DNA of 64,000 nucleotides from positions 23,215-87,214 of the forward strand of contig JAPLHQ010000072.1 in the NCBI GenBank assembly GCA_026389555.1. The letters run 5' to 3'. The DNA is from Chloroflexota bacterium (lineage in GTDB: Bacteria > Chloroflexota > Limnocylindria > Limnocylindrales > Limnocylindraceae). The notes below the pieces were generated by a model. The model worked only from the letters and a program-made list of their open reading frames with translations, did not search any database and had not been told where the DNA came from. Shown here in pieces: positions 1 to 64,000 of this stretch. The first letter of the stretch is position 1, and each line of letters opens with the position of its first letter. Both the position numbers and the translations under genes were made by a program.

Positions 1-1
1 T

Positions 2-193
2 GAGATCCTTCCTGGCAAGGAGGGACTCGTCCGAATCAGTGAGCTCGCCGATTACCGTGTGAACACGGTTGAGGATGAGGTTGCCGTTGGCGACGAGATC
101 ATGGTGGTCGTCCTTGAGGTCGACCGCCAAGGTCGCGTCAACCTTTCGCGCCGAGCCGCAATGCAGCGCCATAAGGCGGCTCCACGCGAATAG
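2..193 (+). CDS. pnp: polynucleotide phosphorylase (PNPase), C-terminal S1 domain; 5' end cut by window edge
   Basis: Frame-2 translation ...[47 protein letters not shown]... ends at TAG 191-193. It aligns closely with the E. coli PNPase S1 tail (GKEGLVHISQIADKRVEKV...[15 protein letters not shown]). Confidence 0.8.
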
Positions 194-268
194 CACTCGT
201 CCGGTTCACCTGAGCGCTTACGAGCGACCCGCCGACAGTTCGGTGGGTCGCTCGTTTATACTTGCCGC

Positions 269-1336
269 ATGAGCAGTACAGCGAGCGAGCCAACGAAGAG
301 CGGCGCGGACGGCTACGTCGTCGCCGTTGTCGGCGCGACCGGCCTCGTCGGACGCACCATGATCAGCGTTCTTGAAGAGCGCAACTTCCCCGTGCGCAAG
401 CTCGTGCCGCTCGCCGCCTCTGCCGCTGGCCGGAGCGTGACCTTCCGCGGCGAACAGGTCCCCGTAGCTGAAGCTACGCCTGACGCCTTCAGTGGCGTTG
501 ATATCGCACTCTTCAGCGCCGGCGCTGATGTGAGTCTCCTCCTCGCACCAGAGGCTGCGGCGCGCGGATGTGCGGTGGTGGACAACTCGAGCGCCTGGCG
601 GATGGACCCAACCGTGCCGCTGGTCGTCTCACAGGTGAATGCAGAAGCGCTCAAGGGACATCGCGGCATCATTGCGAATCCGAACTGCTCCACCATGCAG
701 CTCGCGCCGCTCCTGCAGGCACTGCATGCAGAGGCCGGCCTTCGACGCGTCGTTGTTGCCACATACCAAGCGGTCTCTGGTGCTGGCGCGGATTCAGTGA
801 GCGATCTGATCCAGCAGCGAGCAGCCGTTGTGGCGGGGGAGAAGCCCGTCTCGACCATCTATCCGCACCCCGTAGTCCTCAGCCCAATCCCCGCAATTGA
901 TGTCTTCCTGGAAAACGGATCGACGAAAGAGGAGGAGAAGGTGGTGCGCGAGAGCCGCAAGATCTTGAGCCTGCCAAAGCTGCGGATCAGCGCAACCGCT
1001 GTACGCATTCCTGTGGAGGTAAGTCATTCGGAAGCTGTGCACGTAGAGTTGGAGCGACCGATCTCACCTGTCCGTGCACGGACAGTCTTTGCACAGACAG
1101 ATGGTGTCTTTGTGCAAGATGATCCATCGACGCATACGTACCCGCTTGCTGAGACCTCAACCGGCAGTGATGGAATCTTTGTCGGCCGCATCCGTGTTGA
1201 TGCGAGTGTTGAACACGGCATCGCCTTCTGGGTGGTCAGCGACAACGTGCGCAAGGGTGCAGCAACAAATGCGGTGCAGATCGCCGAGCTGCTCGTACGG
1301 GACCAACTCCTCTGGGGAAGCGCGACGCGTGCCTGA
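269..1336 (+). CDS. asd: aspartate-semialdehyde dehydrogenase
   Basis: 355 aa. N-terminal Rossmann motif VAVVGATGLVGRTM, active-site block IIANPNCSTMQL and the C-terminal VSDNVRKGAATNAVQIAE typical of Asd. Confidence 0.92.
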   Translation: MSSTASEPTKSGADGYVVAVVGATGLVGRTMISVLEERNFPVRKLVPLAASAAGRSVTFRGEQVPVAEATPDAFSGVDIALFSAGADVSLLLAPEAAARGCAVVDNSSAWRMDPTVPLVVSQVNAEALKGHRGIIANPNCSTMQLAPLLQALHAEAGLRRVVVATYQAVSGAGADSVSDLIQQRAAVVAGEKPVSTIYPHPVVLSPIPAIDVFLENGSTKEEEKVVRESRKILSLPKLRISATAVRIPVEVSHSEAVHVELERPISPVRARTVFAQTDGVFVQDDPSTHTYPLAETSTGSDGIFVGRIRVDASVEHGIAFWVVSDNVRKGAATNAVQIAELLVRDQLLWGSATRA

Positions 1337-2018
1337 CGAGCGAGCTGCGGCGCTCGCCGCGCTTGCCGTAGAGATTGAGGCCTGTCGCGCCTGTCCGCTC
1401 GGGAGTCAGCGAACGCAGAGCGTCCCAGGCGAGGGGAGTCCCAACGCCGAGCTCCTGCTTGTTGGTGAGGCGCCAGGGGCGCACGAGGACGCCGCCGGAC
1501 GCCCCTTTGTCGGCGCCGCTGGCAAGCTGCTCGACCTCCTCTTGAACCTCATCGGCCTTCAGCGACCGCAGGTCTATGTCCTCAATGTCGTCAAGTGTCG
1601 CCCTCCAGAGAACCGTGACCCGGAGCCCACGGAGATCGCCGCCTGTGCAGGGTTCCTTGAGCGCCAACTCGCCCTCCTGCAGCCAGTCATCATCGCGCCG
1701 CTCGGGCGGCACGCACTCCGCGCATTCGCCCCGGAGGCGAAGATTTCGGAGACTCACGGCGCACCGTTCCAGGGGGAGACGCGGCAGACGCCGGCGGGAA
1801 CAACGCTCTTTCCGCTCTATCACCCGGCGGCGGCGCTCCACAACGGGGCGCTCCGCCCAACCCTCGAGCGGGACATGGGAGCGCTCGCGCGCGCCCTGCC
1901 AGCGGCACGCTCCACATGGCGAGTTGCTCGCGGAGGGGCAGGGGAGGCTAGTCTGTCTGAGATAGAAGCGGCGGCGGAGCGAGATCAGCTTCGCCTCTTT
2001 GAAAGTGAGGCTCAGTGA
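1329..2018 (+). CDS. uracil-DNA glycosylase, family 4 (Fe-S, SPO1-polymerase-associated type)
   Basis: Motifs CRACPLG and [10 protein letters not shown] (GE(A/G)PG) followed by [13 protein letters not shown]. The ORF track starts at 1074 inside asd. I place the start at GTG 1329, overlapping the asd stop by 8 nt; the exact start is uncertain. Confidence 0.75.
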
Positions 2019-3844
2019 ATCAACGTGGTCAGCGTCCACCTGCACGCTCGCAGGGTCAAGGTCAGGGTCGGGGCCCAGCTCAGGGTGGCGGGCGGAGCCA
2101 AGGGCGACCGCAGCCTCGTGCCGCAGCCCCCGCGCGTCCCACAGGGCAGCGCGCCCCAGTCGGTCGACGCCCTGATCGAGCGGCTCCGAGCGGACCACCA
2201 CTCCGCCTGATTCCGCTCGGCGGGATGGGCGAGATCGGAAAGAACCTCTATCTCTATGAGTATCAGGAGACGATCATCCTGGTTGACTGTGGACTCGCCT
2301 TTCCGGATGAGACCACGCTCGGCGTCGACATCATCATTCCGGACATCACCTACCTGCGAGAGCGGAAGAGCGCGGTCAAGGCGGTGCTGATCACCCACGG
2401 CCACGAAGATCATGTTGGCGCGCTCCCGCACATCCTCCCAGAGCTTCCTGGCGTCCCTGTCTACGCGAGCACCCTCGCACGCGGACTTCTAGCGAACAAG
2501 CTGAAGGAGTACAAGGTCACGGCGAATCCGCTGCGTCCACTCGACCCTGGCGATCAGATCGAGATCGGGCCGTTCGTGATCGAGCCGTTCCGTGTTGGAC
2601 ACTCTATCCCGGATGCGATGGGCTATGCGATCCACACGCCAGTCGGCACCGTGGTGCACACGGGCGACTTTAAGTTTGACCAGACGCCGGCGGACGGGAA
2701 GGCGGCCGACTTTGCGATCCTTGCCCGTCTCGGCGCGCAGGGAGTCCTTGCGCTCGTCTCTGACAGCACACGCGCAGAGGCACCCGGATATACGCCGAGC
2801 GAGCAGGTGGTTGGGCAGGCCTTCCGCTCCATCATCAGCGATGCACCTGGACGCGTGATCGTTGCCACATTCGCATCGAACATCGCGCGCATTCAGCAGG
2901 TGCTTGATGCGGCGGGGGAGTTCCACCGCAAGGTTGCGGTGGTCGGTCGCTCCATGGAGCAGAACGTGAAGATTGCGCGCGACCTCGGCTATCTCACCTT
3001 CCCAACGCCACTGATCGCCAAAGAAGAGATCGGACGACGCAGCAAGGAGCCGCTCGTGATCGCTACGACTGGAGCGCAAGGCGAGCCGATGGCGGGCCTT
3101 GCGAAGATGGCGAACGGCGAACATCGCAACGTAGAGATCCAGAACGGCGATACGGTAATCGTCTCGGCGTCACCGATTCCAGGGAACGAAGAAGCGGTCG
3201 GTCGCACGATCGACAACCTCTTCAAGTCCGGCGCAAATGTGATCTACCACTCCATTGCACAGGTCCACGTCTCTGGGCATGCGTCGCAAGAGGAGCTGAA
3301 GATGATGCTGGCGCTGACCAAACCAAAGCACTTTGTCCCAATGCACGGCGAGATGCGCATGCAGGTTGCGCACGGCCGCCTCGCAACGCAGATGGGCGTA
3401 AGTCCGTCGAACGTCTTCATCATTGATAACGGCACGCCGATTGAGTTCTACGCCGATGGGAGTGCGCGACGCACCACACCGGTTGCCCACGGAGCCGTCT
3501 TTGTTGATGGCTCGTCGGTGGGAGAGATCAGCGAGATCGTCTTGCGCGATCGTCGCACCCTTGCAGATGACGGGATCGTGGTGATCTTCGCCACGGTGGA
3601 CGCACAGTCCGGGAAGCCGATCGGTCGCCCAGTCCTTGTCACGCGTGGCTTCCTGAACGGCGATGAAGATAACAAGCTCGTTGAGGCGACGATCGACATC
3701 GCGCTGAAGTCAATCCAGCATAAGGGCGACCGGAGCGCGGAGACTGGCCTGATCAAGGCGCAGTTGAGCGAATCGGTCTCGCGCTTCTTGAACCGTGAGA
3801 CAAGGCGACGACCACTCGTCGTACCGGTTGTCGTAGAGGTCTAA
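2015..3844 (+). CDS. rnj: ribonuclease J (MBL/beta-CASP RNase) with about 60-aa Arg/Gly/Pro/Gln-rich N-terminal extension
   Basis: LRLIPLGGMGEIGKNLYLYEY, HGHEDHVGALP and a C-terminal beta-CASP region. GTG start 2015 overlaps the UDG TGA (GTGA), with GAGG 5 nt upstream. Confidence 0.9.
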   Translation: MNQRGQRPPARSQGQGQGRGPAQGGGRSQGRPQPRAAAPARPTGQRAPVGRRPDRAAPSGPPLRLIPLGGMGEIGKNLYLYEYQETIILVDCGLAFPDETTLGVDIIIPDITYLRERKSAVKAVLITHGHEDHVGALPHILPELPGVPVYASTLARGLLANKLKEYKVTANPLRPLDPGDQIEIGPFVIEPFRVGHSIPDAMGYAIHTPVGTVVHTGDFKFDQTPADGKAADFAILARLGAQGVLALVSDSTRAEAPGYTPSEQVVGQAFRSIISDAPGRVIVATFASNIARIQQVLDAAGEFHRKVAVVGRSMEQNVKIARDLGYLTFPTPLIAKEEIGRRSKEPLVIATTGAQGEPMAGLAKMANGEHRNVEIQNGDTVIVSASPIPGNEEAVGRTIDNLFKSGANVIYHSIAQVHVSGHASQEELKMMLALTKPKHFVPMHGEMRMQVAHGRLATQMGVSPSNVFIIDNGTPIEFYADGSARRTTPVAHGAVFVDGSSVGEISEIVLRDRRTLADDGIVVIFATVDAQSGKPIGRPVLVTRGFLNGDEDNKLVEATIDIALKSIQHKGDRSAETGLIKAQLSESVSRFLNRETRRRPLVVPVVVEV

Positions 3845-3845
3845 C

Positions 3846-6110
3846 GTGGCACGACGAAGTCGTACCCCTCGAAGCCGTGACGGCGGCGGCTCACGCGCTG
3901 TGAGTGGCGCCGCCGCGCGCACGCTCGTCTTCCTCGCCTTCGCCGTAACGGGTGTGGTACTCGCGGTTGGTTTGATCCTTCCTGGTCGTGGTCTTCTTGC
4001 TGATGCGCTGCGCGACATCCTCGCCCCCTGGTTCGGTGCGGGCCGCTGGCTCCTTCCACCAGCACTGATCGCCTTCGGCGTCTGGTTCGAGCGACGGGCA
4101 GAGAAGAGCAGAGCGTCGATCCTGCGCGCCGCACTCGCTGCTGCTGCGCTCCCAGCGCTCCTTGCAATCATCGAGATCCTCTTCCCTGGACACGGTGGAC
4201 TGATCGGATCAATCGCAGGGAACGGCGTAGCAAGCCTCCTGACGCCGATCGGCGCACTCGCAGCCTGGATCGCCGTCCTTACCGGCATTGGGCTGGTGCT
4301 CGCAGAGGGACCGGTGCGCAGAGGCTTTGCAGCACTCTTCGGCGGGGCGAAGGCTGGCGCGATCGCAAGTGCCGAGGTGATCGCGCGCGGCGTAGAGGAG
4401 CTTGCCGAGCGACGCGAACAGGCGCAACGCGAACGTGATGCACGTGCGGCAGAGGCCTCTGACGATGATGAGGTAGATAAACCAATAGAGGAGGATGTTG
4501 CGCAGATTACTGAGGATGCGGTAGCTGCGCCACTGCGTGTTCCTGATGCTGCTCCTGTGCCTCTCTCTGCAACCTTTGCGCCAGCACGGACGCCAGGTGC
4601 CTCTGTCCGTGACGGCGCATCAGTGAGAGGCGGCGGGGGAGCGCGCCGCGAAGAGGGTGATCGAACGTATACGCTCCCGGACCTCGCCATCCTTGAATCG
4701 CGTGCCCCTGCGAAATCTGGCGCAGGGATGGATCACGATGCGAATAGCAAGATCATTGTTGCGAAGCTCGCAAGCTTCGGCATCCCAACGCAAGTGGTTG
4801 GGATCAACGCTGGCCCAGTTGTCACACAGTACGAACTAGAGCCTGACGCATCTGTCCGTGTCAGCCGAATCGAAGCGCTCTCTGACGACCTCGCGATGGC
4901 GCTCTCCGCGCGATCGATTCGAATTGAGGCGCCGATTCCTGGCCGATCGGTTGTTGGCATTGAAATTCCGAACCGTGATAGCCACGTTGTTGGACTGAAG
5001 AGCATCTTTGAAGAGGTGGAGTTCAAGGAGTCAACAGATAGCCTCGTCTTCGCCCTCGGCCGCGATGTTGCAGGCGCCGCACGCGCGACCGATCTCACCA
5101 AGATGCCGCACCTGCTTATTGCTGGCGCAACCGGCTCAGGGAAGAGCGTGATGGTCAACGCGCTCATTGCGTCGCTCCTCTTCCGCGCACGACCACAAGA
5201 TCTACGCCTCATCCTTGTTGACCCGAAGCGCGTTGAGCTCTCCGGATATAACGGTCTGCCGCATCTTCTCGTTCCTGTCATCACGGAATCGGAGAAGGCG
5301 GCCGCCGCGCTCCGCTGGACGGTATTCGAAATGGAGAACCGCTACCGCCTCTTCGCCGAAGCTGGCGCCCGAAACCTTGCCGCATACAATGAGAGCCGCG
5401 TAGACGAGAACGATCGCCTGCCGTTCATTGTGATCATCATTGACGAGCTCGCCGATCTGATGATGCAGGATGGTCGATCTACAGAAGAGCCGATCGTGCG
5501 GATTGCGCAGAAGGCGCGTGCGACGGGCATCCACATGGTTCTCGCAACGCAGCGCCCATCTGTGAACGTAGTGACAGGCCTGATCAAGGCGAACATTCCG
5601 AGTCGCATTGCGTTCTCTATGGCGAGCCAGATTGATTCTCGTACTGTGCTGGATGCTCCGGGCGCGGAGGATCTGATCGGGCGCGGCGACATGCTCTTTC
5701 AACCATCTGACGCCCCGAAACCGATCCGACTCCAGGGCGTCTTCGTCTCCGACAAGGAGATTGAGGCGGTCGTTGATCACTGGCGCGCACAGGGCGTTCC
5801 GGACTATCAGCTGGAGATCGTTGAGTCTGCACCGAACGCTGGCGGCGCTGGATCATCAAGTGCGGATGACGGTGACCGCGACCGACTCTTTGACGAGGCG
5901 GCCGCGGTGATCCAAGAGCACGACCGCGCCTCCGCCTCGCTGCTGCAACGACGGCTGCGAATTGGATATGCACGTGCGGCACGCATCATTGATCAACTTG
6001 AAGCGGCAGGCTACATCGGCGCATTCGATGGATCAAACGCACGTACAGTAAACCGCGGCGCAGGATCCCCTCCGCCAGCGGGGGGCGAGAGCGATGACAG
6101 CCAGCAATGA
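3846..6110 (+). CDS. ftsK: DNA translocase FtsK/SpoIIIE
   Basis: N-terminal transmembrane segments; Walker A LIAGATGSGKSVMVNALI; Walker B VIIIDELADLM; C-terminal gamma winged-helix domain (RRLRIGYARAARIIDQLEAAGYIG). Confidence 0.92.
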   Translation: MARRSRTPRSRDGGGSRAVSGAAARTLVFLAFAVTGVVLAVGLILPGRGLLADALRDILAPWFGAGRWLLPPALIAFGVWFERRAEKSRASILRAALAAAALPALLAIIEILFPGHGGLIGSIAGNGVASLLTPIGALAAWIAVLTGIGLVLAEGPVRRGFAALFGGAKAGAIASAEVIARGVEELAERREQAQRERDARAAEASDDDEVDKPIEEDVAQITEDAVAAPLRVPDAAPVPLSATFAPARTPGASVRDGASVRGGGGARREEGDRTYTLPDLAILESRAPAKSGAGMDHDANSKIIVAKLASFGIPTQVVGINAGPVVTQYELEPDASVRVSRIEALSDDLAMALSARSIRIEAPIPGRSVVGIEIPNRDSHVVGLKSIFEEVEFKESTDSLVFALGRDVAGAARATDLTKMPHLLIAGATGSGKSVMVNALIASLLFRARPQDLRLILVDPKRVELSGYNGLPHLLVPVITESEKAAAALRWTVFEMENRYRLFAEAGARNLAAYNESRVDENDRLPFIVIIIDELADLMMQDGRSTEEPIVRIAQKARATGIHMVLATQRPSVNVVTGLIKANIPSRIAFSMASQIDSRTVLDAPGAEDLIGRGDMLFQPSDAPKPIRLQGVFVSDKEIEAVVDHWRAQGVPDYQLEIVESAPNAGGAGSSSADDGDRDRLFDEAAAVIQEHDRASASLLQRRLRIGYARAARIIDQLEAAGYIGAFDGSNARTVNRGAGSPPPAGGESDDSQQ

Positions 6111-7374
6111 CCCGCTGCAGAGCACCGCGCCTGGGATAGGGGAGCGACTCCGCGCCGCGCGTGAAGCGCGCGGGCTCAGCCTTGAAGCGGTTGCCGCAGA
6201 GTTGCGCATCCGCAGCGTCATCCTCGCCGCAATGGAACGTGAAGACCATGCCGCCTTGCCGGAGCGCGTCTACCTCCTTGGACTCCTTCGGACCTACGCG
6301 CGCTTTCTCGGACTCGATCCGGCGAACGTTGCTGCGAGCTGGGCGGGAGTACCGAGTGCGCCTGCACCGGAGCCGCAAGCGAAGTGGGGTGATGGGAAGG
6401 CTGGGGCGCGAATAGAGAGCGGTCTTCGCCAGTCACTCCGCAACCTCCTCAGCCTCGGTCTGGTCGGTCTCGTTGTGGTCGGAGCGGTCGGGTTCCTCGC
6501 CGCACAAGCGATCCGCTTCGCTAGTCCGCCAGTGATCAGCGTGACGAGCCCAGCGGAAGAGGTGCTCTCCCTTGTGGCTGGTACGCCAGCAACAACAGTG
6601 CGGGGGACAGCGGGGGCTGGAACACAAGTGTTGATCCAGAACGCGATCGGGGACTCAGTCACGACGCAAGCGGACACCTCTGGCATATGGAGCATTGAGG
6701 TTCCCTTGAGCGGTGGGCGCAACGAATTCGACATCAGCGCAGCGGATCCTGCTACCGGTTCGGCAAGCGGCGCTGCGACACGCCGAGTCTTCATCGTCGA
6801 ACTCCCCGCGAACGATGCGCCGCAACTTGACGTGTTGACCCCCACAGCCGGCCTTCGTGTCAGTGGCGGGCCGGTTCCGATCTCACTGACCACCGTGCCG
6901 AGTGGGCAGGTCATGATCGTGGCAACAAGTACCGCCGGCGAAGTGGTCAACAGCTCACTCCCTGCTCAGCCTGATGGCAAGGTGCAGGGCGACCTCCTCC
7001 TCCCCGAAGGGACGTGGCGCATCAGCCTCCAGGTGAGCAGCCCAAGTGGGACGATCAGTGAGGCCCTACGCGATGTTGAGGTTGTCTTTGCGGGAGTGAC
7101 AGTGGTTCTCATAGGGAGCGACACTGGCACCTGGGTACGCGTCTGGATTGATGGCGCAGTTGACCCGAACACGGGACCGAGTGGGATCACCCTTGCGAAG
7201 GGGGAGACTCGAACGATCCGCGGGCTCAGCACGGTAGAGATGCGATTCGGGAACCCACGCGGTGTACTTGTCGCACTCAACGGTCGTATGCTTGGCGAGC
7301 GAGGGACGGCTGGCGTTCCTGAGAGCTGGAGCTTCCGTGCCGATGGGCGCGTGCTCAGCTCAAACCGAAAGTAG
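6094..7374 (+). CDS. RodZ-like protein: N-terminal XRE-type HTH, TM segment, Ig-like region, C-terminal DUF4115-like domain
   Basis: GERLRAAREARGLSLEAVAAELRIRSVILAAME...ERVYLLGLLRTYARFLGLD matches the RodZ HTH_25 region. A hydrophobic TM stretch is followed by a beta-rich extracellular part. Overlaps the ftsK end by 17 nt. Confidence 0.65.
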   Translation: MTASNDPLQSTAPGIGERLRAAREARGLSLEAVAAELRIRSVILAAMEREDHAALPERVYLLGLLRTYARFLGLDPANVAASWAGVPSAPAPEPQAKWGDGKAGARIESGLRQSLRNLLSLGLVGLVVVGAVGFLAAQAIRFASPPVISVTSPAEEVLSLVAGTPATTVRGTAGAGTQVLIQNAIGDSVTTQADTSGIWSIEVPLSGGRNEFDISAADPATGSASGAATRRVFIVELPANDAPQLDVLTPTAGLRVSGGPVPISLTTVPSGQVMIVATSTAGEVVNSSLPAQPDGKVQGDLLLPEGTWRISLQVSSPSGTISEALRDVEVVFAGVTVVLIGSDTGTWVRVWIDGAVDPNTGPSGITLAKGETRTIRGLSTVEMRFGNPRGVLVALNGRMLGERGTAGVPESWSFRADGRVLSSNRK

Positions 7375-7382
7375 GAGGTTGC

Positions 7383-7874
7383 ATGGCGACAGACAACTCG
7401 TTTGATGTGGTATCCGATTTTGATCGCCAGGAGATGAAGAATGCCCTCGATCAGACCCGTCGGGAGATCGCCACACGCTATGACTTCCGTTGCGCAACCG
7501 CCGAGATTGAGGAGGAGAAAGCTGAACTCGTCATCCGCGTGGATGGCGAGCTCCGGCTGAAGGCGCTCCGCGACATCTTGGAGTCGAAGGCGGTCAAGCG
7601 CGGCATTGACCTGCGCACCTTCGGCTGGGGGAAGCCAGAGGCGGCTGGGAGTGAGACGCTTCGGATTCACGTGAAACTTCGTAGCGGCCTTGACGACCCA
7701 ACGGCGAAGAAGGTGGTGAAGGCGATCCGCGACGCTTTCCCGAAGGTAAAGACACAGATTCAAGGCGAAACTGTCCGTGTGACTGGCAAGTCACGCGATG
7801 AGCTGCAAGCGGTGATCGACTTCCTTCGCGCTATGGAGCTGGACCGACCCCTGCAGTTTGAAAACTATCGCTGA
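7383..7874 (+). CDS. yajQ: YajQ/UPF0234 family nucleotide (c-di-GMP)-binding protein
   Basis: 163 aa beginning MATDNSFDVVSDFDRQEMKNALDQTRREIATRYDF. This is the characteristic DUF520/YajQ N-terminus and length. Confidence 0.8.
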   Translation: MATDNSFDVVSDFDRQEMKNALDQTRREIATRYDFRCATAEIEEEKAELVIRVDGELRLKALRDILESKAVKRGIDLRTFGWGKPEAAGSETLRIHVKLRSGLDDPTAKKVVKAIRDAFPKVKTQIQGETVRVTGKSRDELQAVIDFLRAMELDRPLQFENYR

Positions 7875-9414
7875 GGCGAGGCGGGTGACGCGTTCGATCA
7901 ACGAGATCGGAGCCGGGCTCGCCCCATCGCGCCCAGGCTCACCGCTCGTCCTCCCGCTCACCCTTCATATCGTTGGCATCGGCGGCACTGCGGCAACGGG
8001 AGCCGCGCTCCACGCAGCGGCGCTTGGCGCGCTGGTGACCGGGTGTGACAGTCACCTAAGTCGTGAGACCGCTCTCATCCTTGAGGCAGCGGGGGTGAAG
8101 GTGAGCGATGAGAGCGACCTCGCCCCGGCGAGTCGGGCCACCCTTGTTGCGGTCTCAAAGGCGATCACCAGTACACAGCCGGATCACCCGCAACTCCACG
8201 CCGCACGGGCGGCCGGTGTCCCGATCGTCTCACTGCAGCAGGTGATCGCGGATGCCGCTGCGAGCCGCGGAGGGGCACTCCTGGGGGTTGCAGGGACGCA
8301 TGGGAAGACAACCTCCACCGGTTGGCTCCTCGCCGCGCTCCGCGCGTCAGGGCGAGACCCTTCTGCGTTCGTAGGTGGACCACTCCCAGCGGGGCAGGGG
8401 AGCCCAGCAGGCTCACCAGTCCACCTCGGGGGAGAGCAAGGCTTCATCGTGGAGGCAGACGAATACGGAGGAAACTTTGACCCGTACGCCGCAGACGCGG
8501 CCCTGATCCTCAACGTTGACTGGGATCACCCCGACATTTTCGCCGACCGTGCCGCCGCCGTCGCCACATTCGTTGCCTGGGGGGCGCCAGTTCTTCAACA
8601 CGGCGCGCTCGTAGTGAATGTTGGAGATGCTGGTGGTGCCGAGGCGGCCGCGGCGCTTGAGCAGCACGACCGGGGGAACCTCATTCGTTACGCCGTCCGT
8701 TCGCACGGACGCACAGAGACAGTCGCAGATGTCACTGCCGATCTTGAACTCGCCCCTGCGGGAGCGGTGCAACTCAGCAACCTGACGCTGAGTGAGCGAG
8801 CAGGCCAACTCGCCCCTGCGCTGGTTGAGCTGCAGGGGAAGACACTAACGATCGGCCTCCTTGGGGCGCACAACGCGGCGAATGCGCTCGGTGTGGCGAC
8901 CCTTGCCGCGACTTCAGGGGGAACGGGGGTGGGGATCACCGCGGCGCTCGCCGGCTACCCAGGGGTGGGGCGGCGAATGGAGGTGCGCTATGACCAGAAC
9001 GGGTTCACGGTGCTCGACGATTACGGCCACCACCCCACGGCGATTGACGCCACGATCTCCACGGTGCGCCTCCGCTACCCGGGGCGACCCCTCATTCTCG
9101 CTATTGAACCGCTGACCTATCACCGCACCGCAGCACTCCTCCCTGCGCTCGCGCGCTCATGTGCCGCCGCAGACCGGGTCGCAGTTGCCGAGATCTTTGC
9201 CGTCCGCGACACCGACCTGACGATCACGAGTGCTGCGAAGCTTGCCGCCGCGATCAGCGCATTCGGGACCCAGGCGGACGCACCAGGCTCGGTTGAGTCC
9301 ACTGCGGACGCGATCTACGCCGCACTCCCGGAGGGGGCAGTTGTCCTCGTGATGGGTGGGGGGCGCTCTACCGACCTTGCCACTCGACTCGCTGCGGCAC
9401 TCTCCGCGCGCTAG
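7858..9414 (+). CDS. murC: Mur ligase family protein, UDP-N-acetylmuramate--L-alanine ligase (MurC) or Mpl-type recycling ligase
   Basis: HIVGIGGTAATGAAL; GVAGTHGKTTSTGWL (P-loop); VEADEYGGNFD; LNVDWDHPDIF; GAHNAANALGVA; DDYGHHPTAI. Not embedded in a dcw cluster. The start probably lies downstream of 7858, which overlaps yajQ. Confidence 0.65.
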   Translation: MKTIAEARRVTRSINEIGAGLAPSRPGSPLVLPLTLHIVGIGGTAATGAALHAAALGALVTGCDSHLSRETALILEAAGVKVSDESDLAPASRATLVAVSKAITSTQPDHPQLHAARAAGVPIVSLQQVIADAAASRGGALLGVAGTHGKTTSTGWLLAALRASGRDPSAFVGGPLPAGQGSPAGSPVHLGGEQGFIVEADEYGGNFDPYAADAALILNVDWDHPDIFADRAAAVATFVAWGAPVLQHGALVVNVGDAGGAEAAAALEQHDRGNLIRYAVRSHGRTETVADVTADLELAPAGAVQLSNLTLSERAGQLAPALVELQGKTLTIGLLGAHNAANALGVATLAATSGGTGVGITAALAGYPGVGRRMEVRYDQNGFTVLDDYGHHPTAIDATISTVRLRYPGRPLILAIEPLTYHRTAALLPALARSCAAADRVAVAEIFAVRDTDLTITSAAKLAAAISAFGTQADAPGSVESTADAIYAALPEGAVVLVMGGGRSTDLATRLAAALSAR

Positions 9415-11021
9415 CTCCCTTCAGGCCCGCCTGAATACTGATCTGGGCGTGGCGGCTCGCTCCCTGCAACGCGTGCGGCGTGCTCCTGCGCAGCCGGGCT
9501 GACCGGACGGGCGAAGAGTGGGTGCCCCTCTGAGGTGAGACATCGGCCACTCGCAAGATCCCACTGCCAGCCGTGGATGCTGCAGGTGAGGGTCTCGCCA
9601 TCTTCCGTGCCGAAGCGTGTTAGGTCCGCCTTCATATGTGGGCAGCGCCGCTGCACCTGCCAGCCGTTCAGGTCGAAGGTCCCCTCGGTGGGGCCATTCT
9701 CGGCGTAGAAGCCCTCTGCGTACTGGATCCGCGCCACGGAGAGGCACTTGAACCAGGTGTAGAGGTAGTCGTTGTAAGAACCGCGCCTCCAGGCGCTGAA
9801 GCGCAGCGAGAGGAAGAGTGAGTTGACCCAGTCATCGGTCCGCGTCCGGACGAGATGATCGAGGAGAAGGCGGGGGATCGTGAATCGGAAGTCAACGTCG
9901 CGTCCGTCATCAGCGATCACGGCGCGCTCAGGGAAGTCGAGCAGAAGGCTGGTGTCGTCCGTCTGGATGCGGACCGGTCCGCCGATTCCATCGCAAACAC
10001 GCGGCCCGAGCGCCATCAGCGGTTCAAACCACGCTTTCATGTCAGGCAGGAGATCCGTGCGGGAACCCGCCCACGACGCCTTCTCCGCGGCGATGCGTGG
10101 CGCCACGTCCTTTGCGTACGTGCGCAAGTACGCCTCCTTATCGGCAAAGACGCTCTGCACAGACAGTTCGCCCTCTAGATGCTGCACGTCAAACCTTCCG
10201 CTCGCATCGAACGCACCGATGCTCCCAGGGAGCATCAGAACCGCCTGTTGACCTGCCTGTTGCAGATAGTCAACCATCAGGCGCTGATCCGGGAAGATTG
10301 AGTCCTCGGCGTTGTTGACGTCGTTCCACTGGAAGAGCTCGTCATCCAAAAAGCAGGGGGGTCCTGCGGAGGGGATCACGACGCGTGGGCTGATGATCTC
10401 CACGTAGCGAGCGGCACGGGCGAACTGTGCGGTGCGCTTCTTCTTTGCGAGCGCCTCCTTGGCGCGTTCAGGTAGCTCGTAGACCATCGGGTACCAGATG
10501 GCACCGCTGAACTGCAACAGACAGATATCAATCGCCCCCTGGACCAAGAGGCGATCGGGGTCGATCGGCCGGCTGTCGTTCAGGTTGAGCAGGCGCTCTA
10601 CGCCGTCGTCCACCAGGAGGGCAGAGTCACCGATCGGCCCATCCGTTGGCGCTGTGAGCGCCTCCACGACCAGCGTGAGGCCGCCGTGTTGCACCGGAAC
10701 GCCTGAGACCGTCTCAATAAAGCTGCTGAAGCCGAGTCCAGTGAGCGCCTCACGCAGCTCCGGAAGCGGGTAGGCGGGGAGGATGACTGTGGCCTCCTTG
10801 CTGCACCAGCGGGCGAGCCACTCAGGGTCAAAATGATCTCGGTGGAGGTGGCTGATATAGAGATAGTCCGTGGCGCCTAACGCGGCATGATCCAGGCCGT
10901 CGTTCCGCGGGTACGGAAACCAGCCTGCGTAGTACGCCGGGTTGAACCAGGGGTCGCAGAGGATGGAGCCGTGGGCGGTATGAATCTTCACGCCAGCCTG
11001 AGCGATGAATTCGATCCGCAT
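9411..11021 (-). CDS. fusion protein: N-terminal metallo-beta-lactamase-fold domain + C-terminal Rieske [2Fe-2S] domain
   Basis: N-terminus has YISHLHRDHFDPEW (HxHxDH). C-terminus has RCPHMKADLTRFGTEDGETLTCSIHGW, i.e. CxH-x17-CxxH (Rieske). Confidence 0.7.
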   Translation of the reverse strand: MRIEFIAQAGVKIHTAHGSILCDPWFNPAYYAGWFPYPRNDGLDHAALGATDYLYISHLHRDHFDPEWLARWCSKEATVILPAYPLPELREALTGLGFSSFIETVSGVPVQHGGLTLVVEALTAPTDGPIGDSALLVDDGVERLLNLNDSRPIDPDRLLVQGAIDICLLQFSGAIWYPMVYELPERAKEALAKKKRTAQFARAARYVEIISPRVVIPSAGPPCFLDDELFQWNDVNNAEDSIFPDQRLMVDYLQQAGQQAVLMLPGSIGAFDASGRFDVQHLEGELSVQSVFADKEAYLRTYAKDVAPRIAAEKASWAGSRTDLLPDMKAWFEPLMALGPRVCDGIGGPVRIQTDDTSLLLDFPERAVIADDGRDVDFRFTIPRLLLDHLVRTRTDDWVNSLFLSLRFSAWRRGSYNDYLYTWFKCLSVARIQYAEGFYAENGPTEGTFDLNGWQVQRRCPHMKADLTRFGTEDGETLTCSIHGWQWDLASGRCLTSEGHPLFARPVSPAAQEHAARVAGSEPPRPDQYSGGPEGS

Positions 11022-11106
11022 GGGGAGAGGATACGCCCTCAGGGGGGGTTTCGTGCTCAGCCGTCCGATATCTTCGTCACATAACTATCATTATCGGAAC
11101 CAAGAG

Positions 11107-11129
11107 AGGGGGTGTTGGCGCCACCCCCT
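11107..11129 (-). terminator. possible weak intrinsic terminator just after the hflX stop
   Basis: 8-bp GC stem AGGGGGTG/CACCCCCT with a 7-nt loop. On the minus-strand RNA it is followed by CUCUUGGUU, only a partial U-tract. Confidence 0.3.
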
Positions 11130-11136
11130 GAGCCCG

Positions 11137-12432
11137 TTACAGCACCCGGCCGATCGCCCGCCGTTTCAACTGCTGCAGTTCTGCCGCAACATCTGTTGGC
11201 GCAAACCCCGTCACATGCAGCGCCGCATCTTCATATGCCACCTGAATCCCGGTCCGGGCTCGGAGCGCCTCAACTTCGCCAACCACCCCATACGGGAGCT
11301 CCAGGTCGATCGCCACCCCCTGCCGCTGCAGGACCTCCTCTAGGTGATCCCTAAGCTCTGGCAGTCCATCCCCTGTTGCTGCGGCCACCCGGAGCGACCC
11401 TTCAATGAGGGCACCAGCATTCGGGCGATCGCACTTATTGGCGACCGCGATTCGCGGCTTCTCATCCACGCCGAGCTCCTCGAGTACTTCCTGCACCGTG
11501 GCGCGGTGCTCCGCCCAGTGACGGTCTGAGGCGTCGACGACCTCAAGGAGAAGGTCGGCGCGTGCAACCTCCTCAAGCGTGGCGCGGAAGGCGTCCACGA
11601 GCTGGTGCGGCAGCTTGTGAATGAAGCCCACCGTATCGGTGACAATCGCATGTGCGCCACTTGGAAGGCGTAAGCGTCGACTCGTTGGATCAAGCGTAGC
11701 GAAGAGTCGATCCTCTGCAAGTACTGCGTTGCTCCCAACAAGACTGTTCAGTAGCGTTGACTTGCCGGCGTTGGTGTACCCAACGATTGCCACCGTTGGC
11801 ACGCCACCGTCTGAGCGCGCACGTGCGCCAGTCTCCCGGCTGCGACGCACCTGGTCAACACGCGCCTTCATCAGTGAGATGCGGTCGCGGATCAGGCGGC
11901 GGTCAGTCTCGAGCTGTGACTCGCCAGGTCCACGCGTCCCGATGCCACCGCCGGTGCGTGAAAGGTGCGTCCAGAGCTTTGTCAGCCGCGGCAGTTGATA
12001 TTCGAGTTGCGCGAGCTCAACCTGCAGTCGCCCCTCATGTGTCCGCGCATGCATCGCAAAGATGTCGAGGATGAGACGGCTCCGGTCAATCACCTTCACT
12101 TCAAGGACCTCTTCAAGGCCGCGCTGCTGTGTAGGCGAAAGCTCATCATCAGCGATGAGGAGCGTGAACCCGGTCTCAGCCTTTGCAGCGAGTAGTTCGC
12201 GCGCCTTACCAGCGCCGATGTAGGTATCTGGATCGGCGTGACGTCGCTGTTGCCACTCGGCGCCAACAATCTCAGCGCCAGCGGTACGCGCGAGGCTTGC
12301 CAACTCTTCGAGGCTATCCACTGCCGGCCAACCAGGATCGTTCCCAGTATCTACCGCAATCAAGAATGCACGCTCAACTGGTGGGGCAATCTCAATCGGT
12401 GCTCGTCGCTGGCGCACTGCGCGCTCCCCCAC
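11137..12432 (-). CDS. hflX: GTPase HflX
   Basis: HflX N-terminal domain followed by a G-domain (AIVGYTNAGKSTLLNSL, DTVGFI, NKCD) and LLLEVVDASD. Confidence 0.9.
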   Translation of the reverse strand: MGERAVRQRRAPIEIAPPVERAFLIAVDTGNDPGWPAVDSLEELASLARTAGAEIVGAEWQQRRHADPDTYIGAGKARELLAAKAETGFTLLIADDELSPTQQRGLEEVLEVKVIDRSRLILDIFAMHARTHEGRLQVELAQLEYQLPRLTKLWTHLSRTGGGIGTRGPGESQLETDRRLIRDRISLMKARVDQVRRSRETGARARSDGGVPTVAIVGYTNAGKSTLLNSLVGSNAVLAEDRLFATLDPTSRRLRLPSGAHAIVTDTVGFIHKLPHQLVDAFRATLEEVARADLLLEVVDASDRHWAEHRATVQEVLEELGVDEKPRIAVANKCDRPNAGALIEGSLRVAAATGDGLPELRDHLEEVLQRQGVAIDLELPYGVVGEVEALRARTGIQVAYEDAALHVTGFAPTDVAAELQQLKRRAIGRVL

Positions 12433-12433
12433 C

Positions 12434-13426
12434 CTACGCTCCAGTCTGCTCGATCAGCGTCCGTGCAAGTGTATGAAGATCGGCGGCAACACGCGCTGTC
12501 GTCTGGCTGCTGCCAGCGTTAATTGTGGCGCTGATTGGTTCTCCGCGGTACCAGGTGCGCTGTCGGCGCGCATAGGCCCAACTCCTTCCGCTCGAGTGCG
12601 TGATCGCCTTCTCTTCACTGATCTCACCGAGACGATACTGCAGCGCTTCGCGGTAGCCAATACCCGAGAGGGCTGGCGTCTCGGCTGGAAGACGTGCTGC
12701 AAGCGCCTCTGTCTCTGCAACAAGACCGTTCGCAAACTGTGCGGCGGCTCGCTCAGCGATCGCCGTGCGGTGGGCGGCGCTATCTGGTTCATCAAGGAGG
12801 ACGTACGCGTTGGGGCCACCCCACGGCTCCTCCTCTGTGGTGGTGGGGTCTCCTCCGAGTTGCGCGATCTCTAGCGCGCGCAGAAGTCGCCGTGGGCTCG
12901 CGGTCGCCACCGCATCTGCCGCAGCGGCATTCAGCCCACGCAGCTGCACCTCAATATGCTCGCGACCCTCTTCGGCGAGTTCACGCTCAAGGCGCGTTCG
13001 AAGTTCTGGGTCGTGTGGTCGTGCCCCTCCGGTCAGGAAGCCACGCAGTAGCCCGCGGTGATAGAGGCCGGTCCCGCCAACCACGATGGCGATCTGCGGC
13101 GCACCGCTCGCTGCCGGAGCGCTAATCGCCTCGCGTGCAATCGCAAGCCAGTCGTAGAGGGTGAATGGTTGGTCGGCCTCCGCAACATCGATCCCTGCGT
13201 GAGGGCGCCGCGCAAGTACCTCAGCTGAGAGCTTATCCGTGCCGATATCGAACCCGCGAAAGACCTGTCGTGAATCGGCAGAGACGAGCGTGAAGCGCAC
13301 GCCATCGCGATCAAGCAGATCGGCGAGGGCGAGCACCGCAGCACTCTTCCCTACCGCCGTGGGGCCGGCGACGGCGAGGAGGGGCGTTGCCCGCTCAGCG
13401 GGCGTAATCAACCGCCCGCGTCTCAC
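12434..13426 (-). CDS. miaA: tRNA dimethylallyltransferase
   Basis: [21 protein letters not shown]-loop; [16 protein letters not shown]; overall MiaA layout. Stop is 2 nt before the hflX start. Confidence 0.88.
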
Positions 13427-14921
13427 GAATCACGGTGACACGAATCTGCCCCGGATAGGAGAGCTGCTCCTCAATGCGCTTCACAACGTCACGTGCGATC
13501 TCTCGCGCGCGTTCGTCGTCAACGTGATCTGGTCGAACGAGGATACGCACTTCACGTCCAGCCTGGACGGCGTAGACCTTCTCTACCCCCTCAAAGCTCA
13601 TCGCGATGTTCTGCAGATCCTCAAGGCGACGCAGGTGTGCCTCGGCCTGATTACCGCGAGCGCCTGGTCGTGCGGCGCTGATCGCATCAGCAACCTGCAC
13701 GATTGGTGCCTCGCGCGCCGTGCACTCCACCTCCTGGTGGTGCGCGGCGATCGCGTTGACGATCCCCTCAGGCATGCCGTGACGGCGTGCCAAGTCGGCA
13801 CCGATTGCGGCGTGCGTCCCCTCAATCTCGTGATCGAGTGCCTTCCCGATGTCATGCAGAAGTCCGCCAACCTTGGCGGCGCGAATATCCATGCCGAGCT
13901 CACCAGCAACGGCACCGGCAACCTGCGCCGTCTCAATCGAGTGCAGCAGGACATTCTGTCCATATGACGTGCGCCACTGCAGTCGGCCAAGGATGCGGAG
14001 TAGCTCAGTTGGAATGCCGGTGACACCAACCTCGAGTGCCGCCTCTTCACCATTCTTCAGTGCGGTGGCGTCAACCTCACCCTGTGCCTTTGCAACAACC
14101 TCTTCGATGCGCACGGGATGAATGCGGCCATCCTGCATCAGTCGATCAATCGTGACGCGCGCAACCTCTCGTCGCACCGGATCAAAGGATGAGAGCGTCA
14201 CCTGCATCGGCGTTTCGTCAATGAGCAGCTCAACTCCCGTTGCAGCCTCCAGTGCACGAATATTGCGCCCTTCGCGACCGATCAGTCGCCCCTTCATCTC
14301 TTCGCTGGCTAGTTTGATGTGTGTAACGGAGTGTTCGGTGCTGTGATCGGCGGCAACGCGCTGCATTGCGGTCAAGATCATGTCGCGGGCGCGATCACCC
14401 GCCTCTTCAGCGGCGCGGCGCTCCAGCGTTGCGCGAAGTCGGTTCGCCTCAGTCTCGGCATCTTCGGTGAGTCGGGCAAGGACCTCCTTGCGGGCCGCCT
14501 CTGCATCAAGGCCGGCGACCTCAGCGAGGCGCGCGTTGACCGAGGCACGAGCCGCCTCTAGGGTGGCCGCCTCCTCGAGTAGTCCGCGCTCGCGTTCAGC
14601 AATAGAGACCTCACGCTCGGCAAAGAAGGTTTCACGCTCGCCGAGTGTGACTTCGCGGAGACGGAAACGCTCGCCTTCTGCAGTGATCTGCTCGCGCTCC
14701 TGGCGGAGCCCGTCCTCAGCGGCGAGCCGCATGCGGGAGATCTCCCCCTTCGCGGTAATGATCAGTGCGCTCTGCTGCTGACGCGCCTCTTCCACGATGC
14801 TGCGCGCACGAACGGTGGCGGCACGAATGCCTGCAGCGGCAATGAACTGTCGAATAAGGATGCCTGCAACGAGACCGAATACGACGGCAACTACGGGGAG
14901 GACCCCGCCAAGGTTTTCCAT
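13395..14921 (-). CDS. rny: ribonuclease Y
   Basis: N-terminal TM segment, a long coiled-coil, a KH domain and an HD domain ([29 protein letters not shown]). Confidence 0.92.
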
Positions 14922-15068
14922 AGGTTCCCTTTGCCAGTCGTGCTCCGCGGGCTGGCGCGCGGTAATAGGTCAGTTTTCCAGCCAGGTGGCTGGGGGTTGA
15001 AGGCTACGACCTCTAGGGGGAGCGGTCAAACGCCTCGTGGAGGGGTGCCTAAAGCCTCCTAGCAGGGC

Positions 15069-15647
15069 CTACGCCTCGTCTACAGGTCCACCAGGGTCGA
15101 CCCCCTCCCCCACCTCTGAGAGCCGCTCGCGCGCAATGCGCCAGGAGAGACCAGACGGAAATCCGCGTCGTGCCAGTGCTTGCGCAACCCGTTGCACCTC
15201 TGCGCGGGTATCGCCACCACGGAGGCGAACCTTCGCCGCTGCGGCCTGCGCCGCGCGCTCCTCTGCGCCCGTGGCCTCAGGCTCTCCAGGCGCCGACTCC
15301 GGCAGCTCCGCCCGCTCGGCGAGCAGGCGCGTTGCGATCTCATCCGGCACTCCACGACGCCGCAGCTCTTGCACCAGCGCCCGATCGCCACGCTGCCGTG
15401 AACGGTCACGCGACTCAATCAGGGAGCGCGCGAGCCGCTCGTCATCGATGATGCCGATCGCCTCAAGGCGATCCGTTGCGGTGGCGACGTGCTCTTCTGG
15501 ATAGCCCGCGGCGATGAGTCGCTCGACGAGCGAACGCTTACTCCGTGGGGCGCCAGAGAGCGAACGCGCAGCGGCCTCTAAGACCGCTGCGGCGTCTGCT
15601 GCTGCATGGCGCTCCTTGATGAGCGCCGGATCCTTGCGGCGTCTCAC
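15069..15647 (-). CDS. recX: recombination regulator RecX
   Basis: 192 aa with repeated three-helix segments (IDDERLARSLIESR...). Sits immediately downstream of recA. Confidence 0.85.
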   Translation of the reverse strand: MRRRKDPALIKERHAAADAAAVLEAAARSLSGAPRSKRSLVERLIAAGYPEEHVATATDRLEAIGIIDDERLARSLIESRDRSRQRGDRALVQELRRRGVPDEIATRLLAERAELPESAPGEPEATGAEERAAQAAAAKVRLRGGDTRAEVQRVAQALARRGFPSGLSWRIARERLSEVGEGVDPGGPVDEA

Positions 15648-15659
15648 CGCGCGCCGCGA

Positions 15660-16769
15660 CTACTCCCCGTCGCCAGGAGGTGCAACCGGCACGTCGAGCG
15701 TGGCGGTTGCGGCGCGAATCTTCGCGTCAATCTCTGCGGCAACCGTTGGGTTCGCCTTGAGGAACTCCTTCGACTGCTCGCGACCCTGACCGAGTCGCAC
15801 CTCACCGAAGTTGAACCAGGCGCCAGTCTTGGAGACGATATCTCCCGCAACACCAACGTCAAGGAGGCCACCCTCCATGCTGATCCCTTCGCCGTACATG
15901 ATGTCGAATTCGGCGATGCGGAACGGTGCCGCGACCTTGTTCTTCACCACCTTCACGCGCACGCGTGATCCAACTGACTCTGTGCCGGTCTTGATCGTCT
16001 CAATGCGACGAATGTCGAGTCGGACTGATGCATAAAACTTCAGCGCGCGACCACCTGGTGTGGTCTCCGGACTGCCGTACATCACACCGATCTTCTCGCG
16101 CAACTGGTTGGTGAAGAGGAGCGTTGTATTCGAACGCGCCACCGCACCGGTCAACTTACGCAACGCCTGGCTCATCAGGCGCGCCTGAATGCCGACGAAT
16201 GAGTCGCCCATCTCGCCTTCAATTTCCGCGCGTGGCACGAGTGCCGCCACGGAGTCGATCACGACGATATCCACGCCGCCCGATCGGATCAGCGTTTCGG
16301 CGATCTCTAGCGCCTGCTCGCCAGTATCTGGCTGCGAGACGAGGAGCTCATCAACATTCACGCCAGTCGCCGCCGCATAGGCAGAGTCGAGCGCATGCTC
16401 AACGTCAATGAAGGCGGCAACGCCGCCCCGACGCTGTGCCTCAGCGATGATGTGCTGACAGATCGTGGTCTTACCAGAAGACTCTGGTCCAAAGATCTCG
16501 CTGATGCGCCCGCGTGGCAAGCCGCCAACGCCGAGCGCCAGGTCCAACGAGATCGCACCGGTTGGAATGGTGTCAACCTCAAGTCGCTCACGCGACCCGA
16601 GCTTCATGATCGCACCGCGACCGAACTGCTTCTCAATGGTGAGGATTGCGGCATCTACCGCACGACTGCGCTCCGTCGACGCCTTCGCGTCAACCTTCGC
16701 GTCAGCTTTCGCTTCAGACTTGTCGGGCGTCGCCGACTTCGGGCTCTTGCTTTCGCTCTTCTCGGCCAT
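15660..16769 (-). CDS. recA: recombinase RecA
   Basis: [38 protein letters not shown] and [32 protein letters not shown]. Confidence 0.97.
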
Positions 16770-16771
16770 CT

Positions 16772-17926
16772 CTATTCCCTGCCTTCTCTTGCTGTTGCCC
16801 TCTGTCGATTGACTCCGCGAAGCCTGCCATCCTCGGCGTACCGTGGACGCATCGCGCCGCGAGCGGGCTCTTCGGAGGGCTCATCGCCGACTCCTAAGCG
16901 AGGGGTCCCCGGCCCCCCAGCCGCGGCACGAAGCCGTGGCAGCTCGGCTGCGAGTGTACCCGAGCGGAGTGCCAACCGAATGGCACGCATGAAGGCGCTG
17001 AGGTGCCGCAGGTTGTGGATCGTGAGGAGGCGGTAGGCCAGCAGCTCTTCCGCACGGAAGAGGTGGGCCAGGTAAGCCCGGCTGAACCTACGGCAGGTTG
17101 AGCAGTCGCAGAGCGCGTCAAGGGGCTGATCCTCGTCCAGGTGTCGCGCGTTCCGCAAGTTCATCCTCCCGCCGGTCACCCAGGCCTGGCCGTTGCGCGC
17201 GACTCGCGCTGGGAGGACGGAATCAAAGAGGTCAACTCCGCGCAGTACCGCTTCCAGCAGATCAACTGGGGATCCGAGCCCCATCAGGTAGCGCACGCGG
17301 TGATCGCCCTGAAGTGCCGCGATCGTTGCCTCAACCGCCGTGTTGCGCTCCTCTGGTGTCTCGTCACCAGCGAGGCCGCCAAGATTGATCCCCTCAAACG
17401 GGAGTGAACGGATGTAGGTCGCCGACTCAGCGCGCAGTTCAGGATCAATGCCCCCCTGCGCAATGCCGAAGAGCGCCTGCTCCTCCAGCGCGTGCGCACG
17501 AAGTGAGCGCACCGCCCAACGGTGGGTGCGCTGCATCGCTCGCAGCACATCGCGACGCTCGCTTGAACCCGGCATCACCGGTTGATCAAACGCTACGGCA
17601 ATGTCTGGACCGAGCGCCTCCTGGATCTCAATCGAACGCTCCGGTGTGAAGAGGTGCTGGCTCCCGTCAAGGTGGCTGTGAAATCGCGCCCCCTCCTCAC
17701 GGATACGCATCAGTGGACCGAGCGAAACCACCTGAAATCCGCCTGAGTCGGTAAGGATCGGTTTACTCCACGCCGAGAACTTGTTCAGACCACCGAGTCG
17801 TTTGATCCGCTCATGTCCCGGCCGCAGATAGAGGTGATACGTGTTCGCCAAGATAATCTGCGCGCCAATGCTGTGCAGATCATCTGGGTCGAGTGACTTC
17901 ACGGTGGCATTAGTACCGACGGGCAT
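16772..17926 (-). CDS. tgt: queuine tRNA-ribosyltransferase (annotated from first ATG; conserved N-terminus continues upstream)
   Basis: [35 protein letters not shown] and a C-terminal Zn site ([17 protein letters not shown]). The in-frame upstream sequence still encodes conserved Tgt N-terminus (see findings). Confidence 0.9.
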
Positions 17927-18084
17927 AAAATCTGGGGTCTCAACAGCACCGTGCGGCAGCGTGAGCGTGCCAGCGCGAGCGTTAGAGGCGGGATCTGTTG
18001 CGGTGACGCTAAAGCGCAGCGAACGTTCTGCGCGCGCTGGAAGTGTCCCTGGGTCAGAGAGTGCGGCGAGCCGCGCGCTCTCGC

Positions 18085-19089
18085 TCAGCTCCCACTCCAG
18101 AGTGAGGCGCTTCCGCGACCGAGATGCGCCCGACCGCGCTCAGTCACCACGCGACCCTGAGGTGTGCGATCAAGGAAGCCGATGCGCAACAGGAAGGGTT
18201 CAAACACATCCTCAAGTGTGTCTGGCGACTCACCAAGGAGCGCCGCCATGGCGGCAACGCCGACCGGTCCCCCATCAAACTTGTCGAGCATCATCTGCAG
18301 CAGTTTTCGATCGGTGGCATCAAGGCCAGCATCATCAATCTGCAAGCCGGCAAGCGCCTTCGCGGCGCGCTCCAGCGTGATCTCGCTTGACCCCGCAACC
18401 TGCACCTCGTCGCGGACACGCCGCAGGAGACGGTTCGCAATCCGTGGCGTGCCACGACTTCGTGCCGCAATAAGCGCCGCCGCTTCGCCTGTGATGCTGA
18501 CGTCGAGGATTCCGGCGGAGCGTTGCACGATCGCGGTGAGCTCGTCATCAGCATAGAAGTCGAGTCGCTGCACTGCACCGAATCGGTCACGTAGTGGCGC
18601 TGAGAGCATGCCGATGCGTGTGGTTGCACCGATGAGCGTGAACGGGGGCACCTCAAGTCGGAGCGGCTGCGCGGAGGGGCCCTTCCCGATCACGATATCA
18701 ATGGAGCGATCCTCCATCGCCGGATAGAGCACCTCCTCCACGGCGCGACCGAGGCGATGAATCTCGTCAATAAAGAGCACCTGTCGCGGCACAAGGTTCG
18801 TCAGGATCGCGGCAAGATCTCCGCCATGATCAATGGCGGTGCCAGAGGTGAAGCGAATCTGCACGCCAAGTTCGTGCGCAACGATTGCAGCAAGCGTCGT
18901 CTTCCCGAGGCCGGGTGGCCCGTGCAAGAGAAGGTGGTCGGCCGCCTCACCACGCTCGCGCGCCGCCTGTAGCAGGGTGGTCAGTGAACGCTTCGCCTCG
19001 CCCTGTCCGATGTACTCGCCGAGCGAGGCGGGACGCAGCGTCGCCTCGAGGCTTCGCTCTTCCCCATCGTTGATCTGCGGCTCACTCAT
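18085..19089 (-). CDS. ruvB: Holliday junction ATP-dependent DNA helicase RuvB
   Basis: [32 protein letters not shown] and an RuvB-type winged-helix C-terminus. Confidence 0.95.
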
Positions 19090-19109
19090 GCGGCCCCTCC
19101 CCCGCCACC

Positions 19110-19703
19110 TTACGCGCGCTCGCGGAGCGCGGCGCGGAGTCGTTCATCTAGTGGTGCGCTACGCAACGAAGCATCCGCCTCAACCAGTGCGGCGAGTTCA
19201 CGCGCGTCGCGCGGCGGGAAGCCGAGGCTGCGGAGCGCAGCGGCAAGGTCAGAGCCGCCAGCACTGCGGGGGGCGTCAGGAGTGCCGTCTACTTCGGCGG
19301 CATCACGGGCGATGCGATCACGCAACTCAAGGATGATGCGTGCGGCGAGTCGGCGACCAACACCCGGTGCAGTTGCGAGCAGCTTCTCGTCGCCGTCCAC
19401 GAGTCCGCGACGGAGCGCCTCCGCTCCATGTGTTCCGAGTAGTGCGAGGGCCACCTTCGGTCCAACCCCGCTCACATCAAGGAGTGTGGCGAAGAGACGC
19501 TCCTGGTCACGGCTGGTGAACCCGACAAGTGCCTCGCTGTCTTCTCGGACAAGATGATGGAGATAGAGCTCAACCTTCGCACCCTCTGTGAGCGAGCTAA
19601 TCAGCTGTGGCAAGACGCGGATGCGCAGGCCGAGCCCGCTGCTTTGCACGATCACGGCATCATCCTCAATCCAGCTAACGCTTCCAGCAATGAACGCGTA
19701 CAT
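19110..19703 (-). CDS. ruvA: Holliday junction DNA helicase RuvA
   Basis: MYAFIAGSV...[12 protein letters not shown] (OB domain), HhH motifs ([13 protein letters not shown]) and a C-terminal RuvB-interaction domain. Confidence 0.92.
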
Positions 19704-19705
19704 CG

Positions 19706-20293
19706 CTACGCTCGCTCCCCGCGGAGCGCCTTACGCACTGCACGATCAAAGCCACTCTCCACCGCGGCGCCGGAGGCGGCCGAACGATCGAGTCGTGCAG
19801 AGCCAGAGCCAGTCAGCGCATGTGCGGCGCCGCCACCCCAGATTGCGAGCGCCAACGCATCGGAGGCGTCATCCGGAGTCGGCGCGCGCTCCAGGGCGAG
19901 AAGTCGTGTCACGGCACGCGTCACCGCACCCTTCGCCGCGCGACCATCTCCTGCGATCGCCCGCTTCATCTCCGAAGGGGTTGCCTCAACAAGATCAATC
20001 TTCAGTTCGGCAGCAATCATGAGCGCAACGCCACGCGCCGCAGCAACGGCAACCGCCGATTGCACGTTCCCCTGACTGAAGATGCGCTCAATTGCGATGC
20101 GATCGGGCTTCTCGCTGCGCGCAATCTGTCGCAGTTCGGTGTGAATCTGAAGAAGTCGTTCGCCAAGCCCAAGTGAAGCTGGAGTGGTGATGACGCCGTG
20201 GCTGAGGTGCTTCGGCCGATCGCCGCCACTCTCCACCAGACCCCAACCGAAGGTTGCGGTTCCGGGGTCCAGGCCGAGGACCCGTAGCTTCAT
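19706..20293 (-). CDS. ruvC: crossover junction endodeoxyribonuclease RuvC
   Basis: MKLRVLGLDPGTATFGWGLVE and the RuvC catalytic fold (acidic residues D9 and E-xx-A). Confidence 0.9.
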   Translation of the reverse strand: MKLRVLGLDPGTATFGWGLVESGGDRPKHLSHGVITTPASLGLGERLLQIHTELRQIARSEKPDRIAIERIFSQGNVQSAVAVAAARGVALMIAAELKIDLVEATPSEMKRAIAGDGRAAKGAVTRAVTRLLALERAPTPDDASDALALAIWGGGAAHALTGSGSARLDRSAASGAAVESGFDRAVRKALRGERA

Positions 20294-21030
20294 CGCGTCA
20301 GCTCAGCAAATAGTTCAGGTGAGAGCTCAAAGTTGGCGGTGACGCGCTGAACATCGTCTAGCTCTTCCAGCGCATCGATCAGCTTCATATTCTTCCGAGC
20401 GTCATCGGCATCTACGTCAATGGTGGACTTAGCCACGATGCTTGCTTCAGCGGACTTCACCGAGACGCCGGCCGCCTCAAGTCCAGCGCGAACCGTCTCA
20501 ATGGATGCTGGGTCGGCATAGACGAAGACGCTGCCGCTATCTTCATCAACGTCGTCTGCACCAGCTTCAATCGCCGCTTCGCCCACCGTCGCAAGCGCGC
20601 CGCTGCACTCAATAATGCCGCGTGCCTCAAACTGCCAGGCCACCGCGCCGCTGCTCGCGAGTGATCCGCCCGCCTTGGTGAAGAGGCTGCGCACATCCGA
20701 TGCGGTGCGATTGCGATTATCTGTGGCCGCCTCTACAAGAACCGCAACGCCCCCTGGGCCGTAGCCCTCATAGGTGATCTCTTCATAGGCGTCGCTCTGC
20801 CCAAGTCCTGCGGCACGCTCAATGGCGCGCTTGATGTTGTCGTTCGGCATGTTGAGCGACCGCCCCTTATCCATGGCAAGTCGGAGGCGCGGATTGGACG
20901 CCGGATCAGGGCCGCCGATACGTGCGGCAATGGTGATCTCGCGTGAGACCTTGGTGAACTGGGCGGCACGCTTTGCGTCGGTTGCCCCCTTGGCGCGCTT
21001 GATCGTTGACCATTTTGAATGTCCAGACAT
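20290..21030 (-). CDS. yebC: YebC/PmpR family DNA-binding transcriptional regulator
   Basis: MSGHSKWSTIKRAKGATDAKRAAQFTKVSREI... The ORF track extends to 21333, but the conserved YebC N-terminus begins at ATG 21028-21030, so I use the internal start. Confidence 0.88.
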   Translation of the reverse strand: MSGHSKWSTIKRAKGATDAKRAAQFTKVSREITIAARIGGPDPASNPRLRLAMDKGRSLNMPNDNIKRAIERAAGLGQSDAYEEITYEGYGPGGVAVLVEAATDNRNRTASDVRSLFTKAGGSLASSGAVAWQFEARGIIECSGALATVGEAAIEAGADDVDEDSGSVFVYADPASIETVRAGLEAAGVSVKSAEASIVAKSTIDVDADDARKNMKLIDALEELDDVQRVTANFELSPELFAELTR

Positions 21031-21052
21031 GCTCGGAGTATAGGCGAGCGGC

Positions 21053-22360
21053 TCAGCCGGCTCGCAGCATCCTGTAGTCGCGCCGACCCTTCCGTAGGAG
21101 GAGCGAGCCATCTGCGAGCCGAGCGAAGCTGCTGGCGCTGGCCGCCGGATCTCCGGCCGCTTCACCGTTGACGCTGATACCCCCCTGCTCCACCAACCGT
21201 CGCGCCTCGCTCTTGGAAGTGGCGAAGCCAGCTGCAGCCACCAGATCGAGCAGGGTTGTATCTGCGCCTGCTGGGAGCGGTGCCGTTGGAATCTCGGAGG
21301 CGAGCGCTGCAAGGCCTGCGGCATCAAGCGCACGCGGATCGGAGCCGCGACCCTCCGGGCCGCCGAAGAGCGTTTCAGCTACCGCCCGCGCACGTAGCTC
21401 TTCACTCTCACCGTGCACCAGCGTGGTGACCGCAGTAGCAAGTCGGCGCTGGCCGATTCGTGCACCAGGGTTCTTTGCATGTTCTGTGAGTAGTTCGTTG
21501 ATTGATTCGGCGGAATCAAGCGTGAGGCGGTGGAGCAGCTGCTCCAACTGCTCGTCTGGCTGGTCCATGAAGAACTGGCGGAAGGCGAAAGGGCTGGTGC
21601 GTTCTGCGCTGAGCCATACGGCCCCCTCCGCCGTCTTGCCGAACTTCTCACCGCTCTTTGCGAGCAACAGCGGATAGCAGAGTCCGAAGGCGAGCGGCGC
21701 ACCTTCACGTCCGTCGCCATCAACGCGGCGGATCAGCTCTGAGCCAGCGGTGATGTTCCCCCACTGGTCACTTCCTCCCATTTGGAGTTCAACACCGTGC
21801 AGCTTCCGTAGCATCAGGAAGTCATAGCTCTGCAACAGCATGTAGCTGAACTCGGTGAAGGAGAGACCGCCCTCGAGCCGACTCTTAACCGAGTCTTTCG
21901 CCAGCATGTAGCTGATGGTGAGGTGCTTCCCAGTGTCGCGAAGGAAATCGATCATTCCGAGGTCGCCGAGCCACTCAAGATTATCCAGGAGGAGTGCGCC
22001 GGAGGCCCCAGAGAAGTCAAGGAGCCTACCGAGCTGCCCGCCGATCGAAGCGCGATTCGCATCAAGGGTGGCGCGATCGAGAAGGTTCCGTTCGGCTGAT
22101 CGCCCAGATGGGTCACCGATCATCCCGGTGCCGCCCCCAACAAGCGCAATCGGTCGGCCGCCATGTAGCTGCAGCCGACGCAACGCCAGCACTCCCATCA
22201 GATGACCAACATGGAGTGAATCGGCACTCGGGTCAAAGCCGATATACGCAGCGATGGATGGTGACGCGACGAGGCGCTCATCTAAGCCCGCACTCACCTC
22301 ATGGATGAGACCGCGCTGAGCGAAGTCGGCGAGGAGCTTGGAGCGATAAGAATCGACCAC
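21053..22360 (-). CDS. tyrS: tyrosine--tRNA ligase
   Basis: HIGH-class motif (GFDPSADSLHVGHLMGVL), KMSKS-like KFGKTAEG and a C-terminal S4-like domain. Confidence 0.93.
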   Translation of the reverse strand: MVDSYRSKLLADFAQRGLIHEVSAGLDERLVASPSIAAYIGFDPSADSLHVGHLMGVLALRRLQLHGGRPIALVGGGTGMIGDPSGRSAERNLLDRATLDANRASIGGQLGRLLDFSGASGALLLDNLEWLGDLGMIDFLRDTGKHLTISYMLAKDSVKSRLEGGLSFTEFSYMLLQSYDFLMLRKLHGVELQMGGSDQWGNITAGSELIRRVDGDGREGAPLAFGLCYPLLLAKSGEKFGKTAEGAVWLSAERTSPFAFRQFFMDQPDEQLEQLLHRLTLDSAESINELLTEHAKNPGARIGQRRLATAVTTLVHGESEELRARAVAETLFGGPEGRGSDPRALDAAGLAALASEIPTAPLPAGADTTLLDLVAAAGFATSKSEARRLVEQGGISVNGEAAGDPAASASSFARLADGSLLLRKGRRDYRMLRAG

Positions 22361-22380
22361 GACCCTATGCTACCGTCAGA

Positions 22381-24939
22381 GTGATGAGCATGGCTGGTTC
22401 GCACCGCCCCGAGGGTTCCCCACGAGCGCGTCGCCGCAGCGGCGGGCTGGCGGTACTCCTCCCCCTGGCACTCTTCGCAATCAGCCTCTTTATCGCCCTC
22501 ATCGCATACGTGGGCACGATCAGGGTCTACGACCGCGCGATTAGCGACCTCCCCGACCCCCGCGACCTCGACTCCATCGTCCTCGGCGAGAACTCCGGCG
22601 TCTTTGATCGCACCGGGACCGTAAAGCTCGCAGACTTTGGCACCGACCTGCGCGAGACCATCGGATTTAGCGAAATCCCTAGCATCGTCATCGACACCAC
22701 GACGGTTATTGAAGATAAGACCTTCTGGCAGAACTCTGGCTTTGACCCCCTCGGCTTTATCGCAGCTGCGCTAGACACGCTTGGAGGATCTGGTCGCGGA
22801 GGCTCCACCATCACACAGCAACTCGTGCGCGGCATTCTCCTTCCAGATACCGCCTTCCAAGGGAGCGTCTACGAGCGCAAGGTGAAGGAGATCATCCAGG
22901 CGATCCGCCTCACCCAGGAGTTCCCAGGACGCGATGGGAAAGAACAGATCATCACCGCCTACATGAACAACAACTACTACGGCTCACGTGCCTACGGCAT
23001 CCGTGCAGCGGCAACGGAATATTTCGGCATCTCTGACCTCTCCCTGCTCACGCTGGGCCAGGCGGCGCTCCTCGCCGCCATCCCCCAGGCACCCAGCGAA
23101 TACGATTTGCGCATCGCCGCAGTACGCGGGGAAGATGGACTACTCCGCGTCCCGCTCGATAGTGCGGTGGCCCAGCGGCGCACAACGGTGCTCAACCTGT
23201 TGCGCAACGCCAAGGACGATGGCATCGCGCTCGAGACGGCTGACTTCACTGACGAAGAGATTGATGCCGCCGCAACGGAGAGCATCACCCTGATTGAGCC
23301 GCCCCTCCGCAAGGTGCGTGCACCACACTTCATCAACATCGTCCGCGAAGTGGCGGCTGGGGTTGTATGCCCAGATGATCCAACCGTCTGCACCAAGCTC
23401 GACACGGATGGCTACAAGATCATCACCACGCTCGATTGGTCGATGCAGCAGAGCGCAGATAAGTGGGCTGCCGCCGTCCTCTCCGCTGAGATGTCCAAGC
23501 CAAAGGAGTACCTCGTCTCGCTAGGCATCACAAAGACAACTGACTGGCTGAAGAAGATGCGTGGTTCCAATATCCATAACGCGGCGATCGTCACGATGGA
23601 TGGACGCACCGGGGACATGCTCGCCTACACCGGTTCGGCCGACTACTACGCCACATCTGTCTCTTCAGCCTTCCAGCCGCAGTACGACGTGCTGAAGGCG
23701 TATCGACAGCCTGGTTCAGCAATCAAGCCGATCATCTACGGCTATGCGCTCCAGGAGCGCGCGGTGACACCTGCAACCATCTTCATGGATGTTCCGGTCG
23801 ACTTTGGTGAAGGTTGGACCCCAGGAGAGTGGGACAACCTTGAGCGCGGCCCAGTGACCATGCGACACGCCCTGCAGGGTTCGCTCAACATCCCGGCGAT
23901 CAAGACGGCGATCCGCACCGGTGCCGACCAGATCTGGCGCGACATGCGCGACGGCGTCTTCAAATTCCTCGGTGAAGACAACTATGCTGGCGCCTCCATT
24001 GCAATCGGCACGCTAGAGGCACGTTACGTGGACCTTCTCTCCGCATACGGTGCCCTCGCCAGTCAAGGCGACACGGTGCCCCGACGCTACGTGCTCAGCA
24101 TTGAAGACCGCAACGGCGATGTCATCTGGAAGGCGGCCTCGCCGTCAAGCGAACGACGCAGCGTCATGGAGCCAGCGGTTGCCGACCTTGTGACCAACAT
24201 CATTGCCGCGAATACCGACCCGTCGCAGAACCCAGTCTGGGCCTCACGCCGCCTCATCGCTGCGAACGGGAAGCGTCGCCCCGCAACCTTTAAGACTGGA
24301 ACGACCGACCAGGCGAAGGATCTCGCCGCCTTCGGCTACCTCGCCCCCCCGACTAACCCCGATGAACAGCACCTGATCACAGGGGTCTGGACGGGAAACT
24401 CTGATGCAACTCCAGCCACCGTGCTCTCGCTCTCCGCCGCTGGCGGTCTCTGGCAGTCGTACTTCACCGAGATCTCACGTAACCTTCCGATCGCTCAGTT
24501 TAAAGATCCAGAGGGGCTCGAGCAGGTAGTCATTGACGCCAACACAGGGGAGCTCCCTGGTCCATGCACCATTTCAACAATCTCTGAGTACTTCCTTCCA
24601 GGGACTGCACCTACAACATCGTGCAGCAGCTTCCGCACGCTCGCCGTTGATCAGGCCAGCGGCCTCCTTTGGGATAGCTCCTGCACTGGCGCGCGCATTG
24701 AGAAAGTCTTCATGGATCTCAGCTTATTGGAAACTGAATGGCCAACCTGGCAGGCGGCAAACATTGAGTGGGCAGAGCGAGCGCGACAAGGGCTCAATAT
24801 TGTGGGTGGTGCACGACTCGGGAAGACCGCCTACTTCTACGAGTCGTACTGGCGACCGAACGGGAACACATGGGGCGGTGAGATTGGACCAACCCGCTCC
24901 TGCAGTTCGCCCGCGCCAACACCAGCGCCAATCCCATAA
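22381..24939 (+). CDS. bifunctional class A penicillin-binding protein (transglycosylase/transpeptidase)
   Basis: N-terminal TM segment; GT51 motifs (EDKTFWQNSGFDP, GGSTITQQLVR); transpeptidase motifs (SAIKP, SLN, KTGT). Divergent from tyrS across a 20-nt gap. Confidence 0.9.
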   Translation: MMSMAGSHRPEGSPRARRRSGGLAVLLPLALFAISLFIALIAYVGTIRVYDRAISDLPDPRDLDSIVLGENSGVFDRTGTVKLADFGTDLRETIGFSEIPSIVIDTTTVIEDKTFWQNSGFDPLGFIAAALDTLGGSGRGGSTITQQLVRGILLPDTAFQGSVYERKVKEIIQAIRLTQEFPGRDGKEQIITAYMNNNYYGSRAYGIRAAATEYFGISDLSLLTLGQAALLAAIPQAPSEYDLRIAAVRGEDGLLRVPLDSAVAQRRTTVLNLLRNAKDDGIALETADFTDEEIDAAATESITLIEPPLRKVRAPHFINIVREVAAGVVCPDDPTVCTKLDTDGYKIITTLDWSMQQSADKWAAAVLSAEMSKPKEYLVSLGITKTTDWLKKMRGSNIHNAAIVTMDGRTGDMLAYTGSADYYATSVSSAFQPQYDVLKAYRQPGSAIKPIIYGYALQERAVTPATIFMDVPVDFGEGWTPGEWDNLERGPVTMRHALQGSLNIPAIKTAIRTGADQIWRDMRDGVFKFLGEDNYAGASIAIGTLEARYVDLLSAYGALASQGDTVPRRYVLSIEDRNGDVIWKAASPSSERRSVMEPAVADLVTNIIAANTDPSQNPVWASRRLIAANGKRRPATFKTGTTDQAKDLAAFGYLAPPTNPDEQHLITGVWTGNSDATPATVLSLSAAGGLWQSYFTEISRNLPIAQFKDPEGLEQVVIDANTGELPGPCTISTISEYFLPGTAPTTSCSSFRTLAVDQASGLLWDSSCTGARIEKVFMDLSLLETEWPTWQAANIEWAERARQGLNIVGGARLGKTAYFYESYWRPNGNTWGGEIGPTRSCSSPAPTPAPIP

Positions 24940-24951
24940 GGGACGGAGCAC

Positions 24952-27282
24952 CTAAAGGAGCGCGATCGTTACCCCGTCACGTCCAGGGGAATCTGCATCT
25001 CTCACCTCGTGCACCTCCGGGAGTTCACGGAGACGGCGGCGAACCGCGTCACGCAGTGCGCCAGTCCCCACGCCATGAATGATCTCCAGGCGTTCCCCGC
25101 CAGCGAGAAGGAGCGCGTCGATCCTCGCCTCGAGTGCAGCGAGCGCATCCTCAACGCGCGCTCCGCGTAGATCCAGTCGTGCAACGGCATCTGCTGGAGC
25201 ACTCGGTCGACCAACTGGGACTGCGCTCTGCTTGATTCGACCAATAACCCTTGCGACCTCGTTCCGCGCGACCTCTAGTCGCATCCCACCGAGCGCAACA
25301 CTGATCCGATCTTCGCCGTCAAGGGCGAGCACCTCACCGCGCGCACCGCTTCGGAGCTGCACCTCATCGCCAATCGCCACGGTGCCAGCCTCGGTCTCCC
25401 CCGCCAGCACCTCTTCGCGCATGCGCTCTTCATTGAGTGCAAGTGCCGACCGCACTGCATCTGCCGCAGAGGCGACGGTCGGCGTGAGGCTCCCGTCAGC
25501 CAAGGTTGCGCGCAGCTGCTCAACCTGCGCAAGCAGCAGTTCCGCGGCCGCCGCCGCCTGTGCGCTCGCTGTGCGACGAGCCTCGTGCAGTTCATCCTTG
25601 GCGAGACGGCGCGTAGCAACCGCCTCTTGCAGCGCTTCGTCGGCGCGACGCTGCAAGCCTTCCGCAACGCGCTCCGCCTCCAGAGCTGACTGGCGCGCCT
25701 CAGCAGCGGCGGTCAGCGAGGCATCAAGCGCCACGCCCTGATCGCTCCGTCGCGCTTGACCCGCGGTAAGGAGCGATGCTGGGAGCCCGAGCCGCTCAGC
25801 GATCGCGAAGGCCTGTGAGCCGCCAGGAGTTCCAATGATGAGTCGATACGTTGGTCGCAGCGTGGCGAGATCAAACTCCACTGCGCCGTTCACGACTCCT
25901 GGAGTGACGTGCGCATACTGCTTCAACTCGGCGAAGTGACTCGTAGCAAGAAGGCGCATGCCACGAGCGCGGAAGTCATCAATGATTGCAGCGGCGAGTG
26001 CCGCCCCTTCGGCGGGATCAGTCCCCGCCCCTGCCTCATCAAGAAGGATCAGATCACCGCGCTCCGCCCCCGTGTGAATCCGCAGGATGGAGGTGAGGTG
26101 TCCGGAGAAGGTTGAGAGGCTCTGGGCGATTGATTGATCATCACCAATGTCTGCCCAGACACCACCCGTCGGTGGCATCCCCGAGCCAGAATCTGCAGGG
26201 ATCGGAAGCCCAGCATGGTGCATCGCTGTCAGAAGTCCGACCGTCTTGAGCGCCACCGTCTTGCCACCCGTATTCGGTCCCGTGATCAGCAGCACGCGCT
26301 GCGTGGTACTGAGCTCTAGGTCAATTGGGATAACGGTGCCGAGCAGGAGTGGGTGTCGGGCACGGCGCAGCGCCAGCAGGTCATCGCTCCGTGAGTCGGC
26401 AAAGTTCCAGTCCCCCTCCGCCGCAGCGTCAGCTGTTGCACGCGCAAGATCAATCTCGGTCAGTCGTTCAAGGTTCATGCGAAGTGCGGGCGCCTCTGCA
26501 GCAACCAGCGCCGTCAACGCGGCGTAGATGCGCGCCTCCTCTGCAGCGACGGCGCTCTCCGCTTCGCGGGCCGCATTGCCGAGCTCAACGACCGCAAGTG
26601 GCTCAATCCAGATCGTCTGCCCCGTCGCGCTTGCATCGTGCACAATCCCGGGCACCTTTGACTTTGCCTCGGCGCGCACTGGAAGGACATATCGCCCATT
26701 GCGCAGCGTCACGATCGGCTCTTGCAGGTAGGGGCTGTACTCCTTGGCATGCGCGAGGCCCTCCAAGCGAGTCCTCAGGCGCTCTAACGCAACGCGATGG
26801 TTCGCCCGCAAGCCGCCGAGCAGAGGGGAGGCGGCATCGCTCAGCGTCCCGTCAGGTGCGAGTGAGCGATCGAGTTGACCGCGCAACGTTCGGATTGGTG
26901 CGATCTCTTCAGCAACGCGCTGTAAGAGCGGCCCACCAGCGGCGAGCTCCCCGCGCAAGCGATCCCCTACGCGCAACGTCTCAGCAACGGCGAAGAGCGC
27001 GCCGCCATCAAGGGTGCCCCCCTTCTCCGCGCGATCAAGTGCCGGACGAAGGTCCGCCGCTCCACCGATATGTGGGTCGGCGCCATCGCGCCGCAATGCG
27101 GTGATCTCCACTGTCATCGTGCGCCGCCGATCAGCCGCTGGATCAGCAAGTGCCGGTCGAATCGCCAGGGCCACCTCACGGGACGGGGCGAAGCCGCAGC
27201 GCACGGCGATCAGTGAGAGGACGCGGCTCCACTCGAGTCGCGCAAGAGAGCGTTCATCGTAGTGACGAAGTGTGCGCGCCAT
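24952..27282 (-). CDS. mutS2: endonuclease MutS2 (MutS domain + C-terminal Smr)
   Basis: ITGPNTGGKTVALKTVGLL Walker A, DEAGAGTDP, a long coiled-coil, and a C-terminal Smr domain (LDLRGARVEDALAALE...IIHGVGTGALR). Confidence 0.9.
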   Translation of the reverse strand: MARTLRHYDERSLARLEWSRVLSLIAVRCGFAPSREVALAIRPALADPAADRRRTMTVEITALRRDGADPHIGGAADLRPALDRAEKGGTLDGGALFAVAETLRVGDRLRGELAAGGPLLQRVAEEIAPIRTLRGQLDRSLAPDGTLSDAASPLLGGLRANHRVALERLRTRLEGLAHAKEYSPYLQEPIVTLRNGRYVLPVRAEAKSKVPGIVHDASATGQTIWIEPLAVVELGNAAREAESAVAAEEARIYAALTALVAAEAPALRMNLERLTEIDLARATADAAAEGDWNFADSRSDDLLALRRARHPLLLGTVIPIDLELSTTQRVLLITGPNTGGKTVALKTVGLLTAMHHAGLPIPADSGSGMPPTGGVWADIGDDQSIAQSLSTFSGHLTSILRIHTGAERGDLILLDEAGAGTDPAEGAALAAAIIDDFRARGMRLLATSHFAELKQYAHVTPGVVNGAVEFDLATLRPTYRLIIGTPGGSQAFAIAERLGLPASLLTAGQARRSDQGVALDASLTAAAEARQSALEAERVAEGLQRRADEALQEAVATRRLAKDELHEARRTASAQAAAAAELLLAQVEQLRATLADGSLTPTVASAADAVRSALALNEERMREEVLAGETEAGTVAIGDEVQLRSGARGEVLALDGEDRISVALGGMRLEVARNEVARVIGRIKQSAVPVGRPSAPADAVARLDLRGARVEDALAALEARIDALLLAGGERLEIIHGVGTGALRDAVRRRLRELPEVHEVRDADSPGRDGVTIALL

Positions 27283-27289
27283 CGGGCCG

Positions 27290-27841
27290 CTACGGGCGCA
27301 AGATCTGCTGCAACTCAGACGGGAGTGAGGAACCGATCAGCGTCCAGATGAACGGATACACGATCCCATGCAAGAGGCCGGCCGATTGCGACGCAGCGCT
27401 CGCGACGGCGAGTGATCTGATCGGCTCTGGCGCTGGGACGAGAAAGGTCCCTGTCGCTTCAAGAAGGAAGAGGATCGCACTACAGAGGAGGAGTGCCTGC
27501 GCCAGTCCCAGTACTGCACCAACAAGCGAGTCAAACAGTCCGAGGCGTAGCGCTTGCAAGAGTGTGCGCAGTGCGTTGCCAAGCAACCAGGCTGCAATCC
27601 CAAGAAGGATCCATGCCGCCCCGACCAAGATCAACAGGCTCACGAGTCGCGCATCAACATCTGGAAGGAGCGCTGTGACAACCTCCGTAATCGGAGCGCG
27701 CCCCTGTGCTGCAAGGAAGAGTCCAGCAACCGTTGCGAGGGTTGAGATGATCATCCGTGAAGCGCCCCTCCCCCAGCCCCACCAGGTGCCAAGGACGGCT
27801 GAGATCAGGACGACCGCATCAACGGCGACGCTGAGGCTCAT
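27290..27841 (-). CDS. cvpA: CvpA family (colicin V production/YshB-like) membrane protein
   Basis: 183 aa with four hydrophobic helices and a CvpA-like N-terminus. It lies between pheT and mutS2, as Bacillus yshB does. Confidence 0.6.
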   Translation of the reverse strand: MSLSVAVDAVVLISAVLGTWWGWGRGASRMIISTLATVAGLFLAAQGRAPITEVVTALLPDVDARLVSLLILVGAAWILLGIAAWLLGNALRTLLQALRLGLFDSLVGAVLGLAQALLLCSAILFLLEATGTFLVPAPEPIRSLAVASAASQSAGLLHGIVYPFIWTLIGSSLPSELQQILRP

Positions 27842-30324
27842 TGCGTTTCGGCGCCGCGCACCTTTGTTCCGTAGCGCTTCGCGGCACTTGTAGTGAAGGC
27901 GTCAACCTCAGCGGTGATCGCGTCGTCGAGCGCAGCAGCGGCATCTGGTTGGAAGGTGAAACGGAGTCCGACAGAACGTTCACCAGGTGCCATTCCGCCC
28001 CCTGCAAAGAGGTCGAAGAGCTCCACTGATTGAGCCGATTTCACCGACTCCTTCGCCAAGGCCACCAGATCGCCAATCAGGACGGCAGCGGGGGCGGCAA
28101 GCGCAACGTCACGCTGGATTGGTGGTGTGCCTGGCGGGAGGAGCACACGTCGAACAGCTGGCTGCCCACTGCTGAGACCGTGGAGCGCAAGCTCCGCCAT
28201 CAGGATGCGTGGAGATGGACGCCACTCGGGCGCCGCTGGATGTAGCTCTCCGATCAGCCCCGCGATGCCTTCACCGGTAGCGCGCGCCGAACGTCCTGGA
28301 TGCAGCAGCGTTGTATCGCCCGTTTCGAGTGGGAGGTAGCGCGGCGCTGCGTTGCAGAGTGAGGCGACCGAAGCGATCAGTCGCTTCAGTTCATCAAGGT
28401 CCCAGAGGCGTGGTGTGCCACCTGGCGCAGCGGCGGCGATCTCACCCCAGACCACGATTCCGAGGCGCGTCCACTCCGTTGGCCCGCCCTTCGTTCCACC
28501 GTATCCACGGCCGATCTCAAAGAGCGCGCCACTGAGTGCGCCGTATCGAAGGTTTGCCTCGGCGCGGTCGAGCAGGCTCGGCAAGAGCGAGCGACGAAGT
28601 TTATCGTGGTCGGCAGAGAGCGGATTGCTTAGGAGGAGCGTCTCGCTCGCCGCTGCACCTTCGCGCTCGGCGAGTAGACCTGTGACAAGAGCAACAGGCT
28701 CAGCGTGTCGATTACTTAGCGCCGGGGAGACCAGTGCATGCGTCACCGCTTCGCTCAACCCCTGCGCGGCAAGCGAAGCGCGCACCTGATCGCGCAGTGC
28801 GGTTGGCTGCGGAAGGTAGCCAGGGAGGTCGCGTCCGGGCAGCGTTGGCGTGATGCGGTCGTATCCGTAGAGACGCGCCACCTCTTCAGTAATGTCGGCC
28901 TCAAGCTCCAGATCGCGCCGCCATGGCGGGACCACTGCGACCAGGCTCTCCCCCTTCGCAGCGCTCACCGTTCGCTTGCTCGTGACTGGAACACTCGTCG
29001 CCCCCTTTGCCTCGGTCACGCTGATCGCAATGCCCGCGAGAAGCTTCGTCTGCTCGGCGTCAGGAATGCTCACACCGATCAGCTGGCGTACACGCTCAGG
29101 ACGGAAGGTGAGGTCACGCGTCTGACCGACCGCCTTCGGATCGCTGTCGAGCTGACCGCGACGGACCGTGCCGCCCGCCCATGTCGTGATAAGAGCCGCA
29201 ACCTGATCCGCTGCGAGTGGCGCAAGATCGAGCTCCTGGCCGCGCTCAAAGCGGTGCGACGCCTCCGAGCGGAGACTGTGTCGCTGTGCGCTGCGTCGAA
29301 TCGTTGTTGGGGCGAAGACCGCGCTCTCAATGACCACGCTCTTCGTGGTGGCGGAAACCTCACTCGAGGCGCCTCCCATCACGCCAGCGAGGGCGAGCGC
29401 GGCACGCTCATCGGCAACCACAAGGTCGCTCGCATCAAGGCTCCGCTGCACGTGATCGAGCGTCTCAAGCTGCTCCTTCGCCTTCGCCAGGCGAATCTGG
29501 ATCCCAGAGCCAACTCCGGCTCGATCAAACGCGTGGGTCGGCTTCCCGAGTTCGAGCATGATGTAGTTGGTCGCGTCCACCACGTTGGAGATGGAGCGGA
29601 GACCCGCCGCCTTCAGGCGCATCTGGATCGCATCTGGGGCTGCGGCAACGGTGACGCCATCCACAACGCGCAGCACCACGCGTGGTGCAAGGGCAGGGTC
29701 GGCAACGGTGAGTTTCAGGCCATCCCCCACCTCACTTGAACCTTCAGTAATCTTTCGCGCGGCGTACTTCACTGGTGAGCCGGTGATCGCCCCCACTTCA
29801 CGTGCCAAGCCAAGCAGTGAGAGGAGGTCGCCGCGATTCGGCTTCACATCAACGTCAATGACGTCTTCACCAAGGTAGTCACTGATCGGCGTGCCGAGCG
29901 GCGCCTTCGCGTCAAGGATCAGGATGCCGTCACCATCATCGGTTGCGTCAAGCTCTGCACCAGAGCAGAGCATCCCCTCCGATGCAACTCCCATCTTCTC
30001 TGCACGCTCAATAAGTCGGCCATCTGGCATCAGCGCACCGACAAGCGCAACAGGGACGCGTTGCCCAGCCGCGATATTGCGCGCGCCACAGACCACTTCG
30101 AGCACTTGATCTTTGCCGATGCGCACCTTGGTCAGCTGCAGACGATCGGCGCGAGGGTGCGGCGAAACCTCAAGGAGCTCGCCTACGACCATCTTCCCCC
30201 AGTTGCCACCCCATCGCTCAAGACCGCGAACCTCAAGCCCGCGCAAGGTGAGCGCATCGGCGAGCTGCTCGGGGGTGAGCTGCACATCAACAAACTCGCG
30301 AAGCCAGGAGAGCGGCACCCTCAT
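27838..30324 (-). CDS. pheT: phenylalanine--tRNA ligase beta subunit
   Basis: MRVPLSWLREFVDVQLTPEQLADALTLRGLEVRGLERWG and the tRNA-binding, B3/B4, B5 and FDX-ACB domains over 828 aa. Confidence 0.95.
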   Translation of the reverse strand: MRVPLSWLREFVDVQLTPEQLADALTLRGLEVRGLERWGGNWGKMVVGELLEVSPHPRADRLQLTKVRIGKDQVLEVVCGARNIAAGQRVPVALVGALMPDGRLIERAEKMGVASEGMLCSGAELDATDDGDGILILDAKAPLGTPISDYLGEDVIDVDVKPNRGDLLSLLGLAREVGAITGSPVKYAARKITEGSSEVGDGLKLTVADPALAPRVVLRVVDGVTVAAAPDAIQMRLKAAGLRSISNVVDATNYIMLELGKPTHAFDRAGVGSGIQIRLAKAKEQLETLDHVQRSLDASDLVVADERAALALAGVMGGASSEVSATTKSVVIESAVFAPTTIRRSAQRHSLRSEASHRFERGQELDLAPLAADQVAALITTWAGGTVRRGQLDSDPKAVGQTRDLTFRPERVRQLIGVSIPDAEQTKLLAGIAISVTEAKGATSVPVTSKRTVSAAKGESLVAVVPPWRRDLELEADITEEVARLYGYDRITPTLPGRDLPGYLPQPTALRDQVRASLAAQGLSEAVTHALVSPALSNRHAEPVALVTGLLAEREGAAASETLLLSNPLSADHDKLRRSLLPSLLDRAEANLRYGALSGALFEIGRGYGGTKGGPTEWTRLGIVVWGEIAAAAPGGTPRLWDLDELKRLIASVASLCNAAPRYLPLETGDTTLLHPGRSARATGEGIAGLIGELHPAAPEWRPSPRILMAELALHGLSSGQPAVRRVLLPPGTPPIQRDVALAAPAAVLIGDLVALAKESVKSAQSVELFDLFAGGGMAPGERSVGLRFTFQPDAAAALDDAITAEVDAFTTSAAKRYGTKVRGAETQ

Positions 30325-31334
30325 CGCAGACCTCGCAGCATGCGCAGGTCGTTCTCAAGGAAGGCACGCAGATCAGGGATCTCGTGTCGGAGCATCGCAA
30401 TTCGCTCAACACCAAGTCCGAACGCAAAGCCCTGATGTGTCTCCGGATCAATGCCGCCATTCTCTAGAACGATCGGGTGCACCATGCCAGCGCCGAGAAT
30501 CGTCATCCAACCATCCTTTGCGCCGCCCCACGAAACATCAACGGCAACAGATGGTTCGGTGAACGGGTAGTAGCCAGGTCGGAAGCGTGTCCGTGTGCTC
30601 GGGCCGAAGAGGCCGCGCGCCAACTCGTCAAGGATTCCCTTGAGGTCGGCGAGTGTTGTGCCGCGATCAACGAGGAGCCCCTCCACCTGGTGGAACTCAA
30701 AACCGTGGCTCGCGTCGACCGCCTCATAGCGGAAACAGCGACCTGGGAGGATCACGCGAATCGGTGGCTGCACGGCGCGCATCGTTCGGATCTGCCCTGG
30801 CGATGTGTGCGTGCGGAGGAGTCGACCTGGTTCACGGAGATAGAGCGTGTCCCAGAGATCGCGCGACGGGTGGTCCTCAGGGATGTTGAGCAGCTGGAAG
30901 TTTGTGACGTCGTCCTCAACCTCTTGCCCTTCAGCAACGGTGAAGCCGAACGAGGCCATGATCCGCGCGATCGCAGCGATCGTTTCAGGGATCGGATGCA
31001 GAGAGCCAAGCTGTGGGAGCGGTCCAGGTGCCGTGGGGTCGGTCGACTCTGCGGCGATCAGCGCGCTCAACTCCGCTGCACCAGCGGCGCCGCGTCGATC
31101 GCTCAGCGCAGCATCAATGGCGGCGCGCACCTCATTCGCAATCGCGCCAATCTTCGGACGATCCTCCGCGGAGAGTGCGCCGATCCCGCGGAGGAGATCG
31201 GTCAGTGCGCCGCGCTTGCCGAGGAGTGAGGAGCCGAGTTCGTCAAGGGCGGCACTCGTTTCGGCCGCGCCGATCTTTGCGATCGACTCAGTTTGGAGGG
31301 TACGGAGTTGCTTCTCGAGTGCCGCGAGCTCCAC
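30321..31334 (-). CDS. pheS: phenylalanine--tRNA ligase alpha subunit
   Basis: Class II core motifs (FRYEAVDASHGFEFHQVEGL, GAGMVHPIVLE). Overlaps the pheT start by 4 nt. Confidence 0.95.
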   Translation of the reverse strand: MELAALEKQLRTLQTESIAKIGAAETSAALDELGSSLLGKRGALTDLLRGIGALSAEDRPKIGAIANEVRAAIDAALSDRRGAAGAAELSALIAAESTDPTAPGPLPQLGSLHPIPETIAAIARIMASFGFTVAEGQEVEDDVTNFQLLNIPEDHPSRDLWDTLYLREPGRLLRTHTSPGQIRTMRAVQPPIRVILPGRCFRYEAVDASHGFEFHQVEGLLVDRGTTLADLKGILDELARGLFGPSTRTRFRPGYYPFTEPSVAVDVSWGGAKDGWMTILGAGMVHPIVLENGGIDPETHQGFAFGLGVERIAMLRHEIPDLRAFLENDLRMLRGLR

Positions 31335-31351
31335 GGCTGCGACCTAGCGCG

Positions 31352-31702
31352 TCAGGCGCGCTTCGCTACGTCCGCGACCGCAGTGAAGGCCGCAGCATCG
31401 CGAACGGCGAGGTCAGCCAACATCTTCCGGTCGATCGCAACGTCGTTGCGCTTCAGGCCGGCAATAAAGACAGAGTAAGAGAGACCGTTCAGTCGAGCGG
31501 CCGCGTTCACGCGGTGGATCCAGAGCTCACGCATCTGGCGCTTGCGCTGCTGTCGGTCACGTGTTGCATATGCGAGCGCGTGAAGGAGTGCCTCACGTGC
31601 TGGACGAATGAGCTTGGAGCGCGTACCGCGACGCCCAGAGGCGGCTTCGAGCAGGCGCTTATGGCGCTTATGTCCCGCAACTCCGCGCTTTACTCGTGCC
31701 AT
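31352..31702 (-). CDS. rplT: 50S ribosomal protein L20
   Basis: [23 protein letters not shown]...[27 protein letters not shown]. Confidence 0.97.
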
Positions 31703-31726
31703 ACGTGCTCCTCTCCCCTACGCCGC

Positions 31727-31927
31727 TCAGCCGCCGTACGGCAGCAGGCGTGAGATCTGATTGTGATGCGTGTTGCCAAGCACCGACTTCCCCGAGTAGC
31801 GGCGGATGCGGCGCTGTGACTTGATTTCAAGGTGGTGACCGCGCCACGCCATGACGTGGATCGGCTTACCTGTGCCGGTGAAGCCGATGCGCTTCGAGGC
31901 CCCCTTGTGCGTCTTCATCTTTGGCAT
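31727..31927 (-). CDS. rpmI: 50S ribosomal protein L35
   Basis: MPKMKTHKGASKRIGFTGTGKPIHVMAWRGHHLEIKSQRRIRR. Confidence 0.95.
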   Translation of the reverse strand: MPKMKTHKGASKRIGFTGTGKPIHVMAWRGHHLEIKSQRRIRRYSGKSVLGNTHHNQISRLLPYGG

Positions 31928-31928
31928 G

Positions 31929-32513
31929 TCACTCCCCTTCGGATGAGCTGGTGGTTGGTTCGGCTAGCGTAGCGGAACTTGCCGCGGACGCCTCCCGAGC
32001 CTTCGGTTTCGCCAATGCTAGCAGTTGGATCGAGAGGAAGCGTCCCTCGAGGAGCGGGGGGCGTTCCAGCTGGGAGACGTCCGATAGCCCCTCCACGACC
32101 CTGGTCAGAATCCCCTGCCCGATCTCAGGGTGGGTCATCTCACGGCCACGGAACTTGACCGAGAACTTGACCCGGTCCCCAGCCGAGAGGAACTTGTGGG
32201 CCTGGCGGATCTTGGTCTGGAGGTCGGCCTCTCCAATCTTCGGGGTGCAGCGGAGCTCCTTCAGGTCGGCCGTCTTCTGGCGCTTCTTGGAGTCCTTCTC
32301 CTTCTTCTGCAACTCGTACTTGTACTGCCCGTAGTTGAGGTATTTGCAGACTGGTGGGGCTGACGTGGGGGCGACCTCTACAAGGTCAAGCCCGCGCTCT
32401 TGCGCCTGCCGAAGGGCTTCGTGTGTGGGGAGAACGCCGAGTTGGTTTCCATCTTCGTCGAGGACGCGCACCTGTGGCACGCGGATTTGAAGATTGATTC
32501 GCAAGTCCTTAAT
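31929..32513 (-). CDS. infC: translation initiation factor IF-3 (probable AUU start codon)
   Basis: RINLQIRVPQVRVLDEDGNQLGV plus N- and C-domains. The ORF track starts at TTG 32504; in-frame ATT at 32511-32513 has GAGGG 8 nt upstream (see findings). Confidence 0.92.
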   Translation of the reverse strand: MKDLRINLQIRVPQVRVLDEDGNQLGVLPTHEALRQAQERGLDLVEVAPTSAPPVCKYLNYGQYKYELQKKEKDSKKRQKTADLKELRCTPKIGEADLQTKIRQAHKFLSAGDRVKFSVKFRGREMTHPEIGQGILTRVVEGLSDVSQLERPPLLEGRFLSIQLLALAKPKAREASAASSATLAEPTTSSSEGE

Positions 32514-32608
32514 CGGCTACACCCTCACGATCGTCTGTATCACTCCCTGCGGAGACCTTCCACGGGGGCGGCAAGCGTAGCACCTCGAGGCACGGGAGGA
32601 CTTCCCGC

Positions 32609-34447
32609 TCACGAAGCGCTGCGTGAGGCGGCCTTCGCGGCGAGTGTGGCGGCAAGTGCCTCCCAACTCGTTGCCGGCTCCTGCGTCCCGTCACGCCAGC
32701 GAGGGGCGGCCCCACCCGCTTCAATCTCTTTATCGCCGAGGACGAGCATGAGCGGAACCTTCTGCTCTTGCGCAAGGCGAATCTTGTTCTGCATCCGTGC
32801 AGATGACGCATCAACGGAGACGCGGATTCCTGCGGCGCGAAGTGTTGCGGCGCCAGCGGCGGCCGCCTCTTCATGGCGATCAGAGATTGGGATGATGACG
32901 ACCTGCTCAGGGGCGAGCCAGAAGGGGAAGGCGCCAGCGTAGTGCTCCACCAAGATGCCGATGAAGCGCTCAAGCGACCCGTAGATGGCGCGGTGAATCG
33001 CGATCGGTCGGACACGCTCCCCCGCCTCATCCACATACTCAAGGTCGAAACGCTCAGGGAGCATGGCAAGGTCCACCTGAATCGTTGCCGTCTGCCACTC
33101 GCGACCGAGCGCGTCGCGCACGATGATGTCGATCTTTGGCGCGTAGAAGGCACCGTCGCCCGCGTTGAGGCGCCACTTCGCGCCAGATCGCTTCAGCGCC
33201 GATTCAATCATCGCCTCGGCCTTCTCCCAGAGCTTCGGATCGCCGAGTGCCTTTGCAGGCTTGGTGGAGAAGACGAGCTCGACGGGGAGATCAAACCAGC
33301 CGTAGACCGTGGCAACCTCACCGAGCAGGGCGTCAATCTCGCTCTCAATCTGATCCGGTCGCACGTAGATGTGTCCGTCGTCTTGAATGAAGTGACGCAC
33401 GCGCGTCAGGCCACTCAGCGTCCCAGAGAGTTCGTTGCGGTGCAGTCGACCGTACTCTGCAAGGCGCAGCGGAAGGTCGCGGTAGCTGCGCGTCTTTGTC
33501 TTATAGATGACGGTGCTCTCCGGGCAGTTCATCGGCTTCAGGCTGAACTGCTCACCTTCAGATTCAATGACGAACATGTTCTCGCGGTAGAGCTCCCAGT
33601 GTCCCGACTGCTCCCAGAGGCGCTTGCTGACAATGATCGGCGTGGAGATCTCTTGATAGCCGCGCGCGTCTTGCAGATCCCGCATCGCGCCCTCAAGTGT
33701 GCGCCAGAGGAGTTGCCCCTTCGGATGCCAGAAGGCGCTACCAGGAGAAACGTCATGGAAGGAGAAGAGGTCGAGCGCCACACCGAGTCGTCGGTGGTCA
33801 CGCTTCTTCATCTCGTCGCGACGCCAAATGAACTGGTCAAGCTCATCTTGCGTATCCCATGCGGTCCCGTAGATGCGCTGCAACATCGGCCGATCGCTCT
33901 TGCCGCGCCAATACGCGCCAGCAACGGAGAGGAGCTTGTACGGGCCGATCTTGCCGGTGCTCTCCACATGCGGCCCACGACAGAGATCCTGGAATTCGCC
34001 GTGCGTGTAGGTGGTGACGTTCGGCTTCGGCTGGCCGGCCGCTGCAGCCTTGGTGGCGAGATCATCCATGATCTCGACCTTGAACGCCTGGTCGAGCTTC
34101 ACGAGCTTCGCGCGCGCATCATCAAACGCGTGCTCGTCCAACTTGAAGGTGTGATTTGCGGCGATGCTCTTCGCCATCTCCGCCTCAATTGACGCGAGGT
34201 CCTCTGGCGTCAGTGGACGCTCAAGGAGGAAGTCGTAGTAGAAGCCGTCGGTGATGGCGGGACCGATGCCGAGCTTGACGCCAGGGAAGAGGCGCATCAC
34301 CGCCTCCGCCATCACGTGCGCGGCGGAGTGGCGCATGCGGCCGAAGTGGTCAGCGGCGCCAGCGTCGAGGAGTTCGTCGGCTGAGCCACGCGTTGGCGCG
34401 GCGAGGAGCTCCTCTTCGAGTGCCGCCTGGACCGCCTCTTCAGCCAT
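32609..34447 (-). CDS. thrS: threonine--tRNA ligase
   Basis: TGS and second-site editing domains, class II core (FHDVSPGSAFWHPKG, RLAEYGRLHRNE) and a C-terminal anticodon-binding domain. The track start at 34516 would overlap tRNA-Val, so I use an internal Met near 34447. Confidence 0.9.
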   Translation of the reverse strand: MAEEAVQAALEEELLAAPTRGSADELLDAGAADHFGRMRHSAAHVMAEAVMRLFPGVKLGIGPAITDGFYYDFLLERPLTPEDLASIEAEMAKSIAANHTFKLDEHAFDDARAKLVKLDQAFKVEIMDDLATKAAAAGQPKPNVTTYTHGEFQDLCRGPHVESTGKIGPYKLLSVAGAYWRGKSDRPMLQRIYGTAWDTQDELDQFIWRRDEMKKRDHRRLGVALDLFSFHDVSPGSAFWHPKGQLLWRTLEGAMRDLQDARGYQEISTPIIVSKRLWEQSGHWELYRENMFVIESEGEQFSLKPMNCPESTVIYKTKTRSYRDLPLRLAEYGRLHRNELSGTLSGLTRVRHFIQDDGHIYVRPDQIESEIDALLGEVATVYGWFDLPVELVFSTKPAKALGDPKLWEKAEAMIESALKRSGAKWRLNAGDGAFYAPKIDIIVRDALGREWQTATIQVDLAMLPERFDLEYVDEAGERVRPIAIHRAIYGSLERFIGILVEHYAGAFPFWLAPEQVVIIPISDRHEEAAAAGAATLRAAGIRVSVDASSARMQNKIRLAQEQKVPLMLVLGDKEIEAGGAAPRWRDGTQEPATSWEALAATLAAKAASRSAS

Positions 34448-34476
34448 TCGTTGCTCCCCTGCCTCCTCAATCGTTG

Positions 34477-34553
34477 TGGTGGGCGGTATAGGACTCGAAC
34501 CTACGACCTCAGCCATGTCAAGGCTGCGCTCTAACCAACTGAGCTAACCGCCC
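34477..34553 (-). tRNA. tRNA-Val (anticodon GAC)
   Basis: Reverse complement GGGCGGTTAGCTCAGTTGGTTAGAGCGCAGCCTTGACATGGCTGAGGTCGTAGGTTCGAGTCCTATACCGCCCACCA. Anticodon stem CAGCC/GGCTG, loop UUGACAU (GAC). GTTCGAG T-loop and an encoded CCA. Confidence 0.9.
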
Positions 34554-34588
34554 AAGGTCCCTGAGGATAGCCGATACACTCCCCGCCT

Positions 34589-35491
34589 ATGAGTGATGAG
34601 AGCGGAGAGCCCCTGGGAGCGCGTGCGGCGAGTGCCCCGCTGATCGTCTGCGTTGGCGACCTGATTGATGAGATCGCTGTCCGCCTCACGGCGCCATGGC
34701 GACGCGGGAGCGACGCAGCGGCACAGATCAGCCGACGACGTGGCGGGAGCGCCGCGAATGTCGCCGTCGCTGCGGCAGCGGCCGGTGGACGAGCGCGCTT
34801 CATTGGCGCGATCGGCAGCGACACAACGGGCGATGCACTTGAGGCGGCACTGCTCGCCGCGGGCGTAGAGCCGCTCCTTCAACGCGATGGACGCAGCCCC
34901 TCCATCATCGTGATCGTTGAGCCAGACGGTGAGCGCACCATGCTCCCCGATCGCGGTGTTGCAATGACGCTGACGCACCCTGGCCCAGCGGCACTCAGCG
35001 GCGCCAGCTGGCTCCACGCACCCGCCTACTCACTCATCGGGGAACCACTTGGTGCCACAACCAACGCGCTCTTTCGCGAAGCTGTCAGTGCGGGGATCGC
35101 CACGTCGCTCGATGCCTCCTCCGTTGGCGCACTCGCCGCATGGGGGCCTGAGGAGAGCCGTAGACGCTTCGGCGAAACTGGCGCATCACACCTTTTCGCC
35201 AACGAAGAGGAGGTTGAGTACCTTGATCTCATCGAGCGACCGATCCCGAACATGACCCTGATCGTGAAGCGCGGAGCGGGCCTTGCCGAGGTACGCGATC
35301 CTCACGGACGTCTCGTCGCCACACTTCCCGCACCGCCGCTCAGCGGGTCGATTGACTCAACCGGAGCTGGTGATGCGTTCGCAGGCGGCTTCGCAGTTGC
35401 ACGCGCAGGAGGCACAGCGTGGGAAGATGCGCTGCGCGCTGGGCACCGTGCCGCGAGCGCGCACCTGATGGAACAGCAGAAGCGGGGTTGA
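34589..35491 (+). CDS. psuK: PfkB-family carbohydrate kinase, probable pseudouridine kinase
   Basis: GGSAANVAVAAAAAG and C-terminal DSTGAGDAFAGGFAVA (PfkB signatures). Immediately followed (2-nt gap) by psuG. Confidence 0.7.
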   Translation: MSDESGEPLGARAASAPLIVCVGDLIDEIAVRLTAPWRRGSDAAAQISRRRGGSAANVAVAAAAAGGRARFIGAIGSDTTGDALEAALLAAGVEPLLQRDGRSPSIIVIVEPDGERTMLPDRGVAMTLTHPGPAALSGASWLHAPAYSLIGEPLGATTNALFREAVSAGIATSLDASSVGALAAWGPEESRRRFGETGASHLFANEEEVEYLDLIERPIPNMTLIVKRGAGLAEVRDPHGRLVATLPAPPLSGSIDSTGAGDAFAGGFAVARAGGTAWEDALRAGHRAASAHLMEQQKRG

Positions 35492-35492
35492 G

Positions 35493-36413
35493 ATGATCGT
35501 TCGATGTTCGTCCGAAGTTGCAGCAGCGCTCAGTGAGGGGCGTCCTGTTGTTGCGCTTGAGTCAACGATCACCTCAGCGCTCGGGCTCCCCGCTCCACAC
35601 AACCGCGATTGTTTTGACAGGGTTAACGCGGCGATTCGCGCGGAGGGTGCAGTCCCCGCACTCACCGGCCTCCTTGATGGCCAGCTCGTCGCTGGCGTAG
35701 AGCCTGGCGAAGAGGATCGGCTTCTTAACGCAACGCAGAAGCTTGCGGAGCGCGATCTTTACGGTGCGATGGCTGCGCGTCTCGGCGCTGGCGTCAGCAC
35801 CGTCTCAGCAACGGTCGCAATCGCCCATCTCGCTGGCATCCGCATCTTCGCCACAGGCGGCATTGGCGGCGTGCACCGCGGCGCGGAGCAGAGCTTTGAC
35901 GTCTCATCTGACCTTGGCGCCATGGCACGTCACCCAGTCGCCGTGGTGAGCGCTGGGGCGAAGGCCTTCCTTGATCTTGCCAAGACACTGGAAGTGCTCG
36001 AGACGCTCAGCGTTCCAGTGGTCGGCTATCAGACAGACGAGTTCCCCGCCTTCTGGAGTCGCAGTAGCGGGCTAAAGATTGCTCACCGTGTAGAGACACC
36101 AGACGCGATCGCCGCCACGATGAACGCGGCACGCGATGCAGGCTGGCCAGGAGGCCTCCTTATCGCCAACCCGATCCCTCGCGCCGACGAAATCCCATCT
36201 GCAGAGATTGCCGCCGCGATCGAAGAAGGCCTTGCCACTGCAGCGGCAGCCGGGGCAACCGGCCCAGCGGCAACTCCGCGCATCCTCGCCGCAATTGCCG
36301 CCGCGACGGCATCACGCTCGATTCCGGCGAATCTTGCACTCGCAGCGTCAAACGCATCGCTTGCGGCAAAGGTTGCCGTTGCGCTCTCGCGCATGAGCGG
36401 CGCTCGGAACTAG
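35493..36413 (+). CDS. psuG: pseudouridine-5'-phosphate glycosidase (IndA/PsuG family)
   Basis: RPVVALESTITSALGLPAPHN, IFATGGIGGVHRG and VVSAGAKAFLD, conserved PsuG blocks. Confidence 0.85.
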   Translation: MIVRCSSEVAAALSEGRPVVALESTITSALGLPAPHNRDCFDRVNAAIRAEGAVPALTGLLDGQLVAGVEPGEEDRLLNATQKLAERDLYGAMAARLGAGVSTVSATVAIAHLAGIRIFATGGIGGVHRGAEQSFDVSSDLGAMARHPVAVVSAGAKAFLDLAKTLEVLETLSVPVVGYQTDEFPAFWSRSSGLKIAHRVETPDAIAATMNAARDAGWPGGLLIANPIPRADEIPSAEIAAAIEEGLATAAAAGATGPAATPRILAAIAAATASRSIPANLALAASNASLAAKVAVALSRMSGARN

Positions 36414-36436
36414 CTTCTGAAACTAGTCGTCAAGAA

Positions 36437-37783
36437 CTAGGCGCTCGGCGCCGTTGCACTGTGTCGCGGTCCGCGGACGATCGAGAGCAGCGCCACCACC
36501 GCGATCAAGATCCCCACACCGAGGAGCGTATTCGTTGCGCCAATCGCATCGGCGATCGGTCCTACCGCAATAATCGGCGCAAAGCTGCCAAGGCTGACTA
36601 GCATGTTGAGCACGCCGAAGACACGCCCACGCACCTCCTCTGGCAACTCCTCTTGCAGCGCAGTCTGGGCTGGAATGGCGACGAGACCATAAGAGGCACC
36701 AGCAAAGTAGGCGACGAAGATCACGGTGGCGAGCGCTGATGCGCCACTGCCGATCGGAAGTCCGCCGAGCACGCTGGCGCCATCAGAGATCGCACGACTG
36801 ATCGGTTCGGCGAGCGCGAGGAGGGCGAGGCCGGCGCCAACACCGAGCAGCCCTCCTTCGATGAGTCGGCGGCGAGAGATTGCCTGCCCCCAACTGTTCA
36901 GCGCCAAGATTCCCGTGACCACACCAAGCCCAATCGGCAAGACGATCAACCAGAAGTCGCGAGCCTCAAGTCCGAGCGCATTCGCAACGTACTCTGGCCC
37001 GAGAACGCCCATTAGGCCAACGACGCTTGCGGCAATTGAAAGATAGGTGAGCGACCAGAGGACAGAGCCGTTCGCGCGGATGTAGCGCAGCCCCTCCATT
37101 AGTTCAGATGTTGTAGTCCGTGTCGTCTCCCGTGTTGAGGCGCGCAGGCCCTCTGCGTGTGCGGTGGGTGGCGCAGCCGGAAGGCCAATGCACAGGATTC
37201 CAGCGATCAGGAAGAGACCTGCAACGAACACGATGGCTGCCTCTGGTCCGGCGATGCGCACAACGGCGGGGCCGAGCAGTGCAAAGCCGAGCGCGAAGGC
37301 TGCATTCAGGGTGAAGGTGAAGAGTCCGTTTGCTGATGTGAGCTGATCTCTTCGGACGAGCAGCGGGATCATCGCAAGCTCCGCCGGCGCAAAGACCGTC
37401 GTCATGAAGCTCGCAAAGATGTTCAGCAGCATCACGGCCCCAAGCGAGTCGACGCTACCAAGCATCAGGAAGAAGGCGGCGGCGCGCGAAAGGTTCGCCA
37501 CGACCAAGACGAGTCGCTTATCGAGGCGATCCACCCAAACGCCAGAGATCGGCGAGAGGAGGACGGCGGGGACGAGGAAGCTCAAGAAGAGGAGGCTCAG
37601 CGCTGAGGTGGAGCTACTCCGCTCCGCAACAAGAACGGTGAGTCCGTAGAGGACGACGTTGCCGCCGATCTGCGTAAGGAGTTGGGCGATCCAGAGGCGC
37701 AGGAAGGCGCCGTTTCGCAGCACCCCCACATCTGGGGGCTGCTGGAAGTCAGGGATCTCCTTCTTTATCTGTGACTCGCTCAC
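36437..37783 (-). CDS. major facilitator superfamily transporter
   Basis: 448 aa with about 12 predicted TM helices and an MFS-like loop (VDRLDKRLVLV). Confidence 0.75.
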   Translation of the reverse strand: MSESQIKKEIPDFQQPPDVGVLRNGAFLRLWIAQLLTQIGGNVVLYGLTVLVAERSSSTSALSLLFLSFLVPAVLLSPISGVWVDRLDKRLVLVVANLSRAAAFFLMLGSVDSLGAVMLLNIFASFMTTVFAPAELAMIPLLVRRDQLTSANGLFTFTLNAAFALGFALLGPAVVRIAGPEAAIVFVAGLFLIAGILCIGLPAAPPTAHAEGLRASTRETTRTTTSELMEGLRYIRANGSVLWSLTYLSIAASVVGLMGVLGPEYVANALGLEARDFWLIVLPIGLGVVTGILALNSWGQAISRRRLIEGGLLGVGAGLALLALAEPISRAISDGASVLGGLPIGSGASALATVIFVAYFAGASYGLVAIPAQTALQEELPEEVRGRVFGVLNMLVSLGSFAPIIAVGPIADAIGATNTLLGVGILIAVVALLSIVRGPRHSATAPSA

Positions 37784-37808
37784 GCTGCCTCCATCCTGCC
37801 GCTTCCTC

Positions 37809-37884
37809 TGGTGCCCCCGGCCGGAATCGAACCGACGACGCCCGCCTTAGGACGGCGGCGCTCTATCCACTGAGCTACGGGGGC
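37809..37884 (-). tRNA. tRNA-Arg (anticodon CCU)
   Basis: Reverse complement GCCCCCGTAGCTCAGTGGATAGAGCGCCGCCGTCCTAAGGCGGGCGTCGTCGGTTCGATTCCGGCCGGGGGCACCA. Acceptor stem GCCCCCG/CGGGGGC; anticodon stem CCGCC/GGCGG with loop GUCCUAA (CCU). Encoded CCA. Confidence 0.85.
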
Positions 37885-37926
37885 CCGTCAAGATGGTAGC
37901 CCAGCGCCGCGTGGGAGAATACGGGG

Positions 37927-38196
37927 ATGGAGACGCGCAGCATCACCCTCTACAGTCGGCCCGAGTGCGAACTCTGCGTGGAGGCCCTTGCAGCCCTCCG
38001 CCAGATTGTGGCCGCCTCCCCCACCCCGCTCGTCATTAGCGAGATCAATGTCGAGGGGGATCCAGCGCTGCATCAACGCCTCCTCACGGAGATCCCTGCC
38101 GTTGAATACGGGGGTCAACTCCTCTCGCATGCAACGAGTCAGATGCGCATTGCAACGTTTATCGCCAAGGTTGATGACACGGTGCAGCATGTCTGA
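37927..38196 (+). CDS. glutaredoxin-like/thioredoxin-fold small protein (CxxC)
   Basis: 89 aa; ITLYSRPECELCVEA (CxxC in a thioredoxin-fold context). Stop overlaps the ccdA ATG (ATGTCTGA). Confidence 0.6.
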   Translation: METRSITLYSRPECELCVEALAALRQIVAASPTPLVISEINVEGDPALHQRLLTEIPAVEYGGQLLSHATSQMRIATFIAKVDDTVQHV

Positions 38197-38881
38197 GGTG
38201 AGCCTCCTCACCGCAGTCGCGGCGGGACTCTTGAGCTTCCTCTCCCCGTGTGTTCTTCCACTCGTCCCGGCATACCTTGGCCGACTCGCATCGTTAGCGA
38301 GCGGTGAGTCGGCAACGCTCCATGCACTCCTCTTTGTGAGTGGATTCAGTGCCATCTTCACCCTCCTCGGCGTCGGCGCCGCATACGCTGGCGGTGCACT
38401 TGGATCGGTTCTACCCATCGTGCAACTTCCACTCGGTCTCGTTGTCTTCTTCGGCGGCCTGCACCTTGCAGGCGTTGTGCGCATCCCAATCCTTGATCGC
38501 AGCCAGGCGCCCCATAGCTACTCCGCCGCTGGGCGCAGTGGCAGCCTCCTCCTTGGCGCCGCATTTGCGGTGGCATGGACGCCGTGTATCGGGATCGTGC
38601 TCGGCTCAATCCTTGCGCTCGCCGCAACAGGGAGCGATCCGATCGGCTCCGTTGCACTCCTACTCAGCTACAGCGCGGGGCTCGGCCTCCCATTCATTGG
38701 GCTGGGAGTTGTTGCGCAGCGAAACGCTGATCGACTCCCTGCGCTCCTCTCACGCTTGCGGAGAGGGACGCGCCTCGCTGGCCGAGTCGGCGGCCTCCTC
38801 GTTGCGGCGGTCGGACTCGCGATCGCCGCCGGACTCCTTCCAACACTGGCCCGCCTCCTCCCAGGAATCCAAGGGCTCTAG
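38189..38881 (+). CDS. ccdA: cytochrome c-type biogenesis protein CcdA (DsbD family)
   Basis: MSEVSLLTAVAAGLLSFLSPCVLPLVPAYL (conserved Cys) and a second Cys in WTPCIGIVLGS; six TM helices. The longer track ORF 37988-38881 is rejected in favour of the internal ATG. Confidence 0.85.
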   Translation: MSEVSLLTAVAAGLLSFLSPCVLPLVPAYLGRLASLASGESATLHALLFVSGFSAIFTLLGVGAAYAGGALGSVLPIVQLPLGLVVFFGGLHLAGVVRIPILDRSQAPHSYSAAGRSGSLLLGAAFAVAWTPCIGIVLGSILALAATGSDPIGSVALLLSYSAGLGLPFIGLGVVAQRNADRLPALLSRLRRGTRLAGRVGGLLVAAVGLAIAAGLLPTLARLLPGIQGL

Positions 38882-38884
38882 TAC

Positions 38885-39505
38885 GTGGAGATGATTGGAC
38901 CGTTCCCTCGACGTACGCTCATCCGAATCGGCGCACTCGCACTCCTTGCCGCCGTCCTCCTCGCGCTCGCGGGCACAAACATCCCAACCAGCACGACTCC
39001 TCCGCTCGGCATCAACGCTGATGGGCGCTACGTGATTGACCCTGACGCGACCGGGCCCGTGATTGACAGCGAGTTCGCCATCCCTGCCGAAGCGCTCCTT
39101 GCGGACGGCAGCAGCTACGGCGAAGCGGTGGATGCGCGCGCAGCTGCAGGGCTCCCACCGATCCAACTCATCATCGTTGACCTCTTCGCCACCTGGTGTC
39201 CGCCATGCCAACAGGAGACGCCAATCCTTCGCGCCTTTGATCGCGCCTATCGCGAGCGCGGACTTCAGATCATCGGCATCTCTGTGCAGGAGCTGCAAGG
39301 GAGTGTGTCTGCCTATGCGGAACGCTACGGGCTGGAGTATCCGATCGTTCTAGATGCGGATGGCGCGCTCTTTCGTGCCGCTGCGGCGGGTGGCCTCCCA
39401 ACAAAGATCCTGCTCGATCCGAGCGGTCGCGTCCTCGCCGTCCTGCCGAGGCCCTTCACCGCGGCCGACGGTGCAACGCTCATTGAGCCGCTCTTAACTC
39501 CGTAG
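38885..39505 (+). CDS. resA: TlpA/ResA-like thiol-disulfide oxidoreductase (membrane-anchored thioredoxin)
   Basis: N-terminal signal anchor; DLFATWCPPCQQETP (WCxxC); thioredoxin fold. Confidence 0.8.
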   Translation: MEMIGPFPRRTLIRIGALALLAAVLLALAGTNIPTSTTPPLGINADGRYVIDPDATGPVIDSEFAIPAEALLADGSSYGEAVDARAAAGLPPIQLIIVDLFATWCPPCQQETPILRAFDRAYRERGLQIIGISVQELQGSVSAYAERYGLEYPIVLDADGALFRAAAAGGLPTKILLDPSGRVLAVLPRPFTAADGATLIEPLLTP

Positions 39506-39540
39506 CGAAGTCGGACAGCGAGGGCTATGCGCTACACGCC

Positions 39541-40401
39541 CTATTCGGCAACAAAGCGGAAGCGATCGCGATCCGCAACAAGGTGGCCGACTGGTGCCTC
39601 TAGCTCATGGCTCTGCACGATGAGCCACTGCTCTGCCGCAGCCTCGGCAAAGATTGCCGCCTTCGCATCAACGGAGACCCAAGCGGCATCGTCATAGGAT
39701 GTGACCCAGCGCGGATTCGCCTGCCACGGGCGCATAAACAGATCGCCCATGAAGAGCAGCGTCCGTTCGCTCCCACGAATGATCGTCGCCTGTGATCCGG
39801 GCGTATGCCCGCCAAGTAGGCGCAGCTCAACCTGCGGGAGGAGCTGGCGTTCTGAGATGAACGGCTCCGGCTCCGATTCGGCAAAGAGCGCCTGCAGGAG
39901 CGGTGCGTCGTAGGCGGCGCGGGCCCGCGCCGAACGACTCGCCACAGCGTCAATCTCCGCCTGCGGCGCGACGATCGTCGCCTTCGGGAAGGCGGCGGCT
40001 CCGCTGCTGGTGACGAGACCGCCAGCATGGTCACGATGTAGATGGCTCGGTAGGACGAAGCGCAGCGCATCCACATCTATCCCTGCCGCAAGGAGTGCAT
40101 CACGTGCGCTCACAGAGTGCACAAGCTCATCCTCTTGTGTGCTTCCTGCGGCGAGCATCCCCGTCTCGAGCAACAGGCTCGCGGAACCCGTCTGCGCATG
40201 GAGGATATTCAGTGACTGCAGCAGGCGTGACGCGGCATCAATCTCTGTGTGAACGAGCGGCTCCCACGTGGTGCGCGGCACAGGACCGAAGATGGCACCC
40301 GCATCGCTGCGGAAGGTTCCGATCTGCAGCAGATCTACTCTGACCCCACCGAGATCGATACGGCGAGGTGGTCGCGGTCCACTCAACGGAGCGGCGCTCA
40401 T
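39541..40401 (-). CDS. MBL-fold metallo-hydrolase
   Basis: LPSHLHRDHAGGL (HxHxDH) and a downstream GGHTPGSQATII His motif. Confidence 0.7.
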   Translation of the reverse strand: MSAAPLSGPRPPRRIDLGGVRVDLLQIGTFRSDAGAIFGPVPRTTWEPLVHTEIDAASRLLQSLNILHAQTGSASLLLETGMLAAGSTQEDELVHSVSARDALLAAGIDVDALRFVLPSHLHRDHAGGLVTSSGAAAFPKATIVAPQAEIDAVASRSARARAAYDAPLLQALFAESEPEPFISERQLLPQVELRLLGGHTPGSQATIIRGSERTLLFMGDLFMRPWQANPRWVTSYDDAAWVSVDAKAAIFAEAAAEQWLIVQSHELEAPVGHLVADRDRFRFVAE

Positions 40402-40404
40402 CCC

Positions 40405-40998
40405 CTACGAGCGCTCGGTCTCACGTCGCGTGGCATCAAAGTCAACGTGGATCGCTGATGCGGTTGGCTCCGTCTGCCCCTGATAGCGACTGCGCAGCTC
40501 CTTGCTGCCATATGGCTGATCCACGGTGCTCGACATGCGATGGAAGGAGATCTGGCCGATCTTCATCCCTGGATAGAGGGCGATCGGGAGCCGCGCGACG
40601 TTGCCAAGTTCGAGCGTTAGGTTCCCAATCCAGCCGGGATCAACGTATCCGGCGGTTGAGTGAATCAAGAGGCCGAGTCGACCGAGTGACGACTTCCCGT
40701 CAAGCCGACCGAGGAGTGCGTTGCCAACACTGATCCGCTCAAGCGTCTGACCCAAGACGAACTCGCCTGGGTGCAGCATGAAGCGCTCCCCTTCCCCCAC
40801 CACCTCAAGATCGGTGAGCTCCGGCTGCTCAGCGCGCGGATCAATGTAGCCGTAGCGGTTATTGCGGAAGACGCGGAAGGTGCGGTCGAGGTGTAGGTCA
40901 ATTGAAGCCGGCTGCACATCGCGATCGTCAAACGGCTCAACCGCAATCTCACCAGAGACGAGTGCGGCGCGCAGGTCGCGATCAGAGAGGACGCTCAT
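40405..40998 (-). CDS. dcd: dCTP deaminase
   Basis: MSVLSDRDLRAAL...PASIDLHLD...GRLDGKSSLGRLGLLIHSTAGYVDPGW. Confidence 0.92.
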   Translation of the reverse strand: MSVLSDRDLRAALVSGEIAVEPFDDRDVQPASIDLHLDRTFRVFRNNRYGYIDPRAEQPELTDLEVVGEGERFMLHPGEFVLGQTLERISVGNALLGRLDGKSSLGRLGLLIHSTAGYVDPGWIGNLTLELGNVARLPIALYPGMKIGQISFHRMSSTVDQPYGSKELRSRYQGQTEPTASAIHVDFDATRRETERS

Positions 40999-41501
40999 GC
41001 TTCGCTCTCCACAGAAGGGCGACGGCGGCGCTTTCCACCACCAGCCCCCTTCTCCTCTACGAGCGTGTCGACTTCGCGCTTCAGGGTGGCGAGGTCCTCA
41101 AACGACTGGTAGACGCTCGCGAATCGGATGTAGCCGATCTGATCAATCTCACGCAGTGCCGCCATGGCGAGTGCGCCGATGCGCGCCGTAGAGATCTCCG
41201 TTGACCCGCTGGCACGAATCTGCGCCTCGATTGCCTCCATTGCGCGCTCTGGCGCATCAACGGGGACCGGGCGACGAACAAGTGCGGTGCGTAGGCCATC
41301 AAGCAGCTTCAGCGCGTCGTACTCCTCGCGCAAGCCGGAGCGCTTCACCACGTAGAGCTTGGCAAGTTCGGCGCGCTCATAGGTGGTGACACGGGTGCCG
41401 CAGATACGGCAGGCACGGCGACGACGGATGACGCTCCCTTCATCGAGGTCGCGTGAATCCACCACCCGCGTGTCGGGCTCTTTGCAGGACGGACAGCGCA
41501 C
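40995..41501 (-). CDS. nrdR: transcriptional repressor NrdR
   Basis: MRCPSCKEPDTRVVDSRDLDEGSVIRRRRACRICGTRVTTYE (Zn ribbon) plus an ATP-cone. Confidence 0.93.
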   Translation of the reverse strand: MRCPSCKEPDTRVVDSRDLDEGSVIRRRRACRICGTRVTTYERAELAKLYVVKRSGLREEYDALKLLDGLRTALVRRPVPVDAPERAMEAIEAQIRASGSTEISTARIGALAMAALREIDQIGYIRFASVYQSFEDLATLKREVDTLVEEKGAGGGKRRRRPSVESEA

Positions 41502-41597
41502 TGAGCCTCCTCGTCTCTCCCACCCATTGTGGTGGTACGCCGAGTCTACACACGCTCTAGCGGCCCTGAGTAGCCCCGAGGAGGGCGTAGCGGGCGG

Positions 41598-42083
41598 TCA
41601 GCCGTGGTCGACAGGCCCTGCGATCGTCTCGCAGGCGTGCTCCAGCACCGGGAGAAGGATGGCGAGACCATCGCGGACTGCGCCGCTCCCACCAGGCATG
41701 TTGACGATCAGACTGCCGCGCAGGACGCCTGCAACGCCGCGCGAGAGGATCGCCGCCGGCGTCTGCGAGCGACCGAGCATGCGAATCGCTTCTGGAATGC
41801 CTGGGATCTCTCGCTCAAGAAGCGGCTTCGTTGCATCAGGTGTTACATCACGCGGCGTCAGTCCCGTGCCACCTGTTGTCAAGATGACGTTGACACTCCC
41901 CGCGCGTTCACTCAGCAGTGCGCTGATCTGGTCGCGCTCGTCTGGAACTGTTGCGCGAGAGACCTCCCAGCCGTGCGCCTCCATTGCGGCGGCGGCGAGG
42001 GTTCCCGAGCGATCTTCTCGCGTCCCAGCGGAGACTGAGTCGCTCACCGTGACAATAAGGACGCTGCGCTTCTCGTCAGCCAT
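41598..42083 (-). CDS. moaB: molybdenum cofactor biosynthesis protein MoaB/MogA family
   Basis: MADEKRSVLIVTVSDSVSAGTREDRSGTLAAA...ILTTGGTGLTPRDVTPDA. Start set at the internal Met; overlaps the moaC end by 8 nt. Confidence 0.85.
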   Translation of the reverse strand: MADEKRSVLIVTVSDSVSAGTREDRSGTLAAAAMEAHGWEVSRATVPDERDQISALLSERAGSVNVILTTGGTGLTPRDVTPDATKPLLEREIPGIPEAIRMLGRSQTPAAILSRGVAGVLRGSLIVNMPGGSGAVRDGLAILLPVLEHACETIAGPVDHG

Positions 42084-42561
42084 CTCGCCTCCACGTGCCA
42101 CTCGCGCCGCCAGACTTCTCCAAAAGCTGCGTTGGCCCAATGACCGCACCCCGATCAATCGCCTTGATCATGTCGTAGACGGTGAGCGCCGCAACTGAGG
42201 CGGCGGTGAGTGCCTCCATCTCTACTCCGGTCTGTCCGGTGCAGTGCACCTCGGCGCGGATCGTTACCGCACCAGCGGCACGATCCACCGAACAGTCAAC
42301 CTGCACCAGTGAGAGAGCGAGTGGGTGGCAGAGTGGGATCAGCTCGGCGGTACGCTTCGCCGCCTGGACGCCAGCAAGTTCGGCGGTACTCAGGACCGCA
42401 CCCTTCGGTGTCTCTCCGCGCTCAATCAGATCAAGTACTTCGGCGGAGACGGCGACGCGGCTCGCAGCAACGGCGCGCCGATCGGTGATGGGCTTCGCGC
42501 CAACATCAACCATCGTTGCGCGCCCATCTGCACCAACATGCGTGAGGCGTTGCTCTTCCAT
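42076..42561 (-). CDS. moaC: cyclic pyranopterin monophosphate synthase MoaC
   Basis: LTHVGADGRATMVDVGAKPITDRRAVA...AELIPLCHPLAL...GVEMEALTAASVAALTVYDMIKA. Confidence 0.93.
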   Translation of the reverse strand: MEEQRLTHVGADGRATMVDVGAKPITDRRAVAASRVAVSAEVLDLIERGETPKGAVLSTAELAGVQAAKRTAELIPLCHPLALSLVQVDCSVDRAAGAVTIRAEVHCTGQTGVEMEALTAASVAALTVYDMIKAIDRGAVIGPTQLLEKSGGASGTWRRDG

Positions 42562-42570
42562 GCGCTGATC

Positions 42571-43929
42571 CTAGCCGTTTGGCGCGGTGATGCGACGTGA
42601 TGCGCGCGGAAGTGGATGCAGCTCAATCACTTCGCCAGCGGCGTACTCAGCAATCTCTTCTGGCACGACCCCCAAATAGTCGGTCCGCGCCAGCACTGAG
42701 ACCTGATGGCTCCCCTGCTCGCCTGCCAGTCGTACCCGTACGCGACCTAATGGATCGTGCAGCGATGCGCCGTCTTCGTCGCGGAGTGCAGCGAGGCGAA
42801 GGAAGGAGCGCCTCCCGAGCGGACTCTCGACGCGCTCCTCAAGCAGTCCAACAGCTCGTAGCCCGCGTGCCGGTCGTCCGCAGAGCGCCCGAAGGAGTGG
42901 GAGCGCAACCTCAACGCCTACGACAAACGCACTCACCGGATTCCCAGGGAGGCCGATCGCCCAGAGTGCGCCATCGCCGCCAGCGCGCCGTCGACCGAGG
43001 AGGAGTGGCTTCCCGGGTTGAATTGCAAGGCGCCAGACGACGAGCTCAAAGGTCGTTGCGAGCGCTGCACCAACATGATCGTGCGCGCCCACGCTGACTC
43101 CTCCTGTTGTCACCAGCAGGTCAGCCTGCGCGGCGAGCGCGGCAACGACCGCACCGGTTGCCTCGGCCGTATCACCAACATGTGCACGCGCAACGACCTC
43201 GCCTCCTTCCGCAGCAATGAGTGCGGCGAGAGCGGGGCCATTACTGTCGCGAATCCCTCCATCAGCCGCGTCGTTGAGTAGTTCATCACCCGTTGTCAGC
43301 AGTGCAACCCTTGGTCGCCGCACAAGGGAGAGATCCGCTGCACCACTCGAAAAGATGACGGCGAGCAGCCCAGCATCAATCGTCGCACCGGCTTCAGCGA
43401 GAAGACTCCCCACGCGCTGATCCTCGCCGCGTCGGCGAATGTGCGCACCGACTTTGACGCGACCGCTCACCCATACATGCGCTGGAAGCTGCGCTGGGAC
43501 GCGCTGCAGTCGTACTCCGCCGCGATCTGGATCCGCGATGCTGCTCCGCTCCACAGGGATCACTGTTGTGCCACCTTCTGGAATTGGTGCGCCAGTAGCA
43601 ATGCGCTGACACTCTCCATCGCGCAGCGGCGCGGCACTTAGTGCGCGACCTGCAGCCGCATCTCCAACGCAGGCGAGTCGCCGCGGCGCGCCGCTGGACG
43701 CTCCATCCCCATCAGCCAACGTCGTAACCCAGCCATCCATTGCCGAAACATCAAACGGGGGGTGATCAACAGCCGCGTAGAGCGGTTCGGCGAGCGTCCG
43801 CCCGATCAGCGAGGCGGCTGTCTCATCACTAATAGCGATTCGCTCCGCAGGGAGCGGCGTGACCTGCGCCAAGAGACGGGCAAGAAGATCGTCAATGCGC
43901 TCAAGCTCCGCTGGAACCGGCTCGCTCAC
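42571..43929 (-). CDS. moeA: molybdopterin molybdenumtransferase MoeA
   Basis: ...VTPLPAERIAISDETAASLIGRTLAEPLYAAVDHPPFDVSAMDGWV and a GGVSVGAHD MoCF-binding domain. The track start at 44001 overlaps the upstream gene. Alignment to the MoeA N-terminus puts the true start near 43917-43929. Confidence 0.88.
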   Translation of the reverse strand: MSEPVPAELERIDDLLARLLAQVTPLPAERIAISDETAASLIGRTLAEPLYAAVDHPPFDVSAMDGWVTTLADGDGASSGAPRRLACVGDAAAGRALSAAPLRDGECQRIATGAPIPEGGTTVIPVERSSIADPDRGGVRLQRVPAQLPAHVWVSGRVKVGAHIRRRGEDQRVGSLLAEAGATIDAGLLAVIFSSGAADLSLVRRPRVALLTTGDELLNDAADGGIRDSNGPALAALIAAEGGEVVARAHVGDTAEATGAVVAALAAQADLLVTTGGVSVGAHDHVGAALATTFELVVWRLAIQPGKPLLLGRRRAGGDGALWAIGLPGNPVSAFVVGVEVALPLLRALCGRPARGLRAVGLLEERVESPLGRRSFLRLAALRDEDGASLHDPLGRVRVRLAGEQGSHQVSVLARTDYLGVVPEEIAEYAAGEVIELHPLPRASRRITAPNG

Positions 43930-45470
43930 TGAAGGCTCTGGAGCAGAAGGATTGAGGCGACCGCTCCGAGCGGTGCGTTGAGCCAGAGGAATCGGCGCCA
44001 TGCAGCACGGGCCGCCCCCCAGCTTGGCCTCCCACGGAGAAGTGGGAGCACCGAGCAGCCGCTTGCGATCGGAATAGCCGCAGCGAGCTGCATCAGCAGG
44101 TTGGGCTGAGCAAGGAGTGGTAGTGCGGCGAGCAGATAGACGAGCAGAATCATCTGCGGGGTACGGCGCTCCCCAAGCAGTGTTGCGACTGTGGCAATCC
44201 CGCTTCGCTTGTCAGCCGACACGTCTTGCAGCGCGCCAAGCGCATGGCTCGCAACGCCCCAGAGCGCAAGGGCCAGAAGTGGCGCGATCCACGCTGAATC
44301 CAACGTGACGCCGAGGAGGAGCCCTGCGGCCGGCGGGATCAGAAAATGTATTGAGGAGACAGCCGAGTCAAGCAGTGGAACCGCACGCGCCCGCACAAGC
44401 CAGGGAGCGCTGTAGAGCGTTGCAAAGAGGATCGCAATCAGCGGCAGAAGGTTCGCCGGCGCAGGGAGGGCGATCGCCATAATCAGCGCCGGCACCAGTC
44501 CCGCCGCCACGAGCGCAACGCGAAGCGGGGCAAGGTCGCGGCCGCGAAGGAGCGCACCCTCCGCACCACCCTTGCGCGGATTTGCCGCGTCACTGGCACG
44601 GTCGTAGAGATCATTGATGCCGTAGAGGTAGAGGTTGTACCCAGCTCCCCACCAGAGGATCGGAGCAAGCAGCCATCCGCCGAGCGTCTCTCCAGCACCG
44701 GCGGCGAGCACACCTCCAACGAATGGGAGCGCGGTGTTTACCCACGAGATTGGCCGCGCAGCGAGGAAGATCCTCCATGCGCTCCCCTCCCCTAGCAGCA
44801 CCTCTGCACGCAAGCGCAACGCCACACCTGCGAGCCCAACGGCATAAAGCAGATCCTCGACTGGCGCTGCGCCAAGCAAGACGCCACTACGTGGCTCCCC
44901 TGGATACGTCAGCACTCCTAGGTGGCAGAGCACGTTATCGAAGATCAGTGTCAACACGATGAAGACGAACGCAGCGACGCGAGTACCGTGATCGCGCCGT
45001 AGTAGTTGCGCGGCAAGCGCCACCCCCGCTCCGGCAAGCACCCCAGCCGCAACGCTGTATTCAGCGCCACTCAAGAGCGCCAGCAGCAACCCGCCACTCA
45101 GTGCGCCAATGCAGGCATCGAACACGCCGCGAGGAAGACCGAGCGTTACGCCGCTGGAAACTCTCCCCTTCCCAACAGCATCAGCAACAACCACAAGAAG
45201 TGATGTGATGCCGAAGAGGAGGAGTGGCTCTTCAATAGGAAACCCGCGACCGAGAGGGCCAGCGCCAGGGAGGGAGAGCACCGTTGCGCTAGAAGGTGTC
45301 GCAAACCACCCTCGAGCGAGCCCAAGTGTATCCACGAGCAGAAACCCAATCGTCGTTGCAATCACAACCGGAAGTAGCACCTCGCGTCGCGTCTGCCGAC
45401 TCCAGCGCAGCGCAAGGCCACGGATGCCAACGATCGAGCCGATGATTGAAAGCAGATAGAGCGCGCTCAT
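43926..45470 (-). CDS. membrane fusion protein: N-terminal lycopene-cyclase-domain half (CrtYc/Yd-like) + C-terminal UbiA-family prenyltransferase (lycopene elongase-like)
   Basis: N-terminal 110 aa has three TM helices and GFPIEEPLLLFGITSLL (PxEE-xxF cyclase-domain signature). C-terminus has YGINDLYDRASDAANPRKGG (NDxxDxxxD), ALQDVSADKRSGIATVA (DxxxD..G..T) and multiple TM helices. Confidence 0.6.
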   Translation of the reverse strand: MSALYLLSIIGSIVGIRGLALRWSRQTRREVLLPVVIATTIGFLLVDTLGLARGWFATPSSATVLSLPGAGPLGRGFPIEEPLLLFGITSLLVVVADAVGKGRVSSGVTLGLPRGVFDACIGALSGGLLLALLSGAEYSVAAGVLAGAGVALAAQLLRRDHGTRVAAFVFIVLTLIFDNVLCHLGVLTYPGEPRSGVLLGAAPVEDLLYAVGLAGVALRLRAEVLLGEGSAWRIFLAARPISWVNTALPFVGGVLAAGAGETLGGWLLAPILWWGAGYNLYLYGINDLYDRASDAANPRKGGAEGALLRGRDLAPLRVALVAAGLVPALIMAIALPAPANLLPLIAILFATLYSAPWLVRARAVPLLDSAVSSIHFLIPPAAGLLLGVTLDSAWIAPLLALALWGVASHALGALQDVSADKRSGIATVATLLGERRTPQMILLVYLLAALPLLAQPNLLMQLAAAIPIASGCSVLPLLRGRPSWGAARAAWRRFLWLNAPLGAVASILLLQSLQ

Positions 45471-46217
45471 CTATCGCCTCCGTCGTCGTGCGGCACGGAA
45501 GCCGGCCGCCGCGGTAACGACGAGCACAGCACAGAATCCAATCGCCGCCGCCACCCAGAAGGTTTCGGGGTAGAGCTGCACCAGACGATCCGTTGCGGGA
45601 TTAAATGTCCAGGTCCCTGCTGGGAAGAGCAGCTGATGTGCTGCGGTGAACGTTGCATCAAAGGCGAAGAGGAAGGCGCCTCCAACGAGCGCAGCTCCCG
45701 CGCCAAGCAGCACCGCTCCATCGCGAACCCCTTGCAGCGCCCATCGCCTTCGTCGCACGGCGAGCAGAGAGAGGAGAGCAAACGCACCTGCGCCGACCAG
45801 AACGAGCGCACGAAAGAGGACGCCAACATCTACAAGATGTGAGCGTTCAGCAGCGCTCAAGAAGACGTCGTCGCCCAGTTGTGCGTTAAAGGCTCCACCG
45901 AAGAGGAGATCGCGTACGAGCGCATCAGAGAGCGCATACGCAGTCGGTGGTTCAACTCCGAGAAGGGCGGGGGCGCTCGAAAGGTCGAGCAGCGCATGGA
46001 CGACGGGTGGAAGAAGGAAGAGGAGCAGCGTGAGAGCGAGCAGCGCAACCAGCACCACAACGGCCAGCAGCGCTCGCCGCGCGACGCGGCGCAACGCGTT
46101 CACGCGTCGACGAGGACGCGACCCTGCTCCCACCATGACCTGACTGAGAGCGGATCTGGCGCAACTCGTCCGAGCAGGACTGCCGCTCGTGTTACCGCAG
46201 CCTGGAAGTCTCCCCAC
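45471..46217 (-). CDS. DUF1461/TIGR01906-type integral membrane protein (Lit-like, lipoprotein intramolecular transacylase family)
   Basis: TM helix; DLSSAPALLGVEP; FLSAAERSHLVDVGVLF (E..H..DV motif I associate with DUF1461/Lit); a further TM block. Start codon is GTG per the track and the N-terminus is uncertain. Stop abuts the start of the downstream fusion gene. Confidence 0.45.
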   Translation of the reverse strand: MGRLPGCGNTSGSPARTSCARSALSQVMVGAGSRPRRRVNALRRVARRALLAVVVLVALLALTLLLFLLPPVVHALLDLSSAPALLGVEPPTAYALSDALVRDLLFGGAFNAQLGDDVFLSAAERSHLVDVGVLFRALVLVGAGAFALLSLLAVRRRRWALQGVRDGAVLLGAGAALVGGAFLFAFDATFTAAHQLLFPAGTWTFNPATDRLVQLYPETFWVAAAIGFCAVLVVTAAAGFRAARRRRR

Positions 46218-46528
46218 TCGCTCTCCGCGAGTGCCTGAATCCCGGGGTAGCCCGCCGCTGCGAGCAGCTGATGTTCGGATGGGCCGAAGAAGGCGAGATT
46301 CAGGAGCAGTGCCTCATCTCGCCACTCGCCAACATCGGCAAGGGAGGCGTCGGTCTGGTCGGCAAGGGTCTGGCGACGTGTTGGGGTCTCGCTCCGTTCA
46401 AGGAGGAGGCCCGTTGTGAAGATCCCCTGCGCCTCAAGGCGCGCGAGGTGGACCGGCTCGATGCGTGTGAGCTGAACGATCGCTGGCATCAGTACCTCCT
46501 CGCGGCATCGTAGCGCCTCCCCCCTCAC
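46100..46528 (-). CDS. DUF4332 domain protein (tandem HhH-like motifs)
   Basis: LTRIEPVHLARLEAQGIFTTGLLLERSETPTRRQTLADQTDASLADVGEWRDEALLLNLAFFGPSEHQLLAAAGYPGIQALAE fits the DUF4332 two-repeat pattern. Probable start is Met at 46489. Confidence 0.5.
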   Translation of the reverse strand: MRGEALRCREEVLMPAIVQLTRIEPVHLARLEAQGIFTTGLLLERSETPTRRQTLADQTDASLADVGEWRDEALLLNLAFFGPSEHQLLAAAGYPGIQALAESEWGDFQAAVTRAAVLLGRVAPDPLSVRSWWEQGRVLVDA

Positions 46529-46541
46529 AGGCGTGCCGAGG

Positions 46542-46570
46542 CAGGCTCAATTGTTACAAACAACAGCCTG
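46542..46570. promoter_or_regulatory. imperfect palindrome/candidate operator in the divergent promoter region between the DUF4332 operon and the rhodopsin gene
   Basis: CAGGCT-CAA-TTGTT-ACA-AACAA-C-AGCCTG (outer 6-bp and inner 5-bp inverted repeats). A -10-like CATAAT lies at 46614-46619. RBS AGGGAGGG at 46653-46660, 3 nt before the ATG. Confidence 0.35.
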
Positions 46571-46663
46571 CGCAACCCCCGTAGCGGCTAGTGAATCTTT
46601 CGGTCATTTGCGCCATAATCGCCCCAGCGGTGCGTTGTGCCGCCAAAAGGTTAGGGAGGGTCA

Positions 46664-47407
46664 ATGAGTCCAGAGTTGGGATATCAGTTGGTCTATAACT
46701 TTATGTCCCTCGCCATCGCGGCGATGGGTGCGAGCTTCTTCTTCTTCGTCTCCGCAAGGGGATCGCTGAAGGAAGGGAACCGCATGGCAGTCACGCTGTC
46801 AGCCACTGTTGTGCTGATCGCGTTCTACCACTACGTCCGCATCTTCGACTCGTGGGTCGCCACGGCGGGTGTCGGAAACCCAGGCGCGTTCAACGAGGGC
46901 TACCGCTACGTTGACTGGCTCCTCACGGTGCCACTCCTCGTCGCAGAGCTGATCCTCGTCCTTCGCTTGGACAAGAAGGTTGAGAGCAAGCTGATCCAGC
47001 GAAACGTGCTCTACGCCTTCCTCATGATCGCAACCGGATACATCGGCGAGTTGGATGTCCAGACCTCCGTGGTTCTTGACTCCTCACGCACGATCTGGGG
47101 CGCTATCAGCACGATCTTCTTCGTCCTGATCTTGCGCGACCTCTTCGGTGGGATTGATGCTTCCTTCAAGAAGCAGAGCAAGGAGATCCAGGGGATCTTC
47201 AAGGTACTCCGCGTTGTGCTTATCGCCACGTGGGGTGTCTATCCAATCGCCTATCTCCTTCCAACGATTTCGACCAGCCTCGGCCTGACGGCTGGGGACG
47301 GGCTCGTGCTGAAGCAGATCGGTTACACGATTGCGGACATCCTGGCGAAGCCAGGCTACGGTCTCCTCATCTGGAAGATCGCAACCCTGAAGAACTCAGG
47401 CCGCTAA
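46664..47407 (+). CDS. type-1 microbial rhodopsin, proteorhodopsin/xanthorhodopsin-like outward proton pump (DTE motif)
   Basis: 247 aa, 7 TM. Helix C RYVDWLLTVPLLVAE gives D84/T88/E95 (BR D85/T89/D96 positions). L at the PR-105 tuning position. His56 in AFYHYV (PR His75 equivalent). Helix F ATWGVYPIAY. Helix G TIADILAKPGYGLLIW with counterion D225 and Schiff-base K229. Strong RBS. GC about 56 % against about 68 % in the flanks. Confidence 0.9.
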   Translation: MSPELGYQLVYNFMSLAIAAMGASFFFFVSARGSLKEGNRMAVTLSATVVLIAFYHYVRIFDSWVATAGVGNPGAFNEGYRYVDWLLTVPLLVAELILVLRLDKKVESKLIQRNVLYAFLMIATGYIGELDVQTSVVLDSSRTIWGAISTIFFVLILRDLFGGIDASFKKQSKEIQGIFKVLRVVLIATWGVYPIAYLLPTISTSLGLTAGDGLVLKQIGYTIADILAKPGYGLLIWKIATLKNSGR

Positions 47408-47418
47408 ACAGATCGAAC

Positions 47419-47468
47419 ACGCGACTCGTGTCGCGTAGAAAAGGCCCGGGGGAAACCCCGGGCCTTTT
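47419..47468. terminator. tandem hairpins; bidirectional rho-independent terminator between rhodopsin (+) and tRNA-Pro (-)
   Basis: Hairpin 1 is ACGCGAC-tcgt-GTCGCGT (47419-47436). Hairpin 2 is GGCCCGGGG-GAAA-CCCCGGGCC (47443-47464), flanked by AAAA on the 5' side and TTTT on the 3' side. Confidence 0.75.
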
Positions 47469-47482
47469 CATATCTTGTGATC

Positions 47483-47559
47483 TGGTCGGAGCGACAGGAT
47501 TTGAACCTGCGACCTCTTGCCCCCCAGGCAAGCGCGCTACCAAGCTGCGCTACGCTCCG
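47483..47559 (-). tRNA. tRNA-Pro (anticodon GGG)
   Basis: Reverse complement CGGAGCGTAGCGCAGCTTGGTAGCGCGCTTGCCTGGGGGGCAAGAGGTCGCAGGTTCAAATCCTGTCGCTCCGACCA. C1-G72 is typical of bacterial tRNA-Pro. Anticodon stem CUUGC/GCAAG with loop CUGGGGG. Encoded CCA. Confidence 0.88.
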
Positions 47560-47594
47560 TTTAACTACGCTCCGTTTAACTACGCTCCGTTTGA
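47550..47594. repeat. three tandem 15-nt direct repeats (CTACGCTCCGTTTAA); the first copy is the tRNA-Pro 5' end
   Basis: Copies at 47550-47564, 47565-47579 and 47580-47594 (last copy ...TTTGA). On the minus strand the tRNA's first 10 nt CGGAGCGTAG recur twice in the 5' leader, separated by TTAAA. Confidence 0.8.
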
Positions 47595-47633
47595 TTTGTG
47601 AGCCGAGATTCTAGCAGCGCTCACCGTGAGTGG

Positions 47634-48632
47634 TTAGTGCCACTCCCCTGTTGGAGCGCGGCCCAACAGCCCTTGGGCGAGACGCTCAATGGAGACACCG
47701 TGTTCAAGTGCGGCAACCACCGCGGCGGTGATGGGAATCTCCACGCCGAGCTTTGCGGCGAGCTGTAGCGCGCCATGCGCGGTAGGGATCCCTTCAACGG
47801 TTGCGCCGATCTTCTCAACGGCGGCAGCGACGGGCATTCCAGAGGCGAGCAGCTCACCAAGGCGTGCGTTGCGCGAACCGGTGTTTGATGCGGTGAGCAC
47901 AAGGTCACCAACGCCAGCGAGCCCGAAGGCGGTTTCGCTCCGTCCACCGCACGCCTCAGCGAGGCGCGCCATCTCCGCAACGCCACGCGCTAAGAGGGCG
48001 GCGGCGGCGTTCTCGCCGTAGCCGAGTGAGCGGATGCCGCTCACAGCGATTGCGAGCACATTCTTCAGTGACCCTGAGATCTCAACGCCGATCGGGTCAT
48101 CGCTCAGATAGAGGCGGAACGTGGGGCGGGCAAGGAGTTGCAGTACTGCATCGCGACCCTCACCACGTGCGGCAAGTACCGCGGCGGCCGGCTTCCCTGC
48201 GGCGATCTCGCCTGCAAGATTCGGCCCAGAGAGAATCAGGATGGATGCCGGATTTGCCCCAGCGGCAGCCGCAGACTCCGAGGTGCGCTCCCCCTCCCGG
48301 CTGAGCCCCTTGGAGGCGATCACGATCTTCGCGGCGCCGACCCCTGCACGCGGCAGGGCGTGTCGAATTGCGTCGGATGGCACAGCGATGACGAGGAGAT
48401 CCCCTGCGCCGAGTGGAGCAAGCTCCTCTTCAGTTGAGCGCACGCGGACCGATGGAGAGAGCGTGACGCCAGCGAGGCGGCGGGGATTCTGATGGCTCGC
48501 GGAGATCGCCGCCGCCTCAGTGGCGGTGTGTGCGATCAGCTCAATCTCGGCCGTGGGCGTGCCGTCCTGCGGATGGCTCCAGAGTGCGGCGAGTGCGGTC
48601 CCCCAGGCGCCAGCGCCAAGGATGCGAATCAT
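47634..48632 (-). CDS. gpsA: NAD(P)H-dependent glycerol-3-phosphate dehydrogenase
   Basis: MIRILGAGAWGTALAALW and the GpsA catalytic region (SKGLSREG...NLAGEIAAGKPAA). Confidence 0.92.
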   Translation of the reverse strand: MIRILGAGAWGTALAALWSHPQDGTPTAEIELIAHTATEAAAISASHQNPRRLAGVTLSPSVRVRSTEEELAPLGAGDLLVIAVPSDAIRHALPRAGVGAAKIVIASKGLSREGERTSESAAAAGANPASILILSGPNLAGEIAAGKPAAAVLAARGEGRDAVLQLLARPTFRLYLSDDPIGVEISGSLKNVLAIAVSGIRSLGYGENAAAALLARGVAEMARLAEACGGRSETAFGLAGVGDLVLTASNTGSRNARLGELLASGMPVAAAVEKIGATVEGIPTAHGALQLAAKLGVEIPITAAVVAALEHGVSIERLAQGLLGRAPTGEWH

Positions 48633-50065
48633 CGAGAGCCGCCTCCGGTGCGGCCGCCGCCCTTGCCACGCTCACGACCCTCTTCGGCGGAGCGCTCGCG
48701 CACCACGATCCGGATTGGCGTGCCGTTGAGCGGGTAGCGCTCACGAATCTGATTCTCAAGGAAGCGCTGCCAGCTGAAGTGCACCTGCGCTGCGTTGCGG
48801 GCGAAGAGGACGAAGGTGGGGGGCGGCGTGGCCGCCTGTGCCGCGTAAAGAATCTTCGGTCGCTTACTGCCGCTATGCACCGGCCCCTGCCGAGCGACCG
48901 CCTCGGCGACAAGGCGATTCAACGCGCCTGTTGGGATGCGCAGCTGCCGCGCGTCGGCCGCCGCAATCGCCGCATCAAGCACCTTCGTGGCGCGAAGTCC
49001 GGTCAGCGCAGAGATGGAGACGATCGTCGCAAAGTCAAGGAAGGGCGCCTGGCGGCGAATCAGGCCCATCGCCGTATCAAAGGTGAAGCCGTCCTTATCG
49101 ACCAGGTCCCACTTGTTCATCACAATGACAAGCCCCTTACCAGCGTCGATCACCGAGCCCGCAACATGAAGGTCCTGCGCCTGGAGTCCTGTTGATGCGT
49201 CAATGATCAGCAGGGCCACATCGGCGCGATCAAGTGCGGCGACTGAACGGACGGTGGCGTACTTCTCTGCAACAGGCCCAGAGGCGATCTTGCCACGACG
49301 CTTGATCCCCGCCGTGTCAACGAGTGTGATGTGCCGACCGGCATGTTCAATCTGGTCGTCAATCGCGTCGCGCGTCGTTCCTGGCACATCGCTCACCACC
49401 GTCCGCTCCTCACCGAGGAGCTGGTTCAAGAGGCTCGACTTACCAACGTTAGGGCGGCCAACAATCGCAACCGTTACCTCACCCTCACGTGTCTGCACGC
49501 CGCTATCCGCGGGGAGGCCGCGCAGGCTCTCAATGAGTACGTCGAGCAGGTCGCCCGAGCCGATCCCGTGCTGCGCGCTGACTGGATAAATCGCATCAAA
49601 ACCGAGCGAGGCAAACTCGTGCGAGGCACGCTCGCGATCAATGTTGTCTGCCTTGTTCGCGGCGAGCAGGATCGGCTTCCCGCTCTTGCGCAGCAGTAGC
49701 GCCACCTCGGCGTCGCCTGGGTTTGGGCCGGTTGCAGCATCCACAACTAGGATGATGAGATCGGCGTTTGTTACTGCCATCCGCGCCTGATCCTGTACCG
49801 CAACGTCAATCACGTCTCCCTGCGACGGCTGCATCCCGCCAGTGTCAACGAGACGGAAGCGGAAGCCGTTCCAGTCAGCGATCGCAATCAGTCGGTCACG
49901 TGTTGTTCCTGCGCGATCCTCCACCACGGCGCGGCGCTCGCCAACGAATCGATTGAAGAGCGTACTCTTCCCAACGTTCGGCCGACCGACCAGTGCAACC
50001 AGCGGCAGTCGCTCCTGCGTGATCTCTTCCACCGCGCTCCCAGCGCGTTCCGAGCGCCGGGTCAC
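48629..50065 (-). CDS. der: ribosome-biogenesis GTPase Der (EngA), tandem G-domains + KH-like C-terminus
   Basis: LVALVGRPNVGKSTLFNR and a second P-loop VAIVGRPNVGKSSLLNQL; C-terminal KH-like domain. Confidence 0.93.
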   Translation of the reverse strand: MTRRSERAGSAVEEITQERLPLVALVGRPNVGKSTLFNRFVGERRAVVEDRAGTTRDRLIAIADWNGFRFRLVDTGGMQPSQGDVIDVAVQDQARMAVTNADLIILVVDAATGPNPGDAEVALLLRKSGKPILLAANKADNIDRERASHEFASLGFDAIYPVSAQHGIGSGDLLDVLIESLRGLPADSGVQTREGEVTVAIVGRPNVGKSSLLNQLLGEERTVVSDVPGTTRDAIDDQIEHAGRHITLVDTAGIKRRGKIASGPVAEKYATVRSVAALDRADVALLIIDASTGLQAQDLHVAGSVIDAGKGLVIVMNKWDLVDKDGFTFDTAMGLIRRQAPFLDFATIVSISALTGLRATKVLDAAIAAADARQLRIPTGALNRLVAEAVARQGPVHSGSKRPKILYAAQAATPPPTFVLFARNAAQVHFSWQRFLENQIRERYPLNGTPIRIVVRERSAEEGRERGKGGGRTGGGSR

Positions 50066-51075
50066 GAGGCGTCCGAAGTGCTCAGCGATGTGGTGCGGTA
50101 CTGGGGCGTTGCCGCGGCTGCGAGCGCCTCATGCGCAATCTCCGCCGCCTTCGCCTTCATCCCCTCCGTGCCAGCAAGCTGAGCAATGGTTCGCACGACC
50201 ACCTCAAGGTCTTCAATCGGGGTGCTCGTGCCACCAGTTACCCCCACGCGCTTCACGCCAGCAAACTGCGCCGCATCGGTGAGCTCCTTCGCAGATTCAA
50301 TCTGCACTGCACGCGTCCCATTGATCTCGCAGAGTCGCGTCAGCTCTTTCGTATTGGCGCTCTTGCTCCCGCCAACAACGACCATCAGGTCAACCGCTCG
50401 CGCCGCCTCCAGTGTGTCCTCTTGACGACGGATGGTGACGGGGCAGACGGTGTTGACTACTTTGAGCTCGTGACAGCGTGAGACCATGAAGGCGGCGAGA
50501 CGCTCAAACTTCCATGGCGGTTGCGTTGACTGCGTGATCAGCGCCATCCGCTTTCGGCGCGGGATCTTGACCCAGTCCTCCTCTTCGTCAACAAGGATCG
50601 CGTCCGGCGCGAACCCAAGAAGCCCCACAACTTCCGGGTGGTTCGGCGTTCCAAGGAGGACGATGTCGTACCCCTCATCCACCAGCTTCGCCAGTTCACG
50701 ATGCTCCTGCACCACCCAGGTGCAGGTCCCATCAATCACCTCAAGGCCACGACTTACTGCACGTTCCAGCACTTCAGGGGTAACGCCATGCGCGCGGATC
50801 ACCACCGCCGCACCCTCCTGCACCTGATCGAGGCTCTCAACGTTCTCAATGCCGCGCTGATGCAGGTCAGCAATCAGTCCCTCGTTGTGCACCACGTGGC
50901 CGAGCGTATGGGTCGCCTTCCCCTCCGCACTCGCAAGCTTCGCCTTGTCAATCGCCTCGCGGACGCCATAGCAGACGCCAGTGCGGCGGGCGATACTGAT
51001 GCTCTCAACGCTTCCCATGCGGCGATTATCCCCTAGTCGGCTCTCGGAGTCCCAGCCACGCATCAGACGGCGCAC
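50062..51075 (-). CDS. ispH: 4-hydroxy-3-methylbut-2-enyl diphosphate reductase (IspH/LytB)
   Basis: ISIARRTGVCYGVREAI, GHVVHNEGL, VIRAHGVTPEV, IDGTCTWV (Cys ligands). Probable true start is the internal Met near 51018. Confidence 0.9.
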   Translation of the reverse strand: MRRLMRGWDSESRLGDNRRMGSVESISIARRTGVCYGVREAIDKAKLASAEGKATHTLGHVVHNEGLIADLHQRGIENVESLDQVQEGAAVVIRAHGVTPEVLERAVSRGLEVIDGTCTWVVQEHRELAKLVDEGYDIVLLGTPNHPEVVGLLGFAPDAILVDEEEDWVKIPRRKRMALITQSTQPPWKFERLAAFMVSRCHELKVVNTVCPVTIRRQEDTLEAARAVDLMVVVGGSKSANTKELTRLCEINGTRAVQIESAKELTDAAQFAGVKRVGVTGGTSTPIEDLEVVVRTIAQLAGTEGMKAKAAEIAHEALAAAATPQYRTTSLSTSDAS

Positions 51076-51115
51076 AGGAGGCTCCCTGAGCCCCCGGCAG
51101 GGACGAAACCTGCGG

Positions 51116-51769
51116 CTAGTGGCGGCGGTAGTCGGCTGGGAGGAGGGCTGCGACTGCGTCGTGGATCGCTCCGCTCACCGTGGCGAGCTGCGGGCGCTCC
51201 CCCACTGGGTGCGTGAAGTGGAGTGGTGCGCCGATCGTCAGACGCACGCGATCGACACGACGTGGGATCAGTGCGCCTGGCGCCCACATCCGCTCCGTGC
51301 CACTCACCGCAACAGGGAGGACCGATACGCCGCTGCGCAGCGCCAACAGCGCAACGCCGTCATGGAATTCGCCGATGCGCCCGTCTCGTGACCGCGTCCC
51401 CTCTGGATAGATGCCGAGCACCTGGCCGCTACGCAGCACACCCTCCGCTAAGCGGAAGGCTTCAAGATCGGCGCTCCCCCTGCGCACGCCGAAGACACCG
51501 TTGATACGCAGGAAGCTCCCGACGAGTGGCCAGCGCAGTGCCTCCGCCTTCCCCATCCAATTGATGGCGCGGCCTGTTGCCGGCGTAAGCCAACAGGCGA
51601 GAAAGACAGGGTCAACCCAGGAGATGTGGTTGCCAGCAAGGATGACACCGCCTTGGCGCGGAATGTGCTCCAGCCCATCGACAATAACCTCGCGTGCAAG
51701 GCGCCGAATCACCCATGCGCCAAACGCATCGGAGAGTCGCATGCCGAGTGGTGGACGCTCAAGCCCCAT
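51116..51769 (-). CDS. plsC: 1-acyl-sn-glycerol-3-phosphate acyltransferase
   Basis: AGNHISWVDPVF (HxxxxD) and LGIYPEGTRS (PEGTR) acyltransferase motifs. Confidence 0.85.
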   Translation of the reverse strand: MGLERPPLGMRLSDAFGAWVIRRLAREVIVDGLEHIPRQGGVILAGNHISWVDPVFLACWLTPATGRAINWMGKAEALRWPLVGSFLRINGVFGVRRGSADLEAFRLAEGVLRSGQVLGIYPEGTRSRDGRIGEFHDGVALLALRSGVSVLPVAVSGTERMWAPGALIPRRVDRVRLTIGAPLHFTHPVGERPQLATVSGAIHDAVAALLPADYRRH

Positions 51770-51776
51770 CTGCGCG

Positions 51777-52463
51777 CTAGCGACGAACCTGGCGCACGAT
51801 CAGATCTACCACGTCGGTAAGTCCAAGATCGTCGGTCAGAATGACCTGCGCATCGTCGGCGGCGCGAAGTGGCGCAACGGCTCGCGTGCGATCCTCCTGA
51901 TCACGTGCCGCAAGGCTCCGCAGCGCCTCATGGTGTTCAGCTGATCCCGCCGCATACCCACGCTGTAGCGCCCGACGCAGCGCCCTCGCCTCAGCAGATG
52001 CGTCAAGGAAGAACTTATGGCGCGCCTCCGGGTAGACGACCGTCCCAATATCTCGACCGGCCAAGACCACACCGCCGCGCATCGCAATCTCGCGTTGAAT
52101 CGTGCGCAGTGCGGCACGCACATCTGCGAGCGCAGCAACAGTGGCAACCGCGCGCTCAACCGCCTCGCTCTCAAGCTCGCTCGCAGCAAAGTTTCGATCA
52201 TCAACAATGATTGAGGCACCGCCGCTCTCAAGGTCTACATCGGTAAGGTGCGCGAGCTGTACCACCTGATCAATCTGTGCCGAGCTCAACGTCTCAGTGC
52301 TGGCCAAAGTTTCGAACCGCGCGCCAGCGTCGAGCGCTGCGCGCGTGACGGCGCGATAGAGCAGCCCAGTATCAAGAAAGCCGTAGCCGAGCTCCGCGGC
52401 AACGCGTGTGCCGACACTGCTCTTCCCGCTTGAGGCGGGCCCATCAATTGCAACCTGTGTCAT
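51777..52463 (-). CDS. cmk: cytidylate kinase
   Basis: MTQVAIDGPASSGKSSVGTRVAAELGYGFLDTGLLYRAVT. Confidence 0.93.
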   Translation of the reverse strand: MTQVAIDGPASSGKSSVGTRVAAELGYGFLDTGLLYRAVTRAALDAGARFETLASTETLSSAQIDQVVQLAHLTDVDLESGGASIIVDDRNFAASELESEAVERAVATVAALADVRAALRTIQREIAMRGGVVLAGRDIGTVVYPEARHKFFLDASAEARALRRALQRGYAAGSAEHHEALRSLAARDQEDRTRAVAPLRAADDAQVILTDDLGLTDVVDLIVRQVRR

Positions 52464-52475
52464 GGCCGTACTCGC

Positions 52476-53414
52476 TCAGCCTGCAGCGCGGCTGCCAACC
52501 GCAAGGAGGATGCTGCCGAGCTCACTACGCTCGTCTGCCTCAAGCGGCCGTGATGCGCCAACCTGGATGCCCGCCAGATGGACGGGGCCAAAGGAGATGC
52601 GGATCAGGCGGCGGACCGGTCGGCCAATCGCACCGTAGAGGCGGCGAACCTCATGATGGCGCCCTTCGCCGAGTGCGATGTAGCTCCACTGTGCGGGATC
52701 GGACCCGTCATCAAGCACATCCGCTGGGAGTTGGTCTTCTGGTCGAATGTCGCGCGCATCAAGCGCATGCGCCCAGCCATCTGTCAGGCGAATGCCGGCG
52801 CGGAGTCGTGTCTGCTCTGCGTGACCGAGCGGCTGGTCACACATCACCGCGTACCCGCGCTGCAGCCCAGCGCGTGGATGTGCAATTGGTGAGACGAGTC
52901 GGCGCTCTGGCGTCAGTAGGAGCAGCCCCTCGCTTTCGCGGTCGAGCCGGCCGATAGAAAGCATGCGTGTCGCACGCTCTTCGCCAAAGAGTGGCGCCAG
53001 CGCCTGCGGCAGCGTGATCTCAGCGTGTGGATCGGCGTGTGTGGTGGTCACCCCCCACGGCTTATGCCAGGCGAGAAGTTCGGCGCCACCGAGTGGATCG
53101 CTCGTATCTACTGTAGTTGCGCTACGAGCCTGCAGCGCCTGCCCGTCAAGTTCAAGCGGTGTTGAGGGCTCAAAGCGCTCGCCGAGCTCTACCTTGCGCC
53201 CAGCACTCGTGACACGCTGCGCGGCGATCGCGGCGTCTGCGCCGCGGCGGGAGAGCCCAGAGCGTTCGGCAACGAGAACGTTGACGCGGATGAGGTCAGT
53301 CAGCGAGTGCTCCTTCGCCAGCTGGCGAACTTGGCCCCTCGTCGTCCGTATCTGCGGCCCCGCCACTCCCTGGCGCTTCGCTGACGAGCTGCAGGTGGAG
53401 GAGTGATTCAGCAT
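52476..53414 (-). CDS. rluB: RluB/RsuA-family rRNA pseudouridine synthase (S4 + PseudoU_synth_2)
   Basis: S4 domain (RVNVLVAERSGLSRRGADAAIAAQRVT), catalytic region (SIGRLDRESEGLLLLT; Asp in GRLD) and LIRISFGPVHL. The N-terminus overlaps the scpB end, so the true start is uncertain. Confidence 0.85.
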   Translation of the reverse strand: MLNHSSTCSSSAKRQGVAGPQIRTTRGQVRQLAKEHSLTDLIRVNVLVAERSGLSRRGADAAIAAQRVTSAGRKVELGERFEPSTPLELDGQALQARSATTVDTSDPLGGAELLAWHKPWGVTTTHADPHAEITLPQALAPLFGEERATRMLSIGRLDRESEGLLLLTPERRLVSPIAHPRAGLQRGYAVMCDQPLGHAEQTRLRAGIRLTDGWAHALDARDIRPEDQLPADVLDDGSDPAQWSYIALGEGRHHEVRRLYGAIGRPVRRLIRISFGPVHLAGIQVGASRPLEADERSELGSILLAVGSRAAG

Positions 53415-53955
53415 CTCCCTCGAGCGCCGGAAGGTCGGTCAGTGAAGAGAGTCCAAACTTGCGCAAGAACTCGAGCGTTGTTGCGTAACGGTGTGGGCGT
53501 CCAGCAGTCTCAAGACGATCAACCTCTTCAATGAGGCCGCGCTCTAGCAAGACACGAAGACCGTAATCGGCATCAACGCCGCGGATCTCCTCAATCCCCG
53601 CCTTCGTCACCGGTTGGCGGTAGGCAATCACGGTGAGAGTCTCTAGTGGGGCGGCGGTCATGTCAGAACCGCCAGTGCCGATCCATGCCAGCACGGCGCG
53701 CGCCTGCTCTGGGCCACTCGTCAGCTGCAGCTCATCGCCGTGCGTCAACAGGGTGATCCCGCGACTGGTGAGGCTTTTCTGTAGTTCCGTGACTAGTCGG
53801 TCGAACGCGGCGCGATCCGCCTCGAGCAGCTTCGCCGCCTCCTTGCGCGTCAGAGGACGATCAACGACGAATAGGAGTGCCTCAAGGTCCGCGGCGGTTG
53901 CGGGGTGCGTACGCTCAGGGAGGTTCACCTTCGCCTGGCGCTTCTCGTCGCTCAT
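53296..53955 (-). CDS. scpB: segregation and condensation protein B
   Basis: LEALLFVVDRPLTRKEAAKLL and a second winged-helix (AYRQPVTKAGIEEIRGVDA). Confidence 0.9.
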   Translation of the reverse strand: MSDEKRQAKVNLPERTHPATAADLEALLFVVDRPLTRKEAAKLLEADRAAFDRLVTELQKSLTSRGITLLTHGDELQLTSGPEQARAVLAWIGTGGSDMTAAPLETLTVIAYRQPVTKAGIEEIRGVDADYGLRVLLERGLIEEVDRLETAGRPHRYATTLEFLRKFGLSSLTDLPALEGDAESLLHLQLVSEAPGSGGAADTDDEGPSSPAGEGALAD

Positions 53956-53986
53956 CGCTCCCCCTCTTGCATAGGTCGCTCGCTCG

Positions 53987-54844
53987 CTATGCGCTCGCGC
54001 GCTCGGTAATGATGATCGGTCCCCAGAGAGTCTGCTGGCTCACCTCAACCTCGTGGCGCTTTGAGAGTTCCAGGAGGGCGAGGAAGGTCACCGCAATGAA
54101 CGAACGATCCTTACGGCCGCCGAGGAGTGTCTCCAGGTCAACGCCAACAAGTCCGTTGAGCCGCACCGCTTCGCGGATCGCCGCGAGCCGGTCACCAATA
54201 GAAACCTTCAGGCCGACTGGCACCATCGCCAGCGCGGCGAGTGGGCGCCGACGAGCGGCAATCCTCGACATCGCGCGAGCGAGTCGACGCGGGTCGGACT
54301 GCACCGGGACGAGTGGCTCAGTGAAGACCGGTTTCGGCTGCGGCAGGAGGCGTGTCGGCTGCTCACGCTGCCAGAGCGGCATCAGCATGCGATCGCCGAG
54401 CACGCGCGCAGCATCGCGGAAGACGCGATAGCGCACCAGTCGCGCACGCAGATCGACTGCGTCATCAGCATCATCAAGATCGTTCGCCTCAAGCACCGCT
54501 GCGGCGATCGGTCGTGGCAGGAGGGCGCGACTCTTCAACACGATCAGCTGCGCCGCAACCGAGACGAACGCTGAGAGCGTCTCTAGGCGATCGTCTGGGA
54601 TCTCCGCGAAGAAGCGGAGGAACTCGTCGGCGAACGGTGCAAGCGGAACGCGGCAGACATCAAGTTCGTCGCGCTCGATGAGCGCCAGGAGGAGACCGTA
54701 CGGGCCGCTGAATTCACCGAGCGCCACATAGGAGCGGGTGCGACCGAAGAGGCCACCCTGCTCGCGGCGGAAGACGACCCCCTCAATATCGGCAACGGCG
54801 GGATCCGGAAGTTCAAACCCCTCTGCAATCACCGAACGGTTCAT
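53987..54844 (-). CDS. scpA: segregation and condensation protein A (kleisin)
   Basis: FSGPYGLLLALIERDELDVCRVPLAPFADEFLRF and an ScpA C-terminal winged-helix. Confidence 0.9.
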   Translation of the reverse strand: MNRSVIAEGFELPDPAVADIEGVVFRREQGGLFGRTRSYVALGEFSGPYGLLLALIERDELDVCRVPLAPFADEFLRFFAEIPDDRLETLSAFVSVAAQLIVLKSRALLPRPIAAAVLEANDLDDADDAVDLRARLVRYRVFRDAARVLGDRMLMPLWQREQPTRLLPQPKPVFTEPLVPVQSDPRRLARAMSRIAARRRPLAALAMVPVGLKVSIGDRLAAIREAVRLNGLVGVDLETLLGGRKDRSFIAVTFLALLELSKRHEVEVSQQTLWGPIIITERASA

Positions 54845-54878
54845 CTCTCCCCTCCCATATCAGGTGGATGGTAGCCGC

Positions 54879-55820
54879 TTAGGCGCGTGGGTGGGCGCGC
54901 TTGTACGCGTCACGGACGTGGCTCCCAAGCAGGTGCGTGTAGAGCTGCGTTGTGGCGATATCAGCGTGCCCGAGCAGTTCTTGGACCACGCGAAGGTCGG
55001 CGCCGCCATCAAGGAGGTGCGTCGCAAACGAGTGGCGCAACGTGTGCGGGTGAATCTCCCTGCCAAGACCAGCGGCGCTCGCGGCGGTCCGGATCGTCGT
55101 CCACGCCGCCTCACGGCGAAGGCGAGCGCCACCACGCGCCAACAGCAGCGCCGATGGCTCAGGGGCTGCGCCGCCGCTTCGAGCGGAAGCGCCAGCATGC
55201 GCCGCGCGTCCTCCGTTTAGATATGTCCGCACCGCATCAGCCGCCGGCTCTCCGATTGGGACCACCCGTTCGCGCCGTCCCTTCCCGAAAAGTCGCACCG
55301 TCCCCTCGGCGAGATCAATCCCATCAAGATTGAGATCCACGATCTCACTGACGCGACCACCAGATCCGTAGAGCAACTCACCAAGTGCGCGCGAGCGCTG
55401 TGCGTCAGCCGCGGCGAGTTCGCCACTGTCACGCGGAGCGGCGAGCGCCACAAGGAGTCGTTCCACTTCGTCTGGTCGCAGCACGGCGGGGAGGCTGCGT
55501 CGCGTGCGCGGCAGATCAATCTCACCACTCAGCGACCGTGTCAGCTCACCCTCTCCCTCTGCAAATCGGTAGAGCACACGGAGCGCTGCGGCGCGGCGAC
55601 GCTTGGTGGAGACAGCAACGTTCGCATCGGCCAGCCACTCCTGCGCCGCCTTCGCGTCGTTGCGCCACGCCTCTCCCGCACCGAGCGATGCGGCAAACGA
55701 ACGGTAGTCGCCACGGTAGGCCTCAAGTGTGCGCGGTGAGAGGTTCCGCTCCACGCTGAGGTAAACGAGACACGACGCAATGATGCGATCGAGCGGGCTA
55801 CTCGACGCCGTGCCGCTCAT
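54879..55820 (-). CDS. xerD: tyrosine site-specific recombinase XerD/XerC family
   Basis: N-terminal SAM-like domain (LVYLSVERNLSPRTLEAYRGD); C-terminal catalytic domain with R..H..R..Y (HTLRHSFATHLLDGGADLRVVQELLGHADIATTQLYTHL). Confidence 0.8.
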   Translation of the reverse strand: MSGTASSSPLDRIIASCLVYLSVERNLSPRTLEAYRGDYRSFAASLGAGEAWRNDAKAAQEWLADANVAVSTKRRRAAALRVLYRFAEGEGELTRSLSGEIDLPRTRRSLPAVLRPDEVERLLVALAAPRDSGELAAADAQRSRALGELLYGSGGRVSEIVDLNLDGIDLAEGTVRLFGKGRRERVVPIGEPAADAVRTYLNGGRAAHAGASARSGGAAPEPSALLLARGGARLRREAAWTTIRTAASAAGLGREIHPHTLRHSFATHLLDGGADLRVVQELLGHADIATTQLYTHLLGSHVRDAYKRAHPRA

Positions 55821-57526
55821 GATCCGTGACGGCCCGCCTTCACCAGCAGCTCGCGTGCAGCCGCCTCAGCTCCACTCCCAGCGCCATCTCCAGCAAGCAT
55901 TGAGGCGAGCTCAGCGACTCGCTCAGCATCGGAGAGGCGTCGCACCTGCGTGATGGTTCGCCCACCCTCCTCGCGCTTCGACACATGCAGGTGCACATCA
56001 GCTTGCGCCGCAACTTGTGGAAGGTGGGTGACACAGAGGACCTGATGCTGTGTGGCGATGCGCTTCAGGCTACGACCGAGCGTCTCACCCGCTCGCCCAC
56101 CGAGCCCAGCATCAATCTCATCAAAGATCAGTGTCCGTCCCTCACTTGCGTCACTGAGCGCCTCCTCCAGCGCGAGGGAGACACGACTCAACTCGCCACC
56201 CGAAGCGATCTTCGCGATGGGGGCGGCGGGCTCACCAGCGTTTGGCGCGAAGAGATACTCCACCTCATCCCCGCCGCTGCGATCAACAAGGCACGGCGCA
56301 CCATCAACAAGTGGATCGTCGCCCCCGCCACGACGAGGTTGGAGGTCAATCTCAAACGTGGGTGGCAGAGCGAGCGCGCTGAGCGCCGTATTCACCGCCT
56401 TCTTCAAGCTGCTCGCTCCTGCAGTTCTTGCAGAACGCAGTTTCAGCGCCAGTGCGCCGATCTGTGCCGCGAGTTCGGCACGCTCCTTAGTGATCGCCCC
56501 CTGACGCGTTACCGCCCCCTCCAGTCGCTGCACTTCAGCAGCGGCCCGCTCCAGCGCTTCAGCAAGACCGGCCTCATCGGTGCGGAACCTTCGCTCAAGC
56601 GAGAGGATCAGGCCGAGTCGCTCCTCAATTTCTGCAACCGGACGCGGCGGAGCTTCAGCGGCGCCACGTCCCGCAACGTCGCGTGCAAGGTCATCAATCT
56701 CAATCGCTAGCGCGCTAATGCGCTCTACTAGTGGCGCTGCACCCTCGTCCAGCTTGCGTAGCTCCCCCGCCGTGCGGTCTAAGAGGCGTGACTGTCCCCG
56801 CATCCCCGAGTCATCGCCATCAAGGAGCTCGAGGATCTCGCCACGGAGCGTCTCAATGCGGTCGCCACTGGATGCGCGGCGCAGCTCTTCGCGGAGCCGC
56901 TCCCCCTCACCAGGCTCAACCGCCGCAGCGAGAAGATCGTCACGCTCGGCACGCGCAATGACGAGCAGCGCCTCGCGACGAGCGCCGTCACCGCCGAGCG
57001 CCTCAAACTCACTCAGAAGGCTCGCCCGCGCCTCAACGAGTGACCCAATCTCTTCACGAAGTGCAAGGCTCTTCGACCAGCGATCAAGCAAATCTCGCTG
57101 ACGGGATCGATCACCGAGCCGCTGCTGATCATGTTGGCCGTGGATTTCAATGCGTGGCGCCACCTCTGCGGCGAGTCGTCCGATCGTGACGAGTTCATCA
57201 TCGATGCGCGCCACAGAGCGACCCTCCGCGTGAACTTCACGGACGATGATCTGCTCGCCACCTTCGCCGCTCATCAGAAGATCCACTCGCAACCGATCCT
57301 CACCAGTACGAATCGCCCCAGCATCTGCACGCGCGCCGCGTGCTAGCGCAAGGGCATCCACGATGAGACTCTTTCCTGCGCCAGTCTCGCCCGTCAGGAC
57401 GGTGAGGCCGGGGCCGAACTCTACGCGTACGGCATCAATGATGGCGAGCCCTGCAACGCCAAGCTCACGAATCTGTGAGCCGCCCGCCGCGCTACCTTTC
57501 GCCGCACTCACTTTCGCCGCACTCAC
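55817..57526 (-). CDS. recN: DNA repair protein RecN
   Basis: LTVLTGETGAGKSLIVDALAL Walker A, coiled-coil, and C-terminal signature/Walker B (LIFDEIDAGLGG). GTG start; the first 10 codons are a 15-nt tandem duplication. Confidence 0.92.
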   Translation of the reverse strand: MSAAKVSAAKGSAAGGSQIRELGVAGLAIIDAVRVEFGPGLTVLTGETGAGKSLIVDALALARGARADAGAIRTGEDRLRVDLLMSGEGGEQIIVREVHAEGRSVARIDDELVTIGRLAAEVAPRIEIHGQHDQQRLGDRSRQRDLLDRWSKSLALREEIGSLVEARASLLSEFEALGGDGARREALLVIARAERDDLLAAAVEPGEGERLREELRRASSGDRIETLRGEILELLDGDDSGMRGQSRLLDRTAGELRKLDEGAAPLVERISALAIEIDDLARDVAGRGAAEAPPRPVAEIEERLGLILSLERRFRTDEAGLAEALERAAAEVQRLEGAVTRQGAITKERAELAAQIGALALKLRSARTAGASSLKKAVNTALSALALPPTFEIDLQPRRGGGDDPLVDGAPCLVDRSGGDEVEYLFAPNAGEPAAPIAKIASGGELSRVSLALEEALSDASEGRTLIFDEIDAGLGGRAGETLGRSLKRIATQHQVLCVTHLPQVAAQADVHLHVSKREEGGRTITQVRRLSDAERVAELASMLAGDGAGSGAEAAARELLVKAGRHGS

Positions 57527-58419
57527 CGCGGAAGGAGGTCAACCTTCTGGCGCACAAGGTCCCAGAAGGGTGCAAGTCCGTCGAGCTCTGCAAAGCGAAT
57601 CGGCGCCGCCGCTGCCGCAACCGTCACGCGATCACCAGGTTCGAGCGGCTCGTCGATCCAGCCATCAATGGAGATCACCGCCTCCTCCCCTGCAACTACG
57701 GTGCAGGTGACGCTCTGATCTCCAGGGACAACAACCGAGCGAAGGGTTGCAAGGTATGCGGCGATCGGCGTGACGATGATGTTGCGGCTCAGCGGATCAA
57801 GGATCGGCCCGCCAGCGGAGAAGGAGTAGCCGGTTGAACCGGTTGGGGACGAGATCACCACGCCATCGGCAATGTAGGTGGCAAGGTGGCTCTCGCCAAT
57901 CGCAACATCAAGGCGCACGACGCGCGGAAGGCGCCCCCGCGCAACCACCACATCATTTAACGCGGTGAAGGTGCGCGTTGCTCCCTTTACGCGATGCACC
58001 ACAGCGCTCAGCGCCATGCGCTCCTGGAGGCGCCACTTCCCGTCAGCGAAGGCCTGCAGCGCCACGGCGAGTTGAAAGCTCTCCGAGCGGGCGAGGAAGC
58101 CGATTTTGCCGAGGTTCACCCCAAGGAGTGGGACGCCATGCGCCGCAACGGCGGCGGCGGCGCGGAGGAAGGTGCCGTCACCACCAAGTGAGAAGAGCAC
58201 CTCGCTCCCAGGGAGAGCGTTAGCGATACTCTCCTGCTCCTCTGCGGCGAAACCCCAGTGCTCGATGCCGTGGGCGGCGCACCAACCGGCGGCCTCATCC
58301 CACGCCTCTAGGGCGAGATCGCTCGTAGGGTTATAGACAAAACCGAAGCGGCGCATGGCGCCATCATCGCATACGAGGAGTGCGCGGTCGCGTACTACGC
58401 CTCGCCGAGCGAGGCGCAC
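57523..58419 (-). CDS. nadK: NAD+ kinase
   Basis: LFSLGGDGTFLRAAAA (GGDG), NDVVV, and the DGVVISSPTGSTGYSFSAGGPIL NAD-kinase signature. Confidence 0.93.
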   Translation of the reverse strand: MRLARRGVVRDRALLVCDDGAMRRFGFVYNPTSDLALEAWDEAAGWCAAHGIEHWGFAAEEQESIANALPGSEVLFSLGGDGTFLRAAAAVAAHGVPLLGVNLGKIGFLARSESFQLAVALQAFADGKWRLQERMALSAVVHRVKGATRTFTALNDVVVARGRLPRVVRLDVAIGESHLATYIADGVVISSPTGSTGYSFSAGGPILDPLSRNIIVTPIAAYLATLRSVVVPGDQSVTCTVVAGEEAVISIDGWIDEPLEPGDRVTVAAAAAPIRFAELDGLAPFWDLVRQKVDLLPR

Positions 58420-58428
58420 GCGGGGTGG

Positions 58429-60426
58429 CTATCGAGCGCGGCGCGCCCCCCATGCGGCGCGGATCTGGCGTTCAATCCCCGCCTCGTCCAGACCGATCAG
58501 CGTACGCAGCGCTGAGACGCTTCCGTGGTCCACGAAGGCGCCGGCTGGAATGCCGATGCTGAGCAGCGTGGCGCTGATCGGCTCGCCTGTTGCCGCCTGA
58601 TCGGCGGCGAGCGACTCAGCTACCGCACCACCAAATCCGCCCGCGGTGACGCTCTCCTCCAGTGTGACGATCATCTTGCTGCTACGACCGAGGCGTCGAT
58701 AGAGCGCGTCATCAATCGGGCTCGCCCAAATTGCGTTGACAACACCGACGGAGAGGCCGGAACTGCGCAGCTGCTCAGCAACGCGAAGACCACGCTGGAC
58801 GATCGGGCCGAAGCCAAGGATCACAATGTCGCTCCCCTCGGCGAGCGTCTCCGCCTTCCCAACCGGGATCGGACGTGGGTCACGCGGAGGGACGCCCTCA
58901 ATACTGTCGCGTGGATAGTGCAACGCAAATGGATGATCCTGCGCAAGTGCCGTACGGACAAGGGCGCGAAGCTCCTGCTCATCCTTTGGTGAAGCGATGA
59001 CGAGTCGCGGGATCTGGCGCTGTGCGGTGAGCGTGAACATCCCTTGATGGCTGGTGCCATCTTCGCCAACCAAGCCGGCACGGTCCACACCGAAGAGCAC
59101 CGGCTGGTCATTCTGGCAGGCGTCATGGACGATCTGGTCCCAGGCGCGCTGTAGGAAGGTTGAGTAGATCGCAACTACGGGCCGACCACCGCCCATTGCG
59201 ATCCCCGTAGCGGTTGCAACGGCGTGCTGCTCTGCGATCCCAACGTCATAGAAGCGATCCGGATATGCCGCGGCAAACTTGTCGAGACCTGTCCCAGTTG
59301 GCATGCCAGCGGTGATCGCCACGATGCGGCGATCGTCTGCAGCGGCGGCGATCACCTCGGCTGCGAAGAGGGCTGTGTAGTTCGGTCGTTTTGGCGCAGG
59401 TGCCTCTGGTACACCGCCACTCTTCCCGTATGAATCTGTTGGGACGCCAACCTCCATCTTCGGCAGCGCTGCGCCGTGGAAGGTGATCGGATCCGCTTCA
59501 GCAGGACGATACCCACGACCCTTCTGCGTGCGCACATGCACGATTACCGGGCCTGGCATGGCGAAGGCGGCGTTGAAGGCCTCCTCCATCTGCACCCGAT
59601 CATGGCCGTCAAGAACGCCAACATAGGTGATCCCAAGATCCTCAAAGAGGCGCCCTGGCTCTTGCGCGAAGGAGACGACGGAGCGTCGCAAGCTCCTTGA
59701 AAGGCGCAGCAGCTTGTCGCCAATGAGAGGAAGGGATCCGACGAACTTGTCGTAACCGCCCTTGCTCCCCCGCCACGTCTTTGAGAGCTTCACCTTGGAA
59801 AGATACGTTGAGATCGCCCCAACGGTTGGGGAGATAGACATCTCGTTGTCGTTCAGGACGATCAGCATCTTGGTCTGACGATGCCCGATGTCATTAAGTG
59901 CTTCCAGGCTGAGCCCGCTCATCAGCGCGGCGTCGCCCACAACCACCGCAATCTTTTCACTTCCGCCGCGCACGTCACGTGCCAACGCAAGGCCTTGCCC
60001 AATAGAGATGCCCGTCCCCGCATGGCCACCATCAAAGACATCGTGTGGCGACTCTGTACGGCGCGGGAAGCCACCGATTCCACCGAGTTGACGCAGGCTT
60101 CCGAATCGCGCGAGGCGACCGGTGAGGAGCTTATGCGGATAGGCCTGATGTCCAGTGTCAAAGACGATGCGATCCACTGGTGATGCCATCACGTGATGGA
60201 GTGCGATCGTCAGTTCGACCACGCCGAGGCTCGGGCCGAGGTGGCCGCCGGTCACCGCGGTGGTTGCGATGATCGCGGTGCGAAGCTGCTCAGCGATCTG
60301 ATTGAGCTCTGCGCCGGAGAGCCCCTTCAGGCCTTCAGGTCCCTCAAGGCGCGCGAGGAGCGAATCAGCGCCGACCGCGCGCAGTGCTACTCCCTCATCC
60401 ACTCCTGGCTTCGTCACTGGACTCAT
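58429..60426 (-). CDS. dxs: 1-deoxy-D-xylulose-5-phosphate synthase
   Basis: GGHLGPSLGVVELTIALH, GDGALMSGLSLEALN (TPP-binding GDG), pyrimidine-binding domain and transketolase C-terminal domain. Confidence 0.95.
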   Translation of the reverse strand: MSPVTKPGVDEGVALRAVGADSLLARLEGPEGLKGLSGAELNQIAEQLRTAIIATTAVTGGHLGPSLGVVELTIALHHVMASPVDRIVFDTGHQAYPHKLLTGRLARFGSLRQLGGIGGFPRRTESPHDVFDGGHAGTGISIGQGLALARDVRGGSEKIAVVVGDAALMSGLSLEALNDIGHRQTKMLIVLNDNEMSISPTVGAISTYLSKVKLSKTWRGSKGGYDKFVGSLPLIGDKLLRLSRSLRRSVVSFAQEPGRLFEDLGITYVGVLDGHDRVQMEEAFNAAFAMPGPVIVHVRTQKGRGYRPAEADPITFHGAALPKMEVGVPTDSYGKSGGVPEAPAPKRPNYTALFAAEVIAAAADDRRIVAITAGMPTGTGLDKFAAAYPDRFYDVGIAEQHAVATATGIAMGGGRPVVAIYSTFLQRAWDQIVHDACQNDQPVLFGVDRAGLVGEDGTSHQGMFTLTAQRQIPRLVIASPKDEQELRALVRTALAQDHPFALHYPRDSIEGVPPRDPRPIPVGKAETLAEGSDIVILGFGPIVQRGLRVAEQLRSSGLSVGVVNAIWASPIDDALYRRLGRSSKMIVTLEESVTAGGFGGAVAESLAADQAATGEPISATLLSIGIPAGAFVDHGSVSALRTLIGLDEAGIERQIRAAWGARRAR

Positions 60427-60701
60427 CCCTCGTCCTCGTCCTCAAGGTCGAGTTCGTCCAGCTCGCCATCTGGGAGAAGCTCCTCTACGCGCAGCCGCGC
60501 GGCATCAAGTTGCTGCTGGGCATGCTGCTGCAGCTTCACGCCGCGCTCAAAACTCGTAACCGCAACTTCAAGTCCGCCATCTTGTGACTCAAGCTGTCCA
60601 ACAACGTCACGTAGTTCGCGCATCGTCTCTTCAAAGCCGCTCGGAAGGTCAGCCGGCGACCCCTTGGTGGAGGCCGACCGCTTAGGACGCTTTGCCGCCA
60701 T
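60423..60701 (-). CDS. xseB: exodeoxyribonuclease VII small subunit
   Basis: FEETMRELRDVVGQLESQDGGLEVAVTSFERGVKLQQHAQQQLDAARLRVEEL. Confidence 0.9.
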   Translation of the reverse strand: MAAKRPKRSASTKGSPADLPSGFEETMRELRDVVGQLESQDGGLEVAVTSFERGVKLQQHAQQQLDAARLRVEELLPDGELDELDLEDEDEG

Positions 60702-61857
60702 CTCGACCCCCCTTTCCGCTCTTCGTCACCTGTGCGCCAATTTCGCCATCGCCGAGCCTTACCCGAATCACGGCTCCAGCTGGCGCCTGTTGCCACGAGC
60801 GTACGAGACTTCCATCACTTCCTTCAACCATCGCATATCCACGAGAGAGAACGGCGAGTGGCGAGAGGGCGCCGAGGAGGATACCCGACTGTCGCACCCC
60901 TGCGAGGGCGTCGCGAAGGTGTCCGCGGACGGCACGGCTCAGGTCATCTGCGGTGAGGGCGAGCCGCTCTTCGGCTCGCTCAAGGCGTGTTGCTGGCCCC
61001 GCCGCAATCAGGGCGCGGCGCTCGCTCTGTAGCGCCGCGGTGGCGCGCGTGATCAGGATCTCCACGGCGTCCCGAGCGCGCGCGGCAAGCTGCAGCGGCA
61101 GTCGACGCACCGCATCAAGGTTCGGCGCGAGGCGCGCCGCACCAATGCTTGGCGTTCCAGCGCGATCGTCGGCAACAAGATCGGCAAGTGTGATGTCAGA
61201 TTCATGCCCAACAGCGGAGAGGACTGGTAGCTCGGAGGCCACAATCGCGCGCAGTACCACTTCGCTGCTGAAGGCGGCAAGGTCGTCGCTCGATCCACCA
61301 CCGCGCGCGAGAAGGATCACCGCCGGCGCATCAGAGCGCCCAGCACGATGTTCGTCTTTCGCCAACTTGTTTGCTCGCTGGATTCCATCGACGATCTCCG
61401 CGGGTGCCGTAGCACCCTGGACGGCGGTGTGGACTAAGACAAGGCGAGATTGAGGCGCTGCATTTCGCAGAACACGCAGCACATCGTGCAAGACGGCGCC
61501 GGATTTTGATGTGACGAGCGCAATACCTTCTGGCGCAACGGGGATGGGACGCTTTCGTGCAGCGTCGAAGAGCCCCTCAGCCTGCAGCCGCTGCTTCAGC
61601 GCCTCCAACTCCTTGGAGAGGAGGCCCATCCCGCCAGGACGGAAGATGGCACTCGCGATCATCTGGTAGCGACTGCGCGGCGCGTAGAGATCGATCCGTC
61701 CAACAAGGAGGACAACCTCCCCTACGACTGGCGTCTCTTCACCCGGTCGGATGCTGCCGCGGAATCGGACGCACTCAAGGGTTGACTCGGCGTCACGAAG
61801 TGTCAGGTACTCGTGGCCTGCTGAGCTGCGCATGCTGCTCTGCACCTCGCCGACCAC
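60682..61857 (-). CDS. xseA: exodeoxyribonuclease VII large subunit
   Basis: N-terminal OB fold (LTLRDAESTLECVRF...GEVVLLVGRIDLYAPRSRYQMIA), catalytic region (VLVHTAVQG...ILLARGGGSSDDL) and C-terminal coiled-coil. Overlaps xseB by 20 nt. Confidence 0.9.
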   Translation of the reverse strand: MVGEVQSSMRSSAGHEYLTLRDAESTLECVRFRGSIRPGEETPVVGEVVLLVGRIDLYAPRSRYQMIASAIFRPGGMGLLSKELEALKQRLQAEGLFDAARKRPIPVAPEGIALVTSKSGAVLHDVLRVLRNAAPQSRLVLVHTAVQGATAPAEIVDGIQRANKLAKDEHRAGRSDAPAVILLARGGGSSDDLAAFSSEVVLRAIVASELPVLSAVGHESDITLADLVADDRAGTPSIGAARLAPNLDAVRRLPLQLAARARDAVEILITRATAALQSERRALIAAGPATRLERAEERLALTADDLSRAVRGHLRDALAGVRQSGILLGALSPLAVLSRGYAMVEGSDGSLVRSWQQAPAGAVIRVRLGDGEIGAQVTKSGKGGRDGGKAS

Positions 61858-61955
61858 CGTGCACGATGAAAGAAGCGGATCCTCTGTGATCTGCGCGCGG
61901 ATTCGCGCAGCAACGTCAGAGACGCTGAGTGCCTCCTCGGGGGATGGCTGCGTGA

Positions 61956-62513
61956 TCAGACGCGCGTCTGATACTCGCCAGTTCGCGTATCAACGCGAAT
62001 CAGGTCGCCAACGCTGACAAAGAGGGGCACCTGCACCACAAGGCCGGTCTCAAGCGTTGCCGCCTTGCGCGCACCGGTCGCCGTATCGCCCGCAAAGCCA
62101 GGATCGGTCTCAGTGACAACGAGGTCAATGTTGATTGGGAGTTCTACCCCGAGTGTCTCCTCCTCGTAGCTGATGCGCTCAAGAATGAGGTTGTCCTTGA
62201 TGTAGTCCTTCGCCTCGCCGAGCTGTTCGCCAGTGATGACGAACTGGTCGTAGTTTGAAGTGTCCATGAAGGTGTAGTCGTTCCCGTCCGAGAAGAGGAA
62301 CTGCGCTGGGCGGCGCTCCAGCGTTGCGCGCGGGAACTTCTCCCCCGCCTGGAAGGTCTTCTCAACGATCGACTGCTTTCGAACGTTGCGGAACTTGATG
62401 CGTACCTGGGCTGAACCGCGTCCAACCTTGATGTGGTGATACTCAAGGATCTGCCAGAGCTCCCCCTCAAGCTCAATGACGACACCCTTCTTTAGTTCGC
62501 CGGTTGAAATCAT
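61956..62513 (-). CDS. efp: elongation factor P
   Basis: MISTGELKKGVVIELEGELWQILEYHHIKVGRGSAQVRIKFRNV (KOW-like domain with the conserved Lys loop, VGRGSA) plus two OB domains. Confidence 0.95.
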   Translation of the reverse strand: MISTGELKKGVVIELEGELWQILEYHHIKVGRGSAQVRIKFRNVRKQSIVEKTFQAGEKFPRATLERRPAQFLFSDGNDYTFMDTSNYDQFVITGEQLGEAKDYIKDNLILERISYEEETLGVELPINIDLVVTETDPGFAGDTATGARKAATLETGLVVQVPLFVSVGDLIRVDTRTGEYQTRV

Positions 62514-62582
62514 CTGGCTCCCCCTCTCTTACGGCCGCACGGCCGCGCGGCCAGGACCCTGTCTTAACGCTCAGTCTAGCCG

Positions 62583-63797
62583 TCAGCCCGTGATCAGGGG
62601 GGCGGAGGGGAAGAGGGTCAGCGTGCGCAGGCTACGCCCCGCAAGGTCAATAGCAACAAGATCCTCAATGCGAATGCCAATCCGGTCCTCCAGATAGATC
62701 CCAGGCTCAACGCTAAAGACGGTTGGCGATGGGAGCGGACGCTCCGATGCACCGCGTGAAAGCGATGGCGCCTCATGCGTCTGCAGGCCGATCCCATGTC
62801 CGAGCCCATGCTCGTAGATCCCTGGCGCGCCAGCCATTGCGGCGCGTGTGATGTTGTCCGCCTCACGTCCAGATGGGAGCGCCGCATCGCCACGCTCTGC
62901 AGCGCTGCGAAGAGCGGAGATCGCCGCCTGCTGGCCATCAAGGACACGCTGATAGAGCGCAAGGTCGTCATCGCTCGCGGAACCAACAAAGAGTGTGCGC
63001 GTCATATCGCTGCGGTACCCCGCAACCTGCGCACCGAAATCAAAGAGTGCCACTTCGCCGTTTTTGAATGGTCGCGCGCCAGGATTTCCGTGTGGCAGCG
63101 CGGCGTTACCTCCAGCGAGTGCCGCAACATCGAAGGCGAGCGCCTCGGCGCCACCCTCACGCATGCCACGCTCAAGGAGCCAGGCGAGCTCCGCCTCCGT
63201 CGCCCCATCCACGATCTTTGGCAGGAGCGCGGCGAGGGCACGGTCGGCAACGGCACACGCGGCGGCAATGCGTTCAATCTCGGTTGCATCCTTTACCGCG
63301 CGTAGCTCGGCGCTCCACCCCTTTGCAGGGACTAGCTCAATCCCTGAACCCGCCGCAACGATGCGCTCCCAGACGGCGTGACGAATGGCGCCAGGATCTG
63401 CGGCGAGCTTCCGTACTCCGTTCGCCGTAGCCCACGCTGCGATCGCCGCGCCCGGATCACTCCCAGGGTCAAGCGGCGTTGCGAGCGTCGCCTCACGGCG
63501 CGCCTGCACCGTATAGCGCGAGTCGGCGAAGATGGCGAAGGCGTCGGACGAAATCAGCAGCCAGCCGCTCACTCCAGCGGTCGGCTCATCATTTGGACCG
63601 AAACAGATCCCGGAGAAGTAGCGCGCGTCGGCATGCGCGGTGAGAAGCACCGCATCAACCCCTTCGCTTCGTGCACGTGCACGGAGTGCGGCGAGGCGTG
63701 CCGGGCGGAGCGCGGCGTCAGCATCGCTCCAGCGCTGCAGCTGCGCAGGGCTTGGTGGGGCGGAGAAATCGGCGGGCTGAGGGAGGCGCACGTTCAT
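62583..63797 (-). CDS. pepP: Xaa-Pro aminopeptidase (M24B family)
   Basis: N-terminal creatinase-like domain and pita-bread catalytic domain (HGLGHGIGLQTHE, GIRIEDLV). Positioned as Bacillus yqhT upstream of efp. Confidence 0.85.
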   Translation of the reverse strand: MNVRLPQPADFSAPPSPAQLQRWSDADAALRPARLAALRARARSEGVDAVLLTAHADARYFSGICFGPNDEPTAGVSGWLLISSDAFAIFADSRYTVQARREATLATPLDPGSDPGAAIAAWATANGVRKLAADPGAIRHAVWERIVAAGSGIELVPAKGWSAELRAVKDATEIERIAAACAVADRALAALLPKIVDGATEAELAWLLERGMREGGAEALAFDVAALAGGNAALPHGNPGARPFKNGEVALFDFGAQVAGYRSDMTRTLFVGSASDDDLALYQRVLDGQQAAISALRSAAERGDAALPSGREADNITRAAMAGAPGIYEHGLGHGIGLQTHEAPSLSRGASERPLPSPTVFSVEPGIYLEDRIGIRIEDLVAIDLAGRSLRTLTLFPSAPLITG

Positions 63798-63801
63798 CTC
63801 G

Positions 63802-64000
63802 CTACTTCCAACCGTACTTGCGCGCCTTCGCCTCGTGTTCGGCGAGCGTCTGACTAAAGTCGTGCCGCCCGTTCGCCCCAGGGATCAAGACGAAGTACAT
63901 CTCCTTCCGACTCGTATCAGGTGTGAGTGCCGCTTCAATGGAGGCGCGTGATGGGGAGCAGATCGGCGTTGGCGGCAGACCACCACGGACAAACGTGTTC
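63802..64000 (-). CDS. C-terminal fragment of an unidentified protein (5' part outside window)
   Basis: Minus-strand frame reads ...NTFVRGGLPPTPICSPSRASIEAALTPDTSRKEMYFVLIPGANGRHDFSQTLAEHEAKARKYGWK* with stop at 63802-63804. No family recognised. Confidence 0.3.
   Translation of the reverse strand, partial: NTFVRGGLPPTPICSPSRASIEAALTPDTSRKEMYFVLIPGANGRHDFSQTLAEHEAKARKYGWK

What the first reader, a model, noticed from the sequence alone, without database searches (positions are those of the whole stretch)
9411..11021. Unusual single-polypeptide fusion of an MBL-fold hydrolase domain with a C-terminal Rieske [2Fe-2S] domain
HxHxDH (SHLHRDHFD) in the N-terminal domain and CPH-x17-CSIH in the last 60 residues are both intact. 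A Rieske cluster attached to a metallo-hydrolase suggests redox-gated hydrolysis, or an oxygenase/hydrolase hybrid of unknown substrate. It lies between murC and hflX with no partner reductase nearby.
Basis: seen in the sequence. Interest (0 to 1): 0.5.

Follow-up and report, generated by a model that had tools for sequence, protein, structure and literature searches.

The report
NamH-type muramic acid hydroxylase gene
The "odd" fusion of a metallo-β-lactamase-fold domain with a Rieske iron-sulfur domain is the normal architecture of NamH, the known enzyme that turns the N-acetyl group of the cell-wall precursor UDP-MurNAc into N-glycolyl; here it sits in a freshwater Chloroflexota genome (Ca. 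Limnocylindrus), outside the actinomycetes where it was described.

Summary
Window 9411-11021 (-) is one intact 536-aa ORF with SHLHRDHFD (residues 57-65) and C460-P-H462-x17-C480-S-I-H483.

It is not an unusual fusion. It is a full-length member of the NamH / Rv3818 family (UDP-MurNAc hydroxylase, KEGG K14952):
- The Pfam domain SCP2_Rv3818 matches at E 6e-43, between a divergent MBL domain and a short Rieske domain.
- It is 46-48% identical end to end to the Tsukamurella and Nocardia homologues.
- There are thousands of homologues; JGI already labels its close Chloroflexota relatives "UDP-MurNAc hydroxylase".

It is also homologous over about 400 columns to animal CMP-Neu5Ac hydroxylase (hhalign 99.8%), with the Rieske domain moved to the other end.

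The MBL domain is oxygenase-like rather than hydrolase-like. It has no histidine at MBL motifs 3 and 5. Its conserved set is 3 His + 2 Asp. Its best solved relatives are the diiron β-hydroxylases FrsH and CmlA.

Most likely function: the Rieske cluster passes electrons to a non-heme (di)iron site, which uses O2 to hydroxylate the acetyl methyl and give N-glycolylmuramic acid. The convergent murC neighbour is conserved in 61 of 72 Limnocylindria loci.

Verdict: a new member of a known kind. Modest interest: it predicts N-glycolylated peptidoglycan in Chloroflexota.

The parts
9411..11021 (-). namH-like gene, 536 aa, single ORF (ATG 11021, stop 9411-9413)
   Evidence: Full-length homologues.
10332..11021 (-). 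Residues 1-230: divergent metallo-β-lactamase-fold domain, the putative non-heme (di)iron oxygenase domain
10827..10853 (-). S57-HLHRDH-F-D65, MBL motif 2 (HxHxDH); putative iron ligands H58, H60, D62, H63
   Evidence: Invariant in alignment A1 and 46-48 of 48 in A2. Aligned to CMAH H195/H197/D199/H200 and to the CmlA and FrsH HxHxDH.
10626..10628 (-). D132, a family-invariant Asp; candidate carboxylate ligand in place of the motif-3 His (inferred)
   Evidence: 72 of 72 and 46 of 48 conserved. Aligned to the invariant CMAH D270.
10575..10577 (-). D149 (in N148-D149), the MBL motif-4 Asp; putative bridging ligand
   Evidence: 71 of 72 and 47 of 48 conserved. Aligned to the invariant CMAH D287 and to the Asp in CmlA 'AADS'.
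10053..10331 (-). Residues 231-323: extension between the MBL core and the SCP2-like domain
   Evidence: AF2 secondary structure. Aligned with CMAH in hhalign.
9699..10052 (-). Residues 324-441: Rv3818-type SCP2-like domain
9498..9689 (-). Residues 445-508: short Rieske [2Fe-2S] domain (cluster-binding half only)
   Evidence: Pfam Rieske E 2.2e-8, covering profile positions 40-78 of 88 only. PDB sequence hits to SxtT, KshA and NdmA cover query residues 454-513.
9573..9644 (-). C460-P-H462-x17-C480-S-I-H483, the Rieske cluster ligands
   Evidence: Invariant or near-invariant.
9414..9497 (-). Residues 509-536: poorly conserved, partly low-confidence C-terminal tail
   Evidence: Distant homologues align only to about residue 508-515. 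pLDDT is below 50 for residues 531-536.
7858..9414 (+). Convergent murC-like UDP-MurNAc:L-Ala ligase gene (context; functionally linked through the shared substrate)
   Evidence: TIGR01082 murC, E 6.6e-72, 243 bits against a cut-off of 335. Adjacency is conserved in 61 of 72 informative loci.
11107..11129 (-). Terminator-like hairpin just after hflX, upstream of namH (weak evidence that namH has its own transcript)
   Evidence: The pattern scan gives about as many hits as in shuffled sequence.

Best explanation
The gene encodes a NamH-type monooxygenase, a UDP-N-acetylmuramic acid hydroxylase.

Proposed mechanism:
1. An unidentified NAD(P)H-dependent donor reduces the C-terminal Rieske [2Fe-2S] cluster (C460/H462/C480/H483).
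2. The cluster passes electrons to a non-heme iron site in the N-terminal MBL-fold domain. That site is built from H58, H60, D62, H63, D149 and probably D132. It is probably dinuclear, as in CmlA.
3. The iron site activates O2 and hydroxylates the methyl of the N-acetyl group, converting UDP-MurNAc to UDP-N-glycolylmuramic acid.
4. The neighbouring MurC and the rest of the pathway then build N-glycolylated peptidoglycan.

Shown here: the domain architecture, the conserved ligands, homology to NamH, CMAH and CmlA/FrsH, and the conserved murC adjacency.

Inferred: the nuclearity of the iron site, the electron path, the substrate in this organism, and the role of the SCP2-like domain (scaffold or substrate binding).
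For: Family membership:
- The Rv3818-specific Pfam domain matches over its full length, E 5.7e-43.
- The protein is 46% identical (63% similar) over 529 residues to the Tsukamurella homologue (E 4e-167). It is 48% identical to Nocardia farcinica, 46-47% to Rhodococcus and 40% to Microbacterium.
- Nocardia and Rhodococcus are reported to make N-glycolylated peptidoglycan through NamH (PMC2722178).
- The Rv3818 peptide IAPELVRT (PMC10159623) occurs exactly in the Nocardia protein. Rv3818 Pro87 and Ala125 match the Tsukamurella numbering.
- A neighbour-joining tree puts the query in one clade with the Mycobacteriales and Microbacterium sequences, apart from the 25-35%-identity clades.
- JGI names close homologues 'UDP-MurNAc hydroxylase'. 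K14952 is namH.

Chemistry:
- hhalign of the NamH family against the CMAH family gives probability 99.8% and E 1.4e-27 over 396 columns. H58/H60/D62/H63/D132/D149 align to invariant CMAH residues.
- CMAH performs the same acetyl-to-glycolyl hydroxylation on a nucleotide sugar.
- There is no His between residues 113 and 280.

Context:
- murC is convergent and adjacent in 27 of 27 close loci and 34 of 45 distant Limnocylindria loci.
- The window also encodes a class A PBP and RodZ, so peptidoglycan is made.
Against: - There is no biochemical or muropeptide evidence for this organism. I found no report of N-glycolylmuramic acid in Chloroflexota.
- Some actinobacteria carry namH homologues without known MurNGlyc (PMC6194230).
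- The step at which NamH acts is still debated even in mycobacteria: UDP-MurNAc, UDP-MurNAc-pentapeptide or lipid II (PMC3605390).
- murC and namH are convergent, so they are not co-transcribed. The adjacency lies inside a syntenic block within one class, so it could be partly inherited rather than selected. It is absent in Tsukamurella.
- All close homologues have Gln in place of the otherwise near-universal His8 of the GHAG motif.
- No electron donor gene was found among the 46 ORFs I scanned in the window.
- The Rieske-to-iron geometry could not be measured because no model coordinates were available.
Confidence: 0.75

Rival explanations
1. It is a NamH/CMAH-superfamily hydroxylase with the same Rieske-to-iron mechanism, but in this Chloroflexota lineage it acts on a different substrate. 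Candidates are another N-acyl nucleotide sugar such as UDP-GlcNAc or a nonulosonic acid, or a lipid-linked precursor bound through the SCP2-like domain.
For: - The scaffold has changed substrate at least once, from UDP-MurNAc to CMP-Neu5Ac.
- The family includes deep clades at 25-35% identity with unknown function.
- The SCP2-like fold usually binds lipids.
- The substrate step is unsettled in mycobacteria.
- The clade has a specific H8Q change.
Against: - 46-48% full-length identity to Mycobacteriales homologues, and the same clade in the tree.
- The SCP2-like domain is shared by all NamH and by CMAH, so it is not lineage-specific.
- The conserved neighbour is the enzyme that consumes UDP-MurNAc.
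Confidence: 0.15
2. One reading: a metallo-hydrolase whose activity is gated by the redox state of an attached Rieske cluster, or a bifunctional hydrolase/oxygenase.
For: - The fold is MBL and HxHxDH is intact.
Against: - The canonical His residues of MBL motifs 3 and 5 are absent; there is no His at 113-280.
- At sequence-profile level the best solved relatives are diiron monooxygenases, by 7-8 orders of magnitude in E-value.
- Genetics in M. smegmatis assigns the family a hydroxylase role.
- The homologue CMAH is a hydroxylase.
Confidence: 0.04
3. An annotation or assembly artefact: two adjacent genes (an MBL hydrolase and a Rieske ferredoxin) fused by a frameshift or mis-assembly, or a decaying pseudogene.
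For: None found. In one Microbacterium plasmid record the homologue is split into three annotated pieces (hit H6), which shows that such splits do occur elsewhere.
Against: - The identical ORF is on independent contigs.
- The same length and domain order occur in 80 GTDB loci and in actinobacteria.
- All ligands are invariant.
Confidence: 0.01

Closest known systems
NamH (Rv3818 / MSMEG_6410), UDP-N-acetylmuramic acid hydroxylase of mycobacteria and related actinomycetes (KEGG K14952)
   Same: - Same three-domain order: MBL/UlaG-like, then Rv3818-type SCP2-like, then C-terminal Rieske.
- Same length class, about 510-540 aa.
- 46-48% identity end to end to the Mycobacteriales homologues.
- All putative iron ligands and Rieske ligands are conserved.
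   Different: - The host is Ca. Limnocylindrus (Chloroflexota), not an actinomycete.
- Gln replaces His8 in the GHAG motif throughout this clade.
- The gene is convergently paired with murC. In Tsukamurella it sits beside acyltransferase and HAD genes.
- Activity and the N-glycolyl product are untested here.
CMAH, animal CMP-N-acetylneuraminic acid hydroxylase
   Same: - Homologous over the MBL domain and the following region, including the SCP2-like domain: hhalign 99.8%, 396 columns.
- Same conserved 3 His + 3 Asp set.
- Also carries a Rieske domain.
- Same chemistry, N-acetyl to N-glycolyl on a nucleotide sugar.
   Different: - In CMAH the Rieske domain is N-terminal, a circular permutation.
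- Only about 19-25% identity.
- The substrate is CMP-Neu5Ac.
- CMAH takes electrons from cytochrome b5 (cited in PMC6481270).
CmlA / FrsH, non-heme diiron amino-acid β-hydroxylases with an MBL fold
   Same: - HxHxDH and the motif-4 Asp align.
- They have a carboxylate-rich, His-poor ligand set.
   Different: - CmlA and FrsH have an N-terminal domain for carrier-protein-bound substrates.
- They have no Rieske and no SCP2-like domain.
- They act on NRPS-tethered amino acids.
- The diiron nuclearity of NamH is inferred, not shown.
Rieske non-heme iron oxygenases (α-subunits such as SxtT, KshA, NdmA)
   Same: The Rieske CxH-x17-CxxH motif and the local sequence around it (E 0.002-0.04). The logic is also the same: a Rieske cluster feeds an iron oxygenase site.
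   Different: - Their catalytic domain has a different fold with a mononuclear 2-His-1-carboxylate site (established knowledge).
- Here the catalytic domain is MBL.
- The Rieske domain here is C-terminal and truncated to about 65 residues.

Membership tests
NamH / Rv3818 family (UDP-MurNAc hydroxylase) | Architecture of N-terminal MBL(UlaG)-like domain, Rv3818-type SCP2-like domain and C-terminal Rieske domain in one chain | tested here: met
   [not shown]
NamH / Rv3818 family (UDP-MurNAc hydroxylase) | Full-length sequence homology to NamH of N-glycolyl-peptidoglycan actinomycetes | tested here: met
   46% identity over 529 aa to Tsukamurella (E 4e-167). 48% to Nocardia farcinica, 46-47% to Rhodococcus and 40% to Microbacterium. 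Same neighbour-joining clade. I could not obtain the Rv3818 sequence itself. It is linked only through an exact 8-mer peptide and two residue positions.
NamH / Rv3818 family (UDP-MurNAc hydroxylase) | Intact Rieske ligands (CxH...CxxH) and HxHxDH plus conserved Asp residues in the MBL domain | tested here: met
   C460, H462, C480, H483, H58, H60, D62, H63, D132 and D149 are all present and are family-invariant or nearly so.
NamH / Rv3818 family (UDP-MurNAc hydroxylase) | Catalyses UDP-MurNAc + O2 + NAD(P)H to UDP-MurNGlyc | not testable with these tools
   The reaction is as given in PMC2722178. It needs an enzyme assay or complementation of ΔnamH.
NamH / Rv3818 family (UDP-MurNAc hydroxylase) | The organism's peptidoglycan contains N-glycolylmuramic acid | not testable with these tools
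   The lineage is uncultured and known only from MAGs. I found no literature on this.
CMAH (CMP-Neu5Ac hydroxylase) | Homologous catalytic region with conserved metal ligands | tested here: met
   hhalign probability 99.8%, E 1.4e-27, NamH 2-432 aligned to CMAH 139-562. The CMAH sequences were validated by name.
CMAH (CMP-Neu5Ac hydroxylase) | Rieske domain at the N-terminus, in front of the MBL domain | tested here: not met
   The Rieske domain is at residues 445-508, C-terminal. BLASTP aligns query 474-526 to CMAH 69-121. So this is a homologue, not a member.
CmlA-type diiron β-hydroxylases | MBL-fold domain with HxHxDH and carboxylate ligands in place of the motif-3 and motif-5 His | tested here: inconclusive
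   Sequence and fold similarity are the best among solved structures. The His residues of motifs 3 and 5 are absent. Which Asp corresponds to the CmlA motif-3 Glu could not be fixed without coordinates. Metal content is unknown.
CmlA-type diiron β-hydroxylases | N-terminal domain of about 250 aa for recognising carrier-protein-bound substrate; no iron-sulfur domain | tested here: not met
   The query's MBL domain starts at residue 1, whereas it aligns to CmlA 255-480 and FrsH 253-426. The query also has additional SCP2-like and Rieske domains.
Canonical binuclear MBL hydrolases | Full ligand set: HxHxDH, motif-3 His, motif-4 Asp/Cys and motif-5 His | tested here: not met
   The only His residues in positions 1-280 are 14, 17, 45, 58, 60, 63 and 112. 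H112 is not conserved. The Pfam MBL models score below their cut-offs.
Rieske non-heme iron oxygenase α-subunits | N-terminal Rieske domain plus a C-terminal catalytic domain of the Rieske-oxygenase type | tested here: not met
   Only the roughly 40-60 residues around the cluster match Rieske-oxygenase chains. The rest of the protein is MBL plus SCP2-like.

The most novel reading that the evidence does not exclude
Limnocylindria, an abundant freshwater and soil class of Chloroflexota, make N-glycolylated peptidoglycan. This trait, and the resulting potent NOD2 ligand N-glycolyl-MDP, has been treated as specific to certain aerobic actinomycetes. Their namH has been kept next to a divergent murC that may be adapted to the glycolylated precursor. 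In addition, NamH and CMAH would be CmlA-like diiron oxygenases fed by a built-in mini-Rieske domain. Neither enzyme has a solved structure in the PDB copy searched.
Probability: 0.5. Interest if true: 0.45.

Novelty: new member of a known kind. Interest (0 to 1): 0.25.

Why it matters
For the scan, this is mainly a clean-up. A feature that looked like an odd fusion is a described enzyme family, and close homologues are already auto-annotated as UDP-MurNAc hydroxylase.

Three points are worth carrying forward:
1. The family is clearly present and conserved across a whole class of Chloroflexota. It hit 428 GTDB species genomes with two family-specific peptide patterns, and the best 80 are nearly all labelled Chloroflexota/Limnocylindria. 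The tuberculosis literature, in contrast, describes NamH as confined to certain aerobic actinomycetes. If active, N-glycolyl peptidoglycan is more widespread in the environment than assumed.
2. The comparison gives a concrete, testable ligand set: H58, H60, D62, H63, D132 and D149. It also links NamH and CMAH to the CmlA/FrsH diiron hydroxylases. This is useful because I found no solved structure of NamH or CMAH.
3. The conserved murC pairing supports action at the soluble UDP-MurNAc stage. That point is still debated for mycobacteria.

Tried and rejected
- The AlphaFold database fold search (afdb50) was not available. I therefore could not match the model to the Rv3818 or CMAH AlphaFold models.
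- I could not obtain the Rv3818 or MSMEG_6410 sequence. Three cluster look-ups on 30 representatives gave Microbacterium, Acidimicrobiia and unnamed metagenome proteins but no Mycobacterium. The single genome-contig scan returned only the 80 best loci, all Chloroflexota-type.
- The gap was bridged through Nocardia, Rhodococcus and Tsukamurella records in the plasmid collection, plus an Rv3818 peptide and residue numbers taken from papers.
- The CmlA papers were not held. The CmlA ligand identities (His/His/Asp/His plus a Glu and a bridging Asp) therefore rest on my own knowledge and on the aligned sequence.
- NCBIfam has no NamH model. It gave only weak Rieske and MBL hits.
- The promoter scan found nothing. 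The terminator-like hairpin after hflX is no more than chance-level evidence.
- Model coordinates are not exposed, so I could not measure the distance or orientation between the Rieske cluster and the iron site.
- The frameshift/two-gene idea and the hydrolase idea were considered and rejected (see the rival explanations).
It was then validated against named database entries at 97% identity. Only database sequences were used for the profile comparison.
Full report
**1. Observation**

Window 9411-11021 on the minus strand is one uninterrupted ORF of 536 aa, with ATG at 11021 and the stop at 9411-9413.
- It contains S57-HLHRDH-F-D65 at 10827-10853.
- It contains C460-P-H462-x17-C480-S-I-H483 at 9573-9644.
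- These residues are invariant in 72 homologues of 52-88% identity. They are present in 46-48 of 48 cluster representatives at 25-50% identity. The motifs are therefore not chance.
- The identical protein is encoded on independent metagenome contigs.
- The same single ORF with the same domain order is found in 80 genome loci. That excludes a frameshift or a two-gene artefact.
A murC-like ligase lies at 7858-9414 (+), convergent, with a 4-nt overlap of the stop regions. hflX lies at 11137-12432 (-), followed by miaA and RNase Y.

**2. What it is**

Pfam finds three pieces:
- weak MBL matches at residues 2-171, below the gathering cut-offs;
- a very strong, full-length match to PF25451 'Rv3818-like SCP2-like domain' at residues 324-441 (E 5.7e-43);
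- a Rieske match at residues 457-497 (E 2.2e-8) that covers only the cluster-binding part of the profile (positions 40-78 of 88).

Rv3818 is NamH, the UDP-N-acetylmuramic acid hydroxylase that N-glycolylates mycobacterial peptidoglycan. The literature describes it as an N-terminal UlaG (MBL) domain plus a C-terminal Rieske domain (PMC10050696; PMC6194230; PMC2722178).

The homologue search gave more than 4,699 hits. The best 120 are full-length at 52-88% identity. Many are named 'UDP-MurNAc hydroxylase' by JGI, or 'Rieske 2Fe-2S domain-containing protein' from Chloroflexi, Limnocylindrales or Ktedonobacterales by NCBI. In the library clustered at 50% identity there are 2,339 representatives with E ≤ 1e-3 and 274 with E ≤ 1e-30. 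Tara annotations of members give K14952, which is namH.

**3. Source organism**

Loci at 98-99% identity come from Candidatus Limnocylindrus MAGs, which are freshwater Chloroflexota. The window also carries a rhodopsin gene and ordinary housekeeping genes.

**4. Link to experimentally studied NamH**

I could not retrieve Rv3818 itself. A tblastn search of the plasmid collection found full-length relatives in Mycobacteriales:
- Nocardia farcinica, 48%;
- Rhodococcus ruber, 46-47%;
- Tsukamurella, 46%;
- Nocardia sp., 46%;
- Microbacterium, 40%.

BLASTP against the Tsukamurella protein gives 46% identity and 63% similarity over 529 residues, E 4e-167. It is collinear across all three domains, and the Rieske segment is almost identical.

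Nocardia and Rhodococcus are among the actinomycetes reported to elaborate N-glycolylated peptidoglycan through NamH.

A peptide assigned to Rv3818, IAPELVRT (PMC10159623), is found exactly in the Nocardia protein. Rv3818 Pro87 and Ala125 (PMC10916221) coincide with P87 and A125 of the Tsukamurella protein. These actinobacterial proteins are therefore close, collinear relatives of Rv3818.

A neighbour-joining tree, without bootstrap, places the Limnocylindria/Ktedonobacterales sequences, the Mycobacteriales sequences and Microbacterium in one clade. That clade is separated from more distant clades (Acidimicrobiia, marine) and from the CMAH outgroup.

**5. How it most likely works**

The AF2 model is confident (mean pLDDT 86.7, pTM 0.80).

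A profile of the MBL domain (alignment A3) searched against PDB sequences ranks the two non-heme diiron β-hydroxylases first: FrsH at 1.2e-15 and CmlA at 2.9e-14. The best hydrolases reach only 1.7e-7.

The query has no histidine between residues 113 and 280, and H112 is not conserved. The motif-3 and motif-5 histidines of hydrolytic MBLs are therefore missing. The conserved polar set is H58, H60, D62, H63, D132 and D149, plus N148, Q170 and S172.

HMMER aligns D149 with the Asp in CmlA 'AADS'. From my own knowledge this is the bridging Asp of the CmlA diiron site. HMMER also aligns HxHxDH with the CmlA and FrsH HxHxDH.

Animal CMP-Neu5Ac hydroxylase carries out the same acetyl-to-glycolyl hydroxylation. 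I validated that sequence against named database entries at 97% identity. I then compared family profiles built only from database sequences. hhalign gives probability 99.8% and E 1.4e-27 over 396 columns, aligning NamH 2-432 with CMAH 139-562. H58/H60/D62/H63/D132/D149 fall on the invariant CMAH residues H195/H197/D199/H200/D270/D287.

NamH and CMAH are thus homologous through the MBL and SCP2-like regions, with the Rieske domain permuted from the N-terminus to the C-terminus.

The best-supported mechanism is this. An external NAD(P)H-dependent donor reduces the Rieske cluster. The cluster reduces a non-heme iron centre, probably dinuclear, in the MBL domain. That centre activates O2 and hydroxylates the acetyl methyl of UDP-MurNAc.
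- Shown: the folds, the ligands, the homologies and the genetic role of the family.
- Inferred: iron nuclearity, the electron route (within one chain or between subunits), the role of the SCP2-like domain, and the substrate in this lineage.

**6. Genomic context**

Among the 80 GTDB loci, 72 have enough downstream sequence to judge:
- murC lies immediately downstream and convergent in 61 of them (27 of 27 at ≥80% identity, 34 of 45 at ≤60% identity);
- it lies within 8 kb in 4 more;
- it is absent in 7.

The hflX side is not conserved in the distant loci, and yajQ changes sides. The murC pairing is therefore the most stable neighbour.

MurC consumes UDP-MurNAc, so the pairing fits action on the soluble precursor. 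This is of some interest because the step is still discussed for mycobacteria.

Caveats:
- The genes are convergent, so they are not an operon.
- All the loci belong to one class with a conserved FtsK-RodZ-MurC block.
- In Tsukamurella the gene has different neighbours.
- The murC here scores 243 bits against a cut-off of 335.
- No ferredoxin or reductase was found among the 46 window ORFs scanned. No dedicated NamH reductase was named in the papers I read either.

**7. Comparison with what is known, and novelty**

Membership of the NamH family is met on architecture, full-length homology and ligands. Enzymatic activity and the product in the cell wall cannot be tested here.

It is a homologue of CMAH but not a member, because the Rieske domain is at the other end. 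It is not a CmlA-type enzyme, a Rieske-oxygenase α-subunit or a canonical MBL hydrolase.

The literature I could search describes NamH as confined to certain aerobic actinomycetes or surveys it only within Actinobacteria. I found nothing on N-glycolyl muramic acid in Chloroflexota or on the cell wall of Limnocylindria. However, automated annotation already labels these Chloroflexota proteins as UDP-MurNAc hydroxylase.

The finding is therefore a new member of a known kind. The phylum-level extension and the CmlA/CMAH ligand comparison are its only modestly new aspects.

**8. Verdict**

It is not unusual, not a hydrolase, and its substrate is not unknown.
- Interest is 0.25.
- Confidence that it is a NamH-type Rieske/non-heme-iron hydroxylase acting on the muramic acid precursor is about 0.75.

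Noticed in passing
window 46664-47407 (+): A bacteriorhodopsin-like gene (Pfam Bac_rhodopsin, E 4e-40), which would fit a planktonic freshwater lifestyle.
   Followed up: no
window 7858-9414 (+): The murC-like ligase scores 243 bits against the TIGR01082 cut-off of 335, so it is a divergent MurC. Its 3' end overlaps the namH 3' end by 4 nt. I could not check whether it is the genome's only murC or one adapted to the glycolylated precursor.
   Followed up: partly
window 10998-11000 (-), residue Q8 of the protein: All 72 close (Limnocylindria-type) homologues have Gln where 44 of 48 members of the broad family, and also CMAH, CmlA and FrsH, have the His of the N-terminal 'GHAG/THAC' motif. The consequence is unknown.
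   Followed up: partly
proteins P0153 and P0175 (distant family representatives): These two full-length relatives have lost HxHxDH (SSSGQDR and SSYSQDR) but keep the Rieske ligands. They may be a catalytically dead or repurposed subclade.
   Followed up: no
hits H7-H13 (Halobaculum, Halolamina and Halobacterium plasmids): Haloarchaeal plasmids encode MBL-only relatives that match query residues 1-220 at 26-29% identity, with no match to the SCP2-like or Rieske parts.
   Followed up: no
window 11107-11129 (-): A GC-rich hairpin (8 pairs) lies directly after the hflX stop and 86 nt upstream of the namH ATG. It is followed by an AT-richer stretch. This may be a terminator plus an own promoter for namH, but the pattern scan is at chance level.
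   Followed up: partly
L085 (NZ_LN868939.1) and L086 (NZ_LR134454.1): These NCTC records are labelled 'plasmid' (2.66 Mb for Nocardia farcinica; 289 kb for Tsukamurella) but carry housekeeping genes such as serS and septum-formation genes. They look like chromosome pieces. The Nocardia record has almost no annotation.
   Followed up: no
window 39541-40401 (-) and 2015-3844 (+): There are two further MBL-superfamily genes in the window: an unassigned Lactamase_B protein and RNase J. Neither is related to the finding.
   Followed up: no
L041 and L060: Two loci with Limnocylindria-type namH and synteny sit in MAGs labelled Sulfotelmatobacter (Acidobacteriota) and Saccharimonadales. This is probably mis-binning or mislabelling rather than gene transfer.
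   Followed up: no

Follow-up and report, generated by a model that had tools for sequence, protein, structure and literature searches.

A predicted xanthorhodopsin-type proton pump without linked retinal-forming genes is paired with a putative C50-carotenoid cyclase–elongase fusion in Limnocylindraceae

How does a rhodopsin obtain its pigments when neither a retinal-forming oxygenase nor a carotenoid backbone gene lies beside it? This question is raised by a 64-kb stretch of DNA (hereafter the window) from Candidatus Limnocylindrus (Chloroflexota), a lake bacterium of very high abundance with genomes of about 1.3 Mb. Genome reduction is pronounced in the Limnocylindraceae (median size 1.3 Mb): six amino-acid pathways are missing, and the cells depend on outside metabolites (PMC13212565). 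Confident families were assigned to genes over 95.8% of the window, and they bear out an earlier note on this DNA, which had described the neighbours of the rhodopsin as housekeeping genes: MFS, CcdA, TlpA, MBL, Dcd, NrdR, MoaB, MoaC and MoeA lie upstream, and GpsA, Der, IspH, PlsC, Cmk, RluB and ScpB downstream.

A Pfam scan of 60 ORFs spanning all 64 kb returned no match to PF15461 (BCD/Blh), PF03055 (RPE65/CCD; Diox1/ACO type), PF00494 (phytoene synthase), PF01593 (CrtI-type desaturase) or PF00348 (polyprenyl synthase), and no CrtY/CrtL-type cyclase. A local Blh HMM, built from three seeds of proteobacterial rhodopsin loci, each confirmed by PF15461, was run with --max on all six-frame ORFs of at least 50 aa; it gave zero matches in the window and picked up Blh in six proteobacterial loci. 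Because the longest stretch without a family assignment measures 268 bp, neither a blh (~280 aa) nor a CCD gene (~480 aa) can be hidden there. The earlier note had claimed that blh and carotenoid backbone genes are missing around the rhodopsin and had named a closer profile search of the window ORFs as the way in which a blh homologue could still emerge; that search found none, the absence holds over the full 64 kb and it is genuine. The same pattern extends to related loci. Cellulomonas CrtE, CrtB and CrtI, used as tblastn queries, had no match in 95 Limnocylindraceae loci (about ±10 kb each), and these queries did match proteobacterial loci and loci of distant UbiA homologues. Linked blh or crt genes were counted in 0/95 Limnocylindraceae loci, and no CCD gene was found in the window or in the 95 related loci. 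The sole carotenoid-like gene in the window is, as had been noted, a cyclase–UbiA fusion of 514 aa (43926-45470, minus strand).

The missing linked blh is in itself ordinary. Among comparator rhodopsin loci drawn from the same genome scan, crtI and/or blh adjoins the rhodopsin in seven of eight proteobacterial or other non-actinobacterial cases, as against 0/11 in Actinomycetota/Acidimicrobiia and 0/95 in Limnocylindraceae. Rhodopsins without linked blh or a crt cluster have already been described (PMC7734400, PMC12422013, bioRxiv 10.1101/2021.02.16.431466), are well documented for SAR86, CL500-11, Rhodoluna and Aurantimicrobium, and are nothing out of the ordinary beyond Proteobacteria and Bacteroidota. 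Aurantimicrobium minutum KNC, Rhodoluna lacicola, most Luna-1 genomes, CL500-11, SAR86 and MG-II share with Limnocylindrus a DTE/xanthorhodopsin-like pump with blh unlinked or missing, and Aurantimicrobium and Rhodoluna also possess crtYe/Yf and crtEb (PMC7734400, PMC12422013). In these two genera, however, the C50 genes are separate members of a crt cluster, with no report of their adjoining the rhodopsin, whereas in Limnocylindraceae they are fused and rhodopsin-adjacent; for Limnocylindrus, the observed blh absence covers the window and 95 loci. The canonical rhodopsin-crtEIBY-blh cluster (Sabehi et al. 2005 type), of which three examples were recovered (L058, L059 and L063, Blh confirmed by PF15461), likewise places the rhodopsin beside pigment-pathway genes, but every one of those genes is missing from the window and from all Limnocylindraceae loci. 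The sole pigment gene there belongs instead to the C5 elongation/C50 cyclisation branch, which competes with the β-carotene/retinal route of the canonical cluster.

The rhodopsin itself (46664..47407, plus strand; 247 aa; PF01036, E = 4e-40) is predicted to be a light-driven H+ pump of the xanthorhodopsin family. It carries the DTE motif (D84/T88/E95), the counter-ion partner H56, the green-tuning L92 and the Schiff-base K229, and its best solved relative is Salinibacter xanthorhodopsin (XR; 3DDL, 185 bits); these features together indicate an XR-family outward pump. Its WG pair aligns with XR W155-G156, placing G146 at the position of the fenestration glycine Gly156, for which a role in carotenoid binding has been described (bioRxiv 10.1101/2022.08.24.505090), so that the glycine fenestration, an opening for antenna carotenoids, is retained. 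Among 120 rhodopsin homologues, DTE is kept in 119, WG in 117 and the lysine in 119. The glycine at XR position 156, DTE and the green-tuning leucine are all common to this protein and the antenna-binding fenestrated rhodopsins, namely Salinibacter xanthorhodopsin, Gloeobacter rhodopsin and Kin4B8 (7YTB). The known antennas of such rhodopsins are C40 keto- or hydroxy-carotenoids supplied by unlinked genes or the environment; in the literature searched, neither a C45/C50 antenna nor a dedicated adjoining tailoring enzyme is described. An intrinsic-terminator-like hairpin with a 14-bp stem containing 10 G-C pairs (47438..47469, plus strand) directly follows the rhodopsin stop codon, implying a monocistronic unit.

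Judged by its motifs and domains, the fusion is a single-chain CrtYe-CrtYf-CrtEb protein, that is, a predicted C50-carotenoid cyclase joined to a lycopene elongase, with its catalytic motifs intact. Residues 1-110 (45141..45470, minus strand) form a CrtYe-like first lycopene-cyclase-domain repeat, which reached no HMM threshold and was recognised by analogy with CrtYe in length and in the invariant P78-x-E80-E81, a PxEE motif comparable to the 'LPVEE' of CrtYe in the C50 cluster of Cellulomonas bogoriensis (L007; idi-crtE-crtB-crtI-crtYe-crtYf-crtEb). The CrtYf-like second repeat (residues about 135-230; 44781..45068, minus strand) carries invariant F177-D178-N179 and P203-x-E205-D206, is 44% identical to Cellulomonas CrtYf over 43 residues, and scores 19.9 bits against PF18916 (cutoff 27) and 33.5 bits against TIGR03462 (cutoff 39.4), a model for which the L002 orthologue reaches 40.2 bits. 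Residues 233-514 (43926..44774, minus strand) constitute a CrtEb-like UbiA prenyltransferase (PF01040, E = 3e-19) in which both Asp-rich motifs, N286-D287-xx-D290-xxx-D294 and D416-xxx-D420, are invariant. This domain is 42% identical to Cellulomonas CrtEb, the closest stand-alone UbiA homologue. Against NF009608 (PRK13105; cutoff 217 bits) the window fusion scores 200.2 bits and its orthologues 194 (L002), 188.5 (L040) and 221.7 (L004), compared with 455 bits for the genuine Cellulomonas CrtEb. Since the UbiA domain falls just under this cutoff and both cyclase repeats fall under theirs, the specificity of the fusion may have drifted. The AF2 model (pLDDT 88.8, pTM 0.88) displays a UbiA fold, with 4TQ3 and 4OD5 (AfUbiA, ApUbiA) as best matches, and dN/dS values of 0.11-0.13, resembling those of MoeA, denote purifying selection.

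The three modules correspond to three proteins of the actinobacterial C50 branch, where CrtYe and CrtYf pair as a heterodimeric cyclase and CrtEb is the lycopene elongase, and their order, Ye-Yf-Eb, matches the Corynebacterium glutamicum-type C50 (decaprenoxanthin) pathway. With the Cellulomonas cluster the fusion shares the PxEE, FDN and PxED cyclase motifs, both Asp-rich UbiA motifs and NF009608 as best family; it differs in being one polypeptide, located outside a crtE-crtB-crtI operon, paired with a rhodopsin and scoring at or below curated cutoffs. Precedent for joining an elongase in-frame to one C50 cyclase subunit is found in LbtA/LbtBC of Dietzia sp. CQ4 (C.p.450 pathway), and the functions of CrtEb and CrtYe/Yf are likewise described (PMC6393565). 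LbtBC, however, contains one cyclase subunit only, still needs LbtA and lies in a crt cluster; an LbtBC-type identity was ruled out for the Limnocylindraceae protein, in which both cyclase repeats are fused and no separate partner gene exists. Similar di-fusions of 377-429 aa (P0196, P0197 and P0199) turned up in an exhaustive search and are closer to actinobacterial CrtEb.

The distribution of the fusion is exclusive. Full-length fusions form just four 50%-identity clusters among 1.84 billion representatives, all from Limnocylindraceae, and all four map to loci where a rhodopsin adjoins. Both genes are present in 73 of the 95 Limnocylindraceae loci, these 73 being the loci that span both, and wherever a locus among the 95 is long enough for the pair, neither gene is missing. 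Two arrangements occur. In type A (67 loci), fusion-Lit-DUF4332 faces the rhodopsin; in type B (six loci: L002, L003, L025, L040, L106 and L113), which lacks Lit and DUF4332, rhodopsin and fusion diverge directly from each other, their starts 132-592 bp apart, in two further genomic contexts that are related through a common multicopper oxidase. Linkage in most loci (67/73) could reflect vertical inheritance of one arrangement. The more distant UbiA homologues (L115-L145) nearly all adjoin crtI, crtB or crtE, which marks the UbiA subfamily of the fusion as carotenoid-dedicated; in contrast to these and to the Cellulomonas gene, the fusion lies in a crtE-B-I cluster in 0/95 loci. The suggestion that the fusion is an incidental leftover does not survive these results, given strict coupling to the rhodopsin in 73/73 informative loci, in two arrangements and at a dN/dS of about 0.12. 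As the one gene so strictly coupled to the rhodopsin across Limnocylindraceae, the fusion becomes the main lead on the pigment supply of the pump.

Rhodopsin and the DUF4332-Lit-fusion operon are separated by a divergent intergenic region of 135 bp (46529..46663), from which both transcription units are probably co-regulated. Within it, positions 46552-46558 carry TGTTACA, a conserved heptamer that may act as an operator for both units. Of 70 distinct upstream regions compared, 67 have this heptamer 101-146 nt before the rhodopsin ATG, mostly at -112 to -121; the window as a whole contains only two copies, and in Aquidulcis-type loci the heptamer forms the inverted repeat TGTTACA-N6-TGTAACA. 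The first gene of the divergent operon encodes a DUF4332 protein of 129-142 aa (46100..46528, minus strand; PF14229, E = 7e-12) with 72-99% identity across genera and a dN/dS of 0.02-0.10. It is followed by an integral membrane protein of the Lit/DUF1461 family (45471..46217, minus strand; PF07314, 64 bits; TIGR01906-like, 62 bits under a cutoff of 74.8), whose true start probably lies near 46103, giving ~210 aa, as called on Ga0620986_00054 (1.18 Mb; locus L001). Absent at type-B loci, Lit is probably a resident envelope gene and not part of a module with the rhodopsin.

We therefore tentatively propose, at a probability of roughly 40%, that Limnocylindraceae maintain a two-gene module in which a fenestrated, green-absorbing XR-type pump is accompanied by a C50-branch fusion that tailors its carotenoid. 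The UbiA domain would add DMAPP-derived C5 units to the ψ-ends of a C40 carotenoid (lycopene), and the two cyclase repeats would then close the rings to yield a hydroxylated cyclic C45/C50 carotenoid. In the membrane, the rhodopsin would use this product, most likely as a second (antenna or photoprotective) chromophore at the Gly146 fenestration, with the two transcription units probably co-regulated through their shared upstream region. The lycopene steps (crtE/B/I) and the retinal step are unlinked to the rhodopsin in this family; they would be encoded elsewhere in the ~1.3-Mb genome, or retinal would be taken from the lake. Against the proposal stands the absence of crtE, crtB and crtI from the 95 loci (about ±10 kb each), which leaves the source of the presumed lycopene to be accounted for, as do the scores below the HMM cutoffs and the possible vertical inheritance behind most of the linkage. 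Moreover, the antenna carotenoids bound by fenestrated rhodopsins bear 4-keto or 3-hydroxy C40 rings, and we know of no case in which a ring with a C5 substituent at C2 has been shown to fit a rhodopsin fenestration. An interplay between bacterioopsin and lycopene elongase (Lye) was reportedly described in Halobacterium salinarum by Dummer and colleagues in 2011. There too an opsin is said to be tied to a UbiA-type elongase at the lycopene branch between C50 carotenoids and retinal, but reportedly through post-translational inhibition, with unlinked genes and with brp/blh present, whereas the link in Limnocylindraceae is genomic and involves an elongase-cyclase fusion.

The earlier note had placed the retinal source elsewhere in the genome, in the environment or in an unconventional route, and these are the right options. 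The cells might be retinal auxotrophs, with no retinal-forming oxygenase in the genome and an opsin loaded with retinal, and perhaps xanthophylls, from other lake microbes; the fusion would then be unrelated to chromophore supply or act on scavenged carotenoids. Auxotrophy is documented or inferred in many rhodopsin holders (PMC7734400, PMC12422013), and Rhodoluna lacicola, acI-C and the majority of Luna-1 genomes are proposed cases; the lack of blh and CCD genes in the window and 95 related loci fits it, as do the reduced genomes (median 1.3 Mb), the six missing amino-acid pathways and the need for external metabolites (PMC13212565). Yet Aurantimicrobium, without blh, has endogenous retinal (PMC7734400), and here a streamlined genome has kept, opsin-adjacent in every lineage, a carotenoid enzyme of 514 aa on which purifying selection acts; such retention would be difficult to account for in a cell without carotenoid synthesis. 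Moreover, lycopene-type ψ-end carotenoids are, to our knowledge, not obvious pigments to scavenge from a lake. We regard auxotrophy as unlikely, if still a serious contender.

A blh-independent route through the fusion itself appears improbable. Elongation and cyclisation would provide a ring-bearing precursor from which a putative oxygenase frees retinal or a ring-substituted retinal, as Nakajima et al. suggested for Aurantimicrobium minutum, a retinal producer with crtYe/Yf and crtEb but neither blh nor diox1 (PMC7734400). Attractive in this respect is that blh, the most characteristic neighbour of DTE pumps in classical loci (bioRxiv 10.1101/2021.02.16.431466), has its usual place taken in Limnocylindraceae, without exception and exclusively, by the CrtYeYfEb fusion, in parallel with the blh-less, C50-gene-bearing Aurantimicrobium and Rhodoluna (PMC7734400), and that the fenestration exposes the region of the retinal ring (bioRxiv 10.1101/2022.08.24.505090). 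Cleaving a polyene is, however, beyond both UbiA prenyltransferases and CrtY-type cyclases, and no oxygenase candidate is linked in type A or type B; Ye/Yf-type cyclases yield C2-substituted ε/γ rings rather than the β-ionone ring of retinal (PMC6393565), and the retinal of Aurantimicrobium is the ordinary all-trans form (PMC7734400). Similarly little weight attaches to an ordinary but unlinked pathway, in which crtEBIY and blh lie elsewhere, the fusion supplies a C50 pigment for the membrane or for photoprotection, and adjacency is a historical accident: the two genes were acquired together and then passed down vertically in a compact genome. The single arrangement with the same flanking housekeeping genes in 67/73 loci is what such an accident would leave, and the nearest outside rhodopsins (Acidimicrobiia, 46-48% identity) likewise lack linked pigment genes; but the pair is kept without Lit and DUF4332 in the other contexts of all six type-B loci, no fusion-family cluster lies away from a rhodopsin, homologues elsewhere go with crt clusters and not with rhodopsins, and TGTTACA is conserved in the shared upstream region.

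The module of pump and tailoring enzyme remains our preferred reading, and under it the rhodopsin-adjacent fusion may explain how the pump of these abundant lake bacteria obtains its pigments.

The rhodopsin gene (46664-47407, + strand) encodes a 247-aa protein of the bacteriorhodopsin family (PF01036, E = 4e-40) and lies in a gene-dense window of 64 kb with about 63% G+C. The earlier note had claimed that neither a retinal-forming oxygenase (blh/brp) nor carotenoid backbone genes occur within about 10 kb on either side (36413-54000) and that the neighbours are housekeeping genes. A Pfam scan of sixty ORFs, covering the whole window, returned zero matches to PF15461 (Blh), PF03055 (CCD), PF00494, PF01593 and PF00348, and genes with a confident family assignment account for 95.8% of the window, the largest unassigned gap being 268 bp. 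A Blh profile HMM, built from three seed proteins that adjoin proteobacterial rhodopsins and were each confirmed as PF15461, gave no match at maximum sensitivity against all six-frame ORFs of at least 50 aa in the window; as a positive control, the same HMM recovered Blh in six proteobacterial loci. The six-frame search and the coverage calculation together rule out a blh concealed in another frame or in a small gap. Because the Pfam, coverage and HMM results agree, the absence is confirmed for 36413-54000 and holds for the entire 64 kb; the closer profile search found no blh homologue among the ORFs of the window.

The family assignments of the flanking ORFs likewise bear out the housekeeping character of the neighbourhood. 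The minus-strand genes upstream of the rhodopsin are DUF4332, Lit/DUF1461, a 514-aa protein combining a weak Lycopene_cyc match with UbiA (43926-45470, hereafter the fusion), MoeA, MoaC, MoaB, NrdR, Dcd and an MBL hydrolase, followed farther upstream by TlpA (+), CcdA (+) and an MFS transporter; downstream are GpsA, Der, IspH, PlsC, Cmk, RluB, ScpB, ScpA, XerD, RecN, NadK and Dxs. The remainder of the window is of the same kind (RecA, RuvABC, tRNA synthetases, FtsK, RNase J/Y and others), and the neighbourhoods of its first and last proteins add only further housekeeping genes (RuvX, YceG). The downstream genes include two of the MEP pathway, IspH (50062-51075) and Dxs (58429-60426), both within 12 kb of the rhodopsin; apart from them the gene string is housekeeping and Actinobacteria-like, and its synteny is kept in other Limnocylindraceae loci (L004, L148). 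IspH yields IPP and DMAPP, which the UbiA domain presumably uses as co-substrate. A 536-aa protein encoded at 9411-11021 (-), 35 kb from the rhodopsin and unlinked to it, joins an Rv3818-like SCP2 domain (PF25451) to a Rieske [2Fe-2S] domain at its C terminus; this uncharacterised architecture resembles a lipid-binding oxygenase.

A rhodopsin without linked blh is a known situation and not very unusual. Holders of rhodopsin that lack blh include SAR86, MG-II, CL500-11 Chloroflexi, Rhodoluna and Aurantimicrobium (Nakajima et al., PMC7734400), just 4-22% of Luna-1 genomes carry blh (2025 study, PMC12422013), and in Actinobacteria and Chloroflexi blh has only a "moderate presence" next to DTE pumps (Chazan et al., bioRxiv 10.1101/2021.02.16.431466). 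Of 8 proteobacterial-type loci in our genome scan, 7 have crtI and/or blh adjoining the rhodopsin, against 0 of 11 in Actinomycetota/Acidimicrobiia. The latter groups contain the rhodopsins most closely related to this one outside Limnocylindraceae (46-48% identity), and no blh, crt or fusion homologue was found within about 10 kb in their loci L045-L057, L061 and L064; an unlinked position therefore appears to be the norm for rhodopsins of that xanthorhodopsin branch. Retinal and carotenoid genes are not discussed in the available portions of the Limnocylindrus/Aquidulcis literature that we found (Mehrshad 2018, a 2026 Nat Commun article, the Aquidulcis preprint and supplements), and the listed entries of the supplement tables include no KO number for blh, crtB, crtI or lcyB.

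The rhodopsin itself carries the residues of a proton pump. Its top solved relative is Salinibacter xanthorhodopsin (XR; 3DDL, 185 bits), and it retains the DTE motif of proton pumps (D84/T88/E95), His56, Leu92 for green tuning and Lys229, the lysine of the Schiff base. Gly146 aligns with XR Gly156, the "fenestration" residue, which is required for carotenoid-antenna binding in XR and Kin4B8 (bioRxiv 10.1101/2022.08.24.505090). Of the best 120 homologues, 119 keep the DTE motif, 119 the Leu, 119 the Lys and 117 the Gly, and dN/dS values of 0.04-0.08 indicate very slow evolution. Identical or near-identical proteins, annotated at source as bacteriorhodopsin or xanthorhodopsin, come from Candidatus Limnocylindrus and Chloroflexota MAGs, one of them encoded on a JGI contig of 1.18 Mb whose genes are ordered as in the window. 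A strong terminator-like hairpin (47438-47469) lies 3' of the gene. The leader holds a short G+C-rich hairpin, GCGGTGCGTTGTGCCGC (46625-46645), immediately 5' of a GGGAGG ribosome-binding site; in other species it reads GCGGCGGAGAGAGGCCGC or GCGATCCGAAGAGGTCGC, the sequence varying and the stem pairing being preserved, and an Rfam search of the leader gave no match.

What the earlier note had dismissed as the only carotenoid-like neighbour does not deserve that dismissal: the fusion appears to be a family-specific, three-part C50-carotenoid enzyme that is strictly and exclusively coupled to the rhodopsin. Its C-terminal 280 residues form a UbiA prenyltransferase domain with both Asp-rich motifs, which among NCBIfam families scores highest on NF009608, with 200 bits where the cutoff is 217 (the L004 orthologue, at 222 bits, lies above it). 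The closest stand-alone homologues of this domain are actinobacterial "prenyltransferases" at 41-44% identity, and the Cellulomonas bogoriensis homologue resides in a textbook idi-crtE-crtB-crtI-crtYe-crtYf-crtEb cluster (L007). As this crt-cluster protein scores 455 bits on NF009608, the family can be identified as that of CrtEb lycopene elongases, of which the Limnocylindrus domain is, judged by sequence, a divergent member or near-member. The N-terminal part, at 230 residues, is as long as CrtYe (117 aa) plus CrtYf (113 aa), and the cyclase-type motifs P78-x-E-E and F177-D-N ... P203-x-E-D are invariant across the fusion family, the available HMMs detecting only the second cyclase repeat, at scores under their cutoffs. 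The length match, the motifs and the CrtEb-like domain therefore lead us to read the fusion as a single-chain CrtYe-CrtYf-CrtEb, in the same Ye-Yf-Eb order as the actinobacterial C50 genes but on one polypeptide. In the characterized systems, CrtEb elongates lycopene by C5 units to flavuxanthin, which CrtYe/Yf then cyclise to C50 carotenoids, and Dietzia LbtBC is a known two-part fusion (PMC6393565). The AlphaFold2 model of the fusion is confident (pLDDT 88.8, pTM 0.88), and its C-terminal half matches solved UbiA-family structures; a Foldseek search with the N-terminal cyclase half found no solved homologue, the UbiA half alone being matched. Since its dN/dS of 0.11-0.13 equals that of MoeA, the gene is considered functional.

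The coupling of the two genes was assessed in 95 Limnocylindraceae loci (together 1.12 Mb, with redundancy), comprising 37 Limnocylindrus/Aquidulcis loci from a GTDB scan with one genome per species, 49 additional loci from a JGI metagenome scan with the fusion alignment, the window and the context look-up loci L001-L006. Fusion and rhodopsin occur together in 73 of these loci, and none of the 95 holds one gene with enough flanking DNA but without the other. In 67 loci (type A) the arrangement is that of the window, a fusion-Lit-DUF4332 operon divergent from the rhodopsin with start codons about 1.2 kb apart; the other six (type B) are direct divergent pairs in other contexts, with 132-592 bp between start codons and without Lit/DUF4332. 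Beside more distant rhodopsins (83% identity), the fusion lies directly and divergently adjacent in quite different neighbourhoods (L002, L003). A multicopper oxidase near the pair in both type-B contexts, 47% identical between L002 and L003, shows that these two contexts are related. An exhaustive HMMER search of 1.84 billion cluster representatives recovered the full-length fusion in only four clusters, all four mapping to rhodopsin-adjacent loci. CrtE, CrtB and CrtI (tblastn) and Blh (HMM) gave no match in any of the 95 loci, and the more distant UbiA homologues from the same scan (L115-L145) lie nearly all immediately beside crtI, crtB or crtE. With the fusion gene linked to the rhodopsin and its distant homologues to crt genes, we infer that a carotenoid-cluster enzyme left its crt cluster and became a fixed rhodopsin partner in Limnocylindraceae only.

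Lit/DUF1461 (45471-46217), considered as a cryptic His-containing oxygenase, was rejected as an ordinary TIGR01906/PF07314 member; for this reason, and because it is absent from type-B pairs, it was kept out of the module. In type-B1 loci the genes 3' of the rhodopsin encode DUF1761, a P450 of generic type and a 632-aa protein that begins with a UbiA domain and continues into a long C-terminal extension of no known family (L003 5624-9195; L040 4711-5139; L025 2713-3141). The P450 is CYP107/109-like rather than CYP175A1-like, and a search with the 632-aa protein gave no informative solved relative. At L003 3175-4425 the fusion is called as only 416 aa. As a run of N lies near the rhodopsin upstream region, the shortening probably reflects a gap in the assembly and not a two-part form found in nature; L040, of the same lineage, has the full 514-aa gene. 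L035 (CAMAXG010000001.1), a GTDB/ENA MAG entered under the title 'Thermoflexus hugenholtzii JAD2 isolate MH-08apr19-222', an organism name that looks wrong, contains a typical Aquidulcis-type fusion-Lit-DUF4332-rhodopsin-GpsA locus.

The heptamer TGTTACA occurs in 67 of 70 distinct rhodopsin upstream regions (loci L001-L114), 101-146 nt 5' of the ATG and mostly at -112 to -121. The window contains two occurrences in all, one at 46552-46558, inside the shared divergent region and 24 nt from the DUF4332 start. In Aquidulcis-type loci it is one arm of a perfect inverted repeat (TGTTACA-N6-TGTAACA), after which comes another, GTTGCGA-N12-TCGCAAC, and in type-B2 loci it falls within the first codons of the fusion gene. 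As a lead only, TGTTACA is a candidate operator in a promoter region common to the rhodopsin and the DUF4332-Lit-fusion operon. The layout also suggests that DUF4332, Lit, fusion and MoeA are tightly packed and translationally coupled. The longest ORFs overlap by 76 nt for MoeA/fusion (43926-44001) and 118 nt for Lit/DUF4332 (46100-46217); gene calls on the 1.18-Mb contig have later starts and 4-nt overlaps.

The best-supported reading, to which we assign a probability of roughly 0.4, is that the locus combines a pump with a carotenoid-tailoring module whose product serves the rhodopsin. From a C40 carotenoid with psi-ends the fusion would make a hydroxylated C45/C50 carotenoid with rings, which may act as antenna or photoprotectant for the fenestrated rhodopsin, the lycopene-forming genes and the retinal source being unlinked to it. 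Against this reading stand the lack of a demonstrated lycopene source (no CrtE/B/I in the 95 loci) and, to our knowledge, the lack of any precedent for a C2-substituted ring docking in the fenestration. Retinal auxotrophy in a strongly reduced genome is somewhat unlikely; Limnocylindraceae genomes have a median size of 1.3 Mb at 63% G+C, lack six amino-acid pathways and have acquired proton-pumping rhodopsins (PMC13212565). A blh-independent route to the chromophore through the fusion, as hypothesised for Aurantimicrobium, is improbable in our estimate, and we give just as little credence to a plain historical linkage, in which the two genes would stay together without functional coupling. These readings are set apart mainly by what the rest of the genome holds. 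A bolder proposal, doubtful at present, sees in the fusion the missing gene for pigment supply in a rhodopsin photosystem that works without blh, providing either a native C45/C50 antenna or a chromophore precursor through the retinal pathway postulated for Aurantimicrobium.

The absence of linked blh and crt genes is thus true and already a known situation; what is new here is a three-part C50 enzyme coupled to a xanthorhodopsin, its constituent parts being known. If the canonical genes are present elsewhere in the genome, this is one more unlinked rhodopsin beside an unusual but conventional pigment gene. The module, two genes with about 2.3 kb of coding sequence, is a compact and testable lead bearing on two open questions, namely pigment and retinal supply in blh-less phototrophs and the natural antenna of freshwater xanthorhodopsins. 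If the antenna option is true, this would be the first antenna of C50 type, made by a tailoring enzyme that is dedicated to it and inherited together with the pump; if either option is true, an undescribed two-gene pigment module would exist in a lineage that ranks with the most abundant bacteria of fresh water, Limnocylindrus being among the most abundant freshwater bacterioplankton. Should the pump depend on its C50-type neighbour, estimates of rhodopsin phototrophy in lakes and the gene list of the "rhodopsin photosystem" would need revision.

Follow-up and report, generated by a model that had tools for sequence, protein, structure and literature searches.

A candidate three-part C50-carotenoid synthase fusion encoded beside a xanthorhodopsin-type pump in Candidatus Limnocylindrus

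What is the role of a carotenoid-type membrane enzyme whose gene lies next to a rhodopsin gene but is chained to molybdenum cofactor genes? This question is raised by an ORF in a 64,000-nucleotide stretch of a Chloroflexota contig (the window, the whole stretch analyzed here) from the abundant lake bacterium Candidatus Limnocylindrus. The preliminary description of the window treated the ORF as a single three-helix lycopene cyclase half joined to a UbiA-type prenyltransferase. The ORF itself is present as described, on the minus strand and 514 aa long (Table 1); however, sequence comparison identifies it as a predicted triple fusion of CrtYe-like, CrtYf-like, and CrtEb-like parts rather than a two-part protein. 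Three carotenoid enzymes that are normally separate elsewhere are merged here into one membrane protein. We propose that it is probably, though far from certainly, a single-polypeptide C50-carotenoid synthase that is functionally tied to the rhodopsin.

Architecture of the fusion protein

Full-length homologs of the fusion, sharing 41-95% identity, were found on more than 60 independent contigs, and dN/dS values of 0.09-0.13 per domain indicate purifying selection in each part (0.11 for the whole protein compared with L006); conservation of the ORF is therefore far beyond chance. All catalytic motifs are invariant among homologs down to 41% identity. The AlphaFold2 model of the whole fusion is confident and compact (pLDDT 89.8, pTM 0.88). 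From the N-terminus, the protein consists of a first cyclase half, a linker helix, a second cyclase half, and a UbiA domain of the lycopene-elongase type (Table 1).

Table 1. Features of the fusion gene and its surroundings in the window
Feature	Position	Strand	Evidence or remark
moeA, probable GTG start overlapping the fusion stop codon	42571..43929	-	Pfam domains, junction
Fusion gene, 514 aa	43926..45470	-	ORF list; full-length homologs; AlphaFold2 model; dN/dS
UbiA domain, aa 233-514, lycopene-elongase clade	43926..44774	-	Pfam, NCBIfam, BLASTP, Foldseek
Asp-rich motif DVSAD, aa 416-420	44211-44225	-
Asp-rich motif NDLYDRASD, aa 286-294	44589-44615	-
Cyclase repeat 2, aa 136-232, three helices, CrtYf/CrtYh/LbtB type	44775..45065	-	hhalign, BLASTP
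PVED motif of repeat 2, aa 203-206	44853-44864	-	invariant
Linker helix, aa 111-135, hydrophobic, extra	45066..45140	-	AlphaFold2 secondary structure, helix H112-133
Cyclase repeat 1, aa 1-110, three helices, CrtYe/CrtYg/LbtA type	45141..45470	-	hhalign
PIEE motif of repeat 1, aa 78-81	45228-45239	-	invariant
Lit-like/TIGR01906 membrane protein, probable GTG start at 46103	45471..46103	-	Pfam Lit, 64 bits
DUF4332 protein, first gene of the divergent operon	46100..46528	-	Pfam DUF4332, 46 bits
Intergenic region, 135 bp, between rhodopsin and the DUF4332-Lit-fusion operon	46529..46663	.	gene coordinates
Xanthorhodopsin-type proton-pump rhodopsin, D84-T88-E95	46664..47407	+	Pfam Bac_rhodopsin, 138 bits; divergent to fusion

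The N-terminal region comprises seven helices with two cyclase-domain repeats instead of the single three-helix half described initially. The FPIEEPLLLF signature was located at aa 77-86 in the first repeat, whereas the second carries its own PVED motif, so that the PxE(E/D) pattern after the second helix is present in both three-helix halves; cyclases of this heterodimeric type require two such halves to be active. When compared with the subunits of characterized C50 cyclases, to which the comparison was confined, repeat 1 matched the first subunits collinearly along its full length (hhalign probability 93.7, E 1.8e-7) and repeat 2 matched the second subunits (probability 98.7, E 2.4e-16; 35-45% identity to CrtYf/CrtYh by BLASTP). 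Cross pairs of repeat 1 with second subunits and of repeat 2 with first subunits gave E values of only 0.004-0.27, the cross match of repeat 1 not being significant. The two repeats also retain the motif variants of their respective subunits, P-x-E-E and P-x-E-D. In the homolog alignment, residues D47, G50, R53-F56, P78, E80, and E81 of repeat 1 and F177, D178, P203, E205, D206, and Y209 of repeat 2 are invariant. The modeled helices span aa 2-23, 29-53, and 80-100 in repeat 1 and aa 137-159, 161-184, and 204-226 in repeat 2; the first of the latter (H137-159) corresponds to the first helix of CrtYf, although the CrtYf alignment itself spans aa 161-216 only. The linker helix has no counterpart in the separate cyclase subunits, and it presumably serves a topological role in joining both three-helix halves. 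Since a second cyclase repeat lies inside the fusion ORF, the initial statement that a partner cyclase half is missing was incorrect: the LbtA/CrtYe-like partner occupies the N-terminus of the same protein.

Curated cyclase models gave a divided answer, as the window protein scores below their cut-offs (PF18916, 19.9 vs 27 bits; TIGR03462, 33.5 vs 39.4 bits, in two stretches), whereas its L020 orthologue exceeds both (29.2 and 43.2 bits, respectively). Precomputed PF18916 matches exist on several members of the fusion family. Neither model tells C40 from C50 cyclases apart. The N-terminal part alone, used as a search query, returned fragments only or nothing.

The UbiA domain matches Pfam PF01040 at aa 248-497 with 69.9 bits against a gathering threshold of 34.2, covering profile positions 3-249 of 250. 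Both of its Asp-rich motifs were confirmed, and across 56 sequences no variation was seen at N286, D287, D290, D294, D416, or D420. Foldseek searches with the AlphaFold2 model retrieved 4TQ5/4TQ3, 7BPU, 4OD5, and 8DJK with a probability of 1.0 and target-normalized TM-scores of 0.6-0.67. The best NCBIfam model is NF009608 with 200.2 bits (196.3 bits for the L020 orthologue), just under the equivalog cut-off of 217 bits, which counts against an elongase assignment; the characterized elongases CrtEb, CrtE2, and LbtBC score 418-490 bits. However, NF009608 leads the best non-elongase UbiA model by 174 bits, as the UbiA, MenA, MqnP, ChlG, and DGGGP-synthase models reach 26 bits or less. The model ranking NF009608 > NF010119 > NF009516 is identical for the fusion and the characterized elongases; NF009516, which we take to be the archaeal Lye-type model, gives 103 bits on the fusion. 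The domain is 38% identical to CrtEb of C. glutamicum and 42% identical to CrtE2 of M. luteus. These comparisons support a placement of the UbiA domain with the carotenoid elongases rather than with CtaB/MenA/UbiA, a grouping that the preliminary description had left open. In the tree, the fusion clade forms a long branch outside the clade of all characterized enzymes, and its specificity could therefore have shifted.

Relatives and origin of the fusion

Among 1.84 billion representative proteins, the full three-part architecture occurs in three clusters, all from Limnocylindraceae, and approximately 10 more clusters are of the two-part LbtBC-like type. The resemblance to LbtBC noted earlier identified the right precedent and a genuine cyclase domain, but missed the third part, since the first cyclase subunit is fused as well. 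In Dietzia sp. CQ4, LbtA and LbtBC act as C50 beta-cyclase and lycopene elongase in the formation of C.p.450, with LbtA being a separate protein (PMC6393565). As in the Limnocylindrus protein, the cyclase half of LbtBC is fused in frame N-terminal to the elongase; aa 166-445 of the fusion and 42-359 of LbtBC form one collinear alignment across the cyclase/elongase junction (35% identity), and both proteins match NF009608 and TIGR03462. In contrast to Dietzia, the LbtA-like first subunit belongs to the same ORF, joined by the added helix; the junction between cyclase and elongase is a few residues rather than a soluble linker of ~50 aa; and the gene, instead of belonging to a crt cluster, neighbors a rhodopsin and has no crt genes around it.

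The same three functions are represented by CrtYe/CrtYf/CrtEb of C. glutamicum (decaprenoxanthin) and CrtE2/CrtYg/CrtYh of M. luteus (sarcinaxanthin), which share 33-45% identity with the fusion in every part, as well as the PxEE/PxED pattern. These are three separate polypeptides, always encoded with crtE-crtB-crtI. Each actinobacterial homolog examined sits in a crtE-crtB-crtI-Y1-Y2-Eb cluster, and the domains of the fusion follow the order in which crtYe-crtYf-crtEb are arranged in Corynebacterium and in all ~60 such actinobacterial clusters examined; none of the ~60 actinobacterial loci has a rhodopsin within 10 kb. In other metagenomic lineages of high GC content, Y1, Y2, and Eb are likewise separate genes and adjoin crtI and crtB. 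The tree places the Limnocylindria clade outside the actinobacterial one. This collinearity would be accounted for if three neighboring genes that overlap, in the order crtYe-crtYf-crtEb, had become fused in frame, and as these genes overlap by 4 nt (PMC6393565), small changes would suffice.

A further parallel is offered by Aurantimicrobium minutum, Rhodoluna, and Aquiluna, Actinobacteria of the small-genome freshwater plankton that also combine a xanthorhodopsin-like/actinorhodopsin pump with crtYe/Yf and crtEb (PMC7734400, PMC12422013). Y1-Y2-Eb loci of Rhodoluna and Aquiluna were recovered in our searches (L026, L034, L045, L046, and L053). Their genes are unfused and lie in a crtB-crtI cluster away from the rhodopsin, whereas those of Limnocylindrus are fused and paired with it.

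Pairing with the rhodopsin and dispensable neighbors

The rhodopsin gene had been noted as a neighbor, and its link to the fusion turned out to be stronger than assumed. It adjoins the fusion in 18 of the 18 Limnocylindria genome loci with upstream sequence, and in metagenome loci as well. The pair is kept in two unrelated genomic contexts, tRNA-Pro / rhodopsin <> DUF4332-Lit-fusion and, on three contigs, cysK / rhodopsin <> fusion-nhaA. In the window, the two transcription units are separated by a short intergenic region (Table 1), and in L020 the equivalent region of 122 bp lies directly between rhodopsin and fusion. As no sigma-70 consensus was found in the 135-bp region, we regard it only as a candidate for bidirectional control.

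On the other side, the junctions reported earlier were all reproduced. The Lit-like stop abuts the fusion ATG (TAG|ATG), which is preceded by a Shine-Dalgarno sequence, GGAGG; the fusion TGA overlaps the GTG start of moeA (GTGA), which is followed by moaC and moaB; and a further GTGA overlap connects the DUF4332 and Lit-like genes. What did not hold is the use of this chaining as a functional clue, as the neighbors are missing in other lineages. Downstream of the fusion, moeA and moaC are absent in L020 and in L003 and L086, which represent ~50% identical lineages; the Lit-like gene is absent from L020, L093, and L094, and DUF4332 from L003 and the L020-type loci. Because the divergent L020-type lineage (three contigs), without Lit, DUF4332, and all Moco genes, retains the divergent fusion-rhodopsin adjacency, the Lit-like and Mo-cofactor neighbors look incidental, including moeA despite its apparent translational coupling to the fusion. 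The Lit-like and DUF4332 genes are outside the conserved module.

The closest solved structure to the rhodopsin is xanthorhodopsin 3DDL (E 1.6e-53), which together with Gloeobacter rhodopsin 6NWD and Kin4B8 7YTB forms the set of nearest structures. The carotenoid-window glycine is conserved: Gly146 of the Limnocylindrus protein (IWGAIST) aligns with Gly156 of xanthorhodopsin (LWGFLST) at this position, where glycine in place of a bulky residue opens the carotenoid window. All known xanthorhodopsin antennas belong to the C40 xanthophylls and carry a 4-keto or 3-hydroxy ring; an antenna of the C50 class is not known and would be new. Genes for a ketolase or a hydroxylase were not seen in the window. 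Mehrshad et al. 2018 (PMC6169038) described the conservation of salinixanthin-binding residues in rhodopsins of freshwater Chloroflexi, namely those of the clusters CL500-11, Chloroflexia, SL56, and TK10; of the 12 residues, 10 were identical in one sequence or more.

Proposed function and alternative readings

According to the proposed scheme, the UbiA domain would act as a CrtEb-type lycopene elongase, adding C5 units from DMAPP onto C-2 and C-2' of lycopene to give an acyclic C50 intermediate resembling flavuxanthin or C.p.496. Joined by the extra helix, both N-terminal half-domains would form a pseudo-heterodimeric C50 cyclase closing the rings. The likely product is a cyclic C50 carotenoid whose rings may be of the decaprenoxanthin, the sarcinaxanthin, or the C.p.450 type. 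Fusion would fix a 1:1:1 stoichiometry, and the intermediate could pass from elongase to cyclase inside one membrane protein. No crtE, crtB, or crtI was found in the window by tblastn and Pfam scans, as the preliminary description had stated, nor does any Limnocylindria locus have one within 10 kb of its fusion gene; the supply of lycopene is therefore presumed. Since the fusion always stands back-to-back with a light-driven proton pump, its pigment probably serves that pump, and the maintenance of this divergent pair in Limnocylindraceae suggests that product and pump are used together. The carotenoid would most likely be a bound antenna or accessory pigment of the rhodopsin; it might otherwise belong to a co-regulated branch that draws lycopene away from retinal, or be a precursor of the chromophore.

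The last of these roles, developed into a separate explanation, is improbable, though the least improbable of the alternatives. It holds that the cyclic C50 carotenoid is the precursor of the rhodopsin chromophore in a blh-independent route, through either asymmetric cleavage to retinal or a prenylated retinal analogue, as hypothesized for A. minutum. Nakajima et al. 2020 (PMC7734400) showed that this bacterium, equipped with a xanthorhodopsin-like pump, makes retinal although it has neither blh nor diox1 and carries crtYe/Yf and crtEb in place of crtYc/Yd; they proposed that a cyclic C50 carotenoid is cleaved, and remarked that blh is lacking in Chloroflexi that bear rhodopsin. The same gene pattern occurs in most Rhodoluna and Aquiluna genomes (PMC12422013). 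The physical pairing of rhodopsin and C50 genes in Limnocylindraceae fits this route, as does the lack of any Blh-family match in Pfam annotations around the pair or among the scanned window ORFs. However, a cleavage enzyme has been identified neither in Limnocylindrus nor in A. minutum, epsilon or gamma rings would not directly give all-trans retinal, and the binding pocket would need to accommodate the C5 substituent at ring C-2 unless this group were removed.

Slightly less probable again is a C40 function of the N-terminal repeats. Haloarchaea have two-repeat fused cyclases that feed retinal synthesis, and by analogy with haloarchaeal CrtY the repeats could be a lycopene beta-cyclase supplying beta-carotene for retinal, with the attached elongase diverting leftover lycopene in a bifunctional protein at the retinal/C50 branch point. 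The rhodopsin needs retinal, no other cyclase was seen near it, and the cyclase models, blind to the C40/C50 distinction, leave room for such an activity. A functional coupling of opsin with a UbiA-type lycopene elongase is known from Halobacterium salinarum, where, according to Dummer et al. 2011 as summarized in PMC6212597, opsin controls the elongase Lye, a competitor of retinal synthesis for the lycopene supply. That coupling operates through protein inhibition, not gene adjacency, and Lye, unlike the fusion, is an elongase/hydratase without a cyclase domain that makes acyclic bacterioruberin. Moreover, each repeat pairs specifically with the matching C50 subunit in the crtYe-crtYf-crtEb order, and the LbtBC alignment crosses the junction to the elongase. 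Fusing enzymes that compete for one substrate would be unprecedented, whereas consecutive ones are fused in LbtBC (PMC6393565), and no C50 cyclase is established as accepting lycopene, a point given as open in PMC7734400.

A prenyltransferase for a non-carotenoid acceptor (quinone, heme, or lipid), with the Lit-like or Mo-cofactor genes as its partners and close to the rhodopsin by coincidence in a compact genome, could draw on the coupling of the fusion to both flanking genes, the absence of carotenoid backbone genes nearby, and the coding density of ~95% in Limnocylindraceae (PMC13212565 supplement, PMC6169038 supplement), but we consider it very improbable and disfavor it, given the 200-bit elongase match against at most 26 bits for the non-elongase UbiA models, the catalytic motifs retained under purifying selection in both cyclase halves, and the fact that the fusion can do without Lit, DUF4332, moeA, and moaC as neighbors but not without the rhodopsin.

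Domain composition of the fusion protein

The preliminary description had taken the 514-aa protein for a lycopene cyclase domain joined to a UbiA prenyltransferase, which was right in kind; the chain, however, has three parts rather than two, namely a first cyclase repeat (aa 1-110), a second cyclase repeat (aa 136-232), and the UbiA domain (aa 233-514). An alignment of 16 full-length homologues revealed two sets of invariant cyclase residues (F43, L44, D47, G50, R53-F56, P78, E80, and E81; F177, D178, P203, E205, D206, and Y209), and thus two PxE(E/D) half-domains. In profile comparisons with hhalign, repeat 1 matched the first subunits CrtYe, CrtYg, and LbtA over its full length (probability 93.7, E 1.8e-7) and repeat 2 matched the second subunits CrtYf, CrtYh, and LbtB (probability 98.7, E 2.4e-16), within a comparison set made up of C50-type subunits. 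The cross pairs of repeats and subunits were not significant (E 0.004-0.27). The same pairing was obtained with uncharacterised subunits of Cellulomonas and Nocardioides, and the motif variants are likewise subunit-specific, with P-x-E-E in repeat 1 and the first subunits and P-x-E-D in repeat 2 and the second subunits. Since each repeat pairs with its own C50-cyclase subunit, the partner half that had been reported missing from the window sits inside the same ORF.

Library models recognise the cyclase part below their thresholds. Pfam Lycopene_cyc scored 19.9 bits against a threshold of 27 (aa 156-214), and NCBIfam TIGR03462 matched two stretches of the fusion with 33.5 bits against a cut-off of 39.4. 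A PDB fold search returned no match to the N-terminal cyclase part. The N-terminal 232 aa alone retrieved only fragments of the same fusion as homologues and had no tblastn match among plasmids, and the full protein as query matched one unannotated Arthrobacter megaplasmid. An AlphaFold2 model of the fusion (pLDDT 89.8, pTM 0.88) places three helices in half 1 (2-23, 29-53, 80-100) and three in half 2 (137-159, 161-184, 204-226), followed by the UbiA bundle. An extra helix between the halves (112-133), without a counterpart in the separate subunits, would re-establish the membrane topology after the head-to-tail joining of two three-helix proteins.

The UbiA domain scored above the Pfam threshold (69.9 bits, aa 248-497), and the same fold search matched only solved UbiA-family structures. 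The best NCBIfam model for the fusion was NF009608 (200 bits, slightly under its cut-off of 217), followed by NF010119 (124) and NF009516 (103), whereas ChlG, UbiA, MqnP, and other models reached at most 26 bits. The characterised enzymes CrtEb, CrtE2, and LbtBC scored 490, 449, and 418 bits with NF009608 and ranked the next two models alike, so NF009608 is effectively the model of actinobacterial lycopene elongases. Judged by its sequence, the UbiA domain can thus be classed as a relative of lycopene elongases, in line with one of the two earlier proposals. In a neighbour-joining tree all Limnocylindria fusions formed one clade, outside both the actinobacterial clade with all three characterised elongases and the group of UbiA-glycosyltransferase fusions.

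The fusion gene is not a chance ORF, as full-length homologues with 41-95% identity are carried by dozens of independent contigs and dN/dS values against a 95%-identical orthologue were 0.094 (repeat 1), 0.090 (repeat 2), and 0.133 (UbiA domain). An assembly or gene-calling artefact was rejected, since the ORF runs unbroken in over 60 contigs of varied sample origin. A matching organism is Candidatus Limnocylindrus sp. ZSMar2m-chloro-G89 (Chloroflexota, Limnocylindria, freshwater SL56 cluster), whose fusion protein is 95% identical. A GGAGG Shine-Dalgarno sequence lies upstream of the ATG. The junctions and motifs described earlier were all found in place: the start abuts the stop of the upstream Lit-like gene (TAG|ATG), the TGA stop shares bases with an in-frame GTG of moeA (GTGA), and FPIEEPLLLF, NDLYDRASD, and DVSAD occupy aa 77-86, 286-294, and 416-420. 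The highest AT skew in the window by far (+0.30, plus strand) is consistent with two genes on the minus strand that encode strongly hydrophobic membrane proteins and have T-rich second codon positions.

Coordinates of the fusion, its matched segments, and other features (window positions unless a locus or aa is given)
Feature	Position	Strand	Remark
SCP2-Rieske protein	9411-11021		536 aa; Rv3818-like SCP2 domain and Rieske [2Fe-2S] domain
moeA	42571-43929	minus	follows the fusion; moaC comes next
Fusion ORF	43926-45470	minus	514 aa, ATG start
Fusion segment	aa 1-81		33% identity to C. efficiens CrtYe (BLASTP)
Fusion segment	aa 151-212		35-45% identity to CrtYf/CrtYh (BLASTP)
Fusion segment	aa 166-445		35% to LbtBC 42-359 (BLASTP), single alignment spanning the cyclase/elongase junction
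Fusion segment	aa 234-514		38% identity to C. glutamicum CrtEb (BLASTP)
Fusion segment	aa 234-437		42% identity to M. luteus CrtE2 (BLASTP)
AT-skew maximum	44001-46000
DUF4332 and Lit-like/TIGR01906 genes	45471-46528	minus	mutually coupled (GTGA overlap); also coupled to the fusion
Rhodopsin	46664-47407	plus
Hairpin	47438-47469		14 bp, GC-rich, strong; GAAAAGGCCCGGGG...CCCCGGGCCTTTTC; after the rhodopsin stop codon
tRNA-Pro(GGG)	47483-47559	minus	next after the hairpin
IspH/LytB gene	50062-51075		about 3 kb from the rhodopsin
DXS gene	58429-60426		about 11 kb from the rhodopsin
moaB, locus L003	11567-12049
moaB, locus L086	11588-12106
Stop-free stretch, locus L145	7246-9891		881 codons

Genomic neighbourhood and the rhodopsin-fusion pair

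The window has the order tRNA-Pro, rhodopsin, a 135-bp gap, DUF4332, Lit-like gene, fusion, moeA, moaC, and moaB, with DUF4332 through moaB all on the minus strand and translationally coupled. This order is retained in most Limnocylindrus and Aquidulcis contigs. In clades about 50% identical moeA and moaC are absent, and one such clade also lacks DUF4332. The most divergent fusion lineage (L020, 41% identity, GC 0.60; L093 and L094 are 86-87% identical to it) is without Lit, DUF4332, and molybdenum-cofactor genes; its neighbours are cysteine synthase, a hexapeptide acyltransferase, NhaA, DinB, a two-component system, and a phosphate-binding protein, and the rhodopsin directly adjoins the fusion, divergently and with 122 bp between them. 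A rhodopsin stands beside the fusion in 18 of the 18 Limnocylindria genome loci that cover the upstream region. Because the fusion neighbourhoods differ and yet the rhodopsin stays, the conserved unit is the rhodopsin plus the fusion.

The gene had been described as chained to Mo-cofactor genes; the overlap and coupling are real in the window, but the chain is broken in the clades about 50% identical and absent from the L020 lineage. The Lit-like, DUF4332, and Mo-cofactor genes were accordingly rejected as functional partners, since related lineages lose them and keep the rhodopsin. A compact genome, with a coding density of about 95%, is the best explanation for Lit and the Mo-cofactor genes lying next to the fusion.

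Several further features of the locus were recorded. Only moaB is left in the clades about 50% identical, and the loss of moeA and moaC suggests a lineage-specific erosion of molybdenum-cofactor synthesis. DUF4332 and the Lit-like gene are placed between rhodopsin and fusion in most Limnocylindraceae, and the L020 lineage manages without both. No sigma-70-like promoter was found in the intergenic region between the rhodopsin and the divergent operon. The tRNA-Pro(GGG) flanks the rhodopsin in all loci checked with the DUF4332-Lit-fusion arrangement (L001, L003, L086), and no tRNA was found anywhere on the checked loci with the cysK/nhaA arrangement (L020, L093). Since a 2026 study described the acquisition of the rhodopsin by Limnocylindraceae as a key habitat-linked gain, without discussing carotenoids (PMC13212565), the tRNA-Pro could mark an old insertion site of this gene.

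Distribution and gene order in other organisms

The nearest unfused homologues occur in Cellulomonas bogoriensis and Nocardioides, in clusters of the form crtE-crtB-crtI-[117 aa]-[113 aa]-UbiA. In a genome scan with one genome per species, every actinobacterial match (about 60 loci, L023-L085, including Rhodoluna, Aquiluna, Curtobacterium, Microbacterium, Kocuria, and Paenarthrobacter) showed the arrangement crt(E)BI-Y1-Y2-Eb, where Y1, Y2, and Eb are separate first cyclase subunit, second subunit, and elongase. In the fusion, the domains come in the same sequence as these genes. None of these loci had a rhodopsin within 10 kb. Other high-GC metagenome lineages (L142, L143, L145, L149, L152, L158, and L161) also encode separate Y1/Y2/Eb homologues (37-44% identity), with crtI and crtB immediately after.

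In neither the genome nor the metagenome scan did the complete three-part fusion turn up outside MAGs and contigs of Limnocylindraceae. When 1.84 billion representative proteins were searched with a profile, the triple fusion was represented by three full-length clusters; two-part fusions like LbtBC (376-429 aa) made up about ten clusters, and elongase-glycosyltransferase fusions were numerous. By domain arrangement, the triple fusion adds a new architecture to the known type of C50 carotenoid enzymes, to which it is predicted to belong. It is confined to one lineage that is among the abundant freshwater bacterioplankton (SL56 cluster; PMC13212565), and its conserved tie to a xanthorhodopsin-type pump has not been noted before; on the carotenoid side of Limnocylindraceae phototrophy, PMC6169038 and PMC13212565 give only general 'genes for carotenoid biosynthesis' or nothing.

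The elongase-glycosyltransferase proteins are UbiA plus GT2 chains of 545-719 aa (P0063-P0072, P0086-P0105), and the stop-free stretch of L145, just upstream of crtI and crtB, seems to combine cyclase half 2 with the elongase and one more domain; fusion seems a recurrent theme around the lycopene elongase. Two database labels stood out as doubtful. A crtB-crtI-Y1-Y2-Eb cluster of actinobacterial type is found in locus L030, whose label reads 'uncultured Sphaerobacteraceae'. The organism name of the MAG L017 (CAMAXG010000001.1, 'Thermoflexus hugenholtzii JAD2 isolate MH-08apr19-222') looks wrong, given its typical Limnocylindrus rhodopsin-DUF4332-Lit-fusion synteny and 84%-identical rhodopsin.

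Predicted product and its possible use with the rhodopsin

In the known pathways, CrtEb or CrtE2 adds DMAPP-derived C5 units to lycopene, giving flavuxanthin, which the heterodimeric CrtYe/Yf, CrtYg/Yh, or LbtA/B cyclises to decaprenoxanthin, sarcinaxanthin, or C.p.450 (PMC6393565). As counterparts of all three pathway polypeptides are present in one chain, the fusion is probably a one-protein C50 carotenoid synthase that would convert lycopene to a cyclic C50 pigment, with a ring type like that of decaprenoxanthin, sarcinaxanthin, or C.p.450. Such a single gene would be a handy part for pathway engineering.

The partner rhodopsin has the D-T-E proton-pump motif (D84, T88, E95). Among solved structures it is closest to xanthorhodopsin (3DDL, E 1.6e-53), and further structure matches are xanthorhodopsin-like pumps, including Gloeobacter rhodopsin and Kin4B8. 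In xanthorhodopsin Gly156 gives space for the ring of the antenna carotenoid; Gly146 of the window rhodopsin aligns to this position (IWGAIST versus LWGFLST). Conserved salinixanthin-binding residues have been described for freshwater Chloroflexi rhodopsins of several clusters, including SL56 (Mehrshad et al., 2018, PMC6169038). An NCBI Chloroflexi MAG contains a 100% identical rhodopsin, and the matches listed in the homologue search were only near-identical Limnocylindrus rhodopsins, giving no clue to a donor lineage. A 98% identical rhodopsin (P0278) is encoded on one JGI metagenome contig of 1,179,686 bp, which probably represents a Limnocylindrus genome close to completion.

The fact that the fusion stays paired with an antenna-competent pump speaks for a use of its carotenoid product together with that pump, and we rank first a role as antenna or accessory carotenoid of the rhodopsin. 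Two other roles are possible. The fusion may open a branch that draws lycopene away from retinal synthesis under joint regulation with the opsin; an analogue is found in Halobacterium, whose elongase Lye is inhibited by bacterio-opsin (Dummer et al., 2011, as related in PMC6212597). It may also supply a chromophore precursor in a blh-independent route, as has been suggested for Aurantimicrobium minutum. This species combines a xanthorhodopsin-like pump with crtYe/Yf and crtEb and makes retinal despite lacking blh (PMC7734400), and its gene pattern is shared by most Rhodoluna and Aquiluna genomes (PMC12422013). More speculatively, and on balance improbably, the rhodopsin and the three-in-one synthase would form a minimal two-gene light-harvesting module, whose cyclic C50 carotenoid is either a new type of antenna docking at the Gly146 window or the entry point of the blh-independent chromophore route that was inferred for Aurantimicrobium and may also serve many 'retinal-auxotroph' plankton. 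The strict pairing bears on C50 carotenoids both as rhodopsin antennas and as a chromophore source in blh-lacking rhodopsin bacteria, and the significance of the pair would rise sharply if the C50 product serves as antenna or chromophore precursor.

The earlier observation that the window holds no crtE, crtB, or crtI stands: neither these genes nor the Blh family were found in the window or near the rhodopsin-fusion pair. Pfam scans for crtE/B/I or blh of nearly all large window ORFs returned only housekeeping genes, tblastn at E 1e-3 gave no hit in any Limnocylindria locus within 10 kb of the fusion, the genes at the two ends of the window led only to short contigs, and the supplements of PMC13212565 and PMC6169038 hold no usable carotenoid table for Limnocylindria. 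Two MEP-pathway genes lie close to the pair. One encodes IspH/LytB, which makes the DMAPP that elongases use, and the other DXS, preceded by xseA and xseB with no ispA or GGPP synthase gene between. The closeness of these MEP genes to the rhodopsin and fusion is probably coincidental.
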